A stretch of DNA of 64,000 nucleotides from an uncultured Pirellulales bacterium (GTDB taxonomy: Bacteria > Planctomycetota > Phycisphaerae > Sedimentisphaerales > Anaerobacaceae), in contig CAZMLE010000015.1 in NCBI GenBank assembly GCA_964567045.1, positions 225 to 64,224 on the forward strand, given 5' to 3'. The notes under the pieces were generated by a model, which was not told the DNA's origin, searched no databases, and saw only the letters and a program-made list of their open reading frames with translations. The position numbers and the translations under genes are program-made. Below, piece by piece: positions 1 through 64,000 of this stretch (positions within the stretch are counted from its first letter, which is position 1; the number at the start of each line of letters is the position of its first letter).

Positions 1-43
1 AGCTGAACTTCTTGTGGTAATCTACTGGGACAAAAGTTTTCAT
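1..43 (-). CDS. 5' end of an unidentified gene running off the left edge (14 codons visible)
   Basis: Reverse strand reads AACGGAGGTGCACT ATG AAA ACT TTT GTC CCA GTA GAT TAC. A GGAGG Shine-Dalgarno sits 6 nt before the ATG at 43, and the frame is open to position 1. Confidence 0.35.
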   Translation of the reverse strand, partial: MKTFVPVDYHKKFS

Positions 44-119
44 AGTGCACCTCCGTTACTAAAATCTTGTTACTGTTGATTGGTAATGCCTAATACATTA
101 CCAATCGAGGTGCACTATG
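41..119 (-). promoter_or_regulatory. 5'-UTR inverted repeats able to sequester the SD and start codon of the edge gene
   Basis: Perfect 13-bp inverted repeat catagtgcacctc (41-53) / gaggtgcactatg (107-119). It encloses a perfect 10-bp hairpin attggtaatg (79-88) / cattaccaat (96-105). Confidence 0.35.
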
Positions 120-360
120 TATTAATGCTAACTCCTTACACCCTGAAGGTTACAACCAGCTTTCTGCTATTCTAAAGGGTGACGGAGTTGTAATCAAAAG
201 GTTTGTATCTGTATATTGACATTACCCATGCGAGCCTCACGGGCACAAACGATGTCATTCAGTCATCGCCGATTCGCCTGTTGCTAAACGAAACGGTTAT
301 TTCTTTGCCCCATGCTTGCGGAGGAGGGAGAGGATCCTCAGGTGGCCTATTGAAATCGCA

Positions 361-1115
361 TTATCGCAGGGCTGCTTGAATTGCCTGATGGTGGGACATG
401 TGGAATTCAGGGCATGAACGAGTCTTTGTACGGTGCGCGAATAGGTGCACCTTACGCCCTACGGTGAACCAGTAACGGTCGAAAGTGATTATTGCGCCAC
501 CCTTGTTCTCATAGAATACACCGTTACCATATCTGCCTGCGATCGTGAACCCATCCGGGGTGATGTTTCGGGCAATACGAAGCCCGACGGCGCTTCGCCG
601 AGGGCTGGCCGTGTGAACTTCTCGCCATACTTTGTGAAGCCGGGCACGAAACCGCCGTGGGAGAGGAAGAACTGTCCGTTCTCCACGCCCATGAAGCGGT
701 CGAGTCGATCTGCCCCGCGGCCAGCGCAGCGAGCTGTCTTGCCCGTCGGGTCGTGGCTGAAGCTGGCCGTGGTCAGTTCGACCCACTGGCCATGTAGTAA
801 GTCCAGGGTGGATCTTCGAGGCCGGCCATCTCGCAGTAGAACGCTTCGATCTTCGTGTCCTTGCCCACGGGATAGACAAGATGCACCGACGCGGCGTTGC
901 GACGAGGTTTGAGATTGAAATGCGCGTCCTGCATCGTGCAGGATCATTCCAGCCGGTGATGCCGGAGCGTGGGGAAATGCGTGCCCCATGCACGTCCGGG
1001 TCGAGGTAGGCGGTGAAAGCGGGATACGCAATTCGGCAGCCGGCTTGGCGGTCACCAGGCCGACGAAGGCCGCAACCGCCAGCATGAAAGCGAAGGAGTG
1101 ATTTTGCCGTTTCAT
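361..1115 (-). pseudogene. Frameshift-riddled gene for a secreted protein (family not recognised)
   Basis: Signal-peptide-like start MKRQNHSFAFMLAVAAFVGLVTA (ATG at 1115). Protein-like translation then hops between all three reverse frames: NAASVHLVYPVGKDTKIEAFYCEMAGLEDPPWTYYMASGS then stop; ELTTASFSHDPTGK..DRFMGVENGQFFLSHGGFVPGFTKYGEKF; ITPDGFTIAGRYGNGVFYENKGGAIITFDRYWF. The three long overlapping track ORFs reflect this. Confidence 0.5.
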
Positions 1116-1606
1116 ATTCTTCCTAAAAAACATTCTGGAGGTTGTTATCCTGTCGCGTGACGTGATGGGTACAACCACAATCACGACTCGTGCATATCCA
1201 AACATGATACCATACTACCAGCCATCCACCGACGCATCAAGCGAACCGCAAACCAGAGCACGAACCAAACCGCAAGCCTATGTAAGGCATCGGTTGTCAT
1301 AGGTGTACATCTATAGCAAGAGAAGCGGATCCCGTAGCGCCGCGCTTGCGGAGAGGGAGAGGATTTGGCGGTGGCCTCTCACTGATGTATTAGCGGCGGC
1401 CGCCTGCCGGTGACGAGCGACGCGGCGGAGGGAGCTATGATGAGATTGTAACTACGGGCGGTTCATGACCACTATTACGCTGCCCATGTCAACTACATCG
1501 TATGTGTTGAGGCTGGCTCTGTGACATCATGCCGTGGTGGGAAGTCCACGTTCAGCCAAATCTCGATCGTATCTCAGCTGACGACACCTTTCCATCAACC
1601 ATTGCA

Positions 1607-2932
1607 CTAATTACTTACATTCAGTCCGATTTGTACGTTCCCTTTCGACTGATTGATGATCCGTTCGGAGCCCGTGAATATATTCTCAGCGATTATAGCA
1701 CGGCCAATGTCTTTGCCGAGTTGAATCTGCGGCCGATCCTGTCGGAATTCACATCCCCGAATTAGAACGGTGCCGCTTTGGGCCTGGATTGCCGCGCGAT
1801 TTCCGTCTTTGCCACCCCATTGGACAAACGTACAATCCCCGAAACCAACGGTTCCCGCCCCTGCAATCTTCGCTATCTGATTACACGGGCCCCAGAATGC
1901 ACAGTTCACAAAGCGGATACTTCCCGTATTGGTTTCCGCGATTTCAATCATCGTAGGATCCGGCCCATGAAAAGATACGAACTCACCATTGGTAATCAAC
2001 AGCCCGTACGGGGCACATTGTTCCGCGACAAGAGCTGTATAACAGTCATCGGCTCCGATGCCAAGAAAGTTGCCATTGCATACGCCTGCTTTACTTCTTA
2101 TAAACTTATAGCCAATTTTGTAACCGAAACAGAACGTATTATAAACATACTGCCAATCGGAACGACCAAAGATAAATGCTTCACCGTTTTCCATTTGCCA
2201 CTGGAACAACTTAGGTTTCGTGCTCCACCAGGGATTGAAGTGAACATTCTCAATTCGTCCAATGTCGTAGATGGCATCGACCATGATGCCTCGCCGGATC
2301 GGCTGACCCTGTACGTCACGGATCAAATGACGCTCGTTTTGTGTGGCGTCGATGCCGTTGTATGGATTGAGCATCTCCACCGCAAGAACAGCTGGGTTTT
2401 TGCCCCGCATGGCGATTGCCCAGGGATACGGTTTGGGCACGCTATCCACATTTTGTTGAGGATAGTATATCACCACGCCCTTCAGAGTACTGTTTGTGTT
2501 GAGGGTAATGAACGCGGGTCCCTCCTCGTTGCCTGCGCTTTCTGTCACTAGAAGCGTGGTGCCGTCGTCCGTAGGCTTGGGAAGTCCGCGATCCCTGATG
2601 CCGTTATGGGCGGGCACCGACTGCCACAGTCCCGCCAGCGTGACAGCCTTGGGAATGTTCAGATGGCCCGCAAAAAAATAGTTTCCGCGAGAAGCATAAA
2701 CAACCCCGCCTCCGGCTTCTCCCGCCGTATTCAAGGCCTTTTGAAACGCTGACGTGTCATCCGTTTTCTCATCCCCCACAGCGCCGAAATCACGCACATC
2801 CCAAAAATGCGAGCCCAAATCAGCCTGGGGCGACCTCTCGGCATGACCTCCTGCCGCATACAGCAACAATACGCCAAGAAAGATAATACAAGATTGTCTT
2901 AAGGTCCGTGCTTCAAAAAGATTACTACACAT
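1607..2932 (-). CDS. Secreted pectate-lyase-superfamily / GH28-GH55-like beta-helix glycosidase
   Basis: N-terminal signal anchor, then DVRDFGAVGDEKTDDTSAFQKAL..GGGVVY, the hallmark start of Pectate_lyase_3-type beta-helix proteins. Start moved to ATG 2932, which has AAGGTG 7 nt upstream. Confidence 0.7.
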   Translation of the reverse strand: MCSNLFEARTLRQSCIIFLGVLLLYAAGGHAERSPQADLGSHFWDVRDFGAVGDEKTDDTSAFQKALNTAGEAGGGVVYASRGNYFFAGHLNIPKAVTLAGLWQSVPAHNGIRDRGLPKPTDDGTTLLVTESAGNEEGPAFITLNTNSTLKGVVIYYPQQNVDSVPKPYPWAIAMRGKNPAVLAVEMLNPYNGIDATQNERHLIRDVQGQPIRRGIMVDAIYDIGRIENVHFNPWWSTKPKLFQWQMENGEAFIFGRSDWQYVYNTFCFGYKIGYKFIRSKAGVCNGNFLGIGADDCYTALVAEQCAPYGLLITNGEFVSFHGPDPTMIEIAETNTGSIRFVNCAFWGPCNQIAKIAGAGTVGFGDCTFVQWGGKDGNRAAIQAQSGTVLIRGCEFRQDRPQIQLGKDIGRAIIAENIFTGSERIINQSKGNVQIGLNVSN

Positions 2933-3461
2933 TCGTTTCACCTTTTCCCTTCGGTAAGAAAATGGAGAACTGCACACACAACGTTGTTAATTGTAGTTAA
3001 CAATGTTCTCCACGTCAAATGCGCAGCCGTTTGCACTCTTGCGTCTTGTGGGCGGAACAAGTCTCTCAGACAGAAGACAATCTGTTTCCGCCACCATCAC
3101 CCCGATATGGAACGACCGCTGGCGAGTCAAGGGGCTGGGCATGCGCATACGACACGCTAAAACTGGATTACAGAAAAAAGCACTTGACGCTATACATAGC
3201 AACGGCTGATGAACCCAACTATTATACCGAGCCCGCACCCTTTGGGCGAAAGCCCTAAACTGTAGAGTCACAAAAACGCAGACATACCGTTGGCGCCGAA
3301 GTACCTCATGGCGAGCCCAAGACGTATGCCGAGATCGACTACCACCGCGGCTGCCGTAACATAAGGGGGTCGATGTACCCGACACAACAAAGTCGTGCCT
3401 CCAACGCTGCCTGCTATAATCCTCGTGAGCGCATTCGATGTCGGTCCGAAGCACAATTGCA

Positions 3462-4760
3462 TCAGTGAAGCCTTTCGATCAAGCTCATGCACTTAGCCAA
3501 CTCATCCTTTGACACCTTCAACACACTCCTGGTGCACTCCGAGAGGAAGCGCTGGTGAAAGGCGCCATACAAGTCCTCGAAGATAGCTTGATTGACGTTT
3601 CTCCTTATTATGAACGTTGACCTCACCCCAGACCTGGGTTCAAACGCCATAGGTGTTAAGGTCATGAGACCCCTATCTAAGTCAGCCGACTTAGCATCCA
3701 TAGCTACAAGCGAAAGAGGAACCACATTGGTGACCCTGGTATCGAGTCCCATACCACTCATCTCATTCTGCCACAGTTGGTATCTTGGTATCGCCTGACA
3801 AAGATGTTTAATGAAGTTCATGCCAAATACGATCGCATAATGCAAGACGGCCGCCTCTGAGGTCGGATCGCACATGAGCATTTCCCCACTGCGCTTCCGG
3901 CCTTCTTTTAGCCAATTCCGCAACTCGTCTCTGTGATGCCCCTCTATTTCAGCCCCCTTTTTCAGCGCTTCAACCTCGTCCTCTACCAAGCGATATAGGT
4001 TTTGACCGGCTAGAAAGATAGATTCATTCGCGCGACCGCGCAATCCGTCCAAGTCATACGGCGTGCCGCTCACTCCATGCACAACCTCTACATATTGTTT
4101 CCCTGTTTCGGGCGGAGCTGGAATCGGGACGGTAGCCGCAATCTTTGTCACGGCCTCGTGGCGTTCCTCGAAATCTTTGTCTGTTTCAGCAAACCTCACG
4201 GTCGACAGTTTATACTTGTTTTCTTCCAATTGCTCTCGTTGACCAAAGAACTGGGCTCCTCGTTCCACACCGAAAAGTACCTGTGTTACCCGATATTGGT
4301 CGTCTAACTCTTGGCCGTCGACAAGTACCTGCACGTAGGTCTTCCCGGCATTTCTGATGTTAGACCAATATTTGGATAGAGAGATGTGTTCAAGCTTCCA
4401 TTGGAATGCATTGGCGATGGCTCTCCAGAGTTGACCACCCATACCAGACCACTGGGTGTTCTGGTTTCGACCGGTGTAGAAATCTTGGACAACTGCTATA
4501 GCACAAAAAACTCGAAATACGCGTGCCCCACCAATTTTAACTTCTTTGAAAATTACGTCTACATTATGGTCATCCATACCACGAATCCGATCATGTCCGC
4601 AACATCGCCAAAAACAATCTCTGTAATGGTGACTGTCTGGAGGACCTGGAACGCTTGAGAAACGAAGCAGCCGGAGGAATTCTTCCAAGAAGCTATCATT
4701 GATGCCGACGGTTTCAGGAAGATACTTATCCGGGGTGACACCGATCTCTCGACCCGGCAC
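3462..4760 (-). CDS. Hypothetical protein, 432 aa, no confidently recognised domain
   Basis: Long uninterrupted ORF with protein-like composition. The C-terminal half (IFLAGQNLYRLV..MLMCDP..TFIIRR) is only vaguely reminiscent of PLD-like/DUF5919 modules. Confidence 0.55.
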   Translation of the reverse strand: MPGREIGVTPDKYLPETVGINDSFLEEFLRLLRFSSVPGPPDSHHYRDCFWRCCGHDRIRGMDDHNVDVIFKEVKIGGARVFRVFCAIAVVQDFYTGRNQNTQWSGMGGQLWRAIANAFQWKLEHISLSKYWSNIRNAGKTYVQVLVDGQELDDQYRVTQVLFGVERGAQFFGQREQLEENKYKLSTVRFAETDKDFEERHEAVTKIAATVPIPAPPETGKQYVEVVHGVSGTPYDLDGLRGRANESIFLAGQNLYRLVEDEVEALKKGAEIEGHHRDELRNWLKEGRKRSGEMLMCDPTSEAAVLHYAIVFGMNFIKHLCQAIPRYQLWQNEMSGMGLDTRVTNVVPLSLVAMDAKSADLDRGLMTLTPMAFEPRSGVRSTFIIRRNVNQAIFEDLYGAFHQRFLSECTRSVLKVSKDELAKCMSLIERLH

Positions 4761-4817
4761 TTAGACCGTTGGGATGCCAGAGGGGCAAGGCTTATAAACC
4801 TTGAGCCATCTTTCTTC

Positions 4818-5090
4818 GTGCTGCTCAGCAAAGAACACCCTGATCTGAAAACCAGCGAATCGCTTTCGGCGGGTATGCGTAGTGAGCTCAGAAAGAGGTT
4901 GGACGATTATGGCATAAAGATGGTCAATTACTACGCACCTATCGACTCTAAGACAGAAGCCTTCCGCAGCATATTTGACTTTGCCAAGGAAATGGGTGTG
5001 AAAACACTCGTTGCCGAGCCGCCGGCGGTCAAGTTCGCATGGTTATACCAGGAATGGGATGCCTTAACTGCATCAGCGGTATTGATGTAG
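4818..5090 (+). pseudogene. Fragment of a sugar phosphate isomerase/epimerase (xylose-isomerase-like TIM barrel) gene
   Basis: YGIKMVNYYAPIDSKTEAFRSIFDFAKEMGVKTLVAEPP matches the middle of that family. The ORF is far too short and runs into unrelated sequence. Confidence 0.4.
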
Positions 5091-5995
5091 CCACCGCCCA
5101 ACAAGAAATGCTGCCAGAACCGGATAGGCAGGTAGCTCTCCAACTCGGCTACATTGCCGGCGCCGATGTGCCTGCACCGGCAGTGGCACCTTTGAATGGT
5201 GTTATTGCCAGCCTTGCCGTCACTGAGTTCATGGCATGGGCAACGGGCTTTAAGCCCCTACGCCGGTTCATTTTCTACGACTTTGTGAATGCAAGGGTCA
5301 CCCCCTACACATTCAAAATGGACCCGAGCTGCTTTACCTGTAGCGCAACAGGCTCATTGGCTGTTGGCGACAGTGGCTGCTTTCTCGGTTACGTCGACAT
5401 CGATGAAGAACAAAGGACACTGTACATTAGGACACTGGCACCAGTGAAAGTCCCCACAAGCAAGAGGCAAGAGGTAGCCGAGCTTCTGATGAGGGTCAAC
5501 CAACGCTTTCTACTTGGCAATTTCGACTTGAACATGGACAGCGGTGTCATAGCGTATAAGACAAGCGTCATGCTCGGCGACAGCAGCCTTCACGATGACA
5601 TCATTGAACATCTGCTCTATGCAAACTGGCGGGCTGTGGACAGATATTTCCCCTTTTCTGGTCTTATGACGCCCACGGTCATACCAGATGGCAATGGAGG
5701 TTTTGCTGCAGCTTCAGAACGCGAAAGCCTTGTAATATCAAGTGGTTCTATTGGCCAGTCCAATCTGTGGCGAGATTTCGGCGTGATTTGCAGACGGGCA
5801 AGGCTGGAGCGGTGGCCAAAGTGGTGTCATGTCCTGCGGAAGAACTGTGAGACAGACTGGGCCCAGAAGTTTCCGCAGTACGTTGTAAGCGCCTGGAGCG
5901 GGCACGGTATGGAAGTCTCCGCCAGGTACTACTTGCAGGTTCCGGAGCAGCCGTATCACGCAGTTGCTACGCCAGCTATTGAAGCAGATAGGTAA
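5039..5995 (+). pseudogene. Mosaic ORF reading through three unrelated gene remnants: ThiF/E1-like C-terminus, YbjN-like domain, tyrosine integrase C-terminus
   Basis: ThiF/E1-like tail: CLNCISG..APLNGVIASLAVTEFMAW..DPSCFTC. YbjN-like: VPTSKRQEVAELLMRVNQRFLLGNFDLNMDSGVIAYKTSV. Integrase tail: CHVLRKNCETDWAQKFPQYVVSAWSGHGMEVSARYYLQV (HxLR..GH..Y). Confidence 0.5.
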
Positions 5996-6155
5996 AACCT
6001 TCCGTCCTTCTTGTCAGCAAAAAGGAGCTTGCAATTTAGGTCGCTTTGATATATTCTGATTGTGTCGAAAAAAGGTGACAGAATGGTTGTGAACTGCCAC
6101 AAAACCGGTATTGTCGAAGTGCTACTTGCTGTAAGGCGTTAATAATAAGATACTT

Positions 6156-6227
6156 GCGGGCGTAATTCAGCGGCAGAATGTCAGCTTCCCAAGCTGGACG
6201 TCGTGGGTTCGAGTCCCATCGCCCGCT
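6156..6227 (+). tRNA. tRNA-Gly (anticodon CCC)
   Basis: Hand-folded cloverleaf: acceptor GCGGGCG/CGCCCGC, anticodon arm TCAGC-TTCCCAA-GCTGG, T arm GTGGG-TTCGAGT-CCCAT. 72 nt, no encoded CCA. Confidence 0.9.
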
Positions 6228-6386
6228 GTTTTGTAACCATAGTATGTATGAGTACTTGTCCGAATGGTGGTTCCTTAAGCAGCATGTCGTATCGTCCATT
6301 CAGGACGGGCGACTCTAAGAGCAGGGCAATATGTGCGCTGCCGTCTTACCACCCGAGGCTCATTTCTTCCAGGCGGATAGTCGTAC

Positions 6387-8021
6387 TTATCTGTTCTCGT
6401 CCACGGGCTTATGATATTTCTTCTCGCCCAGCGGCGACCACAGCCCGAAACTATCTTCGTGTACGTGGCATTTGCCCTGGCAGGTCCACTTCTGACCGTA
6501 ATTATAGCCGAACCACAGATACTCATCCCCGCCGCCATTCTCCGTTGTGATCACATAGCGAGCCGATACATTGCCGACCCCGAGAACCTTCTGGCCCGGC
6601 AGATTCGCATCAGCCTTGTTGGCGTCAAAGGGAATCCAACCGTACGGCGGCAGATAAACCTCGACCCATCGATGAAACACATTGTCGGGCCATCCGTCAT
6701 CGCCGCGTAGACTCACCGCCCCGACATACCGTACCGGCACGCCCGCCGCCCGGCATAGAGCAATCATACAATATGAATATTCTGAACATGACGCCGTTCC
6801 CCGCTTCAGGACCACGGGCGCCGGATTCCATCCTCCCACGGGCTTAAGATTGTAGCTAAGATGTTCTCCAAGATAATCCGTCACCCGCCTGGCCACCCAG
6901 TAAGGATTCTTCTGTCTGCCGGCAATCTTGTGCGCCAGCTCCTGGATATAAGGATCCTCAATGAGATACTTCTCTCCATCCTGCAGGTATTTATCTTTGA
7001 TTTCTTTAGGGATTTCGTCCACCATGCCAACCTTGTCGGGATAAATAAAGTACTCCGCTGCGTATATATTTGCTTTCACCCTCCATCCAGTTCGAATCAG
7101 ACTATAAGCCTGCCTATCAGTATAGCGGAAATGAGCCATTTTCTGGCCCCATTCGTCCTCGACTATTTCCGCCGGCTCCGAGTCAAATTCAATCGTGCCC
7201 AACAGCATCTGGTTGTCGCGATCCCTCGGCAGCGGAAGATAAATGTCCAGTGTTTTGATAGTGCCTGGCCCGTAGTTGCGAAACTCCTTGATAAAGTGCA
7301 GTGACATTGGGCGTTCGTCCCATCTGCTGAGGATATTGTCGTCGAAGACCTTTACCTTATATATCTGACGGTTTTCGTAATCGACGTTCCACAGAACTCC
7401 ATTTGCCCACGCTAGGCCATACGGCACCGGCCCGTAACTTCTCAGAGAGGAAAGACACAATCCGTCGGCGGGGTCAACAAGGTAAATCCGGTCTTCACCT
7501 CGATCCGCTACCCACAGATATTTACCGTCGAACGTTAGCCCCGTAGGCTCCTCCGCCGGAGACGGGAAAAACCGTGCCGCCCCACCATCGACCGGAGAGA
7601 CCATCATCAGAATGTCCTTCTTGTGATCTACTATCCACAAAAACCTGCCGTCCCAGCCGATGTCTCGGGGATCGGTTGTGCTTGATTCTACGACCTTCAC
7701 CACATTGCCGCTGTCTGTATCCAAGCGGTACAGCAGGTTTTCCCCTGAATCGATGTGCCACAGGCACTGGCCATCCCATGCCAGCCCTTCAGGGGCGTGG
7801 CCTGGCGTTTCAAAACTCTTTATCACCTGGCCCGTCTCGGAGTCTATCGCGTAGATTCTCTCGGTAAACGCATCCGCCAGCCACAGATTCTTTCCGTCGA
7901 ATGCCAGCCCTTTGGGGCAAGGCCCCGGCGTCTCTATGACCTTCAGTACATCACCCACCTTACCTGATGCTCCACAAGCCACTACCAATAGGACTATGAT
8001 ACACGTACTTAGTTTCTGCAT
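6387..8021 (-). CDS. Lipoprotein with N-terminal beta-propeller repeats and C-terminal transglutaminase-like cysteine protease domain
   Basis: Lipobox LLVVAC. Repeated GL(A/T)(F/W)DG..LW(V/I)AD propeller blades. Transglutaminase core GTASCSEYSY..HRWVEVYLPPYGWIPFD. GGGAGG SD before ATG 8021. Confidence 0.85.
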   Translation of the reverse strand: MQKLSTCIIVLLVVACGASGKVGDVLKVIETPGPCPKGLAFDGKNLWLADAFTERIYAIDSETGQVIKSFETPGHAPEGLAWDGQCLWHIDSGENLLYRLDTDSGNVVKVVESSTTDPRDIGWDGRFLWIVDHKKDILMMVSPVDGGAARFFPSPAEEPTGLTFDGKYLWVADRGEDRIYLVDPADGLCLSSLRSYGPVPYGLAWANGVLWNVDYENRQIYKVKVFDDNILSRWDERPMSLHFIKEFRNYGPGTIKTLDIYLPLPRDRDNQMLLGTIEFDSEPAEIVEDEWGQKMAHFRYTDRQAYSLIRTGWRVKANIYAAEYFIYPDKVGMVDEIPKEIKDKYLQDGEKYLIEDPYIQELAHKIAGRQKNPYWVARRVTDYLGEHLSYNLKPVGGWNPAPVVLKRGTASCSEYSYCMIALCRAAGVPVRYVGAVSLRGDDGWPDNVFHRWVEVYLPPYGWIPFDANKADANLPGQKVLGVGNVSARYVITTENGGGDEYLWFGYNYGQKWTCQGKCHVHEDSFGLWSPLGEKKYHKPVDENR

Positions 8022-8067
8022 ATCGGCCTCCCTAATCTTGAATACGCCAAGCGCTAATCGGGATCAA

Positions 8068-8340
8068 TTATAGGTTGTCAACCACGCAACGGAAGCCTAT
8101 CGTTGCGCAGCGGTCAAGTCCGTGCCACATCAGAATGAATTTTGCGGCAAAGTTGCACGCTGCCGAACCGGCGTCTGCATACCACTGGGAGCCTTCGGCC
8201 TTATAGAAGGAACCTCCACGAATGATGCAGAACCGTGTGCGGCCATCGCTTCGCTCGCTTTCGGTCCATTCCCAGACCCTGCCCCAAGAGTAGACGCGAT
8301 CGTCAAGCCGCTGGGCAGCGTACTGCCACTCCTGCTCCAT
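8068..8340 (-). pseudogene. C-terminal fragment of a formylglycine-generating-enzyme (SUMF1/FGE-sulfatase) family gene
   Basis: WEWTE..RGGSFY..GFRCV motifs of the family C-terminus. Only 90 codons, with no upstream continuation. Confidence 0.55.
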
Positions 8341-8399
8341 GGGCAGGCGTTTTCCCGCCCACAGCTAAGGCCAAAATAACGTGTGTTCTTTGCTTAGCC

Positions 8400-8900
8400 A
8401 GCATCATAATGACTCTAAATTTCGCTGTTTTGAGAAGCATTTGCATAAGCCTTTTCTGCAAAGAAGTTCGCGTTCGTTTTCAGCCCCCCGTGGAAATTGG
8501 GTTTGATTGGCTTTGTTTTCCTGGCCACTGAGGGTGGATTCATTTTCATAATCCTTTGTCAAGAATGGATTTGCGTTCATTTGGGCTTTTCGGAAATTGG
8601 CTTTGTTTTGCAAAATACACTCAAAATGGTCGTCGCCTTCTGCTCTGATTAGCCCGCTTTTGTCATTAACCGCGGATTACGCGGATGAACACGGATCGAA
8701 AGAATAAAGCCCAAAAAGCAGTGTAAATCGGTGTAAATCCGTGTCTGAAAGTACTTTCTGGAATTTGTATTAGCGTGCATTCGCGATTTGCTATTAACAA
8801 TGAACGATGAACTACCTTATATTGTGATTCTAATCCATTATTTAAGCACATATTATACCCAGAAAGGCCTTCGGCGTAAAGGAAAATCTTGGATTTACCC
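8400..8900. repeat. Non-coding repeat-rich stretch generating pseudo-ORFs
   Basis: Local direct repeat ggaaattgg..ctttgtttt at 8492-8519 and 8592-8609. The gattacgcggatgaacacggat and cgtgcattcgcgatttgc motifs translate to low-complexity peptides (KANF.., IRVIRG). Confidence 0.4.
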
Positions 8901-9281
8901 TGTGAGATACCGGCTGCGCCTATCTGACGGGGTGAAGATGGATGCCGGATAGGCGGCCGCTCGGCAGCACCTAGCACGTAGGGTGTGATACTCGTGCTTC
9001 GTAGCAAAGCTAACTTCGCAGAGTAGCATTTCGCACCGCTTTCGCTCCGGCGCGATAAATAACGCGTCTGCGCTCCAAGAATTCCCTCCTTCTGCCTTTC
9101 GCTTCAGCTCTTTGACCTTTTCGTTATCTTGCCCCTTATTCCAGTCGATAGAAGATAACGGCGGAATAACCAGATAGCGGCACCTTTGATGGGGGAACTG
9201 CTGAAACCGTGATATACGACGTATACGTTTGTATGCTGGAAGAAAATTGCTGGGGATTACACCACGCTATTTACTGGGGAG

Positions 9282-9641
9282 TTGATAATGGAGACACTAC
9301 TGCGAACTTTCAACTCAATTAAGAACTTCTCAGTCAGAGATGCTGAGAAGACTCACCCTAAGTTTGACAACATCTCCAAACTCACTCTGGAGATTGACAA
9401 GGATTCGGTTGTCCTGACCGGACCATTCCGGCCTCTCGGTAGGCCAGGTAAAGACCTCAACAGGCTCAAGTCTCTGTCTGAAAAGAACATTGATTTCATT
9501 CGCCTATTTGCTGAGTGGCTTGATGGACAATCTGCGAAACAGGCTCGCATCGAAATCTGGATGAAAAATGGCGATAAACCTATTCTTGTAAGGTGTGAAA
9601 GAATTGAGATCAATTGTGTCAAGGCAGCAACATCGTCCTAA
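9282..9641 (+). CDS. Hypothetical protein, 119 aa
   Basis: ORF only, with no recognisable motif. It lies immediately upstream of the REP copy at 9654. Confidence 0.4.
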   Translation: MIMETLLRTFNSIKNFSVRDAEKTHPKFDNISKLTLEIDKDSVVLTGPFRPLGRPGKDLNRLKSLSEKNIDFIRLFAEWLDGQSAKQARIEIWMKNGDKPILVRCERIEINCVKAATSS

Positions 9642-9653
9642 CGGTAGCTTTCT

Positions 9654-9692
9654 TATTGCCCACATGATTGGTGCGATTCATCGCACCCTACC
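9654..9692 (-). repeat. REP-type palindromic element, copy A of a 39-bp direct repeat
   Basis: tattgcccacatgattggtgcgattcatcgcaccctacc. Contains hairpin GGTGCGA-ttca-TCGCACC followed by CTAC (reverse of the GTAGGGT head). 36/39 identical to 11407-11445. Confidence 0.6.
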
Positions 9693-9721
9693 ACTGGCAC
9701 TTTTACAAAAGGGAAAATATT

Positions 9722-10141
9722 ATGCGTGAATGGATCGTTGAAGGAACAATCAGAATATACGCGTTCTTATTGCCCATCGCGGGGATAGCTTTGGTGATTA
9801 GTCTGTTGGTGCTCTTGCCGATGACGGCATGGCGTAAGACCAGAGTTATAGCAGGATTTGGCCTCCTCATTTCTTCTTATGTCCTTGGGGTAACAACATG
9901 GTTTTTGGGTGCAGCCGTGACATTTGGGTCCTTTGGTTGGCTTGGCCTAATAATTGGTCTTCTGTTTCTCGGATTAGGCGTCGTGCCACTGGGCATCATC
10001 GGCGCCTTTTTCAAGCTTAATACTATTGGACTCTCATTGACCTTGTGTGTGTTGCTTGCAATTACATTAGTCGCTCGATTCGCAGGAATGTCCTTCCTCG
10101 ACCGTAGCGGTACTTGCATAGATGATAACAATTCTGGATAG
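9722..10141 (+). CDS. Small integral membrane protein (about 4 TM helices)
   Basis: Hydrophobic segments IYAFLLPIAGIALVISLLVLL, VIAGFGLLISSYVLGV, GLIIGLLFLGLGVVPLGIIGAFF. Start moved to ATG 9722 because the track TTG start lies inside the REP. Confidence 0.55.
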   Translation: MREWIVEGTIRIYAFLLPIAGIALVISLLVLLPMTAWRKTRVIAGFGLLISSYVLGVTTWFLGAAVTFGSFGWLGLIIGLLFLGLGVVPLGIIGAFFKLNTIGLSLTLCVLLAITLVARFAGMSFLDRSGTCIDDNNSG

Positions 10142-10247
10142 TGAGTTACATGAAAACGGCGGGTGTCCCAGACAAACCAGACAAGCACAAACATGGGGCA
10201 GAAATGCATAGGATTGTTCGTTTCAATTGAGGAGTTAATAAAATAAT

Positions 10248-10637
10248 ATGAAAAATAAGACACTAGCAATCTTTGGCATAGGAACCTACCTACTATCAGT
10301 CATAGCATCTGCTTCGGACCTTGAAGGCAACCCCGTTGTGCCGGTTGCTTTAATTGTGATATCGGGACTTGCAGATTTACTGTTTACGATAATGGCAACA
10401 GTGCGCCTGTGGAAATCAGCGAGAAATGTATCAATCATATTTGCATCTTCAAGAGTTGTTCTTTTTATACTGGGGGTGATCCAAGAATTTGCATTACCTT
10501 CATACGGATCACCAATTATTATCCTATCTAACATTGTTAAGGTAGTCAGTTTCATTGTGTTTGTTTGGGCTATAATAAAACTTTTCAGGATGAAAGAAAA
10601 AAGTCAGGGTAGGCAGCAATTGGTGGCTAGCGTTTAA
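10248..10637 (+). CDS. Small integral membrane protein
   Basis: GAGGAG SD before the ATG. Four hydrophobic helices. Confidence 0.55.
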   Translation: MKNKTLAIFGIGTYLLSVIASASDLEGNPVVPVALIVISGLADLLFTIMATVRLWKSARNVSIIFASSRVVLFILGVIQEFALPSYGSPIIILSNIVKVVSFIVFVWAIIKLFRMKEKSQGRQQLVASV

Positions 10638-10775
10638 CTGTAGGCTCGGTTTACGAGGGTCCATTCAGTATTGCTTTGAAGACGCCTTACGGCAGAGCAA
10701 ACAGGTGGCTATGGTTCAAGTTGCTCGTCCTACCATCCTTGCATAATTCCGGCCAAATGTAGAAAGGATTAGCGC

Positions 10776-11360
10776 GTGTTCACAGATCAAAAATCAATTG
10801 AAGAGAACTGTCGTTCCTTATTCAGTTACCTTGGAAAGAATCCTGGAACCTGGTGGTTATCGTCAAGTAGACTGAAGGAAGCTGCGGACACTCTGCGAGA
10901 TACATGTTGGCCCAAAGAAAAAAAACACCACGACCTGAAAACTGCGACGGCTAACTTCAGGCTTGGTCCTGTCTATATGCTGCTTATGGGCATGGCTATT
11001 GAAAATGCGTTAAAGGCTATCATCGTAGCTCAAGATGATCAGTGCATTCAAGAAAAGGGTCTCTCAAAGAACTTTGCTAAGCATGGTCTAAAAGTGCTGT
11101 GGAGCAAAGCGGGGCTTAACAAATATCGGCAGAATGACCGGTTATTAGATCGGCTTGAAAGTTTTATTGTCACCTTCGGGAGATATCCGGTGTCAAGAAC
11201 CAAGTGTCAGATGGGTACAATGATAGGTTCGTCATTTCACGGAGAACCGGACTTTGATAACGTGAATAGACTATGGGTGTTTCTTGAAAAACAGTTGAAG
11301 CAGGCCATCCCTACACTATTCGAGGAGGCGCACTCCGAAGAATATAACGACAAATCCTAA
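10776..11360 (+). CDS. HEPN-like domain protein (tentative)
   Basis: MAIENALKAIIVAQ..NFAKHGLKVLWSKAGL..FGRYP resembles HEPN helices. The usual Rx4-6H appears as KNFAKH. Confidence 0.4.
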   Translation: MFTDQKSIEENCRSLFSYLGKNPGTWWLSSSRLKEAADTLRDTCWPKEKKHHDLKTATANFRLGPVYMLLMGMAIENALKAIIVAQDDQCIQEKGLSKNFAKHGLKVLWSKAGLNKYRQNDRLLDRLESFIVTFGRYPVSRTKCQMGTMIGSSFHGEPDFDNVNRLWVFLEKQLKQAIPTLFEEAHSEEYNDKS

Positions 11361-11406
11361 TAAAATCGCTTCAGCCACGTAGGCCATGGCATTTCGCAGG
11401 TTTTCG

Positions 11407-11445
11407 TATTGCCCACATGATTGGCGCGATTCGTTGCACCCTACC
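11407..11445 (-). repeat. REP-type palindromic element, copy B of the 39-bp direct repeat
   Basis: tattgcccacatgattggcgcgattcgttgcaccctacc. Three substitutions relative to copy A, all inside the hairpin. Confidence 0.6.
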
Positions 11446-11471
11446 GGATATAGGTAATTCGTCTGCAAGGG

Positions 11472-12002
11472 CTATTGCTCGCCTACAGCTTCGATATCGG
11501 CGGCGTCCTTTTTTCTGCCGGTCGCCCTTTTATTGGCGATGAAATCTGCGCGACTGATGAAAAATACCGGCGTCTGGCCGTAACAGCCGGGGACTTTGCC
11601 GGCGTCCGCCTTTTCCCACGAGACTCCACTGGCTTTCGTAATGATGTCGATGCGTACGGGAGGAACGCCAAGCTGAATGACCTTGCCGGGCGTGGCGAAA
11701 TCGTCCTCAGACAGATCCAGCGACCCGAAGCCAAACTCGTTTAGAGCGGCGAGAATCCGCTCGGCGTTTTCGCGGGCTGGCCTGACAAATAGGTCGATGT
11801 CGCCGGTCAGAATGAAGTGCTTGTCGTAATCCAGAGGACTATCGCCCAGCAATAATAGATCGGCTGCCGTAGCAATCTGGTACGGGTCTTCTGCCGTTCC
11901 GCTGCCCCCGGCGTATTTGGCCTGGGTAGGTATGCCGATAAGGCAAACCGCGATAAGTAAGGGGATTATCCGCAGGATTCTGGAATCGTTCAGCGCCTCC
12001 AT
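11472..12002 (-). CDS. Chimeric ORF: signal peptide and first ~60 aa of a large secreted protein fused in frame to a small nucleotidyltransferase-like protein
   Basis: N-terminal part: MEALNDSRILRIIPLLIAVCLIG..YAGGSGTAEDPYQIATAADLLLLGDSPLDYDKHFILTGDIDL. It joins at DIDL-FV to ARENAERILAALNEFGFG..VIQLGVPPVRIDIIT..FISRADFIANKRATGRKKDAADIEA. GGAGGA SD before ATG 12002. Confidence 0.55.
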   Translation of the reverse strand: MEALNDSRILRIIPLLIAVCLIGIPTQAKYAGGSGTAEDPYQIATAADLLLLGDSPLDYDKHFILTGDIDLFVRPARENAERILAALNEFGFGSLDLSEDDFATPGKVIQLGVPPVRIDIITKASGVSWEKADAGKVPGCYGQTPVFFISRADFIANKRATGRKKDAADIEAVGEQ

Positions 12003-12176
12003 TTTTGTTCCTCCGCCCCCCGTGTACAATTCAAATCGAACCCACAAGATGCTCATTCCGTGGTTGTCGGTTCATATTATACCAGGTCCATTCTCTGCCG
12101 TCAATTATAAGACGTGAAAAACTGTCTGTGCCCCCACCCCCGCAGGTTCGCGTTTGTGAAGCAAACCGGCGGGGGG

Positions 12177-13433
12177 CTAAACACCTGATGCACTTGTTTG
12201 GTTCCGCCTCGTCGGGGCTAAGAAGTGCTCGAAAAACAGGTAAATTTGCTCGTTTGATTCTGGAGTTGGCGTGTGACCTTTCCGGCTGGTCATGGCAACC
12301 CTGTTGGAATAGCCCAAGACCTTATTGACTGCAATCGTGTGATTGAGGGCTTTCCATCGCTCCGGCGGGTCTTCTGAGCCGCCAGAGACCAGGAACGGTC
12401 TGGGGGCCATCAAGGCATGCAACTCGTGCAGATCATGTCCCTGCTCAAGCAGGCTCTTGTATGGGCCTGTTCGAGGATTACTCTCGCTGGGAACGCCTCG
12501 CTGACGCTGCTTGTCGGGCCTGCCCTGAGCCAAGCCGAAGGGCTCATATCCCAGATACCACGGCTCCCAGTAGTTCACATTAGGCCGGGTCTCATCAAAG
12601 ACGATGCCGGGGTCTGACCAGACGGCGCAGGCGAACTTTTCATATAGACAAGATGTGAACATTGCCCATTTGCCGCCGTAGGAATGGCCCACGATCCCGA
12701 TGCGGACAGGGTCAACTTCAGGCCTGTTCGCCAGGCAGTTGCAGCAGTTGGCGGCCACGTAGGCAAGCGCGGAAAGCGGCTGCAGCGGAGTTTGCCCTTG
12801 CCCGGCCTCATACAAGGGCTTGTATGGAGGTCGCAGGCTGCAAAAGTCCGGCGTTCCGATCGACAGAGTGACGAACCCACGCCTGGTCAATTGCAGGCCG
12901 AAGTCCGTGAATTCTTTGCCCAGGCCGGCGCCGGTCTCGGCGTCATAGTAGACCACCAGTACCGCTGGAAACGGCCCTTCGCCGTTCGGAACAAGCAGAT
13001 AGCCCCTTACTGTTTGCTGGTTCGGCGCTATCTCGATTGAAAGGCGATGCTGCGTGAAGCTGTCTCGCTGCTCCTTCGCCAGATATTCTATTTTCGGTTT
13101 GTCGATTAACGGAGGCCAAGACCCGATGAGCGTATGCCAGGTTTGCAGTATCTCTGCCCTACGTTTTTGCCAGTCCGCCGGCGTCTTAACAGGCGTGCCG
13201 TCATCGAATCTTAAGACCGGTCTGTAATCACTAAAGTCGTCAGTAAACTCTGGCGGAGGTCTGAAAAACGGTGCTATTTTCGCAGGGGGCTCTGCGATGT
13301 TACTATCTTGAGTTCTGCGCGGTTGACTGCACAAGCCCCCATGGCTCGATAGCAGCAGCATCAGGATGACAGCAGGCACAAATGTCTTCATTCTTATGGC
13401 CATTGCCGGAGACTTTCTTATCAAAAGCAACAA
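12177..13433 (-). CDS. Secreted alpha/beta hydrolase (dienelactone hydrolase / acetyl-xylan-esterase-like)
   Basis: Signal peptide. Nucleophile elbow GHSYGGKW. Overall alpha/beta-hydrolase layout. The exact start is uncertain. Confidence 0.7.
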   Translation of the reverse strand: MLLLIRKSPAMAIRMKTFVPAVILMLLLSSHGGLCSQPRRTQDSNIAEPPAKIAPFFRPPPEFTDDFSDYRPVLRFDDGTPVKTPADWQKRRAEILQTWHTLIGSWPPLIDKPKIEYLAKEQRDSFTQHRLSIEIAPNQQTVRGYLLVPNGEGPFPAVLVVYYDAETGAGLGKEFTDFGLQLTRRGFVTLSIGTPDFCSLRPPYKPLYEAGQGQTPLQPLSALAYVAANCCNCLANRPEVDPVRIGIVGHSYGGKWAMFTSCLYEKFACAVWSDPGIVFDETRPNVNYWEPWYLGYEPFGLAQGRPDKQRQRGVPSESNPRTGPYKSLLEQGHDLHELHALMAPRPFLVSGGSEDPPERWKALNHTIAVNKVLGYSNRVAMTSRKGHTPTPESNEQIYLFFEHFLAPTRRNQTSASGV

Positions 13434-13440
13434 GCACTAT

Positions 13441-13482
13441 TGGCAATTGAAAATTGTAAATTGAAGATTGGAAATTGGCAAT
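13441..13482. repeat. Heptanucleotide tandem array, AT-rich class (6 units)
   Basis: TGGCAAT TGAAAAT TGTAAAT TGAAGAT TGGAAAT TGGCAAT, lying between two minus-strand genes. Confidence 0.8.
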
Positions 13483-13484
13483 GG

Positions 13485-14282
13485 TCATCGGGCGAGCTGG
13501 GCGGGTCTCGGCGCCTGGTAATACCGCGCCATCGAGTCGCATAGTTGCTGCAGGACTTTTCGCCCGTCAGGATTTGCTTCTAATCCGACAAATTGCAGGC
13601 CCAGATGAATCGTTTTTTCATCTGTGCTAGGCAAGACCTCTCTGACCTTAGCATCGAGCGTTATAGTCTGGTCGATCGGAGTCTCTATCAACACCAACCT
13701 GACGAACTGGTTCTGCTCGAAATCCGGCCTTTCTGCAGCGTTGACCGCAATTTTTGCCCCTGCTTGCGAAATGTCGACAAGCTTTGCCTGCCAGTACCGT
13801 TCGGGCAGGCCTTTGTCATCGTTATTCTCAGGGCCCTTATGCCAAATCAAAGCCTTCGCCTCCAGTTTGCTGACGTCCAGGCGAAAGTAGCTTCTTCTTT
13901 CGACTTGTTCGCCGTTTTCGGCGTCCTGGAGTTTTATAGTCCCGCCTTGTTCGGCAGCTTCTGATGCCTCCAGGACGACCGCTGCTTTCTGAGCGTCCTG
14001 GAATATTCTGTCAAAACCGATGGCCTCAAATATGTCTCTTGTAATGGGAGCGACCTTGCAGAAAGCCAGACGGTGCCCCAGGCACGTCAGAGTTTTATGT
14101 AATTTCGTCAACTGACACAGAGTCAGGCATGTGACTCGTTCTACTCTGGAGAAATCCAGTATTACGTCAGAATCGGGTTTCTCATAGACGGTGTCTATCA
14201 CGGTCTCTAATTCGTTGCTGGTGTGGGGTTCGCCCGGCAACTGTACGATAATAATATCGCCGGACCAACTTCGGACAGTCAT
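13485..14282 (-). CDS. STAS (anti-sigma antagonist-like) plus PilZ domain protein
   Basis: N-terminal STAS pattern (IIIVQLPGEP..LDFSRVERVT..ITRDIFEAIGFDRIF). C-terminal PilZ motifs RRSYFRL and DISQAG. ATG 14282 preferred over the track TTG. Confidence 0.7.
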   Translation of the reverse strand: MTVRSWSGDIIIVQLPGEPHTSNELETVIDTVYEKPDSDVILDFSRVERVTCLTLCQLTKLHKTLTCLGHRLAFCKVAPITRDIFEAIGFDRIFQDAQKAAVVLEASEAAEQGGTIKLQDAENGEQVERRSYFRLDVSKLEAKALIWHKGPENNDDKGLPERYWQAKLVDISQAGAKIAVNAAERPDFEQNQFVRLVLIETPIDQTITLDAKVREVLPSTDEKTIHLGLQFVGLEANPDGRKVLQQLCDSMARYYQAPRPAQLAR

Positions 14283-14396
14283 TTTCAGATCTCCATAAAA
14301 GCTAAAGGACAATCCCCAAGGATTAGACTTATTGATTGTTATCGGTCAGATTAGGGTGCGACTTCAGCACTTTCGCCCGCGGCCCCCCTTCTTGCT

Positions 14397-14439
14397 CCCC
14401 GCGTACGCGGGGACAAGTTTACCCCTGCGCACGCAGGGG
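14397..14439. repeat. Twin GC-rich perfect palindromes
   Basis: CCCCGCGTACGCGGGG (14397-14412) and CCCCTGCGCACGCAGGGG (14422-14439). The first recurs at 21539-21557. Confidence 0.6.
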
Positions 14440-14534
14440 CAAGAAAGCAGGGGGATCGGTTGACTTGCAGTTCAATATCGTTATACTACAGCCTCGTGAG
14501 TGCTCTAATGCATCGCCAAGTGTTTGCTCCTGGC

Positions 14535-14569
14535 GAAACGAGATACGAAATACGAGCGACGATATACGA
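14535..14569 (+). repeat. Heptanucleotide tandem array, TACGA class (5 units)
   Basis: GAAACGA GATACGA AATACGA GCGACGA TATACGA, ending 4 nt before tRNA-Glu. Confidence 0.8.
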
Positions 14570-14573
14570 AGCC

Positions 14574-14646
14574 GCCCCCATCGTCTAGTGGCTTAGGATA
14601 CCGGGTTCTCATCCCGGCGACAGGGGTTCGACTCCCCTTGGGGGTA
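14574..14646 (+). tRNA. tRNA-Glu (anticodon CTC)
   Basis: Acceptor GCCCCCA/TGGGGGT. Anticodon arm CCGGG-TTCTCAT-CCCGG. T arm AGGGG-TTCGACT-CCCCT. Confidence 0.9.
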
Positions 14647-14687
14647 TTTTTTATTGAATATTGATGATTGATTATTGACTTTTTCGG

Positions 14688-15194
14688 ATGCGGCTTTTGG
14701 TGAGCGATGAAGCGGGCAAATCCGTGTTGGGTGACACTGATGAGCGGTTCATGCGGCTGGCGCTCGATCAGGCTAAGATCGCGGAGGAAAATGGCGATGT
14801 GCCTATAGGAGCGGTTATCGTTTACCAAAACCAGATAATCGGCAAGGCATACAACCAAAGAGAGCAGCTCAAAGACCCTACCGCCCACGCGGAAATAATT
14901 GCTCTGACCCAGGCGGCAGCGGCGCTTCAAAGCTGGCGATTGACCGGCTGTACAATGTATGTCACTTTAGAGCCCTGCCCGATGTGTGCCGGTGCGCTGG
15001 TGCTGGCACGAATCGACCGGCTGGTCTACGGCTGCGATGACCCAAAGACAGGCGCGTGCAAAAGCCTGTATAACATCGTACAAGATGAAAGACTCAACCA
15101 CCGCCTTGAAGTGACATCAGGAGTCTTGGCCCAGGAGTGCAGCAACCTGCTGCAAGGTTTCTTTCAGCACCGCCGAAGCGAAGATAGTCAGTAA
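14688..15194 (+). CDS. tadA: tRNA adenosine(34) deaminase
   Basis: HAEIIAL and PCPMCAGAL zinc-binding motifs. Typical size and [18 protein letters not shown]-terminus. Confidence 0.9.
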
Positions 15195-15289
15195 GGGATA
15201 GCGTAGAGCGTACAGCGTGTAGCGGATAGAACCTTTCGTCCATCGTCCATCATCGAGCGTCCCTCGTTACTCGGTGCCCGTGAGACAGC

Positions 15290-15826
15290 TCACGTACTTT
15301 TTCGTGGAGGGAGTGGCACAAGCATTGAGACCATCCTGCGATACCGCTGGTAAACATCGCCGAAATCTCTCAGCAGGCGTTTTTCTTCGACCGTCTTGAG
15401 ATAAATGGACGCGCCGACAGACAGGGCGGCCACCAGACCCAGACAAATCGCAGAGTTGAAAAAGACAGCCACAGCAAGATAAGACGAAAGCGCACCAAAC
15501 ATCATCGGGTTTCGCGTGTAGCGATATGGCCCACTGGTTACCAGATGCTGCGACCGGGGGCTGATTTGTGTCCCAAACCAATCAGCAGGGCCTCCTTTGC
15601 CGACAAAAAACAGCCAAAGGTTGGACCATACCACGAATATGATTCCGACACCAGCGATGAGTAATGAAATCACTGTGCGAAGCCCGGCTCCGGCAATGAG
15701 ATTAATGGGCAAGTATCGGTCAAGGCTCGTTGAGATAAGATATAACCCGAGTGGGATGCCGACCACAAATATACTAAAGCCGGTAAGATACCCAACGATA
15801 TGTCTCAGGACTATCTGCTGCTTCAT
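15290..15826 (-). CDS. Isoprenylcysteine carboxyl / phospholipid methyltransferase family membrane protein
   Basis: GPYRYTRNPMMFGA motif and multi-TM layout. Confidence 0.7.
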   Translation of the reverse strand: MKQQIVLRHIVGYLTGFSIFVVGIPLGLYLISTSLDRYLPINLIAGAGLRTVISLLIAGVGIIFVVWSNLWLFFVGKGGPADWFGTQISPRSQHLVTSGPYRYTRNPMMFGALSSYLAVAVFFNSAICLGLVAALSVGASIYLKTVEEKRLLRDFGDVYQRYRRMVSMLVPLPPRKST

Positions 15827-15850
15827 AACTTGGCCTGCCCAGGCAAAACT

Positions 15851-16273
15851 CTATCGTCTTCGCCGAATTCCCCTGGCGATGCGATTACTCAATATGAGGA
15901 TGATTGTGCCGAAGGCCATATTGATTGGCCCTTCCCAAAGGCTCCACCACAGCGGCATACCTTCGACAAAGTCAACAACTAAAAGCATCACGCCAAAGAC
16001 GATAATCGCCACGCCAAGAAAGCGTAGTATCAGTCGATGTCGTGGCAGGTCAAATGAGACTACCCACAAAAGCGCACCGAGCAGGGCATAAAACGCCGAC
16101 GTTGACCGGGCAAGGTATCCGACTATCGGCTCGGCTGGTAGTTGACCTAAGCCCAGCCACTTGTGGATAGCGTTCATCCAGGAATAGGGCATAAAAACAG
16201 CAACCAGGGCGAGAAGTGCAACGCTGCCAATAACTCGCAAGAACAACTTGAAGAAACGCTCTTGATTTGTCAT
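15851..16273 (-). CDS. Integral membrane protein, unknown function
   Basis: Four hydrophobic helices. 4-nt overlap with the upstream gene suggests an operon. Confidence 0.5.
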   Translation of the reverse strand: MTNQERFFKLFLRVIGSVALLALVAVFMPYSWMNAIHKWLGLGQLPAEPIVGYLARSTSAFYALLGALLWVVSFDLPRHRLILRFLGVAIIVFGVMLLVVDFVEGMPLWWSLWEGPINMAFGTIILILSNRIARGIRRRR

Positions 16274-16728
16274 CTTCGACGATCTCCACGCTGTTGAAGC
16301 TTGCGTAGTGCCGGTGAAGAAAATTTTCCATCGCTGGGTTCAACTTTATCCAAAATATGAAGCGATTCCTCGGAGAATGCATAACGAAAGCCCGCATCTG
16401 TATAGGTCCGCGCAACTCGTAGAGCTCGTAGATGTGTATCCGGCAATCGTTCGGCGTGAAATTCGCCGCGTCTATCGAGACCCGCACAACTTAATTGTAT
16501 GATCGAGTCGTTAAGCGCATTTTCGATGGCAGCAGCAGCATCTTCTATACGTCCGGTACGGATTAGTGCCAGGCGGTTGATGTGCTGAATCAACCAACTA
16601 CCGTTGGCATCCAATATGTAGTTCTTCATCTGGGAACCGCAATATGCGGCGCCGAAAAGGAAGCCAATACAGCTTCCAATACAAGTACAGATGATTGCCA
16701 CTACCAGAATAGATGCACGCTTAGACAT
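16270..16728 (-). CDS. Membrane-anchored hypothetical protein
   Basis: N-terminal TM helix ILVVAIICTCIGSCIGFLFGAAY. GGAGG before the ATG. Confidence 0.5.
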   Translation of the reverse strand: MSKRASILVVAIICTCIGSCIGFLFGAAYCGSQMKNYILDANGSWLIQHINRLALIRTGRIEDAAAAIENALNDSIIQLSCAGLDRRGEFHAERLPDTHLRALRVARTYTDAGFRYAFSEESLHILDKVEPSDGKFSSPALRKLQQRGDRRR

Positions 16729-16784
16729 GATGGCGCCTCCTAACCATTGCTTATAGGGTTTCCGTATAACGAATAGGATAATGT

Positions 16785-16976
16785 CTAACCGATCCGGCCG
16801 TTTTCGTTGATGTCGGTTCCGTGAAGCTCCTCGAGCTTTTTGACCAGTTCGCGCAATGTGTTCTGCGTCAATTTCAGTTGATCTTCGAGAGCTTGCACCC
16901 GGTCCTCAATAGAATCGGATTTGCGATAGTGACCATACATCAGGCCGGTCTGTACGATTTCCCAAAGAACGCCCAT
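16785..16976 (-). CDS. Small coiled-coil hypothetical protein (63 aa)
   Basis: ORF with heptad-like RVQALEDQLKLTQNTLRELVKKLEEL. Weak support. Confidence 0.3.
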   Translation of the reverse strand: MGVLWEIVQTGLMYGHYRKSDSIEDRVQALEDQLKLTQNTLRELVKKLEELHGTDINENGRIG

Positions 16977-17023
16977 TTTTCACCTCGATTTATTGTCGCT
17001 GTTTCAAATCAACTATCACGGTT

Positions 17024-17045
17024 GGTGGGCTGAAGCCCACCCTAC
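17024..17045 (-). repeat. REP hairpin variant
   Basis: GGTGGGC-tgaa-GCCCACC followed by CTAC. The reverse complement is GTAGGGTGGGC..GCCCACC. Confidence 0.6.
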
Positions 17046-17238
17046 AATTGTTCCGCCCGGATCAACGTTGTCAATCCCGCTCGTGCCGGTGATATTATGG
17101 CCGGGAGTGCCGAGAAAAGCAAGGAATCTTCGTCGGTCGTTCGTCGTATTGCGTCGTGCGGGAGGGCGGAGACCTATTCTGGCAGCACAGTGGATTCCCG
17201 CTTGCGCGGGAATGACACGATGGCTCGGCCAACTTGAG

Positions 17239-17598
17239 TTATTTACTTTTTACCGTCTCGGCCAATTCGGCGATGCGAAGCTCCAGTCTCTTTATTTCTC
17301 GCTTGATGCTGTGTTTGTGGACCATCTCCCAGGCAAAAACTTTCATGAAGCCAATAGCCAGGACGCATGGGACGAAGATGGCAGCATACATAATTTGCAG
17401 TTGCGTCTCGTCGGTCTCGAAGAACTGGATGGCGCTATACACAGCCCCAGCGAAGAAGATGATCCCCCATATCCAGACCACAACGGCGGTGGACCACATT
17501 TTCCTGCTGTAGAAATCCCTTGCCATAGACAGTATGCTGTCTTCTTTTGAGTCGTCATAGGTATCTTCGAGTATTTTTTTTATATCTTCCTCGTTCAT
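17239..17598 (-). CDS. Two-TM membrane protein co-transcribed with the ECF sigma factor (possible anti-sigma/partner)
   Basis: Starts 19 nt after the sigma-factor stop. Two TM helices, then a C-terminal coiled coil (REIKRLELRIAELAETV). Confidence 0.55.
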   Translation of the reverse strand: MNEEDIKKILEDTYDDSKEDSILSMARDFYSRKMWSTAVVVWIWGIIFFAGAVYSAIQFFETDETQLQIMYAAIFVPCVLAIGFMKVFAWEMVHKHSIKREIKRLELRIAELAETVKSK

Positions 17599-17616
17599 TT
17601 TATTTCTCCTTCATTC

Positions 17617-18146
17617 TTATTCGAAATGTTGTTGCCAAAGTTCTTTAAGTTCTTTTCTTGCATTGGCCAGCCGCGACTTAACAGTGCCACCTGGAATCTT
17701 TAAAGCTATGCTTATCTCGGAAACACTAAGCCGTTCAAAATAATAAAGATAAAGAACAGCTCTTTTTCTGATGTCTAATTTTCCCAACAGCTCTTTAACT
17801 TCGATATCCTTTTTTCCCTGTGTTGATGACCTTGAACTTCTTCGATACTGATATGTTTTACAGCTTTGTCTTTTTTTATCCAGTCGATTGACTTGTTTGT
17901 TGTTATTCTATAAGCCCATGCCTTGAAATTTGCAGGGTCGTTCAATTTTCTCAAACCTTTTATGATGCCGAGCCAGCTTTGCTGAGTAATGTCCCACGCT
18001 GCCTGGTTGTCTGAGGTCAACCTAAAAGCATGCTGCCAAAGACGTTTTTGCCATCGGCCGACAAGTTCTTCCATGGCCTTGACATCGCCATCCTGGGCAT
18101 CCATAACCAGCAACTGGTCTTCAATATTTGAAAGTTCGTTTTTCAC
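17617..18146 (-). pseudogene. ECF-type RNA polymerase sigma-70 factor interrupted by a frameshift in a homopolymer
   Basis: Region 2 (WQKRLWQHAFRLT..AWDITQQSWL..FKAWAYRITTNKSIDW) is in the track ORF 17775-18146. Region 4 (RKRAVLYLYYFERLSVSEISIALKIPGGTVKSRLANARKEL) is in another frame, down to stop 17617. The frames join if the T6 run at 17810-17815 had one more base. Confidence 0.75.
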
Positions 18147-18324
18147 TTACTTTATTAGTCTTAAATTCGGCCTGGATGGTTCATTTTGGTTCATAAAAAA
18201 GTGTAGTTACTGCGGCTCAAAAACCAATTGTAAAAATGCTTATTTATTGGTATATACTTAAAAAAGGCCAAAGATAAAAGACTAAAAACTAAATTCTAAT
18301 AACCAGCGACTATTGACCAATAAT

Positions 18325-18413
18325 GGAGAGGTGTCCGAGTGGCCGAAGGAGCACGCTTGGAAAGCGTGTGTCCCGATTAATCGGGACCGCGGGTTCGAAT
18401 CCCGCCCTCTCCG
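18325..18413 (+). tRNA. tRNA-Ser (anticodon GGA)
   Basis: Acceptor GGAGAGG/CCTCTCC. Anticodon arm CACGC-TTGGAAA-GCGTG. Long variable arm GTCCCGATTAATCGGGAC. T loop GGTTCGAATCC. Confidence 0.9.
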
Positions 18414-18523
18414 TTATGAACGAGGTGAATAACGGAAGGGAGCAGCACAACTGCTTGTGCTGCGTCGGGATGAGAAGGGTTTGGCGATGTCCTTTGGACC
18501 GACAAACCCCTGGCCCGAAAGGG

Positions 18524-18540
18524 GAATCCCACCCTCTCCG
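18524..18540 (+). repeat. Duplicate of the tRNA-Ser 3' end
   Basis: gaatcccAccctctccg versus gaatcccGccctctccg at 18397-18413: 16/17 identical, 127 bp downstream. Confidence 0.6.
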
Positions 18541-18610
18541 ATTTTATAAGGGCACAGGAGAATAAGTACGTTATCTTTTGCGTGCCCCTTGTCAGTAGGA
18601 GGTCCATTCG

Positions 18611-20245
18611 GTGCGAGTAGCATTGGGACAATTCAATGCGACGGTCGGCGATTTGGCCGGCAATGCCGAGAAGATGCGCAACATCTACGCCCAGGCACTT
18701 AAAGGCGGCGTGGACTTGCTGGCCTTTCCAGAAATGGCGGTTTGTGGATATCCGCCGGAAGACCTGCTGCTGAAAAAACACTTCGTCGAAGATGCCCGTG
18801 CGGCGGTGGAGAAACTTGCCGCTGACTGCCCGGACGCTACCCTGATAGTCGGTTTTGCTGAAAGCTATCAGGGCAAAAGGTACAATTCAGCCGGCGTGCT
18901 GCGCAAAGGCCGGATAGAGAAAATCTATCGAAAAGGTCTGCTGCCGAATTATGGCGTGTTCGATGAGCGAAGGTACTTCGAGCCTGGAACCGAGCCGCTG
19001 ATAATAAGGTTAAAAAGCCTGAATATTGCCATCACCATCTGCGAAGACCTCTGGGATATCAATTGGCTTGGGCGCTTTCTCAAGAATGTCGGCCCAATTC
19101 AGCTAATTGTTAATATTTCCGCCTCGCCCTTCCACACGGGCAAGATTACCGCAAGGCAGGAATTGCTCAGCCGATGCGCCCAAAAGTTCAACTGCGCAGT
19201 TGCCTACTGCAATCTTGTCGGCGGACAGGACGAATTGGTTTTTGACGGTCGAAGTATGTTTACCGACTCGGCAGGAAATATCATCGCCCAGGCCAAAGCA
19301 TTTGAGGAGGATTTGTTAATCACAGATATCGGGGATCGGGCATCGGGGATCGGGCATCGGGCATGCGGTCACCCAGCCGACCCTATTGAGGAAGTTTACC
19401 AGGCGCTTGTGCTTGGAACCCGAGATTATGCCCGAAAGAACGGCTTCAAGAAGGTCTTGCTGGGGCTAAGCGGAGGCATCGATTCTTCCGTCACTGCGGC
19501 TATCGCCGCTGCCGCTTTGGGACCGGAAAATGTTGTCGGAATCACAATGCCGTCAAAGTTCAACAGCCCACAGACCATTTCAGATGCCGAAAAACTGGCA
19601 AAGAATCTGGGCATCGAATTTCATACCATCCCGATTGGGCCGGTCTTAGAGCAGTTCAACAAGGTATTGCAGAGCATACCGGGCTGGGACGGTAAAGGTA
19701 TCGCCTATGAAAATCTCCAGGCCAGAATCCGGGGCACTATGCTTATGTCACTGAGCAATCGGTTGGGCTGTCTTGTACTAACCACCGGCAACAAAAGCGA
19801 GACCTCGGTTGGCTATGCGACTCTTTATGGTGACACAGCCGGCGGCTTTGCTGTGATAAAAGACGTGCCCAAGACGATGATTTATAAATTGGCCGAGCAC
19901 ATAAACAAACACGCTGGCCACGAGGTTATGCCGGCGGACGTGATCACCAGAGCACCAACAGCAGAGTTGAGGCCCAACCAAAAGGACACCGATTCACTGC
20001 CGGAGTATGACCTGCTTGATAAAATCATCGAGTTTTACGTCGAGCAGGATATGTCACCGCGCCAGATGGTTGAATCCGACCTGCCGCAAGATGTGGTCCT
20101 TAGCGTCATTCGCATGGTCGATAAAAATGAATATAAAAGAAGGCTGTCGCCGCCGGGCATAAAAATTACGCCCAAGGCCTTTGGGAAAGACCGCCGACTG
20201 CCGATAACCAACCGCTACAGTATAGTGAAAAGTGAGCTAAAATGA
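18611..20245 (+). CDS. nadE: Glutamine-dependent NAD+ synthetase (CN-hydrolase domain plus NAD synthase domain)
   Basis: N-terminal nitrilase-like domain (FPEMAVCGYP, ITICEDLW). C-terminal SGGIDSS ATP-pyrophosphatase motif. GTG start. Confidence 0.9.
   Translation: MRVALGQFNATVGDLAGNAEKMRNIYAQALKGGVDLLAFPEMAVCGYPPEDLLLKKHFVEDARAAVEKLAADCPDATLIVGFAESYQGKRYNSAGVLRKGRIEKIYRKGLLPNYGVFDERRYFEPGTEPLIIRLKSLNIAITICEDLWDINWLGRFLKNVGPIQLIVNISASPFHTGKITARQELLSRCAQKFNCAVAYCNLVGGQDELVFDGRSMFTDSAGNIIAQAKAFEEDLLITDIGDRASGIGHRACGHPADPIEEVYQALVLGTRDYARKNGFKKVLLGLSGGIDSSVTAAIAAAALGPENVVGITMPSKFNSPQTISDAEKLAKNLGIEFHTIPIGPVLEQFNKVLQSIPGWDGKGIAYENLQARIRGTMLMSLSNRLGCLVLTTGNKSETSVGYATLYGDTAGGFAVIKDVPKTMIYKLAEHINKHAGHEVMPADVITRAPTAELRPNQKDTDSLPEYDLLDKIIEFYVEQDMSPRQMVESDLPQDVVLSVIRMVDKNEYKRRLSPPGIKITPKAFGKDRRLPITNRYSIVKSELK
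19328..19369 (+). repeat. Heptanucleotide tandem array, GC-rich class, in frame inside nadE (6 units, 42 bp)
   Basis: ATCGGGG ATCGGGC ATCGGGG ATCGGGC ATCGGGC ATGCGGT. Encodes IGDRASGIGHRACG in the inter-domain linker. Confidence 0.8.
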
Positions 20246-20326
20246 CTAAAATGCCTAAAGTGAGCTAAAGGTAAAACTAACAATTTTAGGCACTTTAGGC
20301 ACTTTTAACTTTGGTCAGTCTGTCTT

Positions 20327-21679
20327 CTATCTACCTGCCAGAGCGTCTGCAATTGCCCTTGCGAAGCCGTTGGCTGCTATTGGACCGGTTGCCGTTATTA
20401 TAAGGCCGTCCCGTTCAACCGGAACGCCGGTATATCTGGCGCCGGCTCGCTCAAGTGTCACTCGTTCGGAAATGAAGCTCGTGGCTCTGACGCCGCGAAG
20501 CACACCTGCGTTGGCCAGAATCGTAGGCGCCACGGAAATCGCGGCGAGCACTTTTCGCTTTGCTGCTGCCTCGCGGGCGATATTTAGCGCCACTGGACTA
20601 TTGAAATATAGCTTTGCTCCCGGCCCTCCGACGAAAATGATTGCATCGTAGTCATCGACACTCAGGTCGGTTATCGCAACTGTGGCCTCAGCCGTGTTTC
20701 CAAGCATGCCTCTTGTGGTTCCTATCCTTGTACTGGCAACAACCGTCAGGGCACCTGTCATACCAAGAAAACGCTTGGTATCAAAAAGCTCCCCGTCTTG
20801 AAAATTCTCAGCGGGGATAATGAAGACGGCCTTTCTCGGTCTTGCGGGAATTTGCTGGGGCGGTGTTATGGTCGTTAGGTCTTGTCCTGGCCCTGTTGAG
20901 ACCTGTTCAGCCGGATAACCAACGGCAACTATGTAAAGCGGCTCGGTGTTTCTCGGCAGGTTGCATGCGCTTCTGGCATTTCTTGGGTCAAAATCGCCGA
21001 TTGCGGCAGAACCTAAGGCCAAGTTGACAGCCTGAAGCTGGATATTTTGAGCGATATGCCCTGCCTGCAATAGGATAAGCTGTCTGGCCTTACCGCTGGA
21101 ACGGATGCCAATATCTCTCAGAGAGGAGGTAAGAACAAGACAGCAGCCGGCTGAAGCCACCGCCTCGGGGTTTATGGTTGCCGCCGCCAATCCGCCTCGC
21201 GCATCCATATTCAGGGTTTGTTGCAGGCTGTGTGTATCAGGATTGTATAGATAGACTCCATCTTGCGTCGCCAGATATAACTGTATTGGGTGGGCTTCGC
21301 TCTCTGACAGGGCCGTTCGAGAACGGGTTGGCGCTGGCGCAACTGGTTGGGCCTGCCTTTCCATCGTGGCAAGACCAGCCCAGGCCAACTGCCCGATCTG
21401 AGCAGGTTTAAGGCCTTGCCCGTTAAACCGTTGCGCCCCGATGTATCGGGGCTGGTTGGCAAAGGTTTCCTCAAGGCTAAGCGAGCCGGTCAATTTTGCC
21501 TCGGGAAGCTGAATTATTTTTAGGGTTGAACCACGAGGCCCCCGCGTACGCGGGGGGACCCCGCTTCCCGGGAGGCCAGCCAAACAAATCGCCACAAGAC
21601 CCGGTAAGATTACTGCCACCGCGCAAATAAATTTGAAATTTGAAATTTGAAATTTGAAATTGCCCGATACACGTTTCAT
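20327..21679 (-). CDS. Secreted fusion of a nitroreductase/SagB-like domain and a DJ-1/PfpI-like domain
   Basis: Nitroreductase-like: LILLQAGHIAQNIQLQAVNLALGSAAIGDFD. DJ-1/PfpI-like: YDAIIFVGGPGA..VLAAISVAPTILANAGVL. Signal peptide present. The start is uncertain because the N-terminus contains repeats. Confidence 0.7.
   Translation of the reverse strand: MKRVSGNFKFQISNFKFICAVAVILPGLVAICLAGLPGSGVPPRTRGPRGSTLKIIQLPEAKLTGSLSLEETFANQPRYIGAQRFNGQGLKPAQIGQLAWAGLATMERQAQPVAPAPTRSRTALSESEAHPIQLYLATQDGVYLYNPDTHSLQQTLNMDARGGLAAATINPEAVASAGCCLVLTSSLRDIGIRSSGKARQLILLQAGHIAQNIQLQAVNLALGSAAIGDFDPRNARSACNLPRNTEPLYIVAVGYPAEQVSTGPGQDLTTITPPQQIPARPRKAVFIIPAENFQDGELFDTKRFLGMTGALTVVASTRIGTTRGMLGNTAEATVAITDLSVDDYDAIIFVGGPGAKLYFNSPVALNIAREAAAKRKVLAAISVAPTILANAGVLRGVRATSFISERVTLERAGARYTGVPVERDGLIITATGPIAANGFARAIADALAGR
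21629..21662. repeat. Heptanucleotide tandem array, AT-rich class (about 5 units)
   Basis: AAATTTG x4 plus AAATTG. Falls in codons 6-17 of the 20327-21679 ORF (NFKFQISNFKF). Confidence 0.8.
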
Positions 21680-21934
21680 TTTTCGGTCCTCCCAAGCAGA
21701 TTTTCTTGTTCATTGTTCATTGTATTTTGTTCATTGTTTTTAACTACGAACTATGAACAAAAAACTCAGAACCAGAAATGGATCCAGTCGGAGTATATTA
21801 TACATTCCGGCCTGAAAATGCGCGGACAAATAGAAAAGATTTGGCGGAAAATCCAATCCGTCACATCTCTGCCTGGGCAGGGAACCGAGCATCGAGAATC
21901 GGGGATCCAGGATGGAGACGTGTCTGTTTGTGAT

Positions 21935-23479
21935 TTAGACGTATAATGCGGTTTGAGTGGGCAGCGGCAAAAAGACGGTGAAGGTGGAGCCTTTGTCTAA
22001 TTCGCTTTCGACCTCAATTCTGCCGCGGTGCATATTTACGATTTCTTTAACGATAGCCAGGCCCAATCCTGTGCCCTTGATCTGCTTGCCTGGGCGTGGC
22101 ACGCGGTAAAATCGGTCGAAGATTCTTGGAAGAGCCTCTTTGGGTATCCCCATACCAGTGTCACTAACCCGTATGAGTAATTCTTGCCCAAGTCGTCGGG
22201 CACAGATGCTGACCTGACCACCATGCGGCGTAAACTTGATTGCGTTACCGACCAGGTTCATGACCATTGACTGAATCTTGCCCTCGTCACCCTGCAGCAC
22301 GCCCAGGTTGTCGGCAATATCTACTTTTAATTGGATACCCTTTGTGTCGGCTAAGTGCTGTACCGCTGACAGGACCTGTTGTACGACAGCGGTGATATCC
22401 ACAGGCTCTCGCGAGAATTTGACCGTGCCGGACTCAATCCGTGACACTTCCAGAAGCGCTTCGATCAGATTCTTCAGAAGGTCTGATTCCTCATCGATGA
22501 CGGTCAAAAACTTGTGCTTGGTCTGCTCGGTCATATCGTGGTCGCGTAGTATGGTTGTGATATAGGCCTTAATTGCTGTCAGCGGCGTGCGCAGCTCGTG
22601 TGTGACCGAAGAGATGAAGTCGTTTTTCATCCGGTCAATTTCACGCTCACGGGATACATCGCGCAGTACCGTAACAATGCCCAACATCGTGCCGTCATTC
22701 TTGCGGATGGGAGCTGCCGTAGCCGAGATTGGACATTCCCTGCCGTCTCTGGTGATAAGAGCGTCACGGTCACCGCCGTTTTCCATTTGTCCAGAACTTA
22801 GTACCTTGTCGATAGGACTCTCGACCGGCTTCTTCGTCTTCTCGTCAATGGGATGGAAAACTTCATCGACTATTTTGCCTTGGACTTCGTGGTATTTCCA
22901 TTTGGTCAGATTCTCAGCTACTTTGTTGAATAGGATGATTCGCTTTTGGACATCTACCGCAATGACACCCTCACTCATACTGCAAAGAGTCACCGCCAGA
23001 AGTTCTTTCTCTGCTGCGAGCTGTTCTGTTCGTTCTTTGACCAGGGCCTCGAGGTCATTATGGTACTGTTTAAGGGCATCTGTGGCCTTTTTGTGTGCCA
23101 GGGCTTTTTCTACCACCTGTGGCAGGATTTTCAAATAGTTGCGCTGCGCATCTTTTATGATATAGTCATAGGCCCCTGCCTTCATTGCCTTGATAGCGAT
23201 TTCCTCGTCTCCAGCGCCGGTGGCAAAAATCACCGGGCTATCGTCGGTCAGTTGCAAGACGTCAAAGGCCGTCCCATCACCAAGAAGATAATCGACAACT
23301 GCTACGTCAAATTTGTCAGAAGTTAAGATGCTTTTTGCCTGGGCAAAAGAGCCGGCTATAGTGTAATCGTATGAAAGCCCTTGCTGTTTGACCAATCGCT
23401 CGAAGGCTGCCTGATCGATCTTATCGTCTTCGACCAGCAGGATTCTGCATCTGGAATTTTCCGTAATCTCAGTCTCCAT
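21935..23479 (-). CDS. Hybrid sensor: receiver domain - PAS - HisKA - HATPase_c histidine kinase
   Basis: Receiver ILLVEDD..VAVVDYLL. PAS segment. H-box SSVTHELRTPLTAI. ATPase N/G boxes NLVGNAIKFT, DTGMGI, GTGLGLAIV. Start set to METEITEN (23479), which avoids overlap with the upstream gene. Confidence 0.85.
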   Translation of the reverse strand: METEITENSRCRILLVEDDKIDQAAFERLVKQQGLSYDYTIAGSFAQAKSILTSDKFDVAVVDYLLGDGTAFDVLQLTDDSPVIFATGAGDEEIAIKAMKAGAYDYIIKDAQRNYLKILPQVVEKALAHKKATDALKQYHNDLEALVKERTEQLAAEKELLAVTLCSMSEGVIAVDVQKRIILFNKVAENLTKWKYHEVQGKIVDEVFHPIDEKTKKPVESPIDKVLSSGQMENGGDRDALITRDGRECPISATAAPIRKNDGTMLGIVTVLRDVSREREIDRMKNDFISSVTHELRTPLTAIKAYITTILRDHDMTEQTKHKFLTVIDEESDLLKNLIEALLEVSRIESGTVKFSREPVDITAVVQQVLSAVQHLADTKGIQLKVDIADNLGVLQGDEGKIQSMVMNLVGNAIKFTPHGGQVSICARRLGQELLIRVSDTGMGIPKEALPRIFDRFYRVPRPGKQIKGTGLGLAIVKEIVNMHRGRIEVESELDKGSTFTVFLPLPTQTALYV

Positions 23480-23492
23480 GCGGCGGCTCACT

Positions 23493-23912
23493 TTAATCCG
23501 CCATACGTTGGGCGGATAAAGTCCAGCGCAGGTCAACCGTCCTGACTGCCTCGACAAACTTTTTGTAATCCACAGGCTTAACTATGTATCCGGCAACACC
23601 AAGCCTAAGACTTTCAACCACATCGCGTTCTTTTTCAGAGGTTGCCAGCACAACAACGGGAATTTTTGCCAGCGATTTATGAGCCTTTAAGGTTTTCAGA
23701 AATTCGATGCCGTTGGCTTCCGGTGTCGTCAAATCCAGAAGGATAAGGCATGGTTTTTTGCCACCTTTGGCTCTTAGATATGCCGACGCCTTTTTGGCGT
23801 CAGGTATATCTACCAATTGGTTTGTGACCTTCAAATCCTTGAGTGCACGCTCAACAGTCACTGCATCCGCTCGGTAAGCTTCGACCAGCAATATTGGTTT
23901 GGAACTTCGCAT
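23493..23912 (-). CDS. Single-domain response regulator (CheY-like receiver)
   Basis: ILLVEA..CLILLDLTTPEANG..PVVVLATS..GYIVKP. GGAGG SD before ATG 23912. Confidence 0.8.
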   Translation of the reverse strand: MRSSKPILLVEAYRADAVTVERALKDLKVTNQLVDIPDAKKASAYLRAKGGKKPCLILLDLTTPEANGIEFLKTLKAHKSLAKIPVVVLATSEKERDVVESLRLGVAGYIVKPVDYKKFVEAVRTVDLRWTLSAQRMAD

Positions 23913-24166
23913 CTTCGCCCCTCCTTTCTCACTTTGACTGTGGCGAGGTAGATAGTACCTGCTGGCCGTAGCTGCTAAAGGGTGATGGCTCCAGCAAGGG
24001 TCGACTCGGGCAGCGGTACTATCTATCAGCAATCAAGAACGCTCGATCATATATCTATGGCTGCGAAAGAATCGCAAACGGGAAACGAACACCACGCATT
24101 TGTACACGCGCACACCCCCATATAGCTGGCCAGCTCCTTTCAAGATGAAAATCAACAGGAGCGGGT

Positions 24167-24562
24167 TTACCTGCCTTCGGTATTGACGTACTTTTTCAAT
24201 TTTTTCCGCAGCGTTCTGCCCAACTGTGTTGGATCAAAAGGCTTTGTTATGTAATCGTCCGCGCCTTCATACAGCGCCCTGCCCACGTCGGCCATCATTC
24301 CCTTAGCCGTCAACATAAAGACCGGTATGTTCTCTGTTTTTTTGTCCTGTTTGAGCCGGGAGAGCACCTCCAATCCGTCCATTCCAGGCATCATCCAATC
24401 CAACAGAATCAAGTCGGGCATCAACTCGGCGGCGATTTCCAGAGCACGGGCCCCGTTATCAGCCTGATGTACCTCAAAGCCGTCCAGCTGTAGGTTGTAT
24501 TGCAAGACCCTGCGGATATGCTCTTCATCCTCAACTACCAAAACAGAGATCCGCTCATTCAT
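24167..24562 (-). CDS. Single-domain response regulator (CheY-like receiver)
   Basis: VLVVEDEEHI..DLILLDWMMPGMDG..PVFMLTAKG..DYITKPF. Start set to MNERISV because the upstream track codons run into a heptamer array. Confidence 0.8.
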   Translation of the reverse strand: MNERISVLVVEDEEHIRRVLQYNLQLDGFEVHQADNGARALEIAAELMPDLILLDWMMPGMDGLEVLSRLKQDKKTENIPVFMLTAKGMMADVGRALYEGADDYITKPFDPTQLGRTLRKKLKKYVNTEGR

Positions 24563-24613
24563 CGTAAACTCCCCGTCTGGTTTAACTTGGTTTTTGCAGA
24601 ATGGACTCGCAGT

Positions 24614-24648
24614 GAAATTGAAGATTTTCAATTGTCGATTTTCAATTT
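24614..24648. repeat. Heptanucleotide tandem array, AT-rich class (5 units)
   Basis: GAAATTG AAGATTT TCAATTG TCGATTT TCAATTT. Confidence 0.7.
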
Positions 24649-24745
24649 CCCCCTGCTCACCCCCAGTTTATAACCCCCACAAACGAGTGTTTCCTAACAC
24701 GTTTGTCGGTCAAGTTATCGTCATATTAGCAAGGCGATTTCACTC

Positions 24746-24780
24746 AAAATTACCAATTGAAGATTGAAATTTGAGAATTT
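24746..24780. repeat. Heptanucleotide tandem array, AT-rich class (5 units)
   Basis: CAAAATT ACCAATT GAAGATT GAAATTT GAGAATT. Confidence 0.7.
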
Positions 24781-24820
24781 TATGTGCCCCGACTTGATCG
24801 GGGGCTTCTGAGTCGGCATC

Positions 24821-24849
24821 TTGACAGTTTGCCGCACATACCGTACTAT
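24821..24849 (+). promoter_or_regulatory. Sigma-70-type promoter for the membrane-protein/dxr/rseP/glyA gene string
   Basis: TTGACA (24821-24826), 17-nt spacer, TACTAT (24844-24849). First ATG at 24869. Confidence 0.5.
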
Positions 24850-24868
24850 CGCAATTGTGGGCGAAAAG

Positions 24869-25408
24869 ATGCTAATCATTCTGCTGGTGGCAGTGAACCT
24901 GGCAGCCGGGTTCGGTTTTGCAGTTCCTATCGCCAGGCTGCTGGGCGGTATAAGCGGTCGGCCGGGCAGAATTCTTCGCTGCCTGGCAGTCCTTATCGGG
25001 ATATATTTTGTGGAGTGCGTTGCCTTTTCTGCCGGGATGTGCACGCAGGTCTTTAGCGTAGGGTTGGCTTTCCTCTGGGGCATCATCTTCGGCTTATGGC
25101 TGCGCAGCCGGACATCGGCACGCAGAGCTTTGACGGCATCGTTTTTGGTATCTATTTATACCAGCCTGCCGACAGCTTCTTTTTGTATCCTCATCCCCGT
25201 GGCAGGGCTTGTCGGAGGAGGACATATTTTAAGTGCTCAGGAGGGAACCAGCTTTGGCATTCCTGATTTTCTGCCGTGGCCGTTTAACACTATATTTGGT
25301 TTTTTTGCAGCCCTTTTGATAGGCACACTTGTATTCAAAACGATAATTACAACTGGCGAAGTTAGCCTGCTCATTCATCTTGGAGAAAACCCCGCTATTG
25401 GGCGTTAG
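24869..25408 (+). CDS. Integral membrane protein, unknown function
   Basis: Five to six hydrophobic helices. The track TTG start coincides with the -35 hexamer, so ATG 24869 is preferred. Confidence 0.55.
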   Translation: MLIILLVAVNLAAGFGFAVPIARLLGGISGRPGRILRCLAVLIGIYFVECVAFSAGMCTQVFSVGLAFLWGIIFGLWLRSRTSARRALTASFLVSIYTSLPTASFCILIPVAGLVGGGHILSAQEGTSFGIPDFLPWPFNTIFGFFAALLIGTLVFKTIITTGEVSLLIHLGENPAIGR

Positions 25409-25413
25409 CATTT

Positions 25414-26619
25414 ATGACAAAACGTATCGCCATTTTAGGTTCGACTGGTTCGGTGGGCAGAAAGGCACTGCGGGTAATAGATGCACTTGGCCCTGAGTAC
25501 GTGATTATCGCATTGAGCGCTCACACAAGCGTTGAGCTTTTGGCTGAGCAGGCCAGGCGTTACAGGCCGAAATACGTCGCCGTCACAGATGCCAAGCATG
25601 CGGCGAAGGTTAAGGATTTGGTCCGCGATTTGGACGCAGAGGTTCTGGCCGGGCCGGAGAGTCTGGTTGAGATCGCAGACCTTGAAGAGGCTGATATTGT
25701 TCTTACTGCCGTTGTCGGCGCTGCCGGTCTGTCCTCGGCTTTATCGGCCGCCAAGAAGGGCAAAAAACTTGCTATCGCCAATAAAGAGCCGCTCGTTATT
25801 GCAGGTGAGCTGCTTACAAAAACCGCCAGCCAGAGCGGCAGCACAATTTTGCCGGTGGACAGCGAGCACTCAGCGATTTGTCAGGCTATGCGGTCAGGCT
25901 CACGCCAGGAAGTTAGTAGAATCATACTGACTGCTTCGGGCGGGCCATTTAGAAAAGCCGGCATCGAGGATTTGCAGTATGTAACGCTGGAGCAGGCGCT
26001 GGCTCACCCAATATGGGACATGGGGCCGAAAATAACTATTGATTCGGCGACAATGATGAACAAGGCCTTCGAGGTTATCGAGGCCCACTGGCTTTTTGAT
26101 ATGCCGGTGGAAAGGATAGAGGTTCTGGTCCACCCGGAGTCAATAGTTCATTCGCTGGTTGAATTTGTGGATGGCTCGGTAATCGCACAAATGGGTCAGC
26201 CCGATATGTGTCTGCCGATTCAGTATGCTCTGACGTATCCTGCGCGTGTTGCCGGGATCGGCAAGCCTCTCCGGCTGGAAGAAATTGGCACGCTTACGTT
26301 TGAGAGGCCGGATTTCCAGACGTTTCGTGCGCTGCCGTTAGGGTACGAAGTTGCGCGGACAGGCGGCACGGCGCCGGTGGTTTTCAATGCTGCTAATGAG
26401 GCCGCCGTGCAAGAGTTCCTGGCGGGTACCATTAAATTTGTTAATATAGTTGAGCTAACCGAGCACTGCCTGAACAAACATAATGTTAAAAGACAGGTCG
26501 GCCTTGAAGAATTACTTGAGGCGGATGCCTGGGCAAGAAGAGAGGTCAAAAATAGTCTAAAGCAAAAAGCGTTTAGCCGTCGTCGCCACGGCGACGGTCA
26601 AATCCAAATCACGATTTGA
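25414..26619 (+). CDS. dxr: 1-deoxy-D-xylulose 5-phosphate reductoisomerase
   Basis: ILGSTGSVG NADPH motif, LANKE, DSEHSA and HP.W.MG motifs. The C-terminal tail SRRRHGDGQIQITI is read through a GC palindrome. Confidence 0.9.
   Translation: MTKRIAILGSTGSVGRKALRVIDALGPEYVIIALSAHTSVELLAEQARRYRPKYVAVTDAKHAAKVKDLVRDLDAEVLAGPESLVEIADLEEADIVLTAVVGAAGLSSALSAAKKGKKLAIANKEPLVIAGELLTKTASQSGSTILPVDSEHSAICQAMRSGSRQEVSRIILTASGGPFRKAGIEDLQYVTLEQALAHPIWDMGPKITIDSATMMNKAFEVIEAHWLFDMPVERIEVLVHPESIVHSLVEFVDGSVIAQMGQPDMCLPIQYALTYPARVAGIGKPLRLEEIGTLTFERPDFQTFRALPLGYEVARTGGTAPVVFNAANEAAVQEFLAGTIKFVNIVELTEHCLNKHNVKRQVGLEELLEADAWARREVKNSLKQKAFSRRRHGDGQIQITI
26576..26599. repeat. GC-rich palindrome of the GCCGTCGCCG family
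   Basis: GCCGTCGTCG-cca-CGGCGACGGTC. A 9-10 bp stem inside the last codons of dxr. Confidence 0.6.
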
Positions 26620-26644
26620 CTCTTTCGCGAGACAGGAATCACTA

Positions 26645-28825
26645 ATGTCTGAATCAAAAACTTCATTTGGTAAGAATCTTCGAGGGTTTTTGTGGATTTG
26701 TATTTTTGCCGCGGTTGTTTATATAACTATCCGCAACATCCATGTTTTCGGCAACGTCCTTGTGGTGCTGCTCGGATTCGGAATGGTGGTTCTGGTTCAT
26801 GAGTTCGGTCATTTCATGGTCGCTAAGCTATCGGATATCCACGTTGAGGCCTTTTCTATTTTTATGCCTCCAATTCTACTCGGGCTGCGCAGGACGGAAT
26901 CCGGCCTTCGGTTTCGGATACTGCCAAAATTCTTTCCCAAAGACAATGACGAGGCAGGCGAAGGGCAACTTTGCTTTACGGTCGGGAAAAAGGGCAAGGC
27001 AGGAGAGACCGAGTATCGCATCGGTCTTATTCCCTTCGGAGGTTTTGTCAAGCTTCTGGGCCAGGACGACACCAGCCCGGTTGAGGCCGGTGATGACCCG
27101 CGTTCGTTCTCCAACAAGCCGGTGAGCACCCGCGTGCCCGTTATCGCGGCGGGTGTTATCTTCAACGTCGTTAGCGCCGTAATTATTTTTATGATAGTTT
27201 TTCTGATCGGCATAAAGTTGCCGCCCCCGGTTGTAGGGGCGGTAGTGCCGAATTCGCCGGCCGCCAAGGCGGGCCTGAAGCCGGGCGACGAGATTATCAA
27301 GATTGCCGGCAAGAGCAAGAACCTCGACTTTGGCAATATTTTAATAGCTGCAGCTTTGTCAAACCAGGGCCAAGAAATTGCGTTAAGAGTCAGGCACGAA
27401 AACGGCTCTGAAGATGATTTCAATCTTGTTGCTGAGCGGCTGCCGGGAGCACAGTTGAGAGATTTTGGCATCGACCCGCCCATGAGTCTGACTTTAGCAG
27501 AGGTTGCCGACGTTAACGATTTGCTCAAAAAAACAGGCTTGCTTCCGGGCGACCGGATCATCTCTGTCAACGGCAGGCAAATACAATCTCACTGGCAGTT
27601 GGTTGAGCTTATTCAAGGCGCCCTTGCCCCGACCGCCGGGATCGGCGCCGAGCGTGCCGGCAAGTTAATCGAGACCGAGCTTGCGCTGGATTTGAGTCCC
27701 GCCGAAGGAGAAGTTAAGTCCGAGTCTGATCTTAGCCACGTTTGCTTTATGGTTCCGCGTTTGCGGATAGCGGCTGTTGCCGGGGCCGCGGACCAGGCGC
27801 CAGCAGGGTCTTTGTTGGAAAGGGTCAAAAGCAAACTGCTTGCCTTGTTTGGTAAAGCAGGCGCCGGCCCAGAAGATACGCCTGCGCAAACTGATCTGAA
27901 AAGCGGCGATATTATTGTGGCGATCGGCGGCGTGCAAAACCCTACCTATAGGGAGATGCGCGATGTCACTGTCGAGTACGAGGGCAAAAAGCTGCCCGTC
28001 CAGGTGCTGCGGGCGGCCGGCGATGGTGCGCAAGAGGTCCTTGGATTTGAGGTCGTGCCGAAGCGGCCGGCAGGTAGTGACAGGGTTATGATCGGCGTGG
28101 TAGTGGTGCTCGATGCGGAGCATCCGGTTGTCGCCAAGACCATAGCAGCAAAAGATGGTTCCTCCCCGTTTGCGTCGGGGTCTGAAATTCCTCGCGGAGC
28201 CGTGATAACTGCGGTTAATGGAGTAACAGTATCAAGTTTCTACGACATCATAAAAGAAATCCGGCAATGTTCCGGCGGACAAATTACGATTGATCGCCTT
28301 GACCAAGAAACAGCAGGTGTGGCTGTCTTGAATGTGGATGCCGGCAGAGAGCTTATTACTGTTGAATCTACCGCTACTGAATTCATTCCTTTCAATCGTA
28401 TGGAGAGACTCTACCAGGCGAGTGGGCCGATCGACGCCATCGCGATGGGATACAGAAGGACCGTTATGTTTATTGCCCAGGCTTACGTGACACTTAAGCG
28501 CCTGGTTGGAGGGGCGGTCAGTCCGAAACATCTTATGGGCCCGGTGGGAATCATAGCAGTAAGCTACCACATTGTTGCCGAGCAGCCGCTGATTGATTAC
28601 GTCTATCTTCTCGGCCTGATAAGCGCCGTAATTGCCGTATTTAATTTAGTGCCTTTGCCGCCATTGGATGGGGGGCTGATTGTGCTAATGCTGGTTGAGA
28701 AGGTTAAAGGCTCAGCCCTGAGTGAGCGGACCCAGGGCGTGATTGTTTATGCCGGCTGGGTCCTTATAGGAACGTTTCTTCTATACGTAACGTTTAACGA
28801 TATCGTCAGAAGTTTTTTTAGCTGA
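26645..28825 (+). CDS. rseP: RIP site-2 metalloprotease (M50) with extended PDZ region
   Basis: HEFGHFMVAK zinc motif in TM1. PDZ-like GLKPGDEII and LLPGDRIISVNG. C-terminal NLVPLPPLDGG motif. Confidence 0.9.
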   Translation: MSESKTSFGKNLRGFLWICIFAAVVYITIRNIHVFGNVLVVLLGFGMVVLVHEFGHFMVAKLSDIHVEAFSIFMPPILLGLRRTESGLRFRILPKFFPKDNDEAGEGQLCFTVGKKGKAGETEYRIGLIPFGGFVKLLGQDDTSPVEAGDDPRSFSNKPVSTRVPVIAAGVIFNVVSAVIIFMIVFLIGIKLPPPVVGAVVPNSPAAKAGLKPGDEIIKIAGKSKNLDFGNILIAAALSNQGQEIALRVRHENGSEDDFNLVAERLPGAQLRDFGIDPPMSLTLAEVADVNDLLKKTGLLPGDRIISVNGRQIQSHWQLVELIQGALAPTAGIGAERAGKLIETELALDLSPAEGEVKSESDLSHVCFMVPRLRIAAVAGAADQAPAGSLLERVKSKLLALFGKAGAGPEDTPAQTDLKSGDIIVAIGGVQNPTYREMRDVTVEYEGKKLPVQVLRAAGDGAQEVLGFEVVPKRPAGSDRVMIGVVVVLDAEHPVVAKTIAAKDGSSPFASGSEIPRGAVITAVNGVTVSSFYDIIKEIRQCSGGQITIDRLDQETAGVAVLNVDAGRELITVESTATEFIPFNRMERLYQASGPIDAIAMGYRRTVMFIAQAYVTLKRLVGGAVSPKHLMGPVGIIAVSYHIVAEQPLIDYVYLLGLISAVIAVFNLVPLPPLDGGLIVLMLVEKVKGSALSERTQGVIVYAGWVLIGTFLLYVTFNDIVRSFFS

Positions 28826-28836
28826 CAGGATATTTC

Positions 28837-30189
28837 ATGATAAATTCGAAATTCCCGCCGGAGGCGGACGAGTATCACAAAACCATTTTTGACGCCCTCG
28901 AACAGGCGGACCCGGAGGTTTATCGGCTGATAACCAAAGAGTACGAAAGACTGCAAAACACGCTGCAGCTTATCGCCGCCGAAAATCAATGCTCGCCGGC
29001 GGTCCTGGCGGCTCTGGGCTCGGTGATCCAGAATAAGACCACCGAAGGCTTTGTCGGCGCCAGGTTCCACGGGGGCTGCCAGGTTGTTGACCAGGTGGAA
29101 GAATTGGCCATCAAAAGGGCTAAAGACGCTTTTGGCGCCAAGTACGCCAATGTCCAGCCTCATTCCGGCACCGGCGCCAACCAAATCGTTCTGACCGCCC
29201 TTCTGCGAACAGGCGATAAGATACTAAGTCTCGGACTCGATCAGGGCGGGCACCTTTCACATGGCGCAAGGGTCTCCTTCACCGGCAAATTCTTCAACGT
29301 GGAAAACTATTACGTTGATAAGGACACTTACCTTCTGGACTACGAGGCGATCAGGGACAGAGCACGCAACGTCAAGCCAAAGCTGATTATATGTGGCGCA
29401 AGCGCGTACTGCCGAACGATAGATTTCAAAAAATTCAGAGAGATTGCAGATGAAGTTGGGGCGTATCTTTTGGCGGATATTTCACACATCGCGGGCCTGG
29501 TAATTGCCGGCGCCCATCCTTCGCCTGTGGATTGTGCACATTTTTCAACCACCAGTACGTACAAGCCGGGCGGGCCGCGGGGCGGCCTGATAATAATGGG
29601 CAAAGACTACGACCAGAAAATAATGGTGGGCACAAAGTCTATTGCTTTATGGCAGCACATAGAAAAAACAACATTTCCCGGCGTGCAGGGAACGCCGTAT
29701 CTGAATAACATCGCCGCCAAAGCGGTTTTCTTCAAAGAAACGCTTTGTGAAGAATACAGGCAAAGACAATTCAAAATCATAGAAAATGCCAAGGCGCTCG
29801 CCGCGAGCCTGCTGGAGCTGGGTCATGATGTAGTAACCGGCGGCACGGACAACCACATGATCCTGGTAAACGTTGCTAATTTCCGCGCGGGCCTGACCGG
29901 CGTCATGGCACAAAAATGCCTCGAAGATTGCGGCATAGTCGTCAACATGAACCGGCTGCCCTATGACAAAAAAGGCCCTACGATTACCAGCGGCATCAGG
30001 CTGGGCACGCCAATCGTCACCAAAGACGGTATGGGGCCTGACCAAATGCACAGCATAGCGCTGCTAATAGATTCCGCGCTGCGGAAAGTGGAAATAATAA
30101 GTGACGCCGAATTCAGAATAGATGAATCCTTCAGGAACAAGACACTCGCCAGAGTAGAGGAATTGTGCAGCAAATTCCCAATGTGCTGA
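28837..30189 (+). CDS. glyA: Serine hydroxymethyltransferase
   Basis: LQLIAAEN, YANVQPHSGTGAN, DISHIAGLV, and the PLP-lysine region TSTYKPGGPRGG. Confidence 0.9.
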   Translation: MINSKFPPEADEYHKTIFDALEQADPEVYRLITKEYERLQNTLQLIAAENQCSPAVLAALGSVIQNKTTEGFVGARFHGGCQVVDQVEELAIKRAKDAFGAKYANVQPHSGTGANQIVLTALLRTGDKILSLGLDQGGHLSHGARVSFTGKFFNVENYYVDKDTYLLDYEAIRDRARNVKPKLIICGASAYCRTIDFKKFREIADEVGAYLLADISHIAGLVIAGAHPSPVDCAHFSTTSTYKPGGPRGGLIIMGKDYDQKIMVGTKSIALWQHIEKTTFPGVQGTPYLNNIAAKAVFFKETLCEEYRQRQFKIIENAKALAASLLELGHDVVTGGTDNHMILVNVANFRAGLTGVMAQKCLEDCGIVVNMNRLPYDKKGPTITSGIRLGTPIVTKDGMGPDQMHSIALLIDSALRKVEIISDAEFRIDESFRNKTLARVEELCSKFPMC

Positions 30190-30220
30190 GCAGGAAAAAT
30201 CCTAAACCCTAAACAAAGTG

Positions 30221-33200
30221 TCACTGCCCATCCGGCCGCGGACAGTTGTTCGCTAACTGGTCGTCACGCTTTTTCCAGTTAGTTATCAGCATAGCCAAAT
30301 CATTAGTGAACACGCGATACCTCTGGAAAACTTGGGCCTTGTGGTCGATATCAGCACAAGGATCGGCAGTGTCGATTTCCTTCTTCCAGTTTTTGATAAT
30401 CAGAGCCAAATCATCCGTGAACACTCGATAGTTGGTGAAAGTCTGGGTCCTGCCTGAAGCATCACCGTCGCACTGATAGTGGCTGCCATCGGATGGCGAA
30501 GCGCACCAGCAGCTTGGGTCTGCGCCGACAGCAGCATACTCCAGAAAATCGGCATACTGCTGGGCGTACTGCGGCGTGTCTGGAAAGCAGTTCTTACGGA
30601 CAAGTAATCTGACTTGTACAGTTTGGGGACTATTCATCGCTGGCGAACCCGAAACTGTCAGCGTGCAATTATATTGGTCTGCAGAGAGGCCCGCCGTATT
30701 CACTCGAAGCCAGGCGGTGTTTCCCTCGCCTTTTGAGCTGCCGGACTTTGGGTGCACTTGCAGCCAATCACAGTCGTAGCTGATTTGCCAATTTAGAGTT
30801 GCTGCTCCTGAATTTCGTATAATGAGAATTTGGCTATCCGGGTCTGGGGAACCTATCGTGGTCTCGAATTGAAACCACCAGAATGAAAGTTCGATTGCAG
30901 GCTGGGCTTCATAGGCTCCCATATCAATGGCCTTGCCTACCAGTCGTGGTTTGCCGCTGAAGTCTGTTTCGTTAGGCTGTGGTGAGTACTGCGGGTCGCC
31001 GGCATCAATGCATGGTGAATCGGGCAACAGTTCGCAATAGGACCGAGCCGGATAGAGTCGCCGGATTTCCTCAGGCGATAAAGCCCGGTCCCAGACCGCA
31101 ACTTCATCTATTACGCCGTTGAAAAACCCGTTGTCTCTTCGGAAATACCTGTGTCTGCCAATATCAACATAATCCACCGAAGTGACATAATCACCCTTCT
31201 GGTTATTTGCGGCTCTACTTACTTCGAGTCCATCTATATATAAGATAAAATCACTCGTATTAACAGTCATGGCATAATGATGCCATTCGTTATAATCTTT
31301 CTTCGGGTGGGTAAGTTCCTGCAAAACGCCGGCGCTACTTTGAATTCCGGCAAATGCGTAGGGCGAATCGCGCAGCCGTTCCGTCGCTAAAACGATAATA
31401 CTGCGGGAAGCAGGTGTGGCATCATCATCTCTCTGAGAGAATATCATGTTTGTATTATTTCTGCCTCCTCCCAGAGCACGATGATTAGCCCAGGCTGAAA
31501 CTGTAAACTCTGTTGAAGTTACTGCGTTGCCTGAGAGAGATACATAGTCATCGACGCCATCAAAGCTCAGAGCGCCGCCGAGCCAGCCGGTTGTCCGTTG
31601 CGCCCCACGGATAGTTCCGTGATTGCCACCGACCGAATCGTATGCTATGTCGCCTTGCTGTTCGTCAAACTTCCAGTGGGCAAGCAAGCCTTCCGGTAGC
31701 CCAGCAAAACGCGGGTCGGCGTTAATGTTACCTTCTCCGGGCCAGCCGCCCTGCACATCACTGTAGGTTACCGTAATTGTGAAATTATCGCCGAACCAAA
31801 TTTCATTGCCGCCGTTCCAAAGAATCGAGTTGAGCAAGGTAACCTTGCCCTTACCGGAACCGGACTTGCAGGCTAATGTTGCGCCCTCTGCCGCTTTGTT
31901 CCCGATAAAGGTGCAGTTTGCAATAAATACGTTAGCATCAGAGTAAGCCAGTATTGCTGCACCCTGCGTAGCCGCGTTTTCACTGAAGAGGCTGTTCGTA
32001 ATCACAATAGAGGCATATTCGCAGAAGATGGCTCCGCCCGATGTGGCGGAGTTTCGTGTGAATGTGCATCTGACTAAGGTTGGGCCGGACCCCGGCTCAC
32101 AAAAGAATGCGCCGCCCCAGGTTGCTGAGTTTTCGTCGAAGGTGCAGTCGGTTAGCGTTGGTTTGCCAGAGGCAGCGAACATGCCGCCGCCGGGCGCAGC
32201 GGCGGAGTTTCGGCTGAAGGTGCACTTGATCAAATGGGGGCTGCTGTCGGTACAGCAGACGCCGCCACCCTGACCTGCCTGACCGTTGGTGACTGTAAAT
32301 CCATTCAATGTACAATCAGGACCTTCACCGCTCTTGAAGGTCACAACCGAGCCTTTCTGGCCGCCATCAATAATTGTTGCAGCTACTACGTTGGGATTGT
32401 TGGAGTCTGTGCTCGTTAGGGTGATATTCTTGCCCGTGAAATTGATATTTTCGAGGTACGTGCCGGGATATACTGTGACCTTGTCGCCATTTTGCGCTGA
32501 ATCGATGCCCTTCTGGATGGTCGCAAAAGCAGCCGATGGACTCAGACCATCATTATTATCGTGCCCTTTGACTGCATCGACATAGTAGTCACGGCGAGCA
32601 GCGATATAGTACGAAACGTAAATGTCCCGCGACGACCTGTCTTCTCCCAATTGCCTCATAAAGTACAGGGCCGTGCCGTCGCTGGAAATGCAGGGATGGT
32701 ATGTGTGTCCGCCAGGCGTATCAAAAAACGCCAGATGCTCGACATTTACGAACGGTTCGATCAAAGAGAGGCGGCTCGCCCTGAATAACTGCGAAGTATT
32801 TCCATCATTGCGACTGGACGCAAAATACAAGATAAGGCCGTCGGGCGAAGCCGAAGGAGCTTGATCCATAAAGGGCGAGCTAATTGCCGCACAGGTTGTC
32901 ACACCACTATCAAAAGGCGAATTTCTATCAGCTCTGGCAGCTATCCAGATGTCCCATTCTTGGTGGCCGGCGGTGACGCCGTATGCCCCGAAGAAAACAG
33001 TCAGCTCATCGGCTGTCAGTTTCGGCATTACAACACGATCGCTGAGCATATTTAATTCGGCGATATCTGCACCTTTTGGCCAGAGGTCATTAACCGAAGC
33101 CCGCTTGCTGACCGCAAGTGCAAATCTGCCGCCATGCTCTTTGTGATAGTACATCCGCAGATTGTCGGGCGAAACCCAGGGACAAAGAATGTGCGTGTCG

Positions 33201-33532
33201 GGTTCATTCAGCTCGCTTATTTCTGCTATGGAGGTAAATGGCCCGGATGGTTTATCTCGTCTGGCTTGATATATTCGGCCATAGTAGAAACTGTCGGTAC
33301 GCACTCTTGAAAAGTAAAGACTTAATCCGTCAAATGAGATAAATGGCGCCCACTCTTCGTATTCGGTATTGACCTCAGTTACCGGCGCCGGAGTCGTCCA
33401 CTGCTGCTGGTCAAGCACCTGTACGGCCCAGGTAGAGCCATACGAAGCCAGAATCGCCGGAATCGTCACAAAAAGCAGATTCATCCTTCGCAGTAGCCCT
33501 GCTACGGAGAATAGATTAGTCCGCAGGTTCAT
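30221..33532 (-). CDS. Large secreted multi-domain protein: TolB-like propeller repeats, right-handed beta-helix repeats, LamG/ConA-like domain, C-terminal dockerin-like tandem repeat
   Basis: PD40-like SPDGL.LYF repeats. Repeated C(T)F..N.A..GGA beta-helix turns. LAHWKFDEQQGDIAYDSVGGNHG..LSFDGVDDYVSL (LamG). Tail YRVFTDDLALIIKNWKK / YRVFTNDLAMLITNWKK. Start set to ATG 33532, preceded by GAAGGAGGTAGG. The longer track start would overlap the divergent gene. Confidence 0.8.
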   Translation of the reverse strand: MNLRTNLFSVAGLLRRMNLLFVTIPAILASYGSTWAVQVLDQQQWTTPAPVTEVNTEYEEWAPFISFDGLSLYFSRVRTDSFYYGRIYQARRDKPSGPFTSIAEISELNEPDTHILCPWVSPDNLRMYYHKEHGGRFALAVSKRASVNDLWPKGADIAELNMLSDRVVMPKLTADELTVFFGAYGVTAGHQEWDIWIAARADRNSPFDSGVTTCAAISSPFMDQAPSASPDGLILYFASSRNDGNTSQLFRASRLSLIEPFVNVEHLAFFDTPGGHTYHPCISSDGTALYFMRQLGEDRSSRDIYVSYYIAARRDYYVDAVKGHDNNDGLSPSAAFATIQKGIDSAQNGDKVTVYPGTYLENINFTGKNITLTSTDSNNPNVVAATIIDGGQKGSVVTFKSGEGPDCTLNGFTVTNGQAGQGGGVCCTDSSPHLIKCTFSRNSAAAPGGGMFAASGKPTLTDCTFDENSATWGGAFFCEPGSGPTLVRCTFTRNSATSGGAIFCEYASIVITNSLFSENAATQGAAILAYSDANVFIANCTFIGNKAAEGATLACKSGSGKGKVTLLNSILWNGGNEIWFGDNFTITVTYSDVQGGWPGEGNINADPRFAGLPEGLLAHWKFDEQQGDIAYDSVGGNHGTIRGAQRTTGWLGGALSFDGVDDYVSLSGNAVTSTEFTVSAWANHRALGGGRNNTNMIFSQRDDDATPASRSIIVLATERLRDSPYAFAGIQSSAGVLQELTHPKKDYNEWHHYAMTVNTSDFILYIDGLEVSRAANNQKGDYVTSVDYVDIGRHRYFRRDNGFFNGVIDEVAVWDRALSPEEIRRLYPARSYCELLPDSPCIDAGDPQYSPQPNETDFSGKPRLVGKAIDMGAYEAQPAIELSFWWFQFETTIGSPDPDSQILIIRNSGAATLNWQISYDCDWLQVHPKSGSSKGEGNTAWLRVNTAGLSADQYNCTLTVSGSPAMNSPQTVQVRLLVRKNCFPDTPQYAQQYADFLEYAAVGADPSCWCASPSDGSHYQCDGDASGRTQTFTNYRVFTDDLALIIKNWKKEIDTADPCADIDHKAQVFQRYRVFTNDLAMLITNWKKRDDQLANNCPRPDGQ

Positions 33533-33646
33533 AATTCCTACCTCCTTCAAAGCTGTCCTATTATACAATGTACAAGGGCGTTTTTCAACCAATAGCGATA
33601 TTTTCAGGCTTTCTTTGACTTCACAAATGATGTATAAGCATGCTTT

Positions 33647-35314
33647 ATGAAAAGGCGAAAGGGTGTACATCCGCCGAGGCTCAGCCCGACTACTGCCGCC
33701 GCTTCTTCGGCCAAATGGCGGTATCTGCCGGTTATCGTTCTTGTAGCTCTGGCCATTTTCATTGCTGTCTTGCGGCTGCACACTTATAATGAGCCTTTTG
33801 AGAGGGATATTACCAGCCACGCGGTGATCGCTCACGAAATGCTCGCCGGGCGTCAGTTGTACTGCGACCTCTGGGACAGCAAGCCGCCCGCTATCTTTGT
33901 GACCTACGCATTGGCGGATGCCCTGGTCGGCTACGGCCCGGGCGAGGTCTATTTCATCGGCGTCGTAGCGGCAATAATAACGTTGTTGGGCTGCTACCGG
34001 GCGGGCTCGACACTTGGCGGCACGAGCGGCGGCCTGTGGGCCGCAGCCTTCTGGGCTGTTGTCTGCAACGACCTGTGGCTCTGGGCCAATCAGCCTAATA
34101 TCGAAGTGCCGATGAACGCCTGCCTTGTTTGGGCTTTTGCCCTTATGATCCGCGCAGATAAGAAGAAACTGCAGTTGGGGCGCTGGCTGGCTATCGGCGG
34201 GCTTTTCTCTCTGGCTACTCTATATAAAACCGTCGCCGTCACTTTTCCCGCTTTTCTGGCATTTTTTTATTTATTAACTTGCCTTCGCAATCGCCAAAGG
34301 CTGAGGCTGGCATTCGTGCAGGTTTGCATCATTGCGGCGGTGGGTGTAGCGGCTTGGGCTGCGGTTTTCGCGTATTTCGCTGCCACCGGACGTTTGGGCA
34401 TTTTCTACGATACGATTTTCAAATATGCCGGCTACTATGCGCAGAGCAGGGGCGGCAATTTTCTCACCAACATTCTCGCGGGACTGAAATACCAATTTTT
34501 TGCCCGAGCAATGAAAAGTACGCCCGTGCTCATTGTTCTTGCGGCTGCGGGAGCAATATATGGATTGGTTAGGCCCCGCGTGGCACGGGCTTCCAGCCCG
34601 TGGCGCCACGGCCAGGATGGCTGTGCCACAGAACCCTGGCTGCTGCTAATTGGGTTTCTCATCGCGGCGTACTTTGCGGTAGCCCTTCCAGGCAGATACT
34701 ATAACCACTACTATCAACTCTGGCTTGTCCCGTTGGTTGTGGGCGCCGGCTGGGCAGTCTCAACAAAAAACTTAAAACTTAAAACTCAAAACTCAAAACT
34801 CAAAATAGCAGCGGGTGCGCTGGGGCTGATTATTTTGCTATGTTTTGTCCTGCCTGAATACAGGTTTTCTGCGGATGAATGGTCGTCAAAAAAACAAGGT
34901 CCGCAGTATATCATTGCCAAAACAGTCACCAAGGAACTTGATGCACTACTTGCACCAGAAGAGAAAATTTATGTGCTGGGTATAGACCCTGGTTTTTATT
35001 TCTGGTCTGGCAGGCGACCGCCGACCGGCGTGATATGGTCAACCGACCTGGCAAACAATCCCTTGGCCGAGGAACACACCAAACGGGCTCTGGCGGATCT
35101 GGAGCGGGAAAAACCAGAAGTGGTCGTAAGTATGGTCTTTGCACAAGTACCACCTAATCATCCGGTCGTGCTGTGGGCGGACAAACAATACAAGCCTCTA
35201 CCTGGCAATCCGGACCGAGGCGCCATAGGTAATCAACCTTTTTTGCGTATATTTATTCGCCGCGATGGTAAATTGGCAGCGCGATTGGCCAAACCTGCGG
35301 TAAAACCGCCATAG
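33647..35314 (+). CDS. GT-C fold membrane glycosyltransferase (ArnT / GT39 / PMT_2-like), copy 1
   Basis: About 10 or more TM helices. N-terminal FERDITSHAVIAHEML..LYCDLWDSKPP loop typical of ArnT-like enzymes. Soluble C-terminal domain. Confidence 0.7.
   Translation: MKRRKGVHPPRLSPTTAAASSAKWRYLPVIVLVALAIFIAVLRLHTYNEPFERDITSHAVIAHEMLAGRQLYCDLWDSKPPAIFVTYALADALVGYGPGEVYFIGVVAAIITLLGCYRAGSTLGGTSGGLWAAAFWAVVCNDLWLWANQPNIEVPMNACLVWAFALMIRADKKKLQLGRWLAIGGLFSLATLYKTVAVTFPAFLAFFYLLTCLRNRQRLRLAFVQVCIIAAVGVAAWAAVFAYFAATGRLGIFYDTIFKYAGYYAQSRGGNFLTNILAGLKYQFFARAMKSTPVLIVLAAAGAIYGLVRPRVARASSPWRHGQDGCATEPWLLLIGFLIAAYFAVALPGRYYNHYYQLWLVPLVVGAGWAVSTKNLKLKTQNSKLKIAAGALGLIILLCFVLPEYRFSADEWSSKKQGPQYIIAKTVTKELDALLAPEEKIYVLGIDPGFYFWSGRRPPTGVIWSTDLANNPLAEEHTKRALADLEREKPEVVVSMVFAQVPPNHPVVLWADKQYKPLPGNPDRGAIGNQPFLRIFIRRDGKLAARLAKPAVKPP
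34580..34629. repeat. Composite palindromic element inside the GT-C gene
   Basis: Outer arms GTGGCAC / GTGCCAC enclose GGGC-ttcca-GCCC and ACGGCCA-gga-TGGCTGT. Encodes ARASSPWRHGQDGCAT. Confidence 0.55.
34766..34807 (+). repeat. Heptanucleotide tandem array, AT-rich class, in frame inside the GT-C gene (6 units, 42 bp)
   Basis: AAAAACT TAAAACT TAAAACT CAAAACT CAAAACT CAAAATA. Encodes KNLKLKTQNSKLKI. Confidence 0.8.
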
Positions 35315-35321
35315 AACCGTG

Positions 35322-35344
35322 GCCGTCGCCGTGCCGGCGACGGC
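35322..35344. repeat. Perfect GC-rich palindrome of the GCCGTCGCCG family (possible terminator/REP)
   Basis: GCCGTCGCCG-tgc-CGGCGACGGC, 8 nt after the GT-C stop. Followed by a second hairpin CCCCGCAAT..ATTGCGGGG. Confidence 0.65.
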
Positions 35345-35420
35345 TAAACAAGATATTTAGCCCCGCAATCCTTCGTCCTGGCTCAGGACAGGTTTATTGC
35401 GGGGTTCAAGGGAAACCGGT

Positions 35421-37064
35421 ATGAAGAAGATTGTTCAGGAACAAGCCCGCCATACGTCTGGCGGGCAAGAGCACGGGCTGGGCAGGGACTTCTGGCTTTT
35501 CGGCGGCCTGCTCTGCATTCTGCTTGTGTCAATCCTGGGCCGGGATATGGGTCGGCCCTTCACGGGCCTACATAGTTGGGGCGAAGCCAGCGGGGCCTGG
35601 GCAGCCAGAGCCCACCTAAAGTACGGCTTAGGCTATACCAAAGGCGCTTCCACATGGGCGGTGGGCGACCCGCCGACAAAAACTCCCACAAGATACTACG
35701 ACCATCCGCAGCTCTCTGTCCTGACGCTGTCGCTGTTTATGTCGGTCTTCGGCGTGAGCGAATGGAGCTATCGACTGCTCAATTGTATCACGTCTGTGCT
35801 AACTTCAGTGCTCCTGCTCAAAATCTTTAGGGGGTTATTGAGCGATAAAACCGCGCTGCTTGCAGTCCTTATCTACGTTTTATTTCCTGTTACCGGCTAT
35901 TTCGGCTCCGGATGCTGGACCGCCTTGATGGTCTTCACAGCTATCTGGTGCTATCTGGTATTAATCAAGAGCCTGAAAGATGGACCTGAGCCTGGGCGGA
36001 TACACAAATGGGCTTTGGCAGCCAGCCTGTTTCTTGCGCTGCAGTTCAATTGGGAGGGCTTTTTCTACGCCATGGGTATCGGGGTGCACTACGTCACGCG
36101 CTGCATCCGTCGCAAGACGTTTCCGCAGAAGACGCTGCTCGCCATCTTAATTGTCGCACCCCTATCCAGTTTAGCCTTGAATTTTCTGGTGATGGCGGCT
36201 GGCTATGGATGGGACTTCAGCAAAATTACCGCCCTGTACGCATGGCGAGCCGGAAAGGGCGAGATGGCTGAATTCGACTGGGGCAAATGGTTCGCCAGGT
36301 TCTGGGAATTCGCCGTGATGAATTTCAGCCTGCCGGTTCTGATTATTGCTATTGCCTATCTAACCTTTGGCCAGCTATTTGCACTGACCAGCCCCACTTC
36401 GCGCAAGGACTCTCAGGTCGTCACCAGGCGGTTCCCCCAATTCTGGCTTCTTTTCTTGCCGGGCCTTTTCCAGTTGTCTCTCTTGAAAGGTGCCTTGTGG
36501 ATGCATCACTACTGGGAACGTTGTTTCTCTCCGTTGATTGCAATCGCTGCCGCACTTGGGATAATGACGCTCGCCGATATTCTGGGCAGGGTTCGTCCGA
36601 TACTGCCCAAGATATGTACGGCAGCTCTGGTGGGCGTTATCACGATAGCGTGCGTAGAAGGGGTGGACCACTATTACAGCATCAGACACTTTTCTCCGGA
36701 AAGGGTCAAACTTTTCAAAACGCTCAACGAAAGGATTCCGCCGGACAAGATGCTCTTGAGCTATCAGAGTCAAAAAGTTGAGCAGCACGAGGCTAAAGGC
36801 GAGCATTATCGTCCTGAAATCGCCTGGTATTTGGACCGGGAGGTTGTAGAGGCTGCGACATGGGCGGACATTCAACAGAAGGTCCAAACCGGCATGTTTC
36901 CTTGCTACTTGATCCCTGCTGTCCAGCAGGTAGCGCCGCTGATCCAGCAACTACAACAGCGATACAAGTTTGAATCGGTTCCCGGCGACCCTGGCGGGCC
37001 AGAGCTGGCTCCAATGCTGCCTCACCTGATTTTTGACCTGCAAAGTAAAGGTCCCGGCTCTTAA
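35421..37064 (+). CDS. GT-C fold membrane glycosyltransferase (ArnT / GT39-like), copy 2
   Basis: Multi-TM protein with DHPQLSVL loop and a soluble C-terminal domain. ATG 35421 preferred because the track TTG lies inside the upstream hairpin. Confidence 0.65.
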   Translation: MKKIVQEQARHTSGGQEHGLGRDFWLFGGLLCILLVSILGRDMGRPFTGLHSWGEASGAWAARAHLKYGLGYTKGASTWAVGDPPTKTPTRYYDHPQLSVLTLSLFMSVFGVSEWSYRLLNCITSVLTSVLLLKIFRGLLSDKTALLAVLIYVLFPVTGYFGSGCWTALMVFTAIWCYLVLIKSLKDGPEPGRIHKWALAASLFLALQFNWEGFFYAMGIGVHYVTRCIRRKTFPQKTLLAILIVAPLSSLALNFLVMAAGYGWDFSKITALYAWRAGKGEMAEFDWGKWFARFWEFAVMNFSLPVLIIAIAYLTFGQLFALTSPTSRKDSQVVTRRFPQFWLLFLPGLFQLSLLKGALWMHHYWERCFSPLIAIAAALGIMTLADILGRVRPILPKICTAALVGVITIACVEGVDHYYSIRHFSPERVKLFKTLNERIPPDKMLLSYQSQKVEQHEAKGEHYRPEIAWYLDREVVEAATWADIQQKVQTGMFPCYLIPAVQQVAPLIQQLQQRYKFESVPGDPGGPELAPMLPHLIFDLQSKGPGS

Positions 37065-37105
37065 CCCAGCCCGCCAACGGCGGGGCGGCGCCAGAGGAGC
37101 CGGAC

Positions 37106-38074
37106 TCAGCCAGCACGCTCGCTGCTGCGCGGCGAGGAATTGACCTGGTTTTTATTGAAGCTGGCGGGAGATTTATGCCAGAGCCACGCCGTGCACGCAC
37201 CACCGATTACGAAAGACCAGCCCAGTGCTATCGCTCTGTCAACCATTGCCGCCAGCACCCCCACCTGCAGCGGCACCGCAAGAACCACAGCCCCAAAGCC
37301 CAGCACCAACTCCCTGATTCCCAGTGCACCCGGCGTTAGGCTTATAAATAGAGCGAGATAGCCGAGCGTCCCAAGCAGCAAATAGCCCGCAGGGTGGATA
37401 TCCTGGCCCATGCTGTGGTAGATGATCCCGAAGCGTAAGGCCGTAAGCAAAAAATTTAGCGACAATAACATTGCCGCCATGATAGTTAGCTTTGTTTTCT
37501 TTGCGATTTGCCTGCGTCCTGAAAGGAAATCGCGCAGCATGGAACTAAACTGTCCTGCTGCCTTGGGGACAGGCAGGGGAACGAATAAGAAAAGCAGCGA
37601 ACCTGCAATTGTTATCGCGAACACGCCGGCCAGGATTTTGCTTTCGTATCCGGCCAGCTTATATACCGTCAGTAGTACGATTAAACCCACCACTGCCGCC
37701 AAAGCGGTAATTAAAAACATAACATACAAAAAGAAAGTGGCAAAATGAGTATAGGCAAGACCGTAGTGACGCTTCAAATAGTTCGCCCGAAAGAGAGTGC
37801 CGAATTTCATAGGGACATAGTTGAGTAGGGTGGCTGTGTTATTCACACAAAATATGTCCCAAAAACCAGCCTTGGCATTCAGAGCTTTCAGCAAGTATTT
37901 ATCTACCAGTGCGCTGACCGAGAGGGACAAAAAACACAAAAAATATATTATGACCAACTGTTCGAGGCCCAACTCCGATACAGTCTTTAACTCTTCCCAG
38001 TGCCTTGAAAGGTACCACAGCAGGAAGAGGATAATTGCCACGCCAAGTATATTTTTAATCCACTTAGTCACCAT
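37106..38074 (-). CDS. UPF0104 / lysylphosphatidylglycerol-synthase-TM-like (flippase-like) membrane protein
   Basis: Eight hydrophobic helices with the GALGIRE motif near the C-terminus. Confidence 0.6.
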   Translation of the reverse strand: MVTKWIKNILGVAIILFLLWYLSRHWEELKTVSELGLEQLVIIYFLCFLSLSVSALVDKYLLKALNAKAGFWDIFCVNNTATLLNYVPMKFGTLFRANYLKRHYGLAYTHFATFFLYVMFLITALAAVVGLIVLLTVYKLAGYESKILAGVFAITIAGSLLFLFVPLPVPKAAGQFSSMLRDFLSGRRQIAKKTKLTIMAAMLLSLNFLLTALRFGIIYHSMGQDIHPAGYLLLGTLGYLALFISLTPGALGIRELVLGFGAVVLAVPLQVGVLAAMVDRAIALGWSFVIGGACTAWLWHKSPASFNKNQVNSSPRSSERAG

Positions 38075-38738
38075 TTGCAGATTTGCCAATCCGATAAATG
38101 TATGATGTAGTGAGGAATACAAAATTAGATCTGAACATAAGATAGCGGCTCTGTTTTATGCCGTGTCTGGCGTAGGGCAATAAGGTGTATGTGCCGGTCC
38201 TGGCTTTAATACCGAACCCGGTAAATTCGAGCAGGGTTTGAAGGTCCGTAAAGGTAAATGAGTGAATGTGCCCCTCATGCGCAGACAGCTTCATAATGTT
38301 GGCGAAGATTGCTATCCAGTTATACGGGTTAGGAACAGATAAAAGCAGGGCGCCTTCGCTGGTAAGTATTCTATGAATTTCTCTTAACAAAAATGTGGCA
38401 TTTTCAACGTGTTCGAGTAATTCCAGACAGAAAACATAGTCAAATTGCTCCTTTTGAAAAGGTAAGCCCTTCATAACATCGCATACCTGAAAACTGCCCT
38501 TTTTGTTCTTGACACTGTTGATGACTTTCTCAGATATATCCACCGCATAATAATCACAATTTAATCCGCGTTGAGCTAAAATATCGCATAGATAAGCGTG
38601 CTTGCAGCCGACATCTAATATCCGGCTGCCGTTTTTGATCTCTACGAGTTCGAGTGCTCTGGAGTACCGCAGATAACCTTGCTTGTCGAAATCAATATAG
38701 CCAGTTGCTCTATTCTCATAAAATTCCTTTTTATGCAT
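38064..38738 (-). CDS. Class I SAM-dependent methyltransferase
   Basis: Motif I ILDVGCKHA and post-I DYYAVD. LELLEHV motif. Confidence 0.75.
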   Translation of the reverse strand: MHKKEFYENRATGYIDFDKQGYLRYSRALELVEIKNGSRILDVGCKHAYLCDILAQRGLNCDYYAVDISEKVINSVKNKKGSFQVCDVMKGLPFQKEQFDYVFCLELLEHVENATFLLREIHRILTSEGALLLSVPNPYNWIAIFANIMKLSAHEGHIHSFTFTDLQTLLEFTGFGIKARTGTYTLLPYARHGIKQSRYLMFRSNFVFLTTSYIYRIGKSANGD

Positions 38739-38759
38739 ATAATGCTCCGCCTGGCATAT

Positions 38760-39506
38760 TCAACTGCTATTCTGGCAAAGAATAAATAAGCTTCCCCCTA
38801 TGGTTTTTTCGCTTAGATACTGACTTGCCAGCAATTTCTCTAAGCATTGAATACCTGTTACGAATATTTTTTTGATGAGCATCTTATGAGTGGAAAGCTC
38901 ATACGGAAATGGCTCAAATTTGAAGCGGAGGATTTTGATGTTATCTACGGATCGAATTAGTCGCAACGCCTCCTGGCTATTCCATCTATATAAATGCCCT
39001 GATGGATGAGTTTCTAAATTTCTGGTGAGTTTTCTGATCTTGTACATGATTCTTAAAGCTATGGCGTTTTCAATGGGAATCTTAAGAAGTATATACTTTG
39101 AGCATCGAGTAATCGCTGGAATTATTTTTTCGACATTGGGTATGTGCTCCAAAATGTCGCATAGGATCAGCAGATCAAAAAAATTGGCCGGATAGTCTAA
39201 CTCGCTGATAGGTTTCACCTGGAATCTTCCAAAAGGTAAAATAGCCGCAGCCTTTTTAATAGCTACTTCTGAAATATCCACTCCATATAAGTTTTTACAG
39301 CCGGTTATTCTGTGGACTTCTTTGAGCAAAACGCCTGCTCCACAACCAACTTCGAGGATCTTATTGAAAGATAGATCGTTGGGGACTAAGCTAAATAGAT
39401 TTTCCGCCTTCCATCTGGTAGCTCGAATATAAAGCTCATCAGATAGGGCTTGCGATTTGTAGATATCGTCGTAAAATTTCTGGAAATCGATATTTTTGTT
39501 GCTCAT
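38760..39506 (-). CDS. Class I SAM-dependent methyltransferase
   Basis: Motif I ILEVGCGAGV, LYGVDIS, CDILEHI. Confidence 0.75.
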   Translation of the reverse strand: MSNKNIDFQKFYDDIYKSQALSDELYIRATRWKAENLFSLVPNDLSFNKILEVGCGAGVLLKEVHRITGCKNLYGVDISEVAIKKAAAILPFGRFQVKPISELDYPANFFDLLILCDILEHIPNVEKIIPAITRCSKYILLKIPIENAIALRIMYKIRKLTRNLETHPSGHLYRWNSQEALRLIRSVDNIKILRFKFEPFPYELSTHKMLIKKIFVTGIQCLEKLLASQYLSEKTIGGSLFILCQNSS

Positions 39507-40594
39507 AGGTCTTTTCTGTGAGCCAAGAGACTATAATACAGCTTCTCCATAAGAGAAGCATTCGCATTCCAATCATAATTGTCCATAACAAACTTTCTGC
39601 CCATTGTGCCCATGCTGGAACGCAGAGCTGGATTTTCGATAAGACAAATCAGCTTTTGCGCAATTGCCTCATGGTCGCGTGGGGTAACCAGAAATCCTGT
39701 GACCCCATCTATTATGACCTCGGGCAGTCCTCCCACAGCCGACGCAACTACTGGAAGTTCCATGGCAGATGCCTCAGCCGCCGCCCGTCCCCACGCTTCA
39801 GAAAGCGATGGTACTACAAAGATGTGCATTTTCCCCAGGTAAAGCGGCATCTGGTCGTGAGGGACCGGTCCTACAAAATTAACGCTGGCCCCAATTGAAA
39901 GCGAGTCTGCCAATTTCTTCAAAGAATTAAGCAACGGTCCCCCACCAACAATCAATAGGTTGGTCTGGGGAAATCTCTTATACACAGATGCAAAGGCTTT
40001 TATAAGATATTCAACTCCGTATAGTTTCATCAAGGTCTTGGCACATCCTATCGTTATTTTGTTCGAATGCGGTTTCATCGCAGGCTTAAATTTTGCTAAA
40101 TCGACTCCAAAAGGGATAGTCTGTACACGCCTACCTTGCGGAGCTAATTCCTGGGTACCTTTGCTTAAAGTTTTACTTGTAGCCGTGATTGCGTCTGCTT
40201 TGCTTAAGGCAAATTTGATGATTTTCTTGAAAATAAAACTTGTTGAGGGCGGATCAAAAATATCAGAACCCCAGGTTGAGACAATATATGGATGGAATCC
40301 AGCAAAAGCTCCTATAAGACCGTTGGTCGTAACGTAATGTGCATGAAGTATATCGGGATCGATATTGTTTACTATTCTTTCAATATGGAGCAGCATTTTT
40401 GTATAGGACAGCAATATTGCCGGCGGCGAAATAGGCTCAACCCCGCGCCTTATTCTTACTGGATGGACCTTTACGCCACGGATCCTTGCGTCGCGGACTG
40501 AGACCACGTGAACATCGTGCCCGTTTTCCGCAAAGTGCTCGGCCCATCTCTGCGTGTGAACGGACGCTGCATTTGCTAAAAGGCAAATTCTCAC
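39503..40594 (-). CDS. Glycosyltransferase family 4 (GT-B, retaining)
   Basis: C-terminal E(A)WGRAAAEASAMELPVVASAVGGLPEVI signature. 4-nt overlap with the downstream gene. Confidence 0.8.
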   Translation of the reverse strand: MRICLLANAASVHTQRWAEHFAENGHDVHVVSVRDARIRGVKVHPVRIRRGVEPISPPAILLSYTKMLLHIERIVNNIDPDILHAHYVTTNGLIGAFAGFHPYIVSTWGSDIFDPPSTSFIFKKIIKFALSKADAITATSKTLSKGTQELAPQGRRVQTIPFGVDLAKFKPAMKPHSNKITIGCAKTLMKLYGVEYLIKAFASVYKRFPQTNLLIVGGGPLLNSLKKLADSLSIGASVNFVGPVPHDQMPLYLGKMHIFVVPSLSEAWGRAAAEASAMELPVVASAVGGLPEVIIDGVTGFLVTPRDHEAIAQKLICLIENPALRSSMGTMGRKFVMDNYDWNANASLMEKLYYSLLAHRKDL

Positions 40595-40612
40595 CAGCCT
40601 ATTCTTCCTTTT

Positions 40613-41974
40613 TCATTCGCCTATAGTTGGCGCGAAGTGACGCTTGCCAATTTCAGAGATGACAAGCCGAATCTTGCCCGACCTGGGAACCGGAATATCT
40701 TTCACAAAATTCAATCGTATCTTTAGCTTTTCTCCGGCGCCCTGACGTATGGCGTCCTCTATATACCGGGCGTCCTGATTGGAAAACTTATTGTTCTTGA
40801 CTATCTTGACCTCTATTTCATCCTCTGCTTCTTGCACTACCTGGAATTGATCCACCGACATCATAGACTCGAATATGTGACCAAAGAAGTAAGCGACCAG
40901 GTAGTTGCCATCCGGAGTCACCACAATATCGGTGTCTCTGCCCACCACGGAGCTCATCACTGGTAGTCCTCGGCCGCACTTGCATTTCTCTTGTGACGGC
41001 CTGGCCAGGTCTCCGATCCGGAATCGGATGAAGGGCATCCCATAGTTGCTCAAATCTGTAACCAGAGCTGTCCCTAATTCAGCGGGTTTTACCGGCCGGT
41101 CGTCCTTCACAAATTCAAGCACAATATTTTCCGCTGCGATGTGGTGCGTTCCTGACTCACACTGACTCGACATTACAATGCTGTTTCCTCCATAATTGTC
41201 AAAAACCGGGCAGTGAAATTGCTCTTCAATAAGCTGCCTATAATGCGGAAATAGCATGTCACCGGTCGTTATGATCGACACCGGCTTTATATCACTAATG
41301 TTGTTATCCTTCAGATACTCTGCCAGCAAAAATACCTGTGAGGCGTACCCTCTTATTAACTCCGGCTTATACTTTCTTATCTTTTCAACGCTGTCTCGCA
41401 ATGTTTCTTGATTCATAGCGGAGAGGCGGAAGAATTTACACCGTCCAAGTGCATCCATCATCTTTTGTGCCAGCGTATCGTGGGCTATCAGGTCCAGTCT
41501 GACCCAGCGTTTGCCGAACTGGTATCCGGCCCAGCGCCAAAAGCGAAAAAGACAGGCGAACCTCCAGCTTATCGCCTGGCGGTCCTGATAGTATGGCAAA
41601 GGCTCACCCGTGGAACCGCCGCTGTGGTTCAAGGCCAGCTTCTTCCTGGGGATGTTGCTGGCAATCATGTTATCCGGGAAGTTCCTGCGTATTATGTCTT
41701 TGCTCAAGACAGGCAGCTTATGCAGGTCCTCGACCGAATTGATATCCGCCGGCTTTAATCCCAACCGATCAAAGGTCGAGCGATAGTATGGGACATTCGT
41801 GTATGAATGTTGAATCAGCTCCCGAAGTCTGCTTTCCTGAAAGGCTCGAATTTCATCGGGGGTCCACCACTGGCTGCCTTCAAGAAACTTTAAGGTTTCA
41901 AGAATATGCGTCCCTTGAGAGAGTTCCACCAGCGGAAATACTACGCTTTTGAAAATTCCGGAATAGATCTCCAT
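40613..41974 (-). CDS. Phenylacetate-CoA ligase family / CapK-like adenylate-forming enzyme
   Basis: HSGGSTGEPL adenylation motif. Size and layout of the PaaK/F390-synthetase family. Confidence 0.7.
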   Translation of the reverse strand: MEIYSGIFKSVVFPLVELSQGTHILETLKFLEGSQWWTPDEIRAFQESRLRELIQHSYTNVPYYRSTFDRLGLKPADINSVEDLHKLPVLSKDIIRRNFPDNMIASNIPRKKLALNHSGGSTGEPLPYYQDRQAISWRFACLFRFWRWAGYQFGKRWVRLDLIAHDTLAQKMMDALGRCKFFRLSAMNQETLRDSVEKIRKYKPELIRGYASQVFLLAEYLKDNNISDIKPVSIITTGDMLFPHYRQLIEEQFHCPVFDNYGGNSIVMSSQCESGTHHIAAENIVLEFVKDDRPVKPAELGTALVTDLSNYGMPFIRFRIGDLARPSQEKCKCGRGLPVMSSVVGRDTDIVVTPDGNYLVAYFFGHIFESMMSVDQFQVVQEAEDEIEVKIVKNNKFSNQDARYIEDAIRQGAGEKLKIRLNFVKDIPVPRSGKIRLVISEIGKRHFAPTIGE

Positions 41975-42993
41975 TAGAGATACCTTTCAATCGTTGCCAC
42001 GATATATTCGGTAACATCTATTTTGGCCGCGAGCAACCTCTCGCGGGCAGCCAGGCACTTCTCCTTAGCCGCTGAGTCGGAGAGCCAGTCGATACAATAT
42101 TGCAGGGCCTGTTCGGTATCGGCTGTTTGTTTGATAAGCCCATACCGCTCGAGCATATCAATTGTGCCTGCTCTTAGTGTGTTGACATACACTGAAGGCA
42201 CACCCAGTATCGCGGACTCACTCGCCATCGTAGCCCCTTCGCCGACATATAGGGCGGCAAATGCCATCACATGGTGTATCCGGTGCACAGGAATATACAG
42301 GCGGTAAGGCTCAAGCTCGGCGGGCAATGGGCTTTCGGAAGTTATGTAGGGTCTTGCATAGCGGGCTATTTCCTCAACGAACCTCAGCCTGTCGCGCTCA
42401 ACAAGGCCGTGTTGGAAGGCGTCATGATGTGCCTGCCAGCTTACAAACCGAATTATGCAATACTTTTGTGCCGGATCAATCCCCAGACCTTTTACAGCTT
42501 CGCTATCGGCGGTAAATCTTTTGGGGTGCAAATAAGCAAGTTCATGTAAACCGGCGTACAGGTGATGCTTTTCGCCGAAGGATTTTTTGTAACAATCGGG
42601 GCTATAAATAGCCGTAACAAAAGGGTGTGTGATTTTGTGGGCCGCAGTTGCAATTTCCGTATCATCCCAGACGACAACCGGTTTGCCCAGCACCCAGCCA
42701 ACATGTGCCGCGAAAACTCCGCTGATTGCGGTAAGTATGTCCGGCTTGAATTGCCGGCAGAATCGAAACAGTCTCGCATCCCGCACCAGCATTTCACCAA
42801 ATAAGGACATCTTTGTCTGGCCCATTTTGCTTAGCTGTGTAAAGGCAATCCCGTAATGGTGCAGCAGCTCGATTGTGACATCCTTATCTCTGGCGGTTAC
42901 AGCAACTTTGTGCCCACGTTTTTGGAACTCTGCTATCGCGTTGCGAAAGAAATGAACGTGGGCAGGATGTGTCATTTCAACCAAAATTCTCAT
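41974..42993 (-). CDS. DUF354 family protein (GT-B/epimerase-like fold)
   Basis: MRILVEMTHPAHVHFFRNAIAEFQKRGHKVAVTARDKDVTIELL matches the characteristic DUF354 N-terminus as I recall it. Confidence 0.65.
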   Translation of the reverse strand: MRILVEMTHPAHVHFFRNAIAEFQKRGHKVAVTARDKDVTIELLHHYGIAFTQLSKMGQTKMSLFGEMLVRDARLFRFCRQFKPDILTAISGVFAAHVGWVLGKPVVVWDDTEIATAAHKITHPFVTAIYSPDCYKKSFGEKHHLYAGLHELAYLHPKRFTADSEAVKGLGIDPAQKYCIIRFVSWQAHHDAFQHGLVERDRLRFVEEIARYARPYITSESPLPAELEPYRLYIPVHRIHHVMAFAALYVGEGATMASESAILGVPSVYVNTLRAGTIDMLERYGLIKQTADTEQALQYCIDWLSDSAAKEKCLAARERLLAAKIDVTEYIVATIERYL

Positions 42994-43025
42994 TGTTAAA
43001 TAGCAAAAGCGCCAAAAGCCGGAGT

Positions 43026-43982
43026 TTATTTCAATTCCTTATTGCTTTCCATATCGAACCACATAGCAAAAAGTGTGAACTGAACGGAGCTTATGAATGA
43101 GAACATAGCCGCTAGTGCGTTAATGCGGGGAATTTGGCCGGCCGCAAACCAGATATAAAATACCCTAAAAAACAGGATAGCGGTAGATAGGCCGAACAAA
43201 AGGCCAAACATATAAAAGAAAACCAGCGGATGAAAATCTCTGATTACGTATTTTTCCTTGAGGCGATATAGAAAATCCTTCAGAAGCAGCCACGATAGCG
43301 TTATCATAACTTTTCGCAATTTTATCTTGGATACTTCGCCGATATTGTAAACCGGCTTGACAGGAATATCACGAACTCTAAAGTTATAGATATTCAGCTT
43401 CACGAGCATGTCATTCGGCATGCCAAACCTTTTATAGATTTTGTCCAGGTCCAAAATTTCCAGGGCTCTTAGATTTATCACTGTATATCCCGTTTGAGAA
43501 TCTGCCACGTGCCAGTAGCCGGACGCGATCTTGGTCAGCAAAGATAAGTAGGAGTTACCCAGGTATCGTACCTTCGGTATGACCTGCCAGGCGTTGCCGG
43601 TAAAAAGGCGATTTCCCTTGGCGTAGTCAACTTGGTCTGCAACTACGGGGTCTAAGAGATTTGGCAGGTCGGCAGGGTCCATCTGAGCGTCTCCGGCCAT
43701 AACCGCGGTGACGTCAATCTTGTTATCGCGTGCCCATTTATAGCCGCTCGCGATTGCGCCGCCCACGCCCTGGTTTTCGCTGTGCTGAATGAGAATTATC
43801 CGCCCGTTGGATTGCTCAGCGGCTTTGATTACAATCTCTGCGGTTTTGTCTGTGCTCTTGTCATCGACCACCACCACTTTGTCCACGTAATCGGGCATGG
43901 TTTCAAGAACTCTGCCGATCAGTTTTTCTTCGTTGTATGCCGGCACAACCACGCAAACTGTCTTACCTTTGTACATTGCCAA
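43026..43982 (-). CDS. Glycosyltransferase family 2, polyprenyl-phosphate sugar synthase-like (ArnC/DPM1-like) with C-terminal TM helices
   Basis: VVVPAYNEE..VVVVDDKSTDKT..DAQMD motifs. Two C-terminal hydrophobic helices. Confidence 0.8.
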   Translation of the reverse strand: MAMYKGKTVCVVVPAYNEEKLIGRVLETMPDYVDKVVVVDDKSTDKTAEIVIKAAEQSNGRIILIQHSENQGVGGAIASGYKWARDNKIDVTAVMAGDAQMDPADLPNLLDPVVADQVDYAKGNRLFTGNAWQVIPKVRYLGNSYLSLLTKIASGYWHVADSQTGYTVINLRALEILDLDKIYKRFGMPNDMLVKLNIYNFRVRDIPVKPVYNIGEVSKIKLRKVMITLSWLLLKDFLYRLKEKYVIRDFHPLVFFYMFGLLFGLSTAILFFRVFYIWFAAGQIPRINALAAMFSFISSVQFTLFAMWFDMESNKELK

Positions 43983-44283
43983 TCTCCAAGCGACGCTTTA
44001 TAATTATCCTCTGCGATAGCGGTTCTGAGTAGCTAAAAACCACGCCGAGTAGTAAAATTCATACCGTCGTGAACGCTGCAAATGAACCTTCAAGGGCAGA
44101 TATTCCGGGATTGCTCGACGTTTAGCATCTTTGAGGGCGTCTGGCAAAAATTGAGACTGTGCAAGGGGTTTTGATAAATGGAATGCCCAGATGGCCGAGC
44201 CGCTGTGGACAACGCAGGCCGGCGCGCGCAAAACGACCAGACCTAAGAAGAAAAAGGCATAAGGACATTACTGAGAGGTCAGA

Positions 44284-45753
44284 ATGAGTCGCGTCAGCAA
44301 AACCTGCTGCTTTTGGACTGTGCTTGCGATAGCATTGATGAGCGGGCAAGGGCTATTCGCAGAGCAAGGTCTGACATTTGTGCATCCGAAGGATACCGGA
44401 GCCGCTCTTGAGAATCCCGCAATGGGCTGGGGCTTTCACTACTACTCTAATGTGCCGACCAACTATGGCTCGAAGCTGGAGCCATCGGACACGCTTGATG
44501 ACTTTCCGGGCCTGACGCATATCTATCTGCGCATACCGTGGTCGTATGTTGAGCCGCAGCAGGGCAATTTCGATTGGTCGGCGCTGGATATTCCCGCTCA
44601 GCGATGGATTGAAAAAGGCAAACGGATTGCGATTCGTATCTCCTGCTGTGAGTCGTGGATGCGATACGCTACGCCGCAGTGGGTTCAGAAAGCCGGCGCC
44701 AAAGGATACAACTTTAAGCCCGGCGCGGGCATTACCGACGATGGGCCTTACTGGGAGCCTGATTACGATGACCCGGTCTTTCTCGAAAAATTGGACAACT
44801 TTCTGGCGGAGTTAGCCGCCCGCTACGATGGTAATCCGGAGGTGGCGTTTATCGACATAGGCTCGTTTGGCGTCTGGGGTGAGGGACACACTTACCATAG
44901 CACCAAGCTGCCGTATTCAGCCGACACCATCCGCAGACACATCGACCTGCACACCAAGCACTTCAAAAAAACGCTGCTGGCGGCAAATGATGACTTCGTC
45001 AGTCAGGATAGGGGCTCATCCAGCATAGAATACGCCTGCCGGCAAGGGCTGACCCTGCGCGACGATAGCATCCTTGTCCAGCCAAAGCCCAGTGCATATT
45101 TTCATGCCGATCTGGCGCAGATGTTTTGGCCGAAAGTGCCGGTTGTCTTGGAGTGCGAGCACTACGGACCATCGAAGCGAAGAGGCGCCTGGGAAGACGG
45201 CAGACTTTATCTGCAGGCGGTAGAAGACTACCACGCCAGTTATGCTTCGGTTCACTGGTGGCCGCAGGAGTTTCTTGACGAAAATCGCGAATTGATCGGG
45301 CGAATAAACCTTCGGCTGGGTTATCGCCTGCAGTTGGTGGAATCGTCTTGGCCAAGTGAGGTTATTATGGATTCTGCTGTGCGTTTTTCCGCGAGGTGGC
45401 GCAACGCCGGCGTTGCACCGTGTCTACCCGGCGGCTATCCTGCGGTGACTTTGAAAGATAGCAAGGGCGGCATTGTCGGCGTCTTCGTTGATGAAAAATT
45501 CGGTGTCCGATCTTTGCCTGTTGGACCACCCGGCAAGGCTGAAATTGCTAATCAAGAAATGAATTTTCCGGTGTCACGACTTTTACATTCGAACTACAGG
45601 CCGGGCGTCCGCCAGCCGGGCATCTACGATCTTTACGTATCTGTGGGGACGCGGACGGGGACGCCACGAATTGCGCTGCCGCTGCCGGATGGAGACGGCA
45701 AAGGCCGATATCGCCTGGGAACGTTGAAAGTCGTGCCGGACATAAAAAAGTGA
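44284..45753 (+). CDS. Secreted TIM-barrel glycoside-hydrolase-like protein (DUF4832-like)
   Basis: Signal peptide. NPAMGWGFHYY..YLRIPWSYVEPQQGNFDWS..GSFGVWGEGH pattern. Confidence 0.5.
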   Translation: MSRVSKTCCFWTVLAIALMSGQGLFAEQGLTFVHPKDTGAALENPAMGWGFHYYSNVPTNYGSKLEPSDTLDDFPGLTHIYLRIPWSYVEPQQGNFDWSALDIPAQRWIEKGKRIAIRISCCESWMRYATPQWVQKAGAKGYNFKPGAGITDDGPYWEPDYDDPVFLEKLDNFLAELAARYDGNPEVAFIDIGSFGVWGEGHTYHSTKLPYSADTIRRHIDLHTKHFKKTLLAANDDFVSQDRGSSSIEYACRQGLTLRDDSILVQPKPSAYFHADLAQMFWPKVPVVLECEHYGPSKRRGAWEDGRLYLQAVEDYHASYASVHWWPQEFLDENRELIGRINLRLGYRLQLVESSWPSEVIMDSAVRFSARWRNAGVAPCLPGGYPAVTLKDSKGGIVGVFVDEKFGVRSLPVGPPGKAEIANQEMNFPVSRLLHSNYRPGVRQPGIYDLYVSVGTRTGTPRIALPLPDGDGKGRYRLGTLKVVPDIKK

Positions 45754-45811
45754 AAATGTCGATTTTGCCGGCTTGATAGCCTCAACGTACTTTTATGCTG
45801 GAAAGTAGGCC

Positions 45812-45841
45812 GTAGGGTATGCAGGCTTCATCCTGCATACC
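45812..45841 (+). repeat. REP hairpin (long-stem variant)
   Basis: GTAGGGTATGCAGG-cttcat-CCTGCATACC, immediately upstream of cobO. Confidence 0.7.
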
Positions 45842-45874
45842 GGACTTTTGGATTTGCGATTTCGACGTACTTCT

Positions 45875-46417
45875 ATGCTGGAAAGAGGTCTGGTTCAGAT
45901 TTATACCGGCGACGGCAAGGGCAAGACTACCGCTGCGTTCGGCCTGGCATTGCGTGCGGCTGGTCAGGGCCACAAGGTTCTGATTTATCAGTTCTTAAAA
46001 CCTCCTTCTCTGGATATTGGCGAGCGTTTTGCCCTTAAGTTGGGTGCGCTGCGAATCCGCGTCGAAGCACTCGATGCGCCCTGGGATATGTCTAAAGCTC
46101 TCGCAGACGAGCACGCTGTCGCCAACGTGAAAACCGCGATTAGCGATGCACTTACACGACTTGCTGAAACCGCGGAGAAAAGGTTCTATGACGTGCTAAT
46201 ACTCGATGAGATTGTGTATTGCCTTTCACAAGGTCTTGCTAAGCTGCAAGAAGTTAAGAACATCATTGACAAAAGAGACCCTGCTGTCGAAATCGTTCTA
46301 ACCGGCACAGGTGCAACGGACGAACTGATTGCGATAGCGGACTTAGTGACGGAGATGAAAAACATAAAGCATCCATTTGATAAAGGCGTGCCAGCGCGAC
46401 GGGGCATTGAATTTTAA
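45875..46417 (+). CDS. cobO: Cob(I)yrinic acid a,c-diamide adenosyltransferase
   Basis: GLVQIYTGDGKGKTTAAFGLALRAAGQG..VLIYQFLK and LDEI motifs. ATG 45875 chosen because the track start lies in repeat DNA. Confidence 0.85.
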   Translation: MLERGLVQIYTGDGKGKTTAAFGLALRAAGQGHKVLIYQFLKPPSLDIGERFALKLGALRIRVEALDAPWDMSKALADEHAVANVKTAISDALTRLAETAEKRFYDVLILDEIVYCLSQGLAKLQEVKNIIDKRDPAVEIVLTGTGATDELIAIADLVTEMKNIKHPFDKGVPARRGIEF

Positions 46418-46722
46418 CAGCCGCGGAATCTACGAACCCTGCGCGGGCTTAAGCGGGTAGCCATGGTTTTCGCCCAAAAGTGCTGATAGCGCCGGACAAA
46501 AATCCCAAAATTGAAAAAATTTTTTACCGCTTTAGCTGCAACAACTTAGGCAAATCAGAGCCAGGAAAAATACGGTAATTTTCGCATCAAATGCGCAGAT
46601 CCAGCCAATTATAGAAGGCCCCCTTGTAAGCCTTCGCATAACGGATTTTTGCCTGTTCCTTTCGGACGGGGGCTTGCATCATCGAAGTTCATTTTCAGAT
46701 TCCGAAACGGCTGGAAAAGCCC

Positions 46723-47283
46723 TTGCTCTTTCTGGTGCTATTGTATCGGCGGATTCGCTACGGCTATCCGTTCCGGCGGATACCGCTGACGCTGGGCAAA
46801 TTCGCCATCGTTGATCCCGAAGATTACGACCGATTGCGCAAGTACAAATGGCACGTCAATAAAAGCGTCCACACCTTTTACGCCGTTCACTCGCTGACAA
46901 ACGGTAGGAATGCGCCGCGGAGAAATTTGCAGATGCACAACCTGGTGATTGACGTGCCGCCCGGCATGTATTGCGACCACATAAACCACAACGGCCTGGA
47001 TAATCGAAAGGCCAATCTCCGTCCAGCCAGCGGGGCGCAAAGCGTCTGGCACAGACGTAAATTTACCCACCGTACGTATGGCGGATTCAAAAAGCCCAGC
47101 CGCTCCAGATATAAGGGCGTGGACTGGGCAGCGGATGTGAAGCGCTGGCGGGCGCGAATCCGCGTCAACGGCAAAAGGCTTTCTCTCGGCTTATTCAAAG
47201 ATGAAATCGAAGCCGCTAAGGCTTACGACCAAGCCGCCAAAAAATATCACGGCGAATTTGCCAGTTTGAACTTCCCTGATTAA
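46723..47283 (+). CDS. HNH endonuclease plus AP2/ERF-type DNA-binding domain protein
   Basis: HNH_3-like CDHINHNGLDNRKANLR. AP2-like YKGVDW..KRWRARIRVNGKRLSLGLFKDEIEAAKAYDQAAKKYHGEFASLNFP. Confidence 0.75.
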   Translation: MLFLVLLYRRIRYGYPFRRIPLTLGKFAIVDPEDYDRLRKYKWHVNKSVHTFYAVHSLTNGRNAPRRNLQMHNLVIDVPPGMYCDHINHNGLDNRKANLRPASGAQSVWHRRKFTHRTYGGFKKPSRSRYKGVDWAADVKRWRARIRVNGKRLSLGLFKDEIEAAKAYDQAAKKYHGEFASLNFPD

Positions 47284-47468
47284 ACCCGCCGTCATTCTGA
47301 GTATTTCTTGTCCCCTACATGACACTGGTGCATAATGTTGAAAATCGTTGCCAATTGTCTGCAAAATCGTATAATCCTCTGGTGAGCCTGTCGAACGCGT
47401 ATGCGCCAAACAAATCTATAAAAATAAGGCAAAAGTATGGCGAATAATAGAAAATTGGAGGTTAAGAT

Positions 47469-47678
47469 ATGAAAGTAAAGACAAAGAGAAAGCCCCCTGA
47501 AATTGTTATACGGAATAGCAAACCAGTGGCGGTTATCCTCGATATTGACGAGTATCAGGAGATTCTTGAGCGCCTCGAAGATGCGGAGGACTTGAGGATG
47601 TTGCAGGCGATGAAAAAAAGGCCACTTCATTTCAGAAAGCTAAACGAATTCTTAAAGGAATATAATGCGAGTGTATGA
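47469..47678 (+). CDS. Type II antitoxin, Phd/YefM family
   Basis: PVAVILDIDEYQEILERLEDAEDL. 14-nt overlap with the toxin gene. Confidence 0.75.
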   Translation: MKVKTKRKPPEIVIRNSKPVAVILDIDEYQEILERLEDAEDLRMLQAMKKRPLHFRKLNEFLKEYNASV

Positions 47679-47925
47679 GGTATATCTTGAACGAGCCACT
47701 GAGCGGGACCTGAGACGGCTTTCGGCAGATTATTTCCGGCGCATCATACGGCAAATCAAAGCTCTATCTGAAACGCCAAGGCCTGTCGGATGCCGGAAAA
47801 TCAGCGGCTCAAAGAACGATTGGCGGATTCGGATTGGAGAGTATCGAGTGATATATGAGATTGACGATAGAGCCAAAGTAGTACGGGTGATGGGAGTCAG
47901 GCACAGACGGGAGGTATATCGGTAG
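47665..47925 (+). CDS. Type II toxin, RelE/ParE family
   Basis: WRIRIGEYRVIYEIDDRAKVVRVMGVRHRREVY is the canonical RelE/ParE C-terminus. Confidence 0.8.
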   Translation: MRVYEVYLERATERDLRRLSADYFRRIIRQIKALSETPRPVGCRKISGSKNDWRIRIGEYRVIYEIDDRAKVVRVMGVRHRREVYR

Positions 47926-47928
47926 AAA

Positions 47929-48177
47929 ATGGGTCCTATTGAGTTAGACCAGAAAATCAAGCAGTTCACCGACTATATCAACTACTGGGCTGTGGATTTT
48001 AACTTCAGGGATGATACCTTCCATAATATGTGACAGTCGTTCATAACGAAAAATCGCCCCAATCTCGAGACAAGGTGTTCTTATGACTATGAACAAGCTG
48101 GAAAGTATCAGGTCTTGGTCAAGGTTGTAGATATTTTCGGCAATGATACTAACAAGCTTATGGAGATAGAGCTATGA
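47929..48177 (+). pseudogene. C-terminal remnant of a DNA methyltransferase gene with an in-frame stop
   Basis: YWAVDFNFRDDTFHNM-stop-QSFITKNRPNLET..YDYEQAGKYQVLVKVVDIFGNDTNKLMEIEL. The YxVxVKVxDIFGNDT tail is characteristic of a class of site-specific DNA methylases. TGA at 48030-48032. Confidence 0.6.
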
Positions 48178-48503
48178 CAACCGATACAAGGATTAGAAAG
48201 ATAATCAGTGAGATCGTGGACAGAATATTAAAGGGATATAAACCAAAGAAGGTTATCCTCTTTGGCTCTTATGCCTATGGAGAACCGACAGAGGACAGCG
48301 ATATTGACCTTCTAATTATCAAGAACACCGATAAGAGACCTATTGACAGATGGGTTGAGGTAAAAAGGCTTTTGCGGGACAACAGCCGAACCCTTCCCGT
48401 CTCACCTCTCGTTTATACTGAGAAAGAGATTGAAGAGAGAATTGCCATAAAGGATTTCTTTATCGAAGAAATACTTGAAAAGGGGGATGTTCTTTATGGA
48501 TAA
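48174..48503 (+). CDS. MNT-type minimal nucleotidyltransferase (antitoxin-type of HEPN/MNT pairs)
   Basis: LFGSYAYGEPTEDSDIDLLII (GS..D.D NTase motif). Confidence 0.8.
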   Translation: MTTDTRIRKIISEIVDRILKGYKPKKVILFGSYAYGEPTEDSDIDLLIIKNTDKRPIDRWVEVKRLLRDNSRTLPVSPLVYTEKEIEERIAIKDFFIEEILEKGDVLYG

Positions 48504-48547
48504 AGCCTTCAAAAAGCAGGCAGCCGCTCACCCATTTTCCTTCGCCA

Positions 48548-48582
48548 GATACGAAATACGACATACAATATACGACATACGA
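48548..48582 (+). repeat. Heptanucleotide tandem array, TACGA class (5 units)
   Basis: GATACGA AATACGA CATACAA TATACGA CATACGA. Confidence 0.8.
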
Positions 48583-48586
48583 ACAA

Positions 48587-48617
48587 ATTACGGCCAATTC
48601 GCTAGTTTGAACTTCCC
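48587..48617 (+). pseudogene. Remnant of the 3' end of a second HNH-AP2 gene copy
   Basis: attacggccaattcgctagtttgaacttccc versus 47246-47276 atcacggcgaatttgccagtttgaacttccc: 27/31 identical. Encodes YGQFASLNFP versus HGEFASLNFP. Confidence 0.6.
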
Positions 48618-48770
48618 CAAAAATAATAGCCCCACGTTTCAGATGGAGTTGTTTCTTCCGCTGAGCAGCGTTTCTATCTTTATCGCAGTTTAAACCGTTT
48701 CAAATGCGCCGCTTAAAGCAAAAGGAAATTCAAAAATGGATCATCGCTAGAAATAAAAAACAATCTCCTC

Positions 48771-48799
48771 TTGACTATATGTGAACACAACAATATAGT
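48771..48799 (+). promoter_or_regulatory. Near-consensus sigma-70-type promoter with overlapping operator-like palindrome
   Basis: TTGACT (48771-48776), 17-nt spacer, TATAGT (48794-48799). Inverted repeat ACACAAC (48785-48791) / GTTGTGT (48798-48804). ATG at 48807. Confidence 0.55.
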
Positions 48800-48806
48800 T
48801 GTGTGT

Positions 48807-49253
48807 ATGATACCTGATTTCGTAGATATTGGAGGACCTTGGAATGTTTTACCTCCCGGGGTACATGTTGCAACACTTGAAGAGATCGAAAAACGTTTTG
48901 CTATATCTGACCATAGAAAATATCTCTTCTATGGATTTATAAAAGGTGTATTAGCCCTGCGTAAAGCTGGATGCCGAAAAATCTTTCTTGACGGCAGTTT
49001 TGTTACGGAAAAGCCCATACCAGGTGATTTTGATGTTTGTTGGGATCCTATGGGAGTAGACATTACAAAATTAGATCCTGTTTTTCTTGACTTTTCTGAC
49101 GGACGCAAAAAACAGAAAGAGTTCTTCCATGGAGAATTCTTTCCGGTCGGTTTTCTTGAAAAGGGCAAGAACTTCTTTTTTGATTTTTTCCAGATCGATA
49201 GATACACGGGAGACGCTAAAGGTATTATTTGTGTAAGTTTTTCCAAAATTTGA
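48807..49253 (+). CDS. Small protein with minimal nucleotidyltransferase-like motif (resembles what I recall as DUF6932)
   Basis: MIPDFVDIGGPWNVLPPGVHVATLEEIEKRF..IFLDGSFVTEKPIPGDFDVCW (G-S..D.D-like). Confidence 0.55.
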   Translation: MIPDFVDIGGPWNVLPPGVHVATLEEIEKRFAISDHRKYLFYGFIKGVLALRKAGCRKIFLDGSFVTEKPIPGDFDVCWDPMGVDITKLDPVFLDFSDGRKKQKEFFHGEFFPVGFLEKGKNFFFDFFQIDRYTGDAKGIICVSFSKI

Positions 49254-49270
49254 AGGAAGAGGATATTATT

Positions 49271-50563
49271 ATGATAACAAATGAAAGGCAGTATCGAATC
49301 ACAAGCAATCAAATAGAAAAACTCAAGACAACAATTGACACTTTTGACATCAAAGCAGTTACTGGGCGAGCAAAGTCGAAAATTTTGGCGAAAGCAGAAC
49401 TGGAGGCACTGCGTAGTGAATACGAAAACCTTTCTGTGCAACTTCATGAATATGAAACATTAAAATCTGGAACTATTGAGATACTAAAAGAACCGAGCTT
49501 GAAAGAGTTGCCACGTATTCTTATCAGAGCACGTATTGCAAGAGGGCTTTCACAACGTCAGCTTGCAGAGGCTATTGGTTTGAAGGAACAACAGATTCAA
49601 AGATATGAAGCCGAGGAATATGCTTCTGCGAATTTACATCGGCTTGTTGAAGTGGCACATGCACTTGGCCTAAACATAAGTGAAGTTGCGGAATTCAGAA
49701 CGATATCGCCAGCACCTCTTGTTGATACAGACAAAGGTGATTTAGCATGGGATCAGTTCCCGATTAAGGAGATGTTTCGTCGCAATTGGTTTAAGGAATC
49801 CCCCGGCTCTTTGGATGCGGCTGTAGCCAATGCCGAAGAACTTGTCAGGGAATTCGTGAAAAGTTCTCTTGATAAGCCGATCCAAGCATTTGCGCGTCAG
49901 CGTGTGCGTTCGGGAGGCAAAGTCGATTGGTATGCCCTTCTTGCGTGGCAATGTCGAATTATAAGCCTTGCAAAAAAGAAGGAAGTGGCATGCAAATACA
50001 AACAGAAAGCAATTACTAATGAATGGCTGAATGAACTTGCCCATATAAGTATCGAAAAAGATGGCCCCAAAAAAGCTATTGACTATTTGCAGGATTTAGG
50101 GATTCGTTTGGTTATTGAACAACATCTGCCGCAAACACATTTAGACGGGGCGGCTTTTTTATTACCTGATGGTTCACCAATAATTGGAATGACCTTACGT
50201 TTTGACAGAATTGATAACTATTGGTTTGTTCTTTTACACGAGCTTGTTCATATAATTAAACACTTACACAAGGAAGATATAGAAAGCATATTTGACGATC
50301 TCGATGTAGAAGCTGGAGATATTGAAAAGGAGGCAGATGGGCTGGCGGGCGAAATCCTTGTTCCTGAAGACAAATGGAATACGGCCTTGGCACGTTATCT
50401 AAGAAGTAAAGAATCCATCGAAGATTTTGCACAGAAATTGAATATTCATCCTGCGATAGTAGCAGGAAAAATACAAAGAGAAGCAAAAAATTATACGATT
50501 CTTACAGATATGGTCGGACAGGGCGAAGTAAGGAGACTTTTCCCAGATGTCTGCTTTTATTAA
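49271..50563 (+). CDS. Fusion of coiled-coil, XRE-family HTH and ImmA/IrrE-type (COG2856, M78) metallopeptidase domains
   Basis: HTH: IRARIARGLSQRQLAEAIGLKEQQIQRYEAEEYASANLHRLVEVAHALG. HExxH: LLHELVHIIKH, with downstream EADGLAGEILVP. Start ATG 49271 lies 18 nt after the upstream stop. Confidence 0.8.
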   Translation: MITNERQYRITSNQIEKLKTTIDTFDIKAVTGRAKSKILAKAELEALRSEYENLSVQLHEYETLKSGTIEILKEPSLKELPRILIRARIARGLSQRQLAEAIGLKEQQIQRYEAEEYASANLHRLVEVAHALGLNISEVAEFRTISPAPLVDTDKGDLAWDQFPIKEMFRRNWFKESPGSLDAAVANAEELVREFVKSSLDKPIQAFARQRVRSGGKVDWYALLAWQCRIISLAKKKEVACKYKQKAITNEWLNELAHISIEKDGPKKAIDYLQDLGIRLVIEQHLPQTHLDGAAFLLPDGSPIIGMTLRFDRIDNYWFVLLHELVHIIKHLHKEDIESIFDDLDVEAGDIEKEADGLAGEILVPEDKWNTALARYLRSKESIEDFAQKLNIHPAIVAGKIQREAKNYTILTDMVGQGEVRRLFPDVCFY

Positions 50564-50574
50564 CATAGGAGAAT

Positions 50575-51678
50575 ATGATGAGCTTTAATCACACCCAATA
50601 TATACCATGCCTTCGATGGAAACTTGGGGAATATCAGGCCGTGTCACAATTACCCGACACGATAAAACGCGTATTTACGCCGATAATAGAAGCCCCGGGG
50701 AAGGGATATGATTTTGCAACGAGGAAAGAAAAGAAAACAATAGATGAACTATTGGCTCCTTTTGCAAAACGAGTTCGTAATAACTGGGGAAAATTACCCT
50801 GTTTGGTGGACTTGCGCCTGATCAAAGATACCGAACGAATGGCAAACGGAGATGCTCCAGTTCACTTTGTATTTGATGAACTTCGAGCGTTGGATTGCCA
50901 AGCTATACCAGTAACAAGCCTCCTCAGAGATGCAGAATATCAGCAAGAAATTAAAGCGGTTATGGTCAAAGATAAAAATGGTATTTGTCTGAGAATAACA
51001 ATAGAGCAGGCTGCGAAGAGCACATTTAAAGCAGAAGTAGACTCGTTATTGTTAACATTAGAAATTCAACCTGCAGAATGTGATTTTATTTTAGATTTAG
51101 GTGCGCCAAATTTTGCTCCTCTTGACGGATTCGTAAAGATAATTAAAGATATTGTGACTAAATTGCCTTATTTAAAGAATTGGAGAACATTTACTCTTTT
51201 GGGAACCTCTTTTCCGGAATCAATGGGTAGTGTCAAAAAAAGAGGAGAAATTGTTCCTCGCTATGAATGGCAATTATATAAGGCATTAGTTAATGCTCTA
51301 AGAAAAGCAAATTTACGGCTACCTGCTTTTGGTGACTATGCTATAAATCATCCTAAAGAACTCGAACTTGATTGGAGAATCGTAAAACCTTCTGCAACAA
51401 TAAGGTATACTATTGATGACCGTTGGTATATTGTAAAAGGGGACAACATTAGAGATTATGGTTATCAACAATATCATGAACTTAGCCAAAATGTTTTGAC
51501 TTCTCGTTATTATTACGGACCGACCTTTTCATGGGGAGATGATTATATCGAGGCATGTGCAAATAAGAACGCTAAAACTGGCAACCCTACAAAGTGGATA
51601 CAGGTTGGTACAAGTCATCATATTGTGAAGGTGACACGGGACATCGCCAGTTTCTACGCTTCTTCAAGCAGTCCCTAA
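50575..51678 (+). CDS. Beta-protein family (Pfam Beta_protein-like) protein
   Basis: N-terminus YIPCLRWKLGEYQAVSQL..TPIIEAP matches the YxPxLKxKxGExxAL start of that family as I recall it. AGGAG SD. Starts 11 nt after the ImmA stop. Confidence 0.6.
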   Translation: MMSFNHTQYIPCLRWKLGEYQAVSQLPDTIKRVFTPIIEAPGKGYDFATRKEKKTIDELLAPFAKRVRNNWGKLPCLVDLRLIKDTERMANGDAPVHFVFDELRALDCQAIPVTSLLRDAEYQQEIKAVMVKDKNGICLRITIEQAAKSTFKAEVDSLLLTLEIQPAECDFILDLGAPNFAPLDGFVKIIKDIVTKLPYLKNWRTFTLLGTSFPESMGSVKKRGEIVPRYEWQLYKALVNALRKANLRLPAFGDYAINHPKELELDWRIVKPSATIRYTIDDRWYIVKGDNIRDYGYQQYHELSQNVLTSRYYYGPTFSWGDDYIEACANKNAKTGNPTKWIQVGTSHHIVKVTRDIASFYASSSSP

Positions 51679-52246
51679 CAATTTTTCGTAATTCATTGGT
51701 GGTGAGAAGGTCTGCCAGTTGTTCATACAAAACATCGCGAGGCTGGTGAAGAATTTTGGGCGGTAGTTTTTTCGAGGATAAAATTTCTGCTGCTTCATCA
51801 CGCCATAATAATTGTGCTATAGATATTGGGTCGATGTTCTTATTCGTCTGAGCCTCGCGGACTATATTAAAATTGACAGCGCCTCTTGGGCCTCTTATAG
51901 ATACTATTACTCCCCACCATTCAGGAATATAGTTCTGAATAGATTTGATATAACGGTCACCTACAATTATGGAAACTTTATCAAAAACTGCATTATATGA
52001 CTTAACTTGTTCCTCAAGCCTGCGGAGCGAATCATTGTTGCTCTTAATCTCATAGCCAACGAACTGTCCATTGACTACGGCAATATCTGCTCGACATTTC
52101 CCATGATTTAGGCCAAGCTCATCAATCACAAGCGTATCTTTTTGAGCATGTTGCCGTCGCAGTCTTTTCTTATGGAAGTTTTGTCTAATCTCTATATCAT
52201 TCATGACATACCACTTCATTAATAACGACCGAGATTTTTTGAACAA
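51587..52246 (-). CDS. PD-(D/E)xK nuclease-fold protein, sce7726-like family
   Basis: IRQNFHKKRL..LVIDELGLNHGKCRADIAVVNGQFVGYEIKSNNDSLRRLEEQVKSYNAVFDKVSIIV. D..E-x-K core and family-typical N-terminus. The start could be 52246, 52216 or 52204. Confidence 0.65.
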   Translation of the reverse strand: MFKKSRSLLMKWYVMNDIEIRQNFHKKRLRRQHAQKDTLVIDELGLNHGKCRADIAVVNGQFVGYEIKSNNDSLRRLEEQVKSYNAVFDKVSIIVGDRYIKSIQNYIPEWWGVIVSIRGPRGAVNFNIVREAQTNKNIDPISIAQLLWRDEAAEILSSKKLPPKILHQPRDVLYEQLADLLTTNELRKIVRDCLKKRRNWRCPVSPSQYDDLYQPVSTL

Positions 52247-52458
52247 TCATATACAAGTTCAAAATTCAAAATCAATAACTTTTCTAATTTTACGCTTTTG
52301 CTCTTTGGTTAATTTGCAGAACCGAACTAACGGTACTACTCGGCAAACTTTATCCTGCGGCGTTAATTATTTTACGCGATATTAAAGAGACTAATCACGA
52401 GTCAGAAGCAATCCCTACGTTCGCGGAGATAGACTTGCCTTTGGGGGAGGGAGAGGAT

Positions 52459-54243
<1,785 letters not shown>

Positions 54244-54334
54244 CTCTTCAGTCAGTCTCTTGAGCAGACCTACTTGTAGCTCCTTGGAACTATCAGCTTT
54301 ACGCTATTTTACGGGTATTATCGGCAATTGTTCG

Positions 54335-56131
54335 CTACACCATTCCCACGTTGTCACCGTGTTGGTTGCCCTTATTTTTATGAACGCATCGCAGAAAGCC
54401 GGTTCCATCCTGGTCTGCTTTTAGCCGGCCCTTTTCTTTTTGAGCATCGTATCGCTGCAGCACATTCAGAGCCCCTGCCAGGCGACTCTCAAAATTGCCC
54501 TTCTGCTGCCCAGCATCCGCTAACTCGGCGATACATTTACCCAGCTCGACCGATTCAGCTTTTGCCAAAACTGCCTTTAGCGGGGCGTCAATATCGGCAC
54601 TTAGCGTCTCAAACAGTATCTCCGCCGTTTGCCTCAATATCGGTACATCGAAGGTCTCTGCTGTAGTTTTCTGCTTTACAGCCTCAAACAGTTTCGGCTC
54701 ATTCAGCAAAACCTCAAGGACCTCGCGTTGAGCTACGGCAAAAAGCCCCTGTCCGTAATCTATGGGCGGCTCTTTGGGTTTATCTTGGTTGTTTATTCGG
54801 GTTTTGGCCAGCCTGCCGATCCTTCTTCGCAGCTCAGCGTTTATCTCTTTACTACCCAGGCCGATAATCCCGGCAAGCCGATTTACCAGCAGCCCCGTGT
54901 CTATGGTAGACAAATTGCCCGCCCATAAGCCGGTAGCTATCGCCTGCAAAAACTCCTCGACCGCCAATTTTCTGCCGACAAGAGTATCATCGCTGCCGAA
55001 ACTGGCCACCAGCCGATTCCACTTAAATTCCAAAACGTCGACCGCTCCAACCACCAACTGCTGGAATGCCTCTTTTCCGGCAGCCAACAGAAAGTCGCAG
55101 GGGTCCTTTCCCTGCGGCACCGAGGCCAGCTTGATATCTATATGCTGCGACAAACAAACCTCCAGCGCCCTGTTGGCCGCTTCGATGCCCGCAGCATCAT
55201 TGTCGAAGACCAGGACTACTTTCTTCGCGTATCGGCGTAAGATTCGCCCGTGCCCATCGGTGAAACTCGTTCCCAGAGCGGCAACGACATTGCCGCATCC
55301 GAACTGGTGTGCCATTATGCAGTCGGTGTAACCTTCAACCACAACCGCCACGCCCGTCGATACGATCTCGTGCCGGGCCTGCTCCAGGCCGTAAAGGCAG
55401 TTGCTCTTGTCAAATAGAGGCGTGGCCGGCGAATTTATGTACTTAGCACCTTCGCCATCCAGTATTCGACCGCCGAAGCCGATCACCCTGCCCGTAACAT
55501 CGGTAATCGTAAACATCAAGCGATTAACAAACTTATCCTGATTTCCAGCCGTGATTAAACCTGCCTGTTCCAGCAGTTTAACCGGGATATTCCTGGCCTT
55601 CGCGGCTCTCAATAAGGCGTCTTGCGAATCAACAGCCAAACCTATCTGCCATTTTCTGGCACTTTCGGCGCTTATCTGCCTTTGAGCGATGTAATCGCGG
55701 GCGTTTTTACCCTTGTTTTGGTCGGCCAGATTCTTCTGGAAGTATTTAGCCGCCCAGGCATTGACTCTAGCCACCTCGTTCGGGTCGATGTCCGTTGACT
55801 GCTGGCTGGTGCCCTTGACAGATTTGGCAGGCTTTAATTTTATGCCCGCGCGGTCGGCTAATCTTTGCACAGCCTGCGGGAAAGTCAGATTTTCCCGCAT
55901 CTGGATAAAAGTAAAGATTCCCCCGCCTGCGCCGCAGGCAAAACACTTGTATATCTGCTTGGCTGGATTGACATTCAGACTCGGGCGATGGTCATCGTGG
56001 AACGGGCACAGTCCGATCATCTCCCTGCCTTTTCTTTTCAGGCTGACGTGCTCGCCGATGACGTCCACGATGTCGTTGGCCTGCTGAACCTGATTAATTA
56101 TTGCCTGGTCGAATGCTCCGGATATTGCCAC
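54335..56131 (-). CDS. dnaG: DNA primase
   Basis: CHC2 zinc finger CPFHDDHRPSLNV..YKCFACGAGG. TOPRIM VVVEGYTDCI..VLVFDNDAAG. Upstream of rpoD, as in the classical operon. Confidence 0.95.
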   Translation of the reverse strand: MAISGAFDQAIINQVQQANDIVDVIGEHVSLKRKGREMIGLCPFHDDHRPSLNVNPAKQIYKCFACGAGGGIFTFIQMRENLTFPQAVQRLADRAGIKLKPAKSVKGTSQQSTDIDPNEVARVNAWAAKYFQKNLADQNKGKNARDYIAQRQISAESARKWQIGLAVDSQDALLRAAKARNIPVKLLEQAGLITAGNQDKFVNRLMFTITDVTGRVIGFGGRILDGEGAKYINSPATPLFDKSNCLYGLEQARHEIVSTGVAVVVEGYTDCIMAHQFGCGNVVAALGTSFTDGHGRILRRYAKKVVLVFDNDAAGIEAANRALEVCLSQHIDIKLASVPQGKDPCDFLLAAGKEAFQQLVVGAVDVLEFKWNRLVASFGSDDTLVGRKLAVEEFLQAIATGLWAGNLSTIDTGLLVNRLAGIIGLGSKEINAELRRRIGRLAKTRINNQDKPKEPPIDYGQGLFAVAQREVLEVLLNEPKLFEAVKQKTTAETFDVPILRQTAEILFETLSADIDAPLKAVLAKAESVELGKCIAELADAGQQKGNFESRLAGALNVLQRYDAQKEKGRLKADQDGTGFLRCVHKNKGNQHGDNVGMV

Positions 56132-56373
56132 TTGTCCTTTGGCCCCCTTTTCGCATCCTGCGTTTGGATTTCTCTCCCACCCCTAATATTTTTACCGTTT
56201 AGTACGGCTTTGAGTTCGTTTTTACCCACCTCGGTCCGCGGGCTGCTAACGAGGTTACTAAATAAATATGGCCCAAGAACCGGAAAAGTCAAGCCGCCGC
56301 AAAAAACCCCGCTTTTAGCACCGCTAAGGCGATTCTCCCCCGTTTGGACACTTGGTCAAATAAGACACATCTC

Positions 56374-56443
56374 GCTGCTCGATGCTCGATACTCGATGCC
56401 AGATACGAGATACGAGTCACGGGTCACGGGCAACGAGCGAGGT
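56374..56443 (+). repeat. Heptanucleotide tandem array, TACGA class, degenerate (about 10 units)
   Basis: GCTGCTC GATGCTC GATACTC GATGCCA GATACGA GATACGA GTCACGG GTCACGG GCAACGA GCGAGGT. Confidence 0.75.
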
Positions 56444-56569
56444 CGAAGGACTTCACGAGATGCGAGCCACGAAATAGATCCTGTAGGGTATGCTCTGCAT
56501 ACCAGTCATGTAGTCCTGTAGGATATGCTGTGCATACCAAAAAACATTTCAATTTCGCACACCAAATTG

Positions 56570-57145
56570 TTATTCTCCGACACTGCTTTGAATATCGCGG
56601 AAATCCGGCGGCTCTATATTTTTTGTGGCGCAATCGCACAGCCAATCGATTTTGTAATATCCTTGCCTTACCCATTGGTGGAAACTCGAATGTGGCCAAA
56701 GATGTGGACACGCCACCAGCTTGTGTTTGACCGGATTATAATGGATGTAGTTGACGTGCTTGATCAAGTCATCTTCGCTTCTTATGGTATGCTCCCAGAA
56801 CCGTCTCTGCCATACGCCTTTCTCGCGAAATTTTTCGCGATAAGCAGGAATGGCACCTTCGCGGCCGCCTGCCATAAGCCAGGACTGAGTAAACCCTTTC
56901 TTTATGCACGACCAGCGGACGGAGAAATCTGCATCGTCCTCGGGTAGTCTCCATACACAACGCAGATGGTCAGGCATAAGTACCATAGCCAGGACATCGA
57001 AAGGCCTGTCCGCTTGCACCTGGCGGATCGATTGACGCAGGAACGAGCGGGCTTGGGAATCCTGAAATATCTTCAGACGGTTATGGGTGACAAGCGTAAA
57101 GAAGAACGTTCCACCCGGCTGATATACGCGACGATAATCCGGCAT
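56570..57145 (-). CDS. REP-associated tyrosine transposase (IS200/IS605-like Y1), copy 1, HUH motif degenerate
   Basis: GGTFFFT..DVLAMVLMPDHLRCVW (H-L-R instead of H-x-H)..RRFWEH..YIHYNPVKH. 191 aa. Confidence 0.85.
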   Translation of the reverse strand: MPDYRRVYQPGGTFFFTLVTHNRLKIFQDSQARSFLRQSIRQVQADRPFDVLAMVLMPDHLRCVWRLPEDDADFSVRWSCIKKGFTQSWLMAGGREGAIPAYREKFREKGVWQRRFWEHTIRSEDDLIKHVNYIHYNPVKHKLVACPHLWPHSSFHQWVRQGYYKIDWLCDCATKNIEPPDFRDIQSSVGE

Positions 57146-57259
57146 AACGTCAGTCCAGTCTCCTGCCGTTCATAAAAATGGTATGCACAGCATACCCTAC
57201 AAGCTTTCTATATTTTATTAGGCGCGTCTTTGTACAATGCCTTGTGCAAACAATAGAAA

Positions 57260-57643
57260 CTATTCATCTCTTTTAATGTCAATACCTCTGACGCATGCGA
57301 GCATATATAGAACTTCTGGGTCAGCACAGACCAGCTTTCTGATTTTTCGAGAAAGTCCTACTTGGTCGGACGCGCTACGCCGAACTTCTACTTCTGTTAT
57401 CTTTCCACTGGCGAGCAAAACGGGCAATGCAGCATAGACATCCACCCCAATAAGGCAAGGTTCGTTGAGAAGCTGTTGTTGTATTTCTCTGACCTCACCT
57501 ACTGTCAGATTGTCATCCATTGCAAAGACAGGGCCCATAGGTGAAGGGCGAATATCAAAATCGTACTTCTCGAGGACTACCTCGCGTATCTTGCGGTGGT
57601 CGTAAACATTAGACCACCTGAAAAGCTTGTTTAAGAAGTTCAT
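57260..57643 (-). CDS. Hypothetical protein (127 aa) between the two RAYT genes
   Basis: ORF only. No recognised motif. Confidence 0.4.
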   Translation of the reverse strand: MNFLNKLFRWSNVYDHRKIREVVLEKYDFDIRPSPMGPVFAMDDNLTVGEVREIQQQLLNEPCLIGVDVYAALPVLLASGKITEVEVRRSASDQVGLSRKIRKLVCADPEVLYMLACVRGIDIKRDE

Positions 57644-57731
57644 GAGTGCATTTCTCTTTCTGTACCTTACCGTGCTGCTCTACACGCCGAGCGTGTAGGT
57701 GCGAGTACAGCTGTTGGTCCTTATTCATAAT

Positions 57732-57773
57732 TCGTATCGCGTATCGCGTGAAGCATATCTCATATTTCGTTCG
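57732..57773 (-). repeat. Heptanucleotide tandem array, TACGA class, reverse orientation (about 6 units)
   Basis: TCGTATC GCGTATC GCGTGAA GCATATC TCATATT TCGTTCG. Confidence 0.65.
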
Positions 57774-57909
57774 GATTCCGCAACCAATTCTGGCCGTTGC
57801 CAGAGCAGCAACGGCTAAACATAGAAAACAAACGATATTATGGTCGGGATTGTCGGAAAAAACAAGAAAAAATCATGTAGGGTATGCTGTGCATACCACT
57901 TGAAAATCT

Positions 57910-58485
57910 TCATTCTCCGACATTATCTGGTATGTCGCTGAAATCCGGTGGTTTCACCCGCTGCTTGTCGCAATCACACAGCCAATCGATTTTGTAATAT
58001 CCTTCTCGTACCCATCGGTGGAAACTGGAATACGGCCATACGTGCGGGCAGGTCGCAAGATTGTGTTTGACCGGATTGTAATGAATGTAATTGACGTGCC
58101 TGATCAGGTCATTGTCATCTCTTATCAGATGCTCCCAGAACCGTCTCTGCCATACACCTTTCTCGCGCAGCTTGTCCCGATATGCTGGAATGGGTCCTTC
58201 TCGAGCGCCTGCTTTTAGCCAGGATTGAGTAAACGCTTTCTTTATGCAGGACCAGCGGACAGAGAACTCAGCATCATCGTCAGGCAGCTTCCAAATACAA
58301 TGCAGATGGTCCGGCAATAGCACCATAGCCAGCACATCAAAAGGCTTTTGTGCCTGTACTGTGCGGATCGACTGGCGCAGCAAATGCCGGGCGTGATGAT
58401 TCTGAAATATCCTCATACGTTCGTGTGTGACAACCGTAAAAAAGAACGTCCCGCCCGGCTGATATACGCGACGATAATTCGGCAT
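57910..58485 (-). CDS. REP-associated tyrosine transposase (IS200/IS605-like Y1), copy 2, motifs intact
   Basis: DVLAMVLLPDHLHCIW (HUH intact)..RRFWEH..YIHYNPVKH. 144/191 positions identical to copy 1 in my gapless manual alignment. Confidence 0.85.
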   Translation of the reverse strand: MPNYRRVYQPGGTFFFTVVTHERMRIFQNHHARHLLRQSIRTVQAQKPFDVLAMVLLPDHLHCIWKLPDDDAEFSVRWSCIKKAFTQSWLKAGAREGPIPAYRDKLREKGVWQRRFWEHLIRDDNDLIRHVNYIHYNPVKHNLATCPHVWPYSSFHRWVREGYYKIDWLCDCDKQRVKPPDFSDIPDNVGE

Positions 58486-58589
58486 AACCGATAATTTATC
58501 CCTATCAACACGTCATCTCACAGAAATGGTATGCAAAGCATACCCTACATCCGGTAAACGCTGGAATCATAAACGCCGAAGGAAATCAT

Positions 58590-59969
58590 TCAATCACGTA
58601 GGGTATGATCCGCATACCGAATCGTTTGGTCTTTCTTAAAAAATTCCTTAGTCAAGCCGAAGACAACCGGGCCTAAAAATAGTAAGGCGATCAAATTGGG
58701 TATGGCCATTAGTCCATTTAATGTGTCGGCAAGGGTCCAAACGGCCTCTAACTTTCCTAACGAGCCGAGCATAATTGGCACAAGCCACAGAATCCTATAA
58801 ACTCCCCTCGCCCTTGCGCCGAAAAGATAAGCCGAGCAGGTCTCGCCATAAAACCCCCACGCAAGTATAGTATCATAAGCAGTCAGCACCATACATAGAA
58901 CAACAATAGAAAAGCCAACCTTCGTGCCAAATACCGTTTCGAAAGCCGACATAGTAAGCAATGAACCGGTAGAGCCAGACTTCCACACGCCCGTAATTAA
59001 GATAGCCAAAGCGGTGGCGGAACAGATGATAATTGTATCGATAAATACCTCAAAGATGCCCCATAGCCCTTGCCGCACCGGATGGTCGGTCTGGGCGGTA
59101 GCATGAGCAATAGAGGCGGAACCCAATCCGGCTTCATTACTAAATACGCCTCTGGCAATACCCCAGCGAATCGCCGCTCTGACGCCGGCGCCTGCAAATC
59201 CGCCGGTCGCAGCAATAGGTGTAAGCGCCGACTTAAAAATTAAAATTAGAGTCTCAGGCAATCTATAAATATTCAGAAATATGATGATAACCGCCGCAAA
59301 AAAATAGATGATACACATGAACGGAACACAAACCATAGCCACATTGGCGATGCGTTTTATTCCGCCAACGGTAACTAAACCAACCGCCAGGATAAGGAGT
59401 ATTCCGGTAATAAGCTTGGGGATGTTAAATTCCGCTAATCCTATGGCCACGGAGTTGGCCTGGGCCATATTCCCTGCGCCAAATGCTGCTAATCCGCCTG
59501 AAACCGCGAACATCACCGCAAGAAACTTAAAGTTTTTGCCCAGCCCGCGTTCGATGTACATCATCGGTCCGCCGAGCATCGGACCTGTTGCCTGGCGTGT
59601 CCGATATGCTATTCCTAAGACCACCTCGGCGAACTTTGTCGCCATCCCGACCAATCCCGACACCCACATCCAGAATATTGCCCCTGGCCCTCCCAAGGCG
59701 ATAGCGGTAGCCACCCCCGCTATATTTCCGACGCCGACCGTGCCGGCCAGCGCCGTACTCAATGCGGCAAATGGACTAATATCTCCTTCCGCACCCTTTC
59801 TTTTTTTCCTGGCAAGGGTCTCTTTGAGCACCGCTGAGAACTTGCGAAATTGAACAAGGCCCGTGCCCAGCGTCAGATAGACCCCTATACCCACGATAGC
59901 AATGATCATCGGCGGGCCCCAGATAAAGTTGTCATTCAACCACAAATTGATTTCAAATATCCGGTTCAA
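58590..59969 (-). CDS. Alanine/glycine:cation symporter (AGCS family)
   Basis: NDNFIWGPPMIIAIVGIGVYLT..ISPFAALSTALAGTVGVGNIAGVATAI..SNEAGLGSA motifs. Start set to TTG 59969 (GTGAGGT SD 7 nt upstream). The last codons run into a REP. Confidence 0.8.
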   Translation of the reverse strand: MNRIFEINLWLNDNFIWGPPMIIAIVGIGVYLTLGTGLVQFRKFSAVLKETLARKKRKGAEGDISPFAALSTALAGTVGVGNIAGVATAIALGGPGAIFWMWVSGLVGMATKFAEVVLGIAYRTRQATGPMLGGPMMYIERGLGKNFKFLAVMFAVSGGLAAFGAGNMAQANSVAIGLAEFNIPKLITGILLILAVGLVTVGGIKRIANVAMVCVPFMCIIYFFAAVIIIFLNIYRLPETLILIFKSALTPIAATGGFAGAGVRAAIRWGIARGVFSNEAGLGSASIAHATAQTDHPVRQGLWGIFEVFIDTIIICSATALAILITGVWKSGSTGSLLTMSAFETVFGTKVGFSIVVLCMVLTAYDTILAWGFYGETCSAYLFGARARGVYRILWLVPIMLGSLGKLEAVWTLADTLNGLMAIPNLIALLFLGPVVFGLTKEFFKKDQTIRYADHTLRD

Positions 59970-60114
59970 TGCACTTACCTCACTTTCCCATTGATTGGCC
60001 TGTTGAGAAACCTTAAACGCAACACCTAAGGGACACAAGGCAGGTAGTATATAGCATGTGCGCATGGCATGACAAAATATTTTTGCCCAGAAGAAATGGT
60101 GTGCAAGGCACACT

Positions 60115-60900
60115 CTACTTTAAGCCGAAAAACGCTCTGCTGGTGGCGGTTAGCGCCTGGGCTAAATCTTCTAAGTCCATCTGCTTTAGCTCGGCTAAGA
60201 AACGGGCGGTGTGAATCATAAGGGCAGGCTCGTTCACCTTCTGCCTTCGCATCGGCTCCGGCGACATATAGGGCGAGTCCGTCTCCAGCATCAATCTATC
60301 CACCGGCACAATCCTGGCGGCCTCCTGCTTTATATGGGCGTTCTTGAATGTCACCACGCCGGTAAAAGATATATAAAAGCCTTTGTCCAGAACGACCTTT
60401 GCCTGCTCAGCCGAGCCGCTAAAACAATGAAAAACGACTTTCTCAACAGTGCTTCGATGCTCGTTCAGGATTTGCATAGTCTCATCGAAGGCCTCTCTGC
60501 AATGGATAATAACCGGCAGCCCTAATTCGCCGGCAATTTTCAGGTGCTCGGCAAAACCCTCTTTTTGCTGCTGCCGCGGTGAGAAATCGTAATGATAGTC
60601 CAGCCCTGTTTCGCCGATGGCCACAACCTTTTTGTGCTGGGCTATCTTTTTCAGTTCGGCGAGCATCTGAGCGGTTACGGTTTTGGCATCGTGCGGATGG
60701 ATGCCGACAGCGGCGTACATATTCTCAAACCGCTCCGCAAATTCTATGGCCTTTCGGTTTTCCTGCGGGTCGGTGCCTATGGTTATCCACTCGGTGACAC
60801 CCGCAGCAATGCTGCGGGCTAAAACGCCGTCAATATCCTGCGCCAAATCCTCAAACGTCAAATGACAATGCGTATCAATCAACTTCACCGCCGACCTCAC
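60115..60900 (-). CDS. TatD-family metal-dependent hydrolase
   Basis: IDTHCHL, GETGLDY, IHCR and ETDSPY motifs. Confidence 0.9.
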   Translation of the reverse strand: MRSAVKLIDTHCHLTFEDLAQDIDGVLARSIAAGVTEWITIGTDPQENRKAIEFAERFENMYAAVGIHPHDAKTVTAQMLAELKKIAQHKKVVAIGETGLDYHYDFSPRQQQKEGFAEHLKIAGELGLPVIIHCREAFDETMQILNEHRSTVEKVVFHCFSGSAEQAKVVLDKGFYISFTGVVTFKNAHIKQEAARIVPVDRLMLETDSPYMSPEPMRRQKVNEPALMIHTARFLAELKQMDLEDLAQALTATSRAFFGLK

Positions 60901-62188
60901 GTGTGCAATCGATGATTATGTTGTCAACCATTTCTCCTGCTTTTATATGTATCACTGTTGACAGTATACTTTCGTAGTCGCCTACCTGCGGGACATAAAA
61001 CTTATCGGTGGACTTGGAAAAAGGTTTGGTCTTGTCCAACACGGCTTTCATCCAGTATTCGCCTGGGGTGACCCCTGTAATGCCGAATGGGAATTTCTGA
61101 GTATGTTCCAGGTCGTAGTTTCTAAGACTATAATCGCTGAAAGAGACTGCCAAACGCTGAACCGGGGGCTGTTTGTGCCATTGGTCTTTTGGCACCGTAC
61201 CTGGGACAAGATAAATCCACAACGTTGCTCTATTTGGGTCATCCGTTTTGGGCAATGTAACTATGCCCTCAAGCTTGCCCAGATGGTAAAGCGGCGGATG
61301 TGGCAAACCGGGTTGGGCGGTAGGTTTTCCATCCCACTTCGCCAAGATCTGTTCTGCCACCAAGCGCTTGCGGGAGGAAGAAGTGCATCGAAGCAAACGC
61401 CATGCACGCTGGTCTTGTGTTGGCATCTTCTTACTTGAAAAGCTGTTGGATTCACCGAAGTTTTCATCTGAAAGCAGTTTTTCAATCAGGGGGCGGTCAT
61501 CAGGATTTTTTAGTTCTCCCAAGAAATTATATGGATACCAATAGTATGGTGTTGCAGCCTCAATTTCTCTCAGGGCCCAGAGCCGGGCCTTTTCGTTCCA
61601 ACGCTCGACCATCTTCTCATTCATTTTGACTTCTTCGCCGGTGCTTACCTCCCACGCCAGCCAGCGGTTGCCATAAAGAAGCCGAGCACAGAAGCACAGG
61701 TGTCCGCCATAATCGTCAAGAAACATCGGCCTATAAGCCCACTGTCTGCCCGAAACGGTGCGCGAGAACAACTTCGTAAATTCTCGTTCATCAATATCGT
61801 CAGGATAATGCAATATCTGCTCTAATGAATAGTTTTTGATCACTCCTGCTTTATTATAGAAAGCTATGACATAGTCGCCAAAACCACCGTGAACGCGGCT
61901 GTTGTTCTCGTTGACCGTGACCACGTACCGACCGTCATCAGTAACAAAAACATCCTGCGGAGCGCCCTCATTGCCTAAGGTGCACTGCCAACTGATCCAC
62001 CCTTCCAGACCGCGAACGAGGAAAACCTTGAGTGTTGCCGGGCTCTTGTCTTTAGCAGGAGTCACCTGTGCGACAAACTGCTTGTTCTGCGATAAGTAAA
62101 GTTGCTCAACCGGCCTTGCCCACGTATCTGCATAGGTAACTCTGGCCAACGTAATAACCACAAGTACAAGAACAAGTATCGTTTTCAT
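60875..62188 (-). CDS. Secreted hypothetical protein
   Basis: Signal peptide MKTILVLVLVVITLARVTYA from ATG 62188. No recognised domain. Confidence 0.55.
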   Translation of the reverse strand: MKTILVLVLVVITLARVTYADTWARPVEQLYLSQNKQFVAQVTPAKDKSPATLKVFLVRGLEGWISWQCTLGNEGAPQDVFVTDDGRYVVTVNENNSRVHGGFGDYVIAFYNKAGVIKNYSLEQILHYPDDIDEREFTKLFSRTVSGRQWAYRPMFLDDYGGHLCFCARLLYGNRWLAWEVSTGEEVKMNEKMVERWNEKARLWALREIEAATPYYWYPYNFLGELKNPDDRPLIEKLLSDENFGESNSFSSKKMPTQDQRAWRLLRCTSSSRKRLVAEQILAKWDGKPTAQPGLPHPPLYHLGKLEGIVTLPKTDDPNRATLWIYLVPGTVPKDQWHKQPPVQRLAVSFSDYSLRNYDLEHTQKFPFGITGVTPGEYWMKAVLDKTKPFSKSTDKFYVPQVGDYESILSTVIHIKAGEMVDNIIIDCTREVGGEVD

Positions 62189-62292
62189 TGTATAAACCCT
62201 TCGAAGACGGGCCCGAGGGATTCCTGCCTTACCGTTATTATAGACGCGAAAAACCGGCAAAAAGTTTACAGGATTTTCTTGCTATAAGGTAT

Positions 62293-62317
62293 GCCAGTCG
62301 CCGGCACGGCGACGGCC
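62293..62317. repeat. GC-rich palindrome of the GCCGTCGCCG family
   Basis: GTCGCCG-gca-CGGCGAC with flanking GCC/GGC. Lies 7 nt downstream of the yraN stop on the minus strand. Confidence 0.55.
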
Positions 62318-62323
62318 AACCGG

Positions 62324-62689
62324 TTATAGTACAAAAGCATTTTCATAGTGCCTTACTTGCTCGCGGCCAGTTCGGCCCAGCACGATTGTCACCACGTCAA
62401 AGCGAAAGGGGCGGTCCTCTATGTGATGAGCAGCGAGAAAATAGCGTGCCGTCCGAAACAGTCTTTGTCTCTTGGGCTGTGTTACGGTCTCCTCAGGCGG
62501 GCCAAAACTTTCATCCGCTTTCGTTCTAACCTCGACGAAAACGATTGAGCCATCGCCATCGACCATGACCAGGTCGATCTCGCCGGCCTTGCAGGAAAAG
62601 TTTCGGGTGAGCGTTTTGAGGCCTTTGCTTTTGAGAATCTTCTCTCCTCGTTTTTCGCCCCATCGGCCGAGCAGCTTACGATCGGACAA
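62324..62689 (-). CDS. yraN: YraN-family (UPF0102) endonuclease-like protein
   Basis: GRWGEKRGEKILKSKGLK..NFSCKAGEIDLVMVDGDGSIVFVEVRT is the typical family pattern. Confidence 0.85.
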   Translation of the reverse strand: MSDRKLLGRWGEKRGEKILKSKGLKTLTRNFSCKAGEIDLVMVDGDGSIVFVEVRTKADESFGPPEETVTQPKRQRLFRTARYFLAAHHIEDRPFRFDVVTIVLGRTGREQVRHYENAFVL

Positions 62690-62716
62690 TAGTTTACGCC
62701 GGTTAAGCAGCAGATT

Positions 62717-62751
62717 TCGTATATCGTATATCGTATTTCGTATCTCGTTAT
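62717..62751 (-). repeat. Heptanucleotide tandem array, TACGA class, reverse orientation (5 units)
   Basis: TCGTATA TCGTATA TCGTATT TCGTATC TCGTTAT. Abuts the rplS stop codon. Confidence 0.8.
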
Positions 62752-63116
62752 TTAGAGACGGTGTGCTCGCTGTGGCGTTGAGTCAGCTTGACGGCCTTGC
62801 CGGTTCGCTTGCGAAGATAATAAAGTTTTGCCCGCCTTGTCCTGCCACTCCGAGTAGGCTTAATGTCCATAATATTGGGCGAATGAAGAGGGAAGATTCT
62901 CTCCACCCCCTCGCTGCCCACCATTCGCCGGACGGTGAACATCTCATTGATTCCCCGGCCTTTGCGGGCGATTACCGTGCCGCTGAACACTTGAATCCGC
63001 TCTTTGTCACCTTCCTTGATCTTGCAACGGACGTCTACCACATCGCCTATCTCGAAGTAGGGCACTTTTTTCTTCAGGCTTTTGCTTTCAACGGCATCCA
63101 ACATTTCGGTCTTCAT
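62748..63116 (-). CDS. rplS: 50S ribosomal protein L19
   Basis: FEIGDVVDVRCKIKEGDKERIQVFSGTVIARKGRGINEMFTVRR..GVERIFPLHSP..RRAKLYYLR. Confidence 0.95.
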   Translation of the reverse strand: MKTEMLDAVESKSLKKKVPYFEIGDVVDVRCKIKEGDKERIQVFSGTVIARKGRGINEMFTVRRMVGSEGVERIFPLHSPNIMDIKPTRSGRTRRAKLYYLRKRTGKAVKLTQRHSEHTVSK

Positions 63117-63315
63117 CGGTCTATCTCCTGTCTACCTGGCGATTCGAGGCTGCTCGGCTGCAAACCGCTCTGCAGAACGCAGCATTGGATTTGCCAGCAG
63201 CCGCTCGCCGCAGTAAACGCGGTAATATATCTATTTTTTGTTTAGACAACAAGCCTTTTTTGCAGAAACTTGGCCTTTTCAGCATAGGGCGACCATTCCT
63301 TCTACCTACTGTTGG

Positions 63316-64000
63316 CTACGGCGCGTCGTGCACCAGGAAAGAGTCTCTCCTGTCCTGGGGCTCGGTCGCCCCTATTAGAGGCGGGCCGCCTCGCCGTATA
63401 TCTCCACCATCCCAGAAGGTATAGATGTTATCGTCATTGATGGCACAATACGACCGTTTCTCAAAGTATACGTGCGTGTCCAGGAACAGTACGTTTTGTC
63501 CGTCTTCGCTATGCACCAAGGAGTTTCCAGCTATCTGCTGTTTTATATCGCCGTCGGGTTTGAAAAGGCGGAAATTTCTGCCTTTGGCAAAAGGTGAATC
63601 AATCCAGGGACCGCGGTCGCCTGCCACTGCCATGCCGGGTTCGCTGGATGTAGTCAGGGCGTACAGACCATAAGGCATATGATAAGAGAAGGCGCAGTGC
63701 TTTGGTGGATTTGGGCCGAAATCCCAGAGATCGATGAGTTCTTTGCCTACCTTGTATTCGCCTGGGTTAAACTCGGTTGTTTTTTTATCGCCGTTGCAAA
63801 GAAAAGATTTTGGCGTTATCTCGCTATATTTGATAAGCAGATAGAAGCTGGCAGAAATACTTGCCTGGCCGCCGGTGCCATCCGGCTGTAAGTTATAGGC
63901 AGTAATTCGGTCGCTGGCCTGCCAGTTGTTTATCCTCGGCCGCCAAGTGCTGGCACGTCCGCCTGCCCGCGGCAGTTTGTCTGAATAATCGCCAGCATAG
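63316..64000 (-). CDS. Prepilin-like / DUF1559-type protein, N-terminus off the right edge
   Basis: The reverse frame stays open from 63678 to 64000 (my translation: YAGDYSDKLPRAGG..SFLCNGDKKTTEF..KHCAFSYHMPYGL). The tail GQNVLFLDTHVYF resembles the NVLFxDGHV end of planctomycete pseudopilin-like proteins. Confidence 0.6.
   Translation of the reverse strand, partial: YAGDYSDKLPRAGGRASTWRPRINNWQASDRITAYNLQPDGTGGQASISASFYLLIKYSEITPKSFLCNGDKKTTEFNPGEYKVGKELIDLWDFGPNPPKHCAFSYHMPYGLYALTTSSEPGMAVAGDRGPWIDSPFAKGRNFRLFKPDGDIKQQIAGNSLVHSEDGQNVLFLDTHVYFEKRSYCAINDDNIYTFWDGGDIRRGGPPLIGATEPQDRRDSFLVHDAP

Follow-up and report, generated by a model that had tools for sequence, protein, structure and literature searches.

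Arrays of seven at a planctomycete locus

The window, a stretch of 64,000 nucleotides analysed as a whole, comes from a sediment bacterium, a Sedimentisphaerales-like member of the Phycisphaerae (Planctomycetota). A planctomycete origin had been proposed from the sequence, and the names of the NadE homologues agree: at 72–84% identity they are labelled Sedimentisphaerales, Phycisphaerae or Planctomycetota. Around the genes for tRNA-Glu, TadA, PEMT, NadE and a nitroreductase, and again further downstream, lie about 17 arrays with a period of 7 nt, typically of about five copies, mostly intergenic and some intragenic. The features are listed below; all are TRF calls in the window except the two weak segments at 24614 and 24746.

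13439–13482, unstranded: ATTGNNA, 6.3 copies (TRF and context)
14537–14571, plus: TACGA class, AACGAGA TACGAAA TACGAGC GACGATA TACGAAG, five cores
14651–14678, plus: TTATTGA, 4 copies, directly after tRNA-Glu, in the interval before the TadA start codon (14688)
15198–15229, unstranded: AGCGTAG AGCGTAC AGCGTGT AGCGGAT AG (AGCGTNN), convergent-gene spacer
15236–15267, unstranded: TCGTCCA, 4.6 copies, convergent spacer of TadA (plus) and PEMT (minus)
18270–18293, plus: weak and marginal, AAAGACTA-like, 3.2 copies with indels, upstream of tRNA-Ser (18324–18414)
19328–19364, plus: ATCGGGG/ATCGGGC, 5.3 copies, in the NadE coding sequence
20229–20305, unstranded: hairpin from the 9-nt repeats AAAGTGAGCT / TTTAGGCAC, convergent NadE/nitroreductase spacer
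21629–21661, minus: perfect AAATTTG, 4.7 copies, in the nitroreductase/DJ-1 gene
21706–21758, minus: TTGTTCA, 4.7 copies, then inverted AACTAYG, 2.4 copies, nitroreductase 5' leader
24614–24650, unstranded: weak 7/14-nt periodic segment, TTTCAATTGTCGAT twice, divergent promoter region; TRF call only in the L002 orthologue
24746–24785, unstranded: weak AATTGAA/GATTGAA, upstream of the gene starting at 24821; TRF call in the L007 orthologue
34767–34805, plus: AAAACTT/AAAACTC, 5.6 copies, in a PMT_2 glycosyltransferase ORF
48549–48583, plus: TACGA class, ATACGAN, 5 copies, between the NTP_transf_2 and DUF6932 genes
56371–56430, unstranded: composite of CTCGATR (4 copies), GATACGA (2.3) and GTCACGG (2.7), between a RAYT-like gene and dnaG
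57733–57749, minus: CGTATCG, 2.4 copies (CGATACG on the minus strand)
62714–62748, minus: TACGA class, AACGAGA TACGAAA TACGATA TACGATA TACGAAA

The original prediction had named eleven arrays. Nine of these are called by TRF in the window (13439–13482, 14538–14570, 19328–19364, 21629–21661, 34767–34805, 48549–48583, 56371–56430, 57733–57749 and 62717–62748). At 24614 and 24746 only an ATT/GAT core repeats every 7 nt and TRF makes no call in the window even at score 20, although it does call their orthologues in L002 and L007. Five arrays had been overlooked: 14651–14678, 15198–15229, 15236–15267, 21706–21758 and the weak one at 18270–18293. The spacing predicted to be strict is indeed free of indels in the named arrays, but the units are degenerate (69–100% matches). 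Instead of 5–10 units the arrays have 2.4–6.3, and only the composite at 56371–56430 gets to about 8.5, from three words; the proposed three flavours dissolve into more than ten distinct words, the 'AT-rich class' being several unrelated ones.

An excess of period 7

A strict detector (at least 4 copies, at least 75% matches, periods 4 to 20), applied to the window only, detected seven arrays, all of them at period 7, and not a single one in 30 dinucleotide-preserving shuffles of the window. A looser setting gave eight arrays at period 7 and one at period 10. In the relatives L001–L008 TRF finds 40 arrays of 3 or more copies, every one of them at period 7. Across 130 kb of the clade there are 40 exact tandem duplications of a heptamer where 7.0 would be expected (5.7-fold). 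In the same 130 kb, duplications of period 5 (99 vs 104 expected) and period 8 (1 vs 2.2) show no such surplus, those of period 4 are at or below expectation, and in the clade periods 6 and 9 have only a modest excess, which is matched in outgroups. Other phyla reach just 1.4 times the expected number at period 7. Array density is about 2–9 per 10 kb in the clade and lower in more distant Phycisphaerae and other phyla.

The excess at period 7 holds in the window, in the 130 kb of the clade and in independent assemblies. As the same arrays are present in JGI, ENA and Logan metagenome assemblies of relatives, made from different samples with different pipelines, they are not the assembly artefacts that had been considered at the outset. 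The heptanucleotide tandem repeats are genuine and far above chance, as TRF, the shuffles and the independent assemblies agree. The expected preference for gene boundaries also stood: arrays cover 427 of 9,076 non-coding but 128 of 54,924 coding nucleotides in the window, a 20-fold non-coding enrichment. Intragenic cases are those at 19328 (NadE coding sequence) and at 21629 and 34767 (open reading frames).

Arrays along the window

The 13439 array fills a 51-nt spacer that separates a hydrolase ORF (12177–13433, minus) from the stop of a STAS-PilZ gene (13485–14312, minus). It is identical at 50/51 positions with L007 and 43/44 with L094, while synonymous sites differ by 12–18%; its minus strand matches TTGCCA-17-TACAAT, and structure prediction for the array gives none (z +0.4). 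Next to it in order, the 14537 array ends 3 nt before tRNA-Glu (14574–14646), so that the predicted distance of 4 nt is confirmed as 3–4 nt. Given a promoter-like site at 14460–14487, it would fall in a putative pre-tRNA leader. It is identical in L094, and L003 and L007 carry a TTTCGRA array at its site. The 14651 array is longer than in L003 and L007 by exactly 14 nt, or two units. In the convergent spacer the 15198 array, which begins 4 nt past the TadA stop, has one 7-nt unit more than in L003 and shares its unit order with the Atribacterota-like contigs L097 and L098; the 15236 array differs from L003 at 1 position, against 7 expected at the synonymous rate.

The array at 19328 encodes the NadE interdomain linker DIGDRASGIGHRAC. 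Homologues have an unrelated ancestral linker in its place, and at this position two further sub-lineages have heptad arrays of their own, each different, which makes three replacements overall. The NadE coding sequence also provides an in-frame gain of 21 nt from a two-unit seed, AAATCAAAAAT. At the NadE/nitroreductase junction the hairpin at 20229 (-24.4 kcal/mol, z -3.05) is built from 9-nt repeats; it is the counterpart of hairpins in L002, L003, L006 and L007 that each pair a heptad array with an inverted copy of itself, in differing words. Folds in all five genomes have z between -2.5 and -4.8.

The 21629 array forms codons 7–17 (NFKFQISNFKF), counted from the ATG at 21679. Its L002 equivalent of 33 nt reads AAATTCG AAATGCG AAATTTG AAATTTG AAATT, and these varied units imply that the copy in the window was homogenised with its length unchanged; L003 and L006 are non-repetitive here, at similar length. 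The neighbouring array pair at 21706 forms a hairpin (z -3.45), shows 0 differences in 53 nt between the window and L002, and is absent from L003 and L006. Among the weak segments, 24746 shares the 12-mer AATTGAAGATTG with the 13439 array and an 11-mer with 24614.

Further downstream, the 34767 array encodes KNLKLKTQNSKLK, flanked by two hydrophobic segments, and an array of the same word lies at a non-orthologous site in L006 (8349–8382). The composite at 56371 has no significant fold (z -1.0). The 62714 array begins at the L19 stop codon and leaves 25 nt up to the start of the UPF0102 gene. L001 and L090 match it at 35/35 positions, with synonymous divergence at 19–27%, and a copy in L096, in unrelated low-GC flanks, is identical to it at 34/34. 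The non-orthologous 14537 array matches the 62714 array, on the reverse strand, at 31/34 positions, unit order included, and the 48549 array at 26/29. TACGA-type arrays with the same unit order, mostly sense and just 5' of start codons, also occur in Atribacterota- and Auribacterota-like contigs, the latter including ATACGAN arrays.

Known systems with heptamer repeats

To which known repeats are these arrays related? They are of the heptanucleotide simple-sequence type, STRR-like and TAACTGA-like, and stand outside the STRR families. The STRR of heterocystous cyanobacteria (Calothrix, Anabaena, Nostoc) are likewise tandem heptamers of several families, mainly intergenic, although they can run much longer. 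Their words are CCCCAGT, TTGGTCA and CAACAGT. None of the three occurs in tandem in the window and the host is no cyanobacterium, and on these grounds of word and phylum membership of the STRR families is rejected.

A short core read every 7 nt, in direct or inverted arrays, has precedents on DNA and RNA. The omega repressor of plasmid pSM19035, a ribbon-helix-helix protein, reads WATCACW heptads, and HutP binds UAG-N4 repeats in RNA. Each of these systems has its own dedicated locus and uses a single word, and the window has no homologous words. Cold-shock proteins, too, bind heptamers (PMC4679880).

Over-representation of heptamers among bacterial simple repeats was reported before (Mrazek et al. 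2007, as related in PMC4679880 and PMC4692102) and is in itself no novelty. As far as these accounts go, the repeats of Mrazek, Guo and Shah resemble those of the window: 7-nt units dominate the longer-unit class, with an intergenic excess, a patchy distribution across phyla and frame-keeping lengths tolerated in genes, and polymerase slippage was put forward as their origin. As described there, those repeats are long and perfect, whereas those of the window are degenerate and, at about five cores, short, and the clade stands apart by its density of about 2–9 per 10 kb. Among the examples found in the accounts there are no Sedimentisphaerales (Planctomycetota), and our literature searches returned no paper joining heptamer repeats with Planctomycetota, in line with the expectation that such repeats are undescribed in this phylum.

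Another related system is the directly repeated TAACTGA of marine Beggiatoaceae, cyanobacteria and Bacteroidetes, for which a translational role was proposed (MacGregor 2015, PMC4679880). As in the window, these are sets of 2–6 heptamers, mostly intergenic and directly 5' of start codons, occasionally in frame within ORFs as 7-residue peptide repeats, and distant phyla share one word with no evident transfer mechanism (PMC4679880). However, that system has one dominant word while many coexist in the window, where TAACTGA is not found in tandem. The 19328 array, (GGGGATC/GGGCATC)n with five G-runs, has the word type of the Xanthomonas and Nostoc GGGNATC repeats (Rehm et al. 2015, PMC4692102). 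Those also vary in length and sequence between close relatives (PMC4692102), but they are intergenic, and the NadE linker array is coding and the sole one of its kind in the window.

Proposed growth in place and retention

Can one process account for arrays that share a period and little else? On balance, we favour an explanation in two layers, origin by unit-wise growth in place and selective retention of a subset, under which heptad arrays would be a trait of the whole Sedimentisphaerales clade. The first layer, the origin and dynamics of the arrays, is largely established by comparing orthologous sequences. Arrays would arise and be reshaped in place through tandem duplication and deletion of units. 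Differences between orthologous arrays of relatives are 7, 14 or 21 nt, steps which point to slipped-strand mispairing or short template switching in replication and support the common generating mechanism of the original prediction. A two-unit seed can leap to about five units: the SHMT N-terminus gained 21 nt in frame, three units from the seed AAATTCGAAATTC, and together with NadE this in-frame expansion from two-unit seeds argues for growth in place by slippage. An array plus an inverted copy, with both arms present, would yield a hairpin. Arrays would persist in weakly constrained sequence (intergenic spacers, RNA leaders, protein N-termini, loops and interdomain linkers), and within genes only three-unit changes (21 nt, 7 codons) would survive. 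As for the period itself, Mrazek et al. (2007, as cited in PMC4679880) proposed that 7 nt corresponds to the stretch of DNA that the replicative polymerase holds.

Simple slippage predicts monotonic lengths and neutral substitution, and neither is seen, which counts against the explanation. Array length has a mode at 32–35 nt, or five cores (20/64 arrays). In seven array–relative pairs, persisting arrays show 0–1 differences against 4–9 expected at the synonymous rate, near-invariance beside synonymous divergence of 11–27%. Neutral slippage alone leaves unexplained this length peak, the near-invariance and the recurrent oriented TACGA unit order. We therefore infer the second layer, retention by selection, an argument weakened by the fact that ordinary intergenic DNA in clade genomes likewise changes less than synonymous sites do. 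Selection may keep a subset as elements whose orientation matters, in transcribed leaders just 5' of the ribosome-binding site or beside tRNAs, and as terminator-like hairpins between convergent genes. For a single array the likeliest role would be a structure-free, repetitive single-stranded platform for a putative protein or the ribosome; single arrays are as structured as their own shuffles (z about 0), which lends this no special support.

Upstream of ORFs, TACGA arrays are sense in 8 cases and antisense in 2, a small count from loci retrieved with a pattern of our choosing, and the ACTAACG family in 6 and 2, again a small count; both often end 11–28 nt short of the start codon. Size mode, near-invariance and this orientation and position lean, in part of the arrays, towards a possible periodic binding factor. 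Extended to the arrays in general, with putative oligomeric nucleic-acid-binding protein(s) reading a 5-nt core per 7 nt, the arrays regulatory in the first place and slippage secondary, the idea seems unlikely, though not negligible. It would accommodate the five-core build with its sharp size mode, copies near-invariant against 11–27% synonymous divergence, unit order conserved in the TACGA, AGCGTA and ACTAACG families, and the 14 to 4 sense bias with ends 11–28 nt before start codons on contigs from three phyla; TAACTGA repeats are reported at an analogous position (PMC4679880). Yet more than ten words in 64 kb would require many specific binders, arrays also occur past stop codons, within coding sequences and in both orientations, close relatives have different words at the same site (upstream of tRNA-Glu, NadE linker), and the known omega heptad operators are never tandem in the window.

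The TACGA pair with 31/34 identity and the L096 copy, 34/34 in unrelated low-GC flanks, are unexpected under independent growth. They suit, together with the 26/29 match between 48549 and 62714 and the all-or-none evolution of arrays, a more doubtful scenario: miniature dispersed elements of about 31–35 nt, spread by ectopic conversion or mobilisation, occasionally across phyla of anoxic sediments, with slippage coming later. AGCGTAG AGCGTAC AGCGTTT AGCGTAT recurs in Atribacterota-like contigs, two changes away from the window version; Phycisphaerae L009 and Atribacterota-like contigs share ACTATTC ACTAACG ACTATTC ACTATT (27/28), and the ATACGAN arrays of the Auribacterota-like contig fit as well. 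However, since each unit has six fixed bases and a single variable one, it is only moderately improbable that the order of the variable base is shared, and the word overlap between the clade and Atribacterota-like contigs, search word excluded, is not significant (P = 0.12 exact; 0.64 with one mismatch). Terminal inverted repeats and target-site duplications are absent from the arrays, no transposase accompanies them, and growth from local two-unit seeds is directly seen in NadE and SHMT. The window does hold a bona fide REP/RAYT pair, and REPs are short and intergenic like the arrays; but the REP elements of its two RAYT-like genes differ in sequence from the arrays. A REP is a palindrome with a GTAG head and is found flanking its Y1 transposase gene, while the arrays are direct repeats of unrelated sequence with no self-complementarity.

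That the arrays are chance matches, or artefacts of assembly or sequencing, is so improbable as to be negligible: taken alone, the weakest two arrays, 24614 and 24746, could be chance, but for the main arrays this is rejected by the 30 shuffles with 0 arrays, the L001/L090 identity, the arrays in relatives and the comparison of orthologues, and an array of about 35 nt is shorter than a sequencing read and recurs in independent assemblies from other samples and pipelines.

An excess at a seven-nucleotide period

Short tandem runs of seven-nucleotide words, here called heptad arrays, are a genuine biological feature of the window, and their excess is statistically overwhelming. Tandem Repeats Finder (TRF) returned 37 rows, 20 of them at period 7 and four more at period 14 over the same arrays. 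The main arrays are head-to-tail 7-nt copies with 0% indels each, and the repeats are visible directly when the sequence is read at each array coordinate. A strict detector (at least four copies, at least 75% matches, lower-period runs excluded) found seven arrays at period 7, while the other periods from 4 to 20 gave none, as did 30 dinucleotide-preserving shuffles of the window. With a looser setting there were eight arrays at period 7 and one at period 10. Exact tandem duplications were also counted across the clade.

Exact tandem duplications in 130 kb of non-redundant clade sequence; expected values come from shuffles
Period 4: observed 361, expected 385.6
Period 5: observed 99, expected 104.4
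Period 6: observed 35, expected 24.8
Period 7: observed 40, expected 7.0
Period 8: observed 1, expected 2.2
Period 9: observed 3, expected 0.4

The original prediction had named eleven arrays. Nine are clear, while those at 24614 and 24746 show up only weakly in the window but are called at the orthologous sites of relatives; five others were overlooked (14651, 15198, 15236, 21706 and 18270). The arrays were said to have five to ten units in three sequence flavours; they actually have 2.4–6.3 units each and comprise more than ten different words.

Spread among relatives and other phyla

The window carries an ordinary chromosomal gene set, which by Pfam includes NadE, TadA, DnaG, L19, SHMT, Dxr and two-component systems. 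NadE homologues at 72–84% identity are named Sedimentisphaerales, Phycisphaerae or Planctomycetota, which bears out the planctomycete-like host proposed before. Eight syntenic contigs of relatives (L001–L008; NadE identity 84–94%), taken from independent JGI, ENA and Logan assemblies, hold 40 arrays of at least three copies, and in each contig period 7 is the sole period represented.

A wider scan of GTDB genomes yielded 80 named loci by alignment, the NadE protein alone giving no matches. In the 53 Phycisphaerae-like loci (810 kb), 45 period-7 arrays stand against 35 of other periods; the former cluster in some genomes (L016, L025, L019 and L042) and are missing from many, with L032–L036 and L044–L061 among the heptad-poor ones. 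The 27 loci from other phyla (403 kb) have 12 period-7 arrays versus 19 of other periods, with a 1.4-fold excess of heptamer duplications. Heptad-rich genomes are also found sporadically outside the PVC group, since the deltaproteobacterial MAG L086 carries six arrays at one outgroup locus. Identical 38-nt array copies lie 2.2 kb apart in L086, at 12590-12627 and 14779-14816.

Location, orientation and folding

The arrays are mainly intergenic, with 427 of 555 array nucleotides in the non-coding 14% of the window (427 of 9,076 non-coding versus 128 of 54,924 coding nucleotides, an enrichment of about 20-fold). Many adjoin gene ends, in line with the gene-boundary preference first proposed, and an array placed 4 nt before tRNA-Glu was indeed located there, with a gap of 3 nt. 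Three lie inside open reading frames, those of NadE, a nitroreductase/DJ-1 protein and a PMT_2 glycosyltransferase.

Heptad arrays and neighbouring genes, by window coordinate
13439: 2 nt past the STAS-PilZ stop codon
14537: ends 3 nt before tRNA-Glu
14651: starts 5 nt past tRNA-Glu
15198: 4 nt past the TadA stop
62714, reverse strand: abuts the L19 stop codon
19328-19364: NadE interdomain linker, encoding DIGDRASGIGHRAC
21629-21661: nitroreductase/DJ-1 gene, codons 7-17, behind a GGAGGA-ATG start
34767: PMT_2 glycosyltransferase, lysine-rich loop between hydrophobic segments

Do the arrays act as binding sites? Upstream of open reading frames, arrays of the TACGA class (ATACGAN-type words) are oriented 8 sense to 2 antisense, a count from few loci whose retrieval was biased by the chosen pattern, and the ACTAACG family 6 to 2, likewise small numbers. 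The ends of both often lie 11–28 nt ahead of the start codon, just upstream of the Shine-Dalgarno sequence. Such placement would suit arrays whose main role is to bind a protein or the ribosome, a reading that we consider rather unlikely. Promoters and terminators are not enriched at the arrays (consensus matches 14 versus 12.0 and 15 versus 14.0 in shuffles), the matches being individual coincidences only, and an Rfam gathering scan of the window found three tRNAs and no other RNA family. A role as a structure-free platform gained no special support, as single arrays fold neither better nor worse than their own shuffles (z about 0 to +0.6).

Paired arrays do form hairpins. At the convergent junction of the NadE and nitroreductase genes, a tandem array and its inverted copy make up a hairpin in 5 of 5 genomes (fold z -2.5 to -4.8), the units being CAGAATT/ATTCTGT in L002 and L007, TCAGGGA/TCCCTGA in L006 and the 9-mer TTTAGGCAC in the window. 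Likewise, the TTGTTCA array folds together with the inverted AACTAYG array ahead of the nitroreductase gene (z -3.45).

Unit-wise change and replacement

When orthologous array sites are aligned via flanking-gene anchors, their lengths differ by 7, 14 or 21 nt between related genomes. On the 3' side of tRNA-Glu the window is 14 nt longer than L003 and L007, which is exactly two TTATTGA-type units, and its TadA/PEMT spacer is longer than that of L003 by 7 nt, or one AGCGTNN unit. The same is seen in coding sequence: where the NadE gene of L003 has AAATCAAAAAT, L002, L006 and L007 are exactly 21 nt longer, a gain of three units and seven codons (QKSKIKN), and at the SHMT N-terminus the AAATTCGAAATTC of the window and L003 is extended by 21 nt in L006 to a 4.9-unit array. 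Such changes are the marks left when local seeds are duplicated by strand slippage or short template switching, with the reading frame acting as a filter inside genes.

Arrays also change at constant length. The nitroreductase N-terminus is a perfect (AAATTTG)4.7 in the window, and the same 33 nt in L002 read AAATTCG AAATGCG AAATTTG AAATTTG AAATT. The array has been made uniform in the window at unchanged length, and the differences include C-to-T at CpG; the AAATTCG/AAATGCG units of L002 (3589-3621) and L007 (13088-13120) are AAATTTG in the window (21629-21661). CG is present in roughly half of the window's words, with TG/CA at a similar position in the rest, a hint that some 'AT-rich' words may be CpG-decayed versions of CG words.

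A hotspot is the NadE linker between the glutaminase and synthetase domains (window 19283-19420; L003 8473-8597; L006 1212-1327). In three sub-lineages it has been overwritten, each time by a different heptad array and at roughly constant linker length, while the remaining listed NadE homologues keep the ancestral linker, without a heptad array. The ancestral segment reads 'DGTVQVKPxQPxAPQP'.

Heptad words in the NadE linker (P-numbers denote NadE homologues)
GGGSATC: window, P0001, P0002
AAATTCR: P0007, P0011, P0024, P0026
GGTGYCA: P0006, P0025, P0028

The array 'replacement' upstream of tRNA-Glu may be an in-place inversion, because the array of L003 (961-995) and L007 (7161-7195) is (ATCCGAA/ACTCGAA)n on the opposite strand, one mismatch from the window's ATACGAA (14537-14571).

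Size and conservation

Array lengths in the clade are bimodal: beside a background near two copies there is a peak at 32–35 nt, equal to five cores. The peak holds 20 of 64 arrays, and almost none are longer. Long arrays of 17–19 units with CAAGACY or ACAGAAG words exist in some other Phycisphaerae-like genomes (L013 6101-6218, L025 5581-5710), so the ceiling of five units is peculiar to the window's clade.

Pooled identity of the arrays is low, as would be expected of uniformly fast-evolving junk, but that reading was dropped because the comparison of individual arrays is all-or-none: each is either nearly invariant or wholly replaced. Wholesale replacement, with 15–17 differences, affects 14537, 14651 and 19328 against L007 and L003.

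Nearly invariant arrays, each against a relative; expected differences are at the synonymous rate, with the caveat that ordinary intergenic DNA in these genomes, too, is better conserved than synonymous sites
62714 against L001: 0 differences, 6.5 expected
62714 against L090: 0 differences, 9.4 expected
13439 against L094: 1 difference, 5.3 expected
13439 against L007: 1 difference, 8.0 expected
14537 against L094: 0 differences, 4.2 expected
21706 against L002: 0 differences, 5.9 expected
15236 against L003: 1 difference, 7.0 expected
24746 against L007: 1 difference, 7.3 expected

Words shared across loci and phyla

Within the window, array 14537 and the reverse strand of 62714 are identical at 31 of 34 positions, including the order of variant units, and 48549 matches 62714 at 26 of 29. 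The TACGA-class arrays are not independent of one another. A metagenome scan with the pattern GATACGAAATACGA-N7-TATACGA returned 14 loci, whose TACGA arrays were thus selected by the chosen pattern; 2 are orthologues of window sites and at least 9 have unrelated flanks. L096 has a 34/34 identical TACGA copy between unrelated flanks.

Several of these loci are low-GC contigs that are extremely rich in 7- and 8-nt arrays. L097 (1-13788, GC 0.33) has 24 period-7 and 11 period-8 TRF rows in 13.8 kb; it is chromosomal (prs, glmU, spoVG, ksgA, dnaB, L9) and assigned to Atribacterota by DnaB. For L091 (GC 0.59) the nearest group is Candidatus Aureabacteria, now called Auribacterota. The run AGCGTAG AGCGTAC AGCGTTT AGCGTAT of the scanned contigs recurs in the window at 15200 with two changes, and their ACTATTC/ACTAACG arrays share 27 of 28 positions with the Phycisphaerae contig L009. 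Intergenic regions of the Atribacterota-like contigs L095–L099 consist almost entirely of 4–5-unit arrays of 7-nt or 8-nt words such as CCAATTGA, CCGATTGC and GGTTAGCC, several in succession upstream of housekeeping genes, a pattern for which the literature searched gave no description.

It is doubtful that the arrays are miniature dispersed elements propagated through copying and horizontal transfer, as the near-identical copies between unrelated flanks might suggest. A shared order of one variable base is only moderately improbable, since six bases per unit are fixed, and general word sharing between the clade and the Atribacterota-like contigs is not significant once the searched word is removed (P = 0.12 for exact words, 0.64 with one mismatch). 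We likewise hold it improbable that the arrays, instead of being mere microsatellites, are discrete five-core elements with a small vocabulary (ATACGAN, AGCGTAN, ACTAACG/ACTATTC and others), unit order included, that is common to the unrelated phyla Planctomycetota, Atribacterota and Auribacterota of anaerobic sediments, is read in mRNA and tRNA leaders by a periodic oligomeric binder or the ribosome, and spreads by copying between loci and genomes.

Relation to known repeat systems

Bacterial heptamer tandem repeats have been on record since 1990. The STRRs of heterocystous cyanobacteria, which like the present arrays are mainly intergenic, have the consensus heptamers CCCCAGT, TTGGTCA and CAACAGT. 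None of these words occurs in tandem in the window, clade or fetched loci, and the host is a planctomycete, so that 'STRR-like' cannot denote membership of that family. Tandem TAACTGA is likewise absent from window and clade, and no tandem AATCACA or TATCACT was found of the WATCACW heptads that go with a ribbon-helix-helix protein in omega-type operators; with the defining words missing in tandem, the arrays belong to none of the STRR, TAACTGA and omega-operator families. Among open-access papers we found no description of heptamer arrays in Planctomycetota or Atribacterota.

The arrays nevertheless behave like known heptamer repeat systems, and their kind is already known. As later papers summarise Mrazek et al. 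(2007), heptanucleotide simple repeats (LSSR) outnumber the other longer-unit classes in many prokaryotes (PMC4679880, PMC4692102), and the 7-nt unit might reflect the DNA length held by the polymerase (PMC4679880). The window arrays resemble LSSR in their indel-free units, in their excess over composition (7 versus 0 in 30 shuffles; 40 versus 7.0) and in unit-number variation between relatives. TAACTGA repeats lie upstream of start codons and in frame within open reading frames, and no mechanism is known for their sharing across phyla (PMC4679880). In Xanthomonas and Nostoc, the quadruplex-forming GGGNATC repeats differ from one close relative to the next (PMC4692102); the array at 19328-19364 (ATCGGGG ATCGGGC, 5.3 copies, with the G-run heptamer at least four times) is like them in its word.

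REP elements are imperfect palindromes with a conserved head, set in inverted pairs around a Y1 transposase gene, whereas heptad arrays, which are not REPs, are direct repeats with fold z about 0. Two Y1 transposase genes adjoin TACGA arrays, but a REP/RAYT link was rejected: the REPs at their flanks (TGTAGGGTATGC...GCATACCA) form a palindromic family of their own, and the true REPs at 56482-58618 differ in sequence from the arrays. The two genes are IS200-like paralogues of 191 aa each, 56570-57145 (-) and 57910-58485 (-), within 56470-58620, each bracketed by inverted copies of the REP-like element TGTAGGGTATGCTCTGCATACCA (GTAG head plus palindrome); together they form a classic REP/RAYT arrangement in a planctomycete.

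Proposed generation in place and retention of a subset

Neutral slippage leaves unexplained the array size, the all-or-none conservation, the non-independence of the TACGA class, the sharing between contigs and the orientation bias. We lean, by a little over even chances, towards a model with two layers. In the first, unit-wise slippage or template switching would create arrays and alter their length in place, and sites under low constraint would tolerate them; the comparative data support these steps directly. In the second, selection would keep a subset as leader elements or terminator-like hairpins, which we infer from conservation, size, orientation and position. That the arrays are an artefact or chance is virtually excluded, the excess being specific to period 7, strongest in the clade and seen in independent assemblies.

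The clade offers a dense and tractable case, with many words and short arrays of defined size. Birth, expansion and replacement are clear between close relatives, some in frame within essential enzymes, and orientation and conservation give signals as well. Heptad arrays remodel protein linkers and N-termini. Should complete genomes bear out the five-core size, the placement upstream of start codons and the cross-phylum sharing, the old question of mutation bias versus function becomes directly testable. Some of the heavy fragmentation seen in metagenome assemblies of Atribacterota and Sedimentisphaerales may also stem from the arrays.

Two further features of gene content were seen. Between the PEMT-side genes and NadE, L003 (2885-7768, against window 16800-18600), L004 and L005 have additional genes, which encode an S9 peptidase and a 667-aa MmeI-like type IIG restriction-modification enzyme. 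The window has a low-GC island at 48001-52000 (GC 0.396 versus about 0.50 elsewhere), which may have been horizontally acquired and holds a nucleotidyltransferase (48174-48503) and DUF6932 (48771-49253) gene pair with a TACGA array in between.

Follow-up and report, generated by a model that had tools for sequence, protein, structure and literature searches.

The closest described relatives of the locus examined here are two anti-phage systems. One is gop-β-cII of satellite phage P4 (Ghisotti 1990; Rousset et al. 2022), which also goes by the name Rst_gop_beta_cll. Its genes provide protection against λ and P1, Gop being toxic without β (PMC9122126), and the phage gene orf184 sets off the toxicity (bioRxiv 10.1101/2023.04.06.535777). 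The other is PD-λ-2 of E. coli ECOR42, named PD-Lambda-2 in PADLOC and DefenseFinder. It is an experimentally validated abortive-infection system in which B alone is toxic, A rescues the cells, and defence against λvir, which proceeds by abortive infection, requires C (Vassallo 2022; PMC9519451). The DNA cloned in that study reaches just 396 nt past the β gene, and E. coli loci of the PD-λ-2 type lack cII.

The genes studied here are located between cobA and rpoD/dnaG in a 64,000-nucleotide stretch of DNA (the window) that is free of phage and conjugation genes. As the original prediction had proposed, three co-directional, closely packed genes face a fourth, and the open reading frames are present where they had been placed (Table 1). 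The gap between g2 and g3 is 11 nt, as had been given, and that between g1 and g2 is 17 nt, not 18. The convergent g3 and g4 overlap at their 3' ends by 92 nt (51587-51678), a feature absent from the earlier description. A TTG at 48771 that would extend the g1 open reading frame is the -35 hexamer instead. The true start of g4 is likely the ATG at 52204 or 52219, giving a protein of 205 to 210 aa; a gene caller assigned 210 aa in locus L173. The block is AT-rich, as had been noted, with a GC content of 0.375 to 0.414 at 48 to 52 kb versus about 0.50 to 0.54 in the flanks. It was said to sit in an island with toxin-antitoxin (TA) modules and a methylase remnant. A Phd/ParE pair lies upstream; no methylase remnant was found, and the methyltransferases seen are just two of class I (SAM), encoded within a cluster of glycosyltransferase genes at 38 to 39.5 kb.

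Table 1. Positions of the four genes and of the putative regulatory sites in the window
Feature	Position	Strand	Description
g1 (A')	48807..49253	+	148 aa counted from ATG
g2 (B')	49271..50563	+	430 aa
g3 (C, β)	50575..51678	+	367 aa
g4 (D, cII)	51587..52246	-	longest ORF, 219 aa
Sigma-70-like promoter, g1-g2-g3 operon	48771..48799	+	-35 TTGACT, 17-nt spacer, -10 TATAGT
Candidate palindromic operator	48785..48804	.	ACACAAC-N6-GTTGTGT, over -10 box, 2 nt ahead of g1 ATG
Promoter-like site upstream of g4	52246..52275	-	TTGATT-18-TATGAT, consensus match alone, 9/12

HMM searches of the four proteins supported all of the predicted family assignments: DUF6932 for g1, an XRE helix-turn-helix (HTH) with an M78 peptidase for g2, Beta_protein for g3, and sce7726/P4-cII for g4. 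The claim that the genes form an undescribed immunity-type module did not hold up. The g2 and g3 products match PD-Lambda-2_B and PD-Lambda-2_C, and those of g3 and g4 match P4 β and cII, which have the same convergent layout. Both pairs match parts of already named defence systems, which the original prediction itself had listed as an outcome that would speak against it.

The relationship to PD-λ-2 is evident in the organization of the operon, three tightly spaced co-directional genes of which the second encodes a fusion of an XRE HTH with an ImmA/IrrE-type peptidase and the third a β-family protein, with a putative palindromic operator on the promoter just ahead of the first start codon. The g2 product has an N-terminal extension, the XRE HTH (residues 86 to 138; HTH_3, 8.8e-13), a middle region, and the M78 ImmA/IrrE-type peptidase (residues 302 to 393; Peptidase_M78, 4.9e-8). 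The catalytic residues H323-E324-x-x-H327 and E352, the downstream Glu ligand, are invariant in an alignment of six B proteins that are 31 to 74% identical to g2. The match to the PADLOC model PD-Lambda-2_B is strong (4.3e-92) but covers model positions 126 to 398 only, whereas canonical B proteins match over the full length (1e-149). The part that g2 has in common with canonical PD-λ-2B is thus the C-terminal two thirds only, and B' differs from its PD-λ-2 counterpart in its N-terminal third and in its operator. Models for CapP/CapH and RmrA gave weak matches to g2. Further differences are that the first gene encodes a DUF6932 protein here and a HigB-like (RelE-fold) protein in PD-λ-2, and that, unlike in the E. 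coli PD-λ-2 loci, a convergent cII gene is attached.

The relationship to the P4 system lies in β, the convergent cII/sce7726 gene that follows it, and a small first gene upstream of β. The g3 protein matches Pfam Beta_protein (PF14350; 2e-78), as does P4 β itself, to which g3 is 21% identical over the full length (E = 3e-7); among PADLOC models it matches PD-Lambda-2_C (1.1e-62) and 'beta' (6.2e-11). The AF2 model of g3 (pLDDT 92, pTM 0.91) retrieved generic TIM barrels in Foldseek (E = 4e-5 to 1e-3), suggesting that β is a divergent (β/α)8 TIM barrel. D174, R229, and D254, which are invariant in β, are placed by the model at the C-terminal ends of barrel strands and are candidate active-site residues. 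The g4 protein matches NCBIfam sce7726_fam (5.3e-55) and PADLOC 'cll' (3.3e-33) and is 28% identical to P4 cII (E = 1e-19), for which the RefSeq label is 'sce7726 family protein'; homologues of g4 bear PF26915 (Phage_P4_cII). No NCBIfam model matched g3 at E < 0.01, so the sce7725 partner of the sce7726 pair is not found here, and the partner of g4 is instead a PF14350 β protein. The motif E43...D54...E66-x-K68 (numbered on the 219-aa ORF) is invariant in 44 sequences including P4 cII, and such motifs alone suggest the PD-(D/E)xK nuclease fold predicted for g4: a cII profile search against PDB sequences found none, and a Pfam scan of all 44 cII members recovered no consistent nuclease family. 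In contrast to P4, the locus has no Gop homologue, carries the XRE-peptidase gene between the first gene and β, and does not lie within a P4-like satellite.

The overlap of β with cII is a further difference from P4, in which the two genes are free of overlap, with an annotated terminator in between. The 3' ends overlap in all 51 β/cII pairs of the genome loci, by 44 to 95 nt, and the length modulo 3 is always 2. The same frame is found in two-gene modules that consist of a convergent β-cII pair with neither of the upstream genes (the Rac-SA53 prophage, pSTEC1024_3 of E. coli, and plasmids of Rhodococcus and Bacillus), in which the overlaps are 41, 41, 32, and 32 nt. To our knowledge, no function has been reported for these two-gene modules.

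The near-consensus promoter described ahead of g1 is present and matches at 10 of 12 positions. Promoter-like sites in the region are not above chance (12 observed versus 10.4 expected), yet this one keeps its position in homologous loci: in 37 of 51, a hexamer resembling TTGACA at 5 or more of 6 positions is found at the same relative place. Given where the palindrome, which is the sole perfect copy in the window, lies with respect to the -10 box and the g1 start codon, the mRNA is expected to be leaderless or nearly so. In 51 of 56 DUF6932-type loci, a palindrome of the form ACAAY-N(3 or 6)-RTTGT occurs in the 60 nt ahead of gene A, and in 48 of these it ends 3 to 5 nt before the start codon. 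When the loci are sorted by HTH subtype, this palindrome is found in 50/55 of the DUF6932 type versus 0/20 of the HigB type, whereas TTCC-N-GGAA palindromes are found in 14/20 of the HigB type versus 3/55 of the DUF6932 type. The palindrome type tracks the HTH subtype.

The g1 product, which occupies the slot of the HigB-like PD-λ-2A or of P4 Gop, belongs to DUF6932 (PF22014; 3.5e-30). True A proteins of other loci match PD-Lambda-2_A at 1e-40 and also match Pfam HigB_toxin, but the same PADLOC model did not match g1 even at E ≤ 10. BLASTP gave no alignment of g1 with P4 Gop, and P4 Gop did not match DUF6932. With neither a PD-Lambda-2_A match nor a relationship to Gop, it is the gene position alone that points to a neutralizing role for A'. 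A nucleotidyltransferase (NTase)-like motif, G63 S64 x9 D74 x D76 plus E110, is invariant in 43 sequences, and in the AF2 model (pLDDT 89) its residues lie on consecutive strands. These motifs are what suggests a minimal-NTase fold for g1; none of the Pfam NTase families matched it.

The distribution of the module was evaluated in the 80 loci from species-representative genomes that best matched g2, the query, in a scan that yielded at least 561 B relatives. The four families recur together: the arrangement A'-B'-β-cII is found in 47 of these 80 best loci, across more than ten phyla. DUF6932-type loci outnumber HigB-type loci by 58 to 18, a ratio that is skewed toward the former because g2 was the query. 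HigB-B-β-cII loci also exist (L069, L072, L080, and L085), and cII thus joins both the HigB and the DUF6932 branches. The DUF6932 variant occurs in cultured Sphingomonas, Novosphingobium, Flavobacterium, Hyphomicrobium, and Mesorhizobium and on rhizobial plasmids; the same four genes in the same layout are found on a Sinorhizobium plasmid and on metagenomic contigs with different flanks. Flanks vary from locus to locus, and integrases adjoin some copies. The low GC content, the mixed flanks, and these integrases make it most likely that the module was acquired horizontally. Because the neighbours are mostly housekeeping genes, there is no strong defence-island signal.

Family membership and conserved gene order agree with the suggestion that the four genes serve a defence or TA-like role as one conserved module, which remains the best reading. 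As judged from homology, the locus joins the XRE-peptidase and β core of PD-λ-2 with the β and cII pair of gop-β-cII, and its new part is g1, in which a DUF6932 protein with NTase-like features replaces HigB or Gop. Probably, then, this is a TA-like abortive-infection system, self-repressed and obtained by horizontal transfer, that belongs to a group of anti-phage systems built on the P4 β protein.

A mechanism of the following kind can be envisioned. The HTH of B', presumably as a dimer, would bind the palindrome that covers the -10 box and the start of transcription, such that the leaderless A'-B'-β operon represses itself. By analogy with PD-λ-2, B' would be potentially toxic and A' would restrain it, either by binding or, in view of the NTase-like site, by nucleotidylation. 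β, a probable enzyme, would be required for a phage cue to lead to activation. Infection would trigger the M78 peptidase domain to cleave itself or a partner, with loss of both repression and neutralization and a growth stop (abortive infection) as the outcome. The ImmA/ImmR, IrrE/DdrO, and CapP/CapH switches, which likewise combine an M78 HExxH peptidase with an XRE HTH, offer a model for the triggering of B'; however, such switches have a protease and a repressor as distinct proteins that control the genes of another element, whereas here the two are fused and sit on their own operon. cII may be an accessory nuclease-like effector or modulator, optional across the whole family, with its expression tied to that of β through convergent, overlapping transcription. 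Motif residues of the predicted catalytic sites in A', B', and cII are intact. The logic put forward originally, in which a sensor protease would govern both a nuclease and an NTase, is conceivable. In PD-λ-2 the toxic component is the protease fusion, and the first gene neutralizes it (PMC9519451).

It is unlikely, though conceivable, that the module is simply a TA system for addiction (post-segregational killing) or stress response, which stabilizes plasmids and genomic islands and is not dedicated to phage defence. The TA-like layout with a predicted self-repression site would suit such a system, as would the presence of the module on large rhizobial, Agrobacterium, and Acinetobacter plasmids and the chiefly housekeeping flanks, and a published prediction assigns Xre-COG2856 fusions beside toxins to three-component TA systems (PMC2701414). 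However, both of the experimentally studied relatives, PD-λ-2 and gop-β-cII, guard against phages, and four genes, with TIM-barrel and nuclease-like proteins among them, exceed what addiction needs. Addiction and anti-phage roles are not exclusive.

Less probable still is a system with a mechanism of its own, in which the DUF6932 NTase would produce a nucleotide signal or modify some target, in the manner of CBASS or MNT-type systems, and the likeness to PD-λ-2 would reflect only a common regulatory and sensor cassette. The GS...DxD...E motif is invariant, and the PADLOC candidate system PDC-M63 has a DUF6932-like protein as its component A (g1 match, 2.4e-9). The top structural neighbours of g1 in Foldseek are MNT-type NTases (MNT antitoxins), kanamycin NTase, and CdnE, but these matches are weak and not significant (E = 0.25 to 1, TM of about 0.3). 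In MNT-HEPN (type VII) TA systems, a small GS...DxD nucleotidyltransferase neutralizes its partner by AMPylation, and MNT is the best weak structural neighbour of g1; however, this locus has no HEPN partner, and DUF6932 is a separate Pfam family. Moreover, g1 is only 148 aa long with no recognizable substrate-binding domain, and B', β, and cII are orthologous to parts that work with the non-enzymatic HigB or Gop.

An ImmR/ImmA- or DdrO/IrrE-type repressor-cleaving switch, governing prophage or ICE lysogeny or excision or a DNA-damage regulon, accords with the XRE HTH and M78 peptidase of g2 and its weak CapP/CapH and RmrA matches but is very improbable, given the cobA and rpoD/dnaG context without phage or conjugation genes, a single A'-B'-β-cII locus in a scan of 2.9 million viral contigs versus the at least 561 B relatives in genomes and 47 of 80 kept loci with the layout, flanks that differ between loci, and a repressor fused to its protease, with no separate XRE repressor, whose operator lies on the module's own promoter.

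A broader proposal can be made only tentatively and is more doubtful than the abortive-infection reading. PD-λ-2 and gop-β-cII may belong to one β-centred superfamily of defence systems, of which the DUF6932 four-gene module would be a distinct, very widespread branch and in which the TIM-barrel β would be the common sensor or effector, the first genes (NTase-like, HigB-like, or Gop) would be interchangeable, the cII nuclease would be optional, the NTase-like protein would control the XRE-peptidase by nucleotidylation, and the fixed-frame β/cII antisense overlap would be regulatory.

Current HMM sets would probably miss the DUF6932 variant as a complete PD-λ-2 system because its component A has no match. 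The HTH-subtype-specific operator, the TIM-barrel prediction for β with its candidate active-site residues, and the fixed-frame β/cII overlap provide experimental handles on this family. With cII found in both HigB- and DUF6932-type operons and a first gene that appears interchangeable, PD-λ-2 and gop-β-cII have more than β in common.

The four open reading frames of the module were present where they had been predicted, and HMM searches upheld each family assignment: DUF6932 for g1 (3.5e-30), HTH_3 (8.8e-13) fused to Peptidase_M78 (4.9e-8) for g2, Beta_protein for g3 (2e-78), and sce7726_fam for g4 (5.3e-55), whose homologues carry PF26915 Phage_P4_cII in precomputed annotation. The proteins are referred to here as A', B', β, and cII. 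With PADLOC models, B' matched PD-Lambda-2_B (4.3e-92), β matched PD-Lambda-2_C (1.1e-62) and also 'beta' (6e-11), and cII matched 'cll' (3.3e-33). The spacing between g1 and g2 is 17 nt rather than the 18 nt claimed, and the claimed 11 nt between g2 and g3 is correct. The kind of module is already known. The original prediction of an undescribed immunity-type module was not upheld because the genes match two named systems, PD-λ-2 and gop-β-cII, and because β and cII of satellite phage P4 were reportedly described in 1990.

Coordinates of the module and of neighboring features in the window
Feature	Position	Strand	Remarks
g1 (A', DUF6932)	48807-49253	+	148 aa
g2 (B', XRE-HTH/M78 peptidase)	49271-50563	+	430 aa
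g3 (β)	50575-51678	+	367 aa
g4 (cII, sce7726 family)	51587-52246 (longest ORF)	-	205-210 aa with the start at 52204 or 52219, per homologues and gene caller
Candidate operator palindrome ACACAAC-N6-GTTGTGT, within ACACAACAATATAGTTGTGT	48785-48804		ends 2 nt before ATG of g1
Left flank of module			cobA (45848-46417), AP2/HNH gene, Phd/ParE pair, orphan MNT-type NTase
Right flank of module			rpoD, dnaG
AP2/HNH gene	46723-47283
36-nt direct repeat	47241-47276 and 48582-48617		83% identical
Phd/YefM-type antitoxin gene overlapping ParE-type toxin gene	47469-47925		69 aa and 86 aa
Orphan MNT-type nucleotidyltransferase gene	48174-48503		NTP_transf_2 7e-12
ORF adjoining the orphan NTase gene	48475-48693		no Pfam match
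IS200-like Y1 transposase family gene	56570-57145	-	PF01797 4e-7; directly beyond dnaG
Second low-GC stretch	38000-44000		GC 0.41-0.47

PD-λ-2 is a three-gene system of E. coli ECOR42 that guards against λvir via abortive infection (PMC9519451). Its A is HigB-like; its B, an Xre-HTH/peptidase fusion, is toxic by itself and is rescued by A; and its C, 'related to a P4 phage antitoxin', is needed for defense (PMC9519451). The gop-β-cII system guards against λ and P1, and in the absence of β its Gop is toxic (PMC9122126); the toxicity of this system is set off by orf184, a phage accessory gene (bioRxiv 10.1101/2023.04.06.535777). In P4, gop (247-648) and β (651-1718) lie on the + strand and cII (1746-2540), named 'sce7726 family protein' in RefSeq, on the - strand, so that β and cII are convergent as they are in the window. 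The product of g4 was 28% identical to P4 cII (E 1e-19), and that of g3 was 21% identical to P4 β over its full length (E 3e-7). In contrast, the first gene of the window's module matches neither PD-λ-2 A nor P4 Gop. A diverged HigB was rejected because g1 had no match to PADLOC PD-Lambda-2_A at E≤10, and a diverged Gop was rejected because BLASTP gave no alignment to Gop. E. coli loci of the validated type (HigB, ImmA/IrrE, β) also differ from the window in lacking cII; in these HigB-type loci β is followed by a SIR2-family gene (strain C) or a hypothetical gene and then an integrase gene. In two E. coli chromosomes (L174 and L175) the HigB-ImmA/IrrE-β genes have a small recombinase gene on one side and an integrase gene on the other.

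The explanation that we favor, with moderate confidence, is a horizontally acquired, toxin-antitoxin-like abortive-infection system that combines a PD-λ-2 core with the β-cII pair of gop-β-cII. In such a system B' would repress its own operon, A' would neutralize B', and infection would activate the peptidase, with β as a putative coupling enzyme and cII as a putative accessory nuclease. These steps are proposed in part because of the ImmA/IrrE/CapP paradigm, which is well established. They are also modeled on the experiments with PD-λ-2 and gop-β-cII (PMC9519451, PMC9122126, bioRxiv 10.1101/2023.04.06.535777). One alternative is a pure addiction module; both experimentally studied systems protect against phage, and we consider addiction as the sole function unlikely.

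In A', G63, S64, D74, D76, and E110 are invariant in 43 sequences. In the structural model (pLDDT 89) the motif residues come after strand 58-62, at strand 76-79, and on strand 110-113, which is the order expected of a minimal NTase. The best Foldseek matches were MNT antitoxins (7ae9, 6m6u, 7bxo), HI0073, kanamycin NTase, and CdnE, with E values of 0.25-1 and TM scores of ~0.3, and Foldseek comparison of the model with viral structures gave nothing significant. It is plausible that A' is an NTase. An NTase-signaling system, to which the invariant motif and the CdnE match might point, nonetheless seems improbable beside the PD-λ-2 and gop-β-cII matches of the other three proteins. B' has an intact catalytic motif, H323-E324-x-x-H327 with E352, whose residues do not vary, and is probably an active peptidase. 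The β model (pLDDT 92, pTM 0.91) consists of alternating β/α elements, and its Foldseek matches were generic TIM barrels only (E 4e-5 to 1e-3, TM 0.3-0.4), namely aldolases, GH53 galactanase, tryptophan synthase α, and designed barrels. Active sites of TIM barrels are located at the C-terminal ends of the barrel strands. The invariant or near-invariant β residues E19, D174, R229, and D254 are at or just past these ends in the model, so β looks like an enzyme, not a simple antitoxin. The cII residues E43, D54, E66, K68, R52, D72, R76, and Q80 are invariant in 44 sequences, P4 cII included, a pattern that fits an E-D-ExK nuclease site. Pfam scans of the 44 cII homologues for nuclease families gave isolated, noise-level matches to HSDR_N_2 and Cas4 only, and searches of PDB sequences with g1, g3, g4, and a cII profile gave no match.

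The candidate operator overlies the -10 box of the promoter TTGACT-17-TATAGT, and the TTG at 48771, which would lengthen the g1 reading frame upstream, is the -35 hexamer. The spacing of palindrome and promoter to the ATG suggests that the mRNA may be leaderless or nearly so. Of 56 DUF6932-type loci (those with a DUF6932 gene first), 51 have the motif ACAAY-N(3 or 6)-RTTGT no more than 60 nt before gene A; it ended 3-5 nt from the start codon in 48 such loci, and a TTGACA-like -35 (≥5/6) was present in 37. The motif is rare elsewhere in the 0.76 Mb of loci, with 169 matches on both strands, ~102 of which are operators counted twice. It was found in 50 of 55 DUF6932-type loci versus none of 20 HigB-type loci, whereas TTCC-N-GGAA palindromes were found in 14 of the 20 HigB-type loci (E. 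coli included) versus 3 of 55 DUF6932-type loci. B' and canonical B differ in exactly the N-terminal, HTH-bearing third. This covariation of operator type with the HTH-bearing third provides good, though indirect, support for B using its HTH to bind its own promoter. In E. coli L174 and L175, two TTCC-N-GGAA palindromes flank a TTGACA promoter.

At their 3' ends, g3 and g4 share 92 nt. Overlaps of 44-95 nt were found in all 51 β/cII pairs, and every length leaves a remainder of 2 on division by 3; in two-gene β-cII modules the overlap, 41 or 32 nt, keeps this frame. P4 differs from the window in having a 27-nt gap and an annotated terminator between β and cII. The overlap in the window contains conserved residues of both proteins (β H348/H349, cII W200/R201). 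No terminator-like hairpin was found after g3 on the + strand, and the sole one downstream of g4 (- strand), weak evidence, is ~330 nt inside g3. Convergent transcription would therefore yield RNA antisense to the partner gene, and any regulatory role of that RNA is speculative.

The claim that the module lies in an AT-rich block was correct: GC is 0.375-0.414 at 48-52 kb versus ~0.50-0.54 on either side. The low GC and the flanking genes therefore place the module within a ~6-kb low-GC insert between housekeeping genes. Of the toxin-antitoxin modules and methylase remnant said to be nearby, the Phd/ParE genes were found, within the insert but forming a type II toxin-antitoxin pair of their own, and a methylase remnant was not. 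The orphan NTase matched MntA and HalB weakly, and no HEPN partner was found for it. The 3' end of the AP2/HNH gene is duplicated immediately upstream of the module, and the 36-nt repeat copies bracket the ParE/Phd and MNT cassette, which suggests insertion of the cassette or recombination between AP2-gene copies. An AP2-domain gene adjoins the module in locus L013 as well. The second low-GC stretch encodes GT1, GT2, GT4, and DUF354 glycosyltransferases and two class-I SAM methyltransferases and is probably a surface-polysaccharide cluster unrelated to the module.

The module has been acquired horizontally. The same four-gene layout is found on a Sinorhizobium terangae plasmid, with a DUF6932 protein 53% identical to g1, an XRE protein (40%), and a 'beta family protein' followed by a convergent, overlapping 'sce7726 family protein' (46%). 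It is also found in metagenomic contigs with unrelated flanks, and one close relative has the module at the same rpoD/dnaG site. Of the >2,800 clusters of g2 homologues (E<1e-10), the top 120 show 73-94% identity, and those with a source name are attributed to Planctomycetota, Woesebacteria, or Chlamydiota MAGs.

A genome scan (one genome per species, anchored on B alignment) yielded at least 561 relatives, and the 80 best loci were classified with HMMs built from seed loci. This census covers B-containing loci and, being seeded with g2, is biased toward g2 relatives. The predicted co-occurrence of the four families was borne out, with A'-B'-β-cII in 47 of the 80 best loci; the window's variant is the commonest among the retrieved loci in a scan that favors its relatives. 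Others had A'-B'-β without cII (5/80), A'-B' alone (4/80), or a HigB-like first gene (18/80), confirmed by PD-Lambda-2_A (~1e-40) and Pfam HigB_toxin. Four HigB-type loci (L069, L072, L080, and L085) also had β and convergent cII. Carriers, which include cultured strains (orthologous loci are present in Sphingomonas sanguinis NBRC 13937 and Hyphomicrobium zavarzinii ATCC 27496, for example), belong to Planctomycetota, Verrucomicrobiota, Chloroflexota, Desulfobacterota, Myxococcota, Alpha- and Gammaproteobacteria, Bacteroidota, Acidobacteriota, Nitrospirota, and Actinomycetota. Two-gene β-cII modules were found in prophage Rac-SA53, an E. coli phage-like plasmid, and Rhodococcus and Bacillus plasmids. 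The family is therefore modular around β.

Some loci departed from these layouts. HigB-like and XRE-peptidase pairs had no β detected after them in L070, L076 to L079, L081, L084, L086, L088, L089, L091, and L092, although in three cases the contig stops too early for certainty. The B of L086, the only pair tested, was a full-length match to PD-Lambda-2_B; thus a two-gene module of PD-λ-2 A and B is also in circulation. In L025, L039, and L063 β is split into two ORFs, as is B in L063, and these are probably frameshifted or decaying copies. The DUF6932-B'-β-cII module of Acinetobacter pittii pNDM-AP_882 (L002) and related plasmids (NZ_CP045561, NZ_CP059301) is also split: a 66-aa β stump is followed by an IS30-family element and blaNDM-1/ble, with the rest of β and sce7726 ~10 kb on.

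Among 2.9 million viral contigs there were one A'-B'-β-cII, four HigB-B-β, and five short B-β-cII loci. In IMG/VR contigs L103, L114, L144, L154, and L160 a short B (~285 aa), apparently the peptidase part only, precedes β and a convergent, overlapping cII, with neither a DUF6932 nor a HigB gene detected. In the flanks of 40 loci, 115 different Pfam families were matched, and the only recurrent mobile or defense genes were integrase (7 ORFs), AbiE (2), and HipA (1), so the defense-island signal anticipated alongside co-occurrence is weak. On this genomic context (flanks and viral-contig scan) a prophage or ICE control module, the counter-explanation named in the original prediction, was rejected, and a mobile-element or damage-regulon switch is highly improbable.

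In the literature searched, DUF6932 and PF14350 were unmentioned and sce7726 appeared in genome descriptions only. Relative to that literature, the new points are a four-gene variant headed by DUF6932 and how widely it occurs, the association of cII with PD-λ-2-type operons, operators specific to each subtype, the fixed frame of the β/cII overlap, and the prediction of a TIM barrel for β. The findings are no surprise in kind and are of use to workers on PD-λ-2 and gop-β-cII systems.

Follow-up and report, generated by a model that had tools for sequence, protein, structure and literature searches.

The locus analyzed here lies within a 64-kb stretch of DNA (64,000 nucleotides, hereafter the window), between a Na+/alanine symporter gene and dnaG-rpoD. 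It contains two full-length RAYT transposase genes, which are arranged head-to-tail on the minus strand 1.34 kb apart, together with six REP hairpins and a gene for a conserved hypothetical protein between the two transposases. The closest homologs with a taxonomic name suggest that the DNA probably comes from a Sedimentisphaerales-like planctomycete. The features of this REPtron are listed in Table 1.

Table 1. Features of the tandem REPtron (positions are those of the window).
Feature	Position	Strand	Description	Evidence
REP	56483..56503	+	GTAG foot, 7-bp stem and 3-nt loop; distal one of the tandem two downstream of copy 1	Exact pattern match; -5.9 kcal/mol
REP	56518..56538	+	One mismatch (GTAGGA...), stem weakened; proximal one downstream of copy 1	Pattern match; -3.1 kcal/mol
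RAYT copy 1	56570..57145	-	191 aa; resident ortholog; H-L-R instead of HUH; Y133, N137 and H141 intact	NF047646
Codons 60-62 of copy 1	56960..56968	-	H-L-R; codon 62 is CGT at 56960-56962	Alignment of relatives; 4ER8 alignment
REP	57180..57200	-	Directly upstream of copy 1; a T-rich 'long' leader comes next; terminator-like hairpin score	Pattern match; terminator scan
Conserved hypothetical gene	57260..57643	-	127 aa; between the two RAYTs	9 homologs
Non-coding segment	57767..57876	-	Downstream of the REP of copy 2; GCCGTTGC...GCAACGGC hairpin; CGTATCG heptamers just beyond	Partly conserved in L003; TRF
REP	57877..57897	+	Downstream of copy 2	Pattern match; ssDNA fold
RAYT copy 2	57910..58485	-	191 aa; H60, H62, Y133, N137 and H141 all present; old sister paralog	NF047646
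REP	58528..58548	-	Directly upstream of copy 2; the copy-2-type leader comes next; terminator-like hairpin score	Pattern match; terminator scan
REP	58598..58618	+	Outermost REP, one mismatch; overlaps the 3' end of the Na+/alanine symporter ORF	Pattern match

A search with the REP pattern GTAGGGTATGCNNNGCATACC, allowing up to two mismatches, produced six matches, every one of which falls within 56483-58618; no canonical REP was found in the rest of the 64-kb window, and the pattern did not occur in 100 shuffles. Elsewhere in the window there are just three GTAG-footed hairpins, whose stems differ from that of the REP. When folded as single-stranded DNA, four of the six REPs adopt a 7-bp stem with a 3-nt loop (-5.9 kcal/mol), the REP at 56518 has an interrupted stem (-3.1 kcal/mol), and that at 58598 has a 6-bp stem with a 5-nt loop (-4.4 kcal/mol). 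As the original prediction had stated, each transposase gene is bracketed by GTAG-footed palindromes in inverted orientation (pairs I3, I4, and I5): copy 1 has two plus-strand REPs on one side and a minus-strand REP on the other, copy 2 has one on each side, and the REPs on the flanks of both copies are of the same type. In addition, the outermost REP and the REP directly upstream of copy 2 form an inverted REPIN-like pair across 49 nt (I7).

A heptamer array had also been proposed to separate the two copies. Such an array (CGTATCG) is present between them, but it is weak (2.4 units at 57733-57749, TRF score 34), and the longer array detected by TRF, of about nine units, lies outside the pair, between the REPs of copy 1 and dnaG (56371-56430). 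Part of the intervening non-coding region is shared with a related locus, in which L003:5415-5536 aligns with window positions 57897-57767 at 72.5%. An Rfam scan of 55900-58900 (E<=1) detected no RNA family, and promoter-like sites were not enriched in the promoter scan (5 observed vs. 3.4 expected).

RAYT/REP systems represent the best-known case of domesticated bacterial transposases, and the family identity of the two proteins is clear. Copies 1 and 2 scored 181.9 and 186.8 bits, respectively, with the NCBIfam model NF047646 (REP_Tyr_transpos, cutoff 80), vs. 15.9 and 14.6 bits with the IS200 model NF033573, far below its cutoff of 55. The sole match in a PDB sequence search was E. coli TnpA_REP (4ER8, E=1e-38). 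These scores support the earlier claim that the proteins are not ordinary IS200 TnpA: by sequence, they belong to the RAYT clade, which is distinct from the latter. An ordinary IS200/IS605-type insertion sequence in two copies, instead of a domesticated RAYT, would be in line with the weak Pfam Y1_Tnp matches and with the subterminal-like hairpins on the gene flanks. Nevertheless, it is a highly implausible explanation in view of the model scores, the absence of a tnpB-like ORF in 56000-58800, the conservation of the site upstream of dnaG across lineages with dS of up to 0.59, the presence of only one gene in all 80 related loci, and the occurrence of the exact REP in other genomes without a RAYT (116 of 118 genomic stretches among the matches listed). 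The locus is a real REP/RAYT locus, in which a domesticated single-strand DNA transposase is associated with its cognate GTAG-footed REP hairpins. IS200/IS605 TnpA proteins (IS608 and ISDra2) have HUH/Y1 chemistry and the recognition of single-stranded DNA hairpins in common with such systems (PMC3479197), whereas the RAYTs described here fail the IS200 equivalog model, have no tnpB, and occupy a fixed chromosomal position.

The closest known counterpart is the REPtron of E. coli K-12 (tnpA_REP, also named rayT or yafM; 4ER8), which belongs to the same sequence family (with alignable HUH, Y115, N119, and H123), has inverted flanking REPs with a 5' GTAG foot and a short hairpin, and likewise is not self-mobile and holds a conserved chromosomal position. 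In contrast to its one gene, two full-length genes are present here, one of them with H-L-R; the proteins are longer (191 aa with a longer C-terminus vs. 165 aa for TnpA_REP), and the REP stem is perfect, with 7 bp, a 3-nt loop, and no bulge, unlike that of the E. coli K-12 REP. The locus also resembles the REPIN-RAYT systems of Pseudomonas and Enterobacteria (Bertels and Rainey; Group 2/3 RAYTs) in that copy 1 is a vertically inherited single-locus gene, inverted REP pairs are found, and other genomes contain the same REP at dispersed sites apart from the RAYT gene. For example, a Sedimentisphaerales metagenome-assembled genome (MAG) contains at least 13 exact REP copies at nine loci, away from RAYT genes. 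Among the matches listed, REP numbers in related MAGs are low compared with the hundreds found in classical REPIN-RAYT hosts. According to the published rule, each REP or REPIN type has a single full-length RAYT (PMC6006769), whereas here two adjacent RAYTs are associated with one type. Di Nocera et al. (2013) reported species in which a single REP family is accompanied by several REPtrons differing in transposase sequence and REP arrangement, as well as REPtrons in species with no dispersed REP family (PMC3733652). Those REPtrons are described as separate loci, whereas the two genes here lie next to each other in the same orientation and one of them is without a metal ligand.

The two 191-aa paralogs align without gaps and share 144 of 191 residues by BLASTP, the same figure as first counted. 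The ORF translations agree with the original prediction that the HUH motif is kept in copy 2 (PDHLHCIW) and broken in copy 1 (PDHLRCVW), and that YIHYNPVKH, as part of NYIHYNPVKH, is present in both. Among the 126 aligned relatives, 125 have His at position 62, and copy 1 is the sole exception. The corresponding codon is CAT in every relative (at 58300-58302 in copy 2) and differs from the CGT of copy 1 by one transition; all six other full-length members of copy 1's own 90% cluster have HLH. In the alignment with 4ER8, positions H60/R62 of copy 1 fall on H59/H61, Y133 on Y115, N137 on N119, and H141 on H123, which places R62 on the second HUH histidine of E. coli TnpA_REP, a metal ligand. Y133, N137, and H141 are found in both copies and are invariant or nearly so across the family, and copy 1 also keeps all other invariant columns in a complete ORF. 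Judged by its sequence, copy 1 is thus a RAYT by descent without one defining catalytic residue. Losses in catalytic motifs occur sporadically in about 2% of the relatives, such as P0023 (YFH) and P0087 (without the Tyr).

The source contig is metagenome-assembled, and repeats that are 79-83% identical can mislead assemblers, so that the tandem or the H62R change might reflect assembly collapse, a chimera, or a sequencing error. Such an artifact is very unlikely, since a contig from a separate assembly (L133, run ERR4334735), recorded in four samples, is 100% identical over 2597 nt, including H62R. This contig runs from the end of the symporter gene through copy 2, the 127-aa gene, and copy 1 to the upstream region of dnaG. 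Moreover, the nucleotide difference between the copies is about 21%, which is far too much for collapse or misjoining.

By homology with E. coli TnpA_REP, a RAYT would recognize the REP hairpin together with its 5' GTAG in single-stranded DNA, and would then cut and rejoin the DNA via a 5'-phosphotyrosine. The metal ion is expected to be held by the two HUH histidines, the Asn and His of the tyrosine helix, and a C-terminal Glu. Copy 2, in which the four metal ligands that could be aligned are all present, is likely the active enzyme. Copy 1, with its private H62R at one metal ligand, is most likely unable to cleave; its fold should be retained in spite of this change, and REP binding is probably kept. 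Complete loss of its activity is not certain because some HUH enzymes tolerate a residue other than His at the second position (HUQ in circovirus Rep). A heterodimer with trans active sites ('half-dead'), as in IS608, was set aside because TnpA_REP is a monomer, in contrast to IS200/IS605 TnpA, which is an obligate dimer with trans active sites (PMC3479197).

With regard to the origin of the two copies, a single RAYT is located directly upstream of dnaG in L001, L131, L002, and L003/L004, and copy 1 shows 97.4%, 91.3%, and 87.2% nucleotide identity to L001, L002, and L003, respectively. In the neighbor-joining (NJ) tree, copy 1 clusters with these dnaG-adjacent RAYTs (99.5-100% bootstrap), and copy 2 is the sister of the whole copy-1 clade (91.5% bootstrap). 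Copy 1 is the resident gene: it has been inherited vertically, four related lineages carry it in synteny upstream of dnaG, and its orthologs are non-mobile genes whose chromosomal position is conserved. Copy 2 represents an older sister paralog, for which no ortholog was detected among 5.8 billion proteins; its nearest relatives are 74-75% identical at the amino acid level. The RAYT-dnaG linkage is confined to the close clade, as RAYT P0030 (61% identical) is located between rsfS and argS. One RAYT apiece is present in L001-L004, L131, and L134, and none of the 80 related metagenome loci, 36 of which are at least 3 kb long, contains a second one; the view that a tandem RAYT pair is unusual therefore holds.

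The sister strain (L001/L131) possesses one chimeric, HUH-intact gene that combines the copy-2 leader and first ~36 nt with the copy-1 body. Its leader is identical to that of copy 2 at 65 of 66 positions. Among the informative sites of the gene, those at 7, 33, and 36 have the copy-2 state, and from nt 45 on, 112 of 118 match copy 1; a 25-nt identical run adjoins the crossover. This chimeric structure suggests that the tandem predates the split from the L001/L131 strain and collapses by recombination. The tandem would thus be unstable: homologous recombination within the first ~40 nt may have reduced it to a single chimeric gene in the sister strain, and extra copies may have been reduced to 5' stumps in a more distant relative. 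In that relative (L003), the region between the RAYT and dnaG contains a REP, the long leader, and a 25-nt RAYT 5' stump, which are 92.5% identical to window positions 57200-57121. Gene conversion between the two copies was also considered and rejected: the longest identical runs (25-28 nt) are at conserved motifs, and 3 of ~10 private copy-1 changes match the state of copy 2, which is not beyond chance.

The order of events is based on parsimony of the leader types, and could be either an ancestral tandem with a deletion in L001 or an L001-like ancestral state with an insertion in the window strain. In the second case, one crossover within the conserved 5' end of the single gene would have added a 1.34-kb unit made up of a foreign RAYT body, two REPs with the 127-aa gene between them, and a leader. 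Such a recent insertion would match the repeat period of 1340 nt with its junction in the same nt 36-45 interval, the lack of a copy 2 ortholog, the unrelated contexts of the 127-aa gene elsewhere, and the three private copy-1 differences in the first 36 nt (the above sites 7, 33, and 36), which could be foreign. It appears rather improbable, however, because the leader of copy 1 is the widespread type, native to copy-1-type bodies (L128/L129, L002, and L003), whereas that of L001 is the odd one and matches copy 2 alone; starting from an L001-like ancestor would thus still require prior contact with a copy-2-type gene. Furthermore, L003 has remnants of additional RAYT 5' ends at this locus, which argue that multi-copy states are old here.

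We also analyzed the selective constraint on copy 1. The dN/dS ratio is 0.16 between the two copies and 0.29 between copy 1 and L001 (7 synonymous and 8 nonsynonymous changes), and the private copy-1 branch carries approximately 3-4 nonsynonymous and 5-6 synonymous changes, so dN/dS gives no sign of long relaxation of copy 1. As copy 1 is otherwise intact and has not accumulated an excess of amino acid changes, its inactivation would be recent and tolerated because of the redundancy of copy 2. We regard it as probable that this REPtron, with two RAYTs of one REP type, has been caught with decay in progress, copy 1 having been recently inactivated while a redundant copy 2 remains. The locus would most likely be a snapshot of gene duplication and decay rather than a new kind of system.

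Subfunctionalization, in which the HUH-defective copy 1 is selectively kept as a non-cutting REP-binding protein that competes with or regulates copy 2 or protects REP hairpins, is an unlikely alternative that nevertheless agrees with several observations. The ORF of copy 1 is complete, with Y133, N137, H141, and the other invariant columns kept; the private copy-1 branch has no nonsynonymous excess; and the H62R allele is the one assembled in four samples. An additional brake would not be absurd, given that E. coli TnpA_REP already shows auto-inhibition and severe down-regulation (PMC3479197). On the other hand, H62R is private to one population, and all close relatives, including the six cluster members, have HLH, and hence no conserved 'dead' lineage is apparent. 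In addition, dS to the nearest HLH allele is just 0.06, which leaves too little time for visible selection; both copies are flanked by the same REP type, hence there is no target divergence; and the sporadic motif losses among ~2% of the relatives are what simple decay predicts. The intact copy 1 ORF without relaxed constraint fits recent inactivation and non-catalytic retention equally. Recent decay is favored over subfunctionalization, although neither is proven. A bolder proposal, that copy 1 is a retained, catalytically dead REP-binding paralog that competes with or gates copy 2 and provides a built-in brake on REP mobilization, seems quite doubtful. In a lesser version, recombination would switch REPtrons back and forth between the tandem and the single state, yielding chimeric RAYTs as in L001/L131.

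The locus reveals no new mechanism. Its value lies in a natural series at one syntenic site, comprising an intact tandem in which one copy is minus a metal ligand, a recombinant single gene, 5' stumps, and a 79-aa in-frame deletion, which shows RAYT copies arising, decaying, and collapsing in a little-studied phylum. It also offers a natural active-site mutant beside its wild-type paralog, with a common REP substrate, ready for biochemical comparison.

Besides the transposases, the 127-aa ORF between them had been described as an orphan. No match to it was found in Pfam, NCBIfam, PHROGs, or PADLOC, and a Foldseek search of the PDB with its AlphaFold2 model (based on a 10-sequence alignment, pLDDT 71) gave nothing better than E=6. 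The contexts of its homologs in L124 and L126 contain neither a RAYT gene nor REPs. The ORF lies where it was predicted, but its orphan status does not stand, as nine homologs with 60-82% identity were identified.

The minus strand of the window carries tatD, a Na+/alanine symporter gene, copy 2, a 127-aa ORF, copy 1 and dnaG, in this order. Pairwise protein alignment confirmed that the two head-to-tail 191-aa ORFs are paralogues, with 144/191 positions identical and no gaps. Both copies match the NCBIfam model of REP-associated tyrosine transposases (NF047646) with 181.9 and 186.8 bits, far above the cutoff of 80, and score only 15.9 and 14.6 bits on the IS200 model, far below its cutoff of 55; thus, an IS200 identity was rejected in favor of the proposed RAYT identity. 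Pfam Y1_Tnp, the model named in the original prediction, matched both copies weakly but significantly, and, among solved structures, sequence comparison matched only E. coli TnpA_REP (4ER8, E=1e-38).

Coordinates of genes, hairpins and RAYT remnants in the window and in contigs of relatives (L numbers)
Feature	Coordinates	Strand	Remark
tatD	60115-60900	minus	
Na+/alanine symporter	about 58590-59940	minus	
Copy 2, 191-aa ORF	57910-58485	minus	
127-aa ORF	57260-57643	minus	between copy 2 and copy 1
Copy 1, 191-aa ORF	56570-57145	minus	
dnaG	54335-56131	minus	
GTAG-footed hairpin, other stem	9670-9691	minus	GTAGGGTGCGA..TCGCACC
GTAG-footed hairpin, other stem	17024-17045	minus	GTAGGGTGGGC..GCCCACC
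GTAG-footed hairpin, other stem	60098-60118	minus	GTAGAGTGTGC..GCACAC
RAYT 5' stumps (REP, leader and first 20-25 nt of CDS)	L003:5920-5960, L003:6726-6805		flank single intact RAYT of L003/L004/L005
79-aa RAYT derivative (P0122, P0123)	L128:2967-3206, L129:2365-2604, L130:2901-3140		six contigs

The canonical REP can be written as GTAGGGTATGC-NNN-GCATACC. A search with the pattern GTAGGGTATGCNNNGCATACC, tolerating up to two mismatches, found six matches, all within 56483-58618 and none elsewhere in the 64-kb window (0 in 100 shuffles). In gene orientation, each RAYT has a GTAG-hairpin REP just 5' of the ORF and, close to its 3' end, one or two REPs in reverse-complement orientation, which is the inverted bracketing described in the original prediction; the REP at 58598-58618 also forms an inverted pair, 49 nt apart, with the REP upstream of copy 2. 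As ssDNA, four of the six REPs fold into a 7-bp stem with a 3-nt loop (-5.9 kcal/mol), and two one-mismatch REPs fold more weakly (56518, -3.1 kcal/mol; 58598, -4.4 kcal/mol). A T-rich tract follows the REP 5' of each RAYT start codon and the site scores as terminator-like, so that these elements may insulate the RAYT genes against read-through, an idea that has been raised (PMC3733652).

Two details of the layout had to be revised. The 127-aa ORF had been called an orphan and has nine homologues with 60-82% identity; a heptamer array does lie between the copies, but comprises only 2.4 units, the long array being elsewhere (56371-56430). The latter consists of about nine tandem heptamers (CTCGATG / AGATACG / ACGGGTC on the plus strand; ATCGAGC-like when read in gene orientation) and lies a short way upstream of a promoter-like TTGACC...GAGAAT site preceding dnaG. 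By eye, there are about eight such units in the relatives' contig L001 (L001:6826-6885) versus one to three in L002 and L003, which suggests expansion in the window/L001 sub-lineage. The outermost REP (58598-58618) encodes the final 11 codons and stop region of the symporter ORF (...KDQTIRYADHTLRD, window 58590-58622); the L001 orthologue ends in ...KDQNR, and this REP is an insertion that altered the symporter C-terminus. A non-coding segment of some 110-130 nt beside a REP is 72.5% conserved between window 57767-57876, 3' of copy 2, and L003:5436-5536, 3' of an AP2-domain gene. It contains a hairpin (GCCGTTGC...GCAACGGC) whose stem seemingly changes compensatorily in L003, and has no Rfam match.

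The metal ligands of E. coli TnpA_REP are H59, H61, N119, H123 and E161, and its nucleophile is Y115 (PMC3479197). H60, residue 62, Y133, N137 and H141 of the window proteins align with H59, H61, Y115, N119 and H123, respectively. All five are kept in copy 2; in copy 1, Arg replaces the His of position 62 (H62R), so that the second metal-binding His is lost, as had been noticed. Position 62 is His in 125 of 126 aligned relatives, copy 1 being the sole exception, and all six other full-length members of its 90%-identity cluster retain HLH. The change is a single transition, CGT in copy 1 versus CAT in copy 2, L001, L131, L002 and L003. An assembly or base-calling artefact in the tandem or in H62R is unlikely, because window 56129-58725, with the 127-aa gene and both RAYTs, is matched at 100% identity by a contig from the independent Logan assembly collection (run ERR4334735; recorded in four samples). 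Catalytic loss also occurs sporadically in relatives (the HUH motif of P0023 is Y-F-H, and three residues, the catalytic tyrosine among them, are missing from P0087), suggesting that about 2% of RAYT genes in the family are inactivated.

E. coli TnpA_REP is a monomer that binds the REP hairpin and 5' GTAG on ssDNA, and its Mn2+ cleavage forms a 5'-phosphotyrosine, with rejoining possible (PMC3479197). By homology, a RAYT monomer would bind the same hairpin and 5' GTAG, and Mn2+ cleavage would yield a 5'-phosphotyrosine and possibly be followed by rejoining. Cleavage of REP ssDNA is predicted for copy 2. In copy 1, a cationic Arg replaces one of three imidazole ligands; this protein is predicted to keep its fold and probably REP binding, and to be unable to bind metal and hence to cut.

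Comparison with relatives shows that copy 1 is the resident orthologue. L001, L131, L002 and L003/L004 have a single RAYT directly upstream of dnaG(-rpoD), and tatD and the symporter are common to L001 and the window. Nucleotide identity of copy 1 is 97.4% to L001, 91.3% to L002 and 87.2% to L003; that of copy 2 is 77-79% to all three alike. In an NJ tree (200 bootstraps), copy 1 groups with the L001 group (99.5%), then L002 (93.5%) and then L003 (100%), and copy 2 is sister to this entire clade (91.5%). No closer relative of copy 2 was found among 5.8 billion proteins. Copy 2 would therefore be either a paralogue of older origin or a xenologue derived from a sister lineage that has not been sampled. 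The dN/dS between the copies is 0.16, indicating that both have mostly evolved under purifying selection. For copy 1 versus L001 it is 0.29 (7 synonymous and 8 nonsynonymous differences), and the private copy-1 branch, polarised with outgroups, carries about 3-4 nonsynonymous (N3D, H62R, I64V and possibly V99I) and 5-6 synonymous changes, too few to tell relaxation from constraint. With a dS of only 0.06 from the closest allele that has HLH, the break in the HUH motif is recent.

The leaders, taken from the upstream REP to the ATG, bear on the history of the tandem. The leader of copy 1 is long (...ATGAACGGCAGGAGACTGGACTGACGTT-ATG); this type, or a form 15 nt shorter, also lies 5' of the RAYT in L002, L003, L128 and L129. 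The leader of copy 2 is of another type (...GTGAGATGACGTGTTGATAGGGATAAATTATCGGTT-ATG), whose only other occurrence is in L001/L131 (65/66 identity). The L001 gene has the copy-2 state at informative sites 7, 33 and 36 and, from nt 45 onward, the copy-1 state at 112 of 118 informative sites; the switch point adjoins a 25-nt run identical in both copies. The simplest account is that the tandem already existed before the window strain and L001/L131 diverged. In L001/L131, recombination between the 5' ends would have deleted the copy-2 body, REP, 127-aa gene, REP and copy-1 leader, so that a single chimera with an intact HUH motif remained. The opposite course, in which an L001-like ancestor gained a 1.34-kb unit by insertion, is unlikely and would require an extra event to account for the L001 leader.

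Between its RAYT and dnaG, L003 contains a REP, the long leader and a 25-nt RAYT 5' stump, together 92.5% identical to window 57200-57121, and a second, degenerate stump lies upstream. The stumps in L003/L004/L005 are relics of earlier additional copies at the same locus, so that multi-copy states are old and recurrent here. Other strains contain an in-frame derivative of the copy-1-type RAYT that lacks residues 15-126 and hence the HUH motif; the neighbours upstream of it in L128 are not those in L129/L130, and REPs still follow it. A 94-aa ORF (MDKKEAKDILAKELE...) lies between inverted REPs upstream of the L003 RAYT (L003:5543-5889), and the same ORF is truncated by a REP in L002 (L002:5735-5923); small genes thus appear to be trapped and disrupted within the REP cluster.

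The tandem pair is unusual, as had been expected: tblastn (E<=1e-5) detected no second RAYT-like sequence in any of 80 metagenome loci of relatives with 46-74% identity, 36 of which span 3 kb or more. According to the literature, each REP type "in general" goes with one full-length tnpA_REP (PMC6006769); it has also been reported that a species with a single REP family can have several different REPtrons, and that REPtrons occur in species that lack dispersed REPs (Di Nocera et al. 2013, PMC3733652). Compared with published REPtrons, the window locus has a head-to-tail RAYT pair sharing one REP type, an arrangement that is, given the survey and these reports, uncommon yet within known biology. 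Family model, REPs and residue 62 all agree with the original interpretation as a REPtron with two RAYTs, one of which lacks a metal-binding histidine. The system belongs to a known type, and its gene arrangement is uncommon; comparison with relatives adds the identity of the resident copy, the recency of the defect and the instability of the tandem. The defective copy is the resident orthologue, with a private and recent defect, and the tandem seems to be an unstable state that recombination has resolved in relatives. Decay permitted by redundancy is the best explanation, and a reasonably probable one; retention of copy 1 for a non-catalytic role is possible but unsupported, and we consider it quite improbable.

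The window contains eight GTAG-hairpins in all versus 1.3 expected. Three have other stems, are apparently intergenic and could represent diverged relatives of the REP whose stems changed in a compensatory manner. In a scan of species-representative genomes, at least 118 stretches, belonging to 48 genome accessions, contained the exact REP, the matches listed including Methylococcaceae, Pirellulales, other Planctomycetota and a Sedimentisphaerales MAG with at least 13 exact copies at nine loci. Only two of the 118 listed stretches contain a RAYT, so the motif is truly dispersed in other genomes. The REP with its 18 specified bases is identical (L006-L123) in the gammaproteobacterial methanotrophs Methylobacter, Methyloprofundus and Methylovulum, as well as in Pirellulales, other Planctomycetota and further groups. 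The REP sequence is conserved across phyla and the RAYT enzyme has diverged; in Methyloprofundus (L059:5837-6340), five exact REP copies surround a RAYT that shares only 48% identity with the window's.
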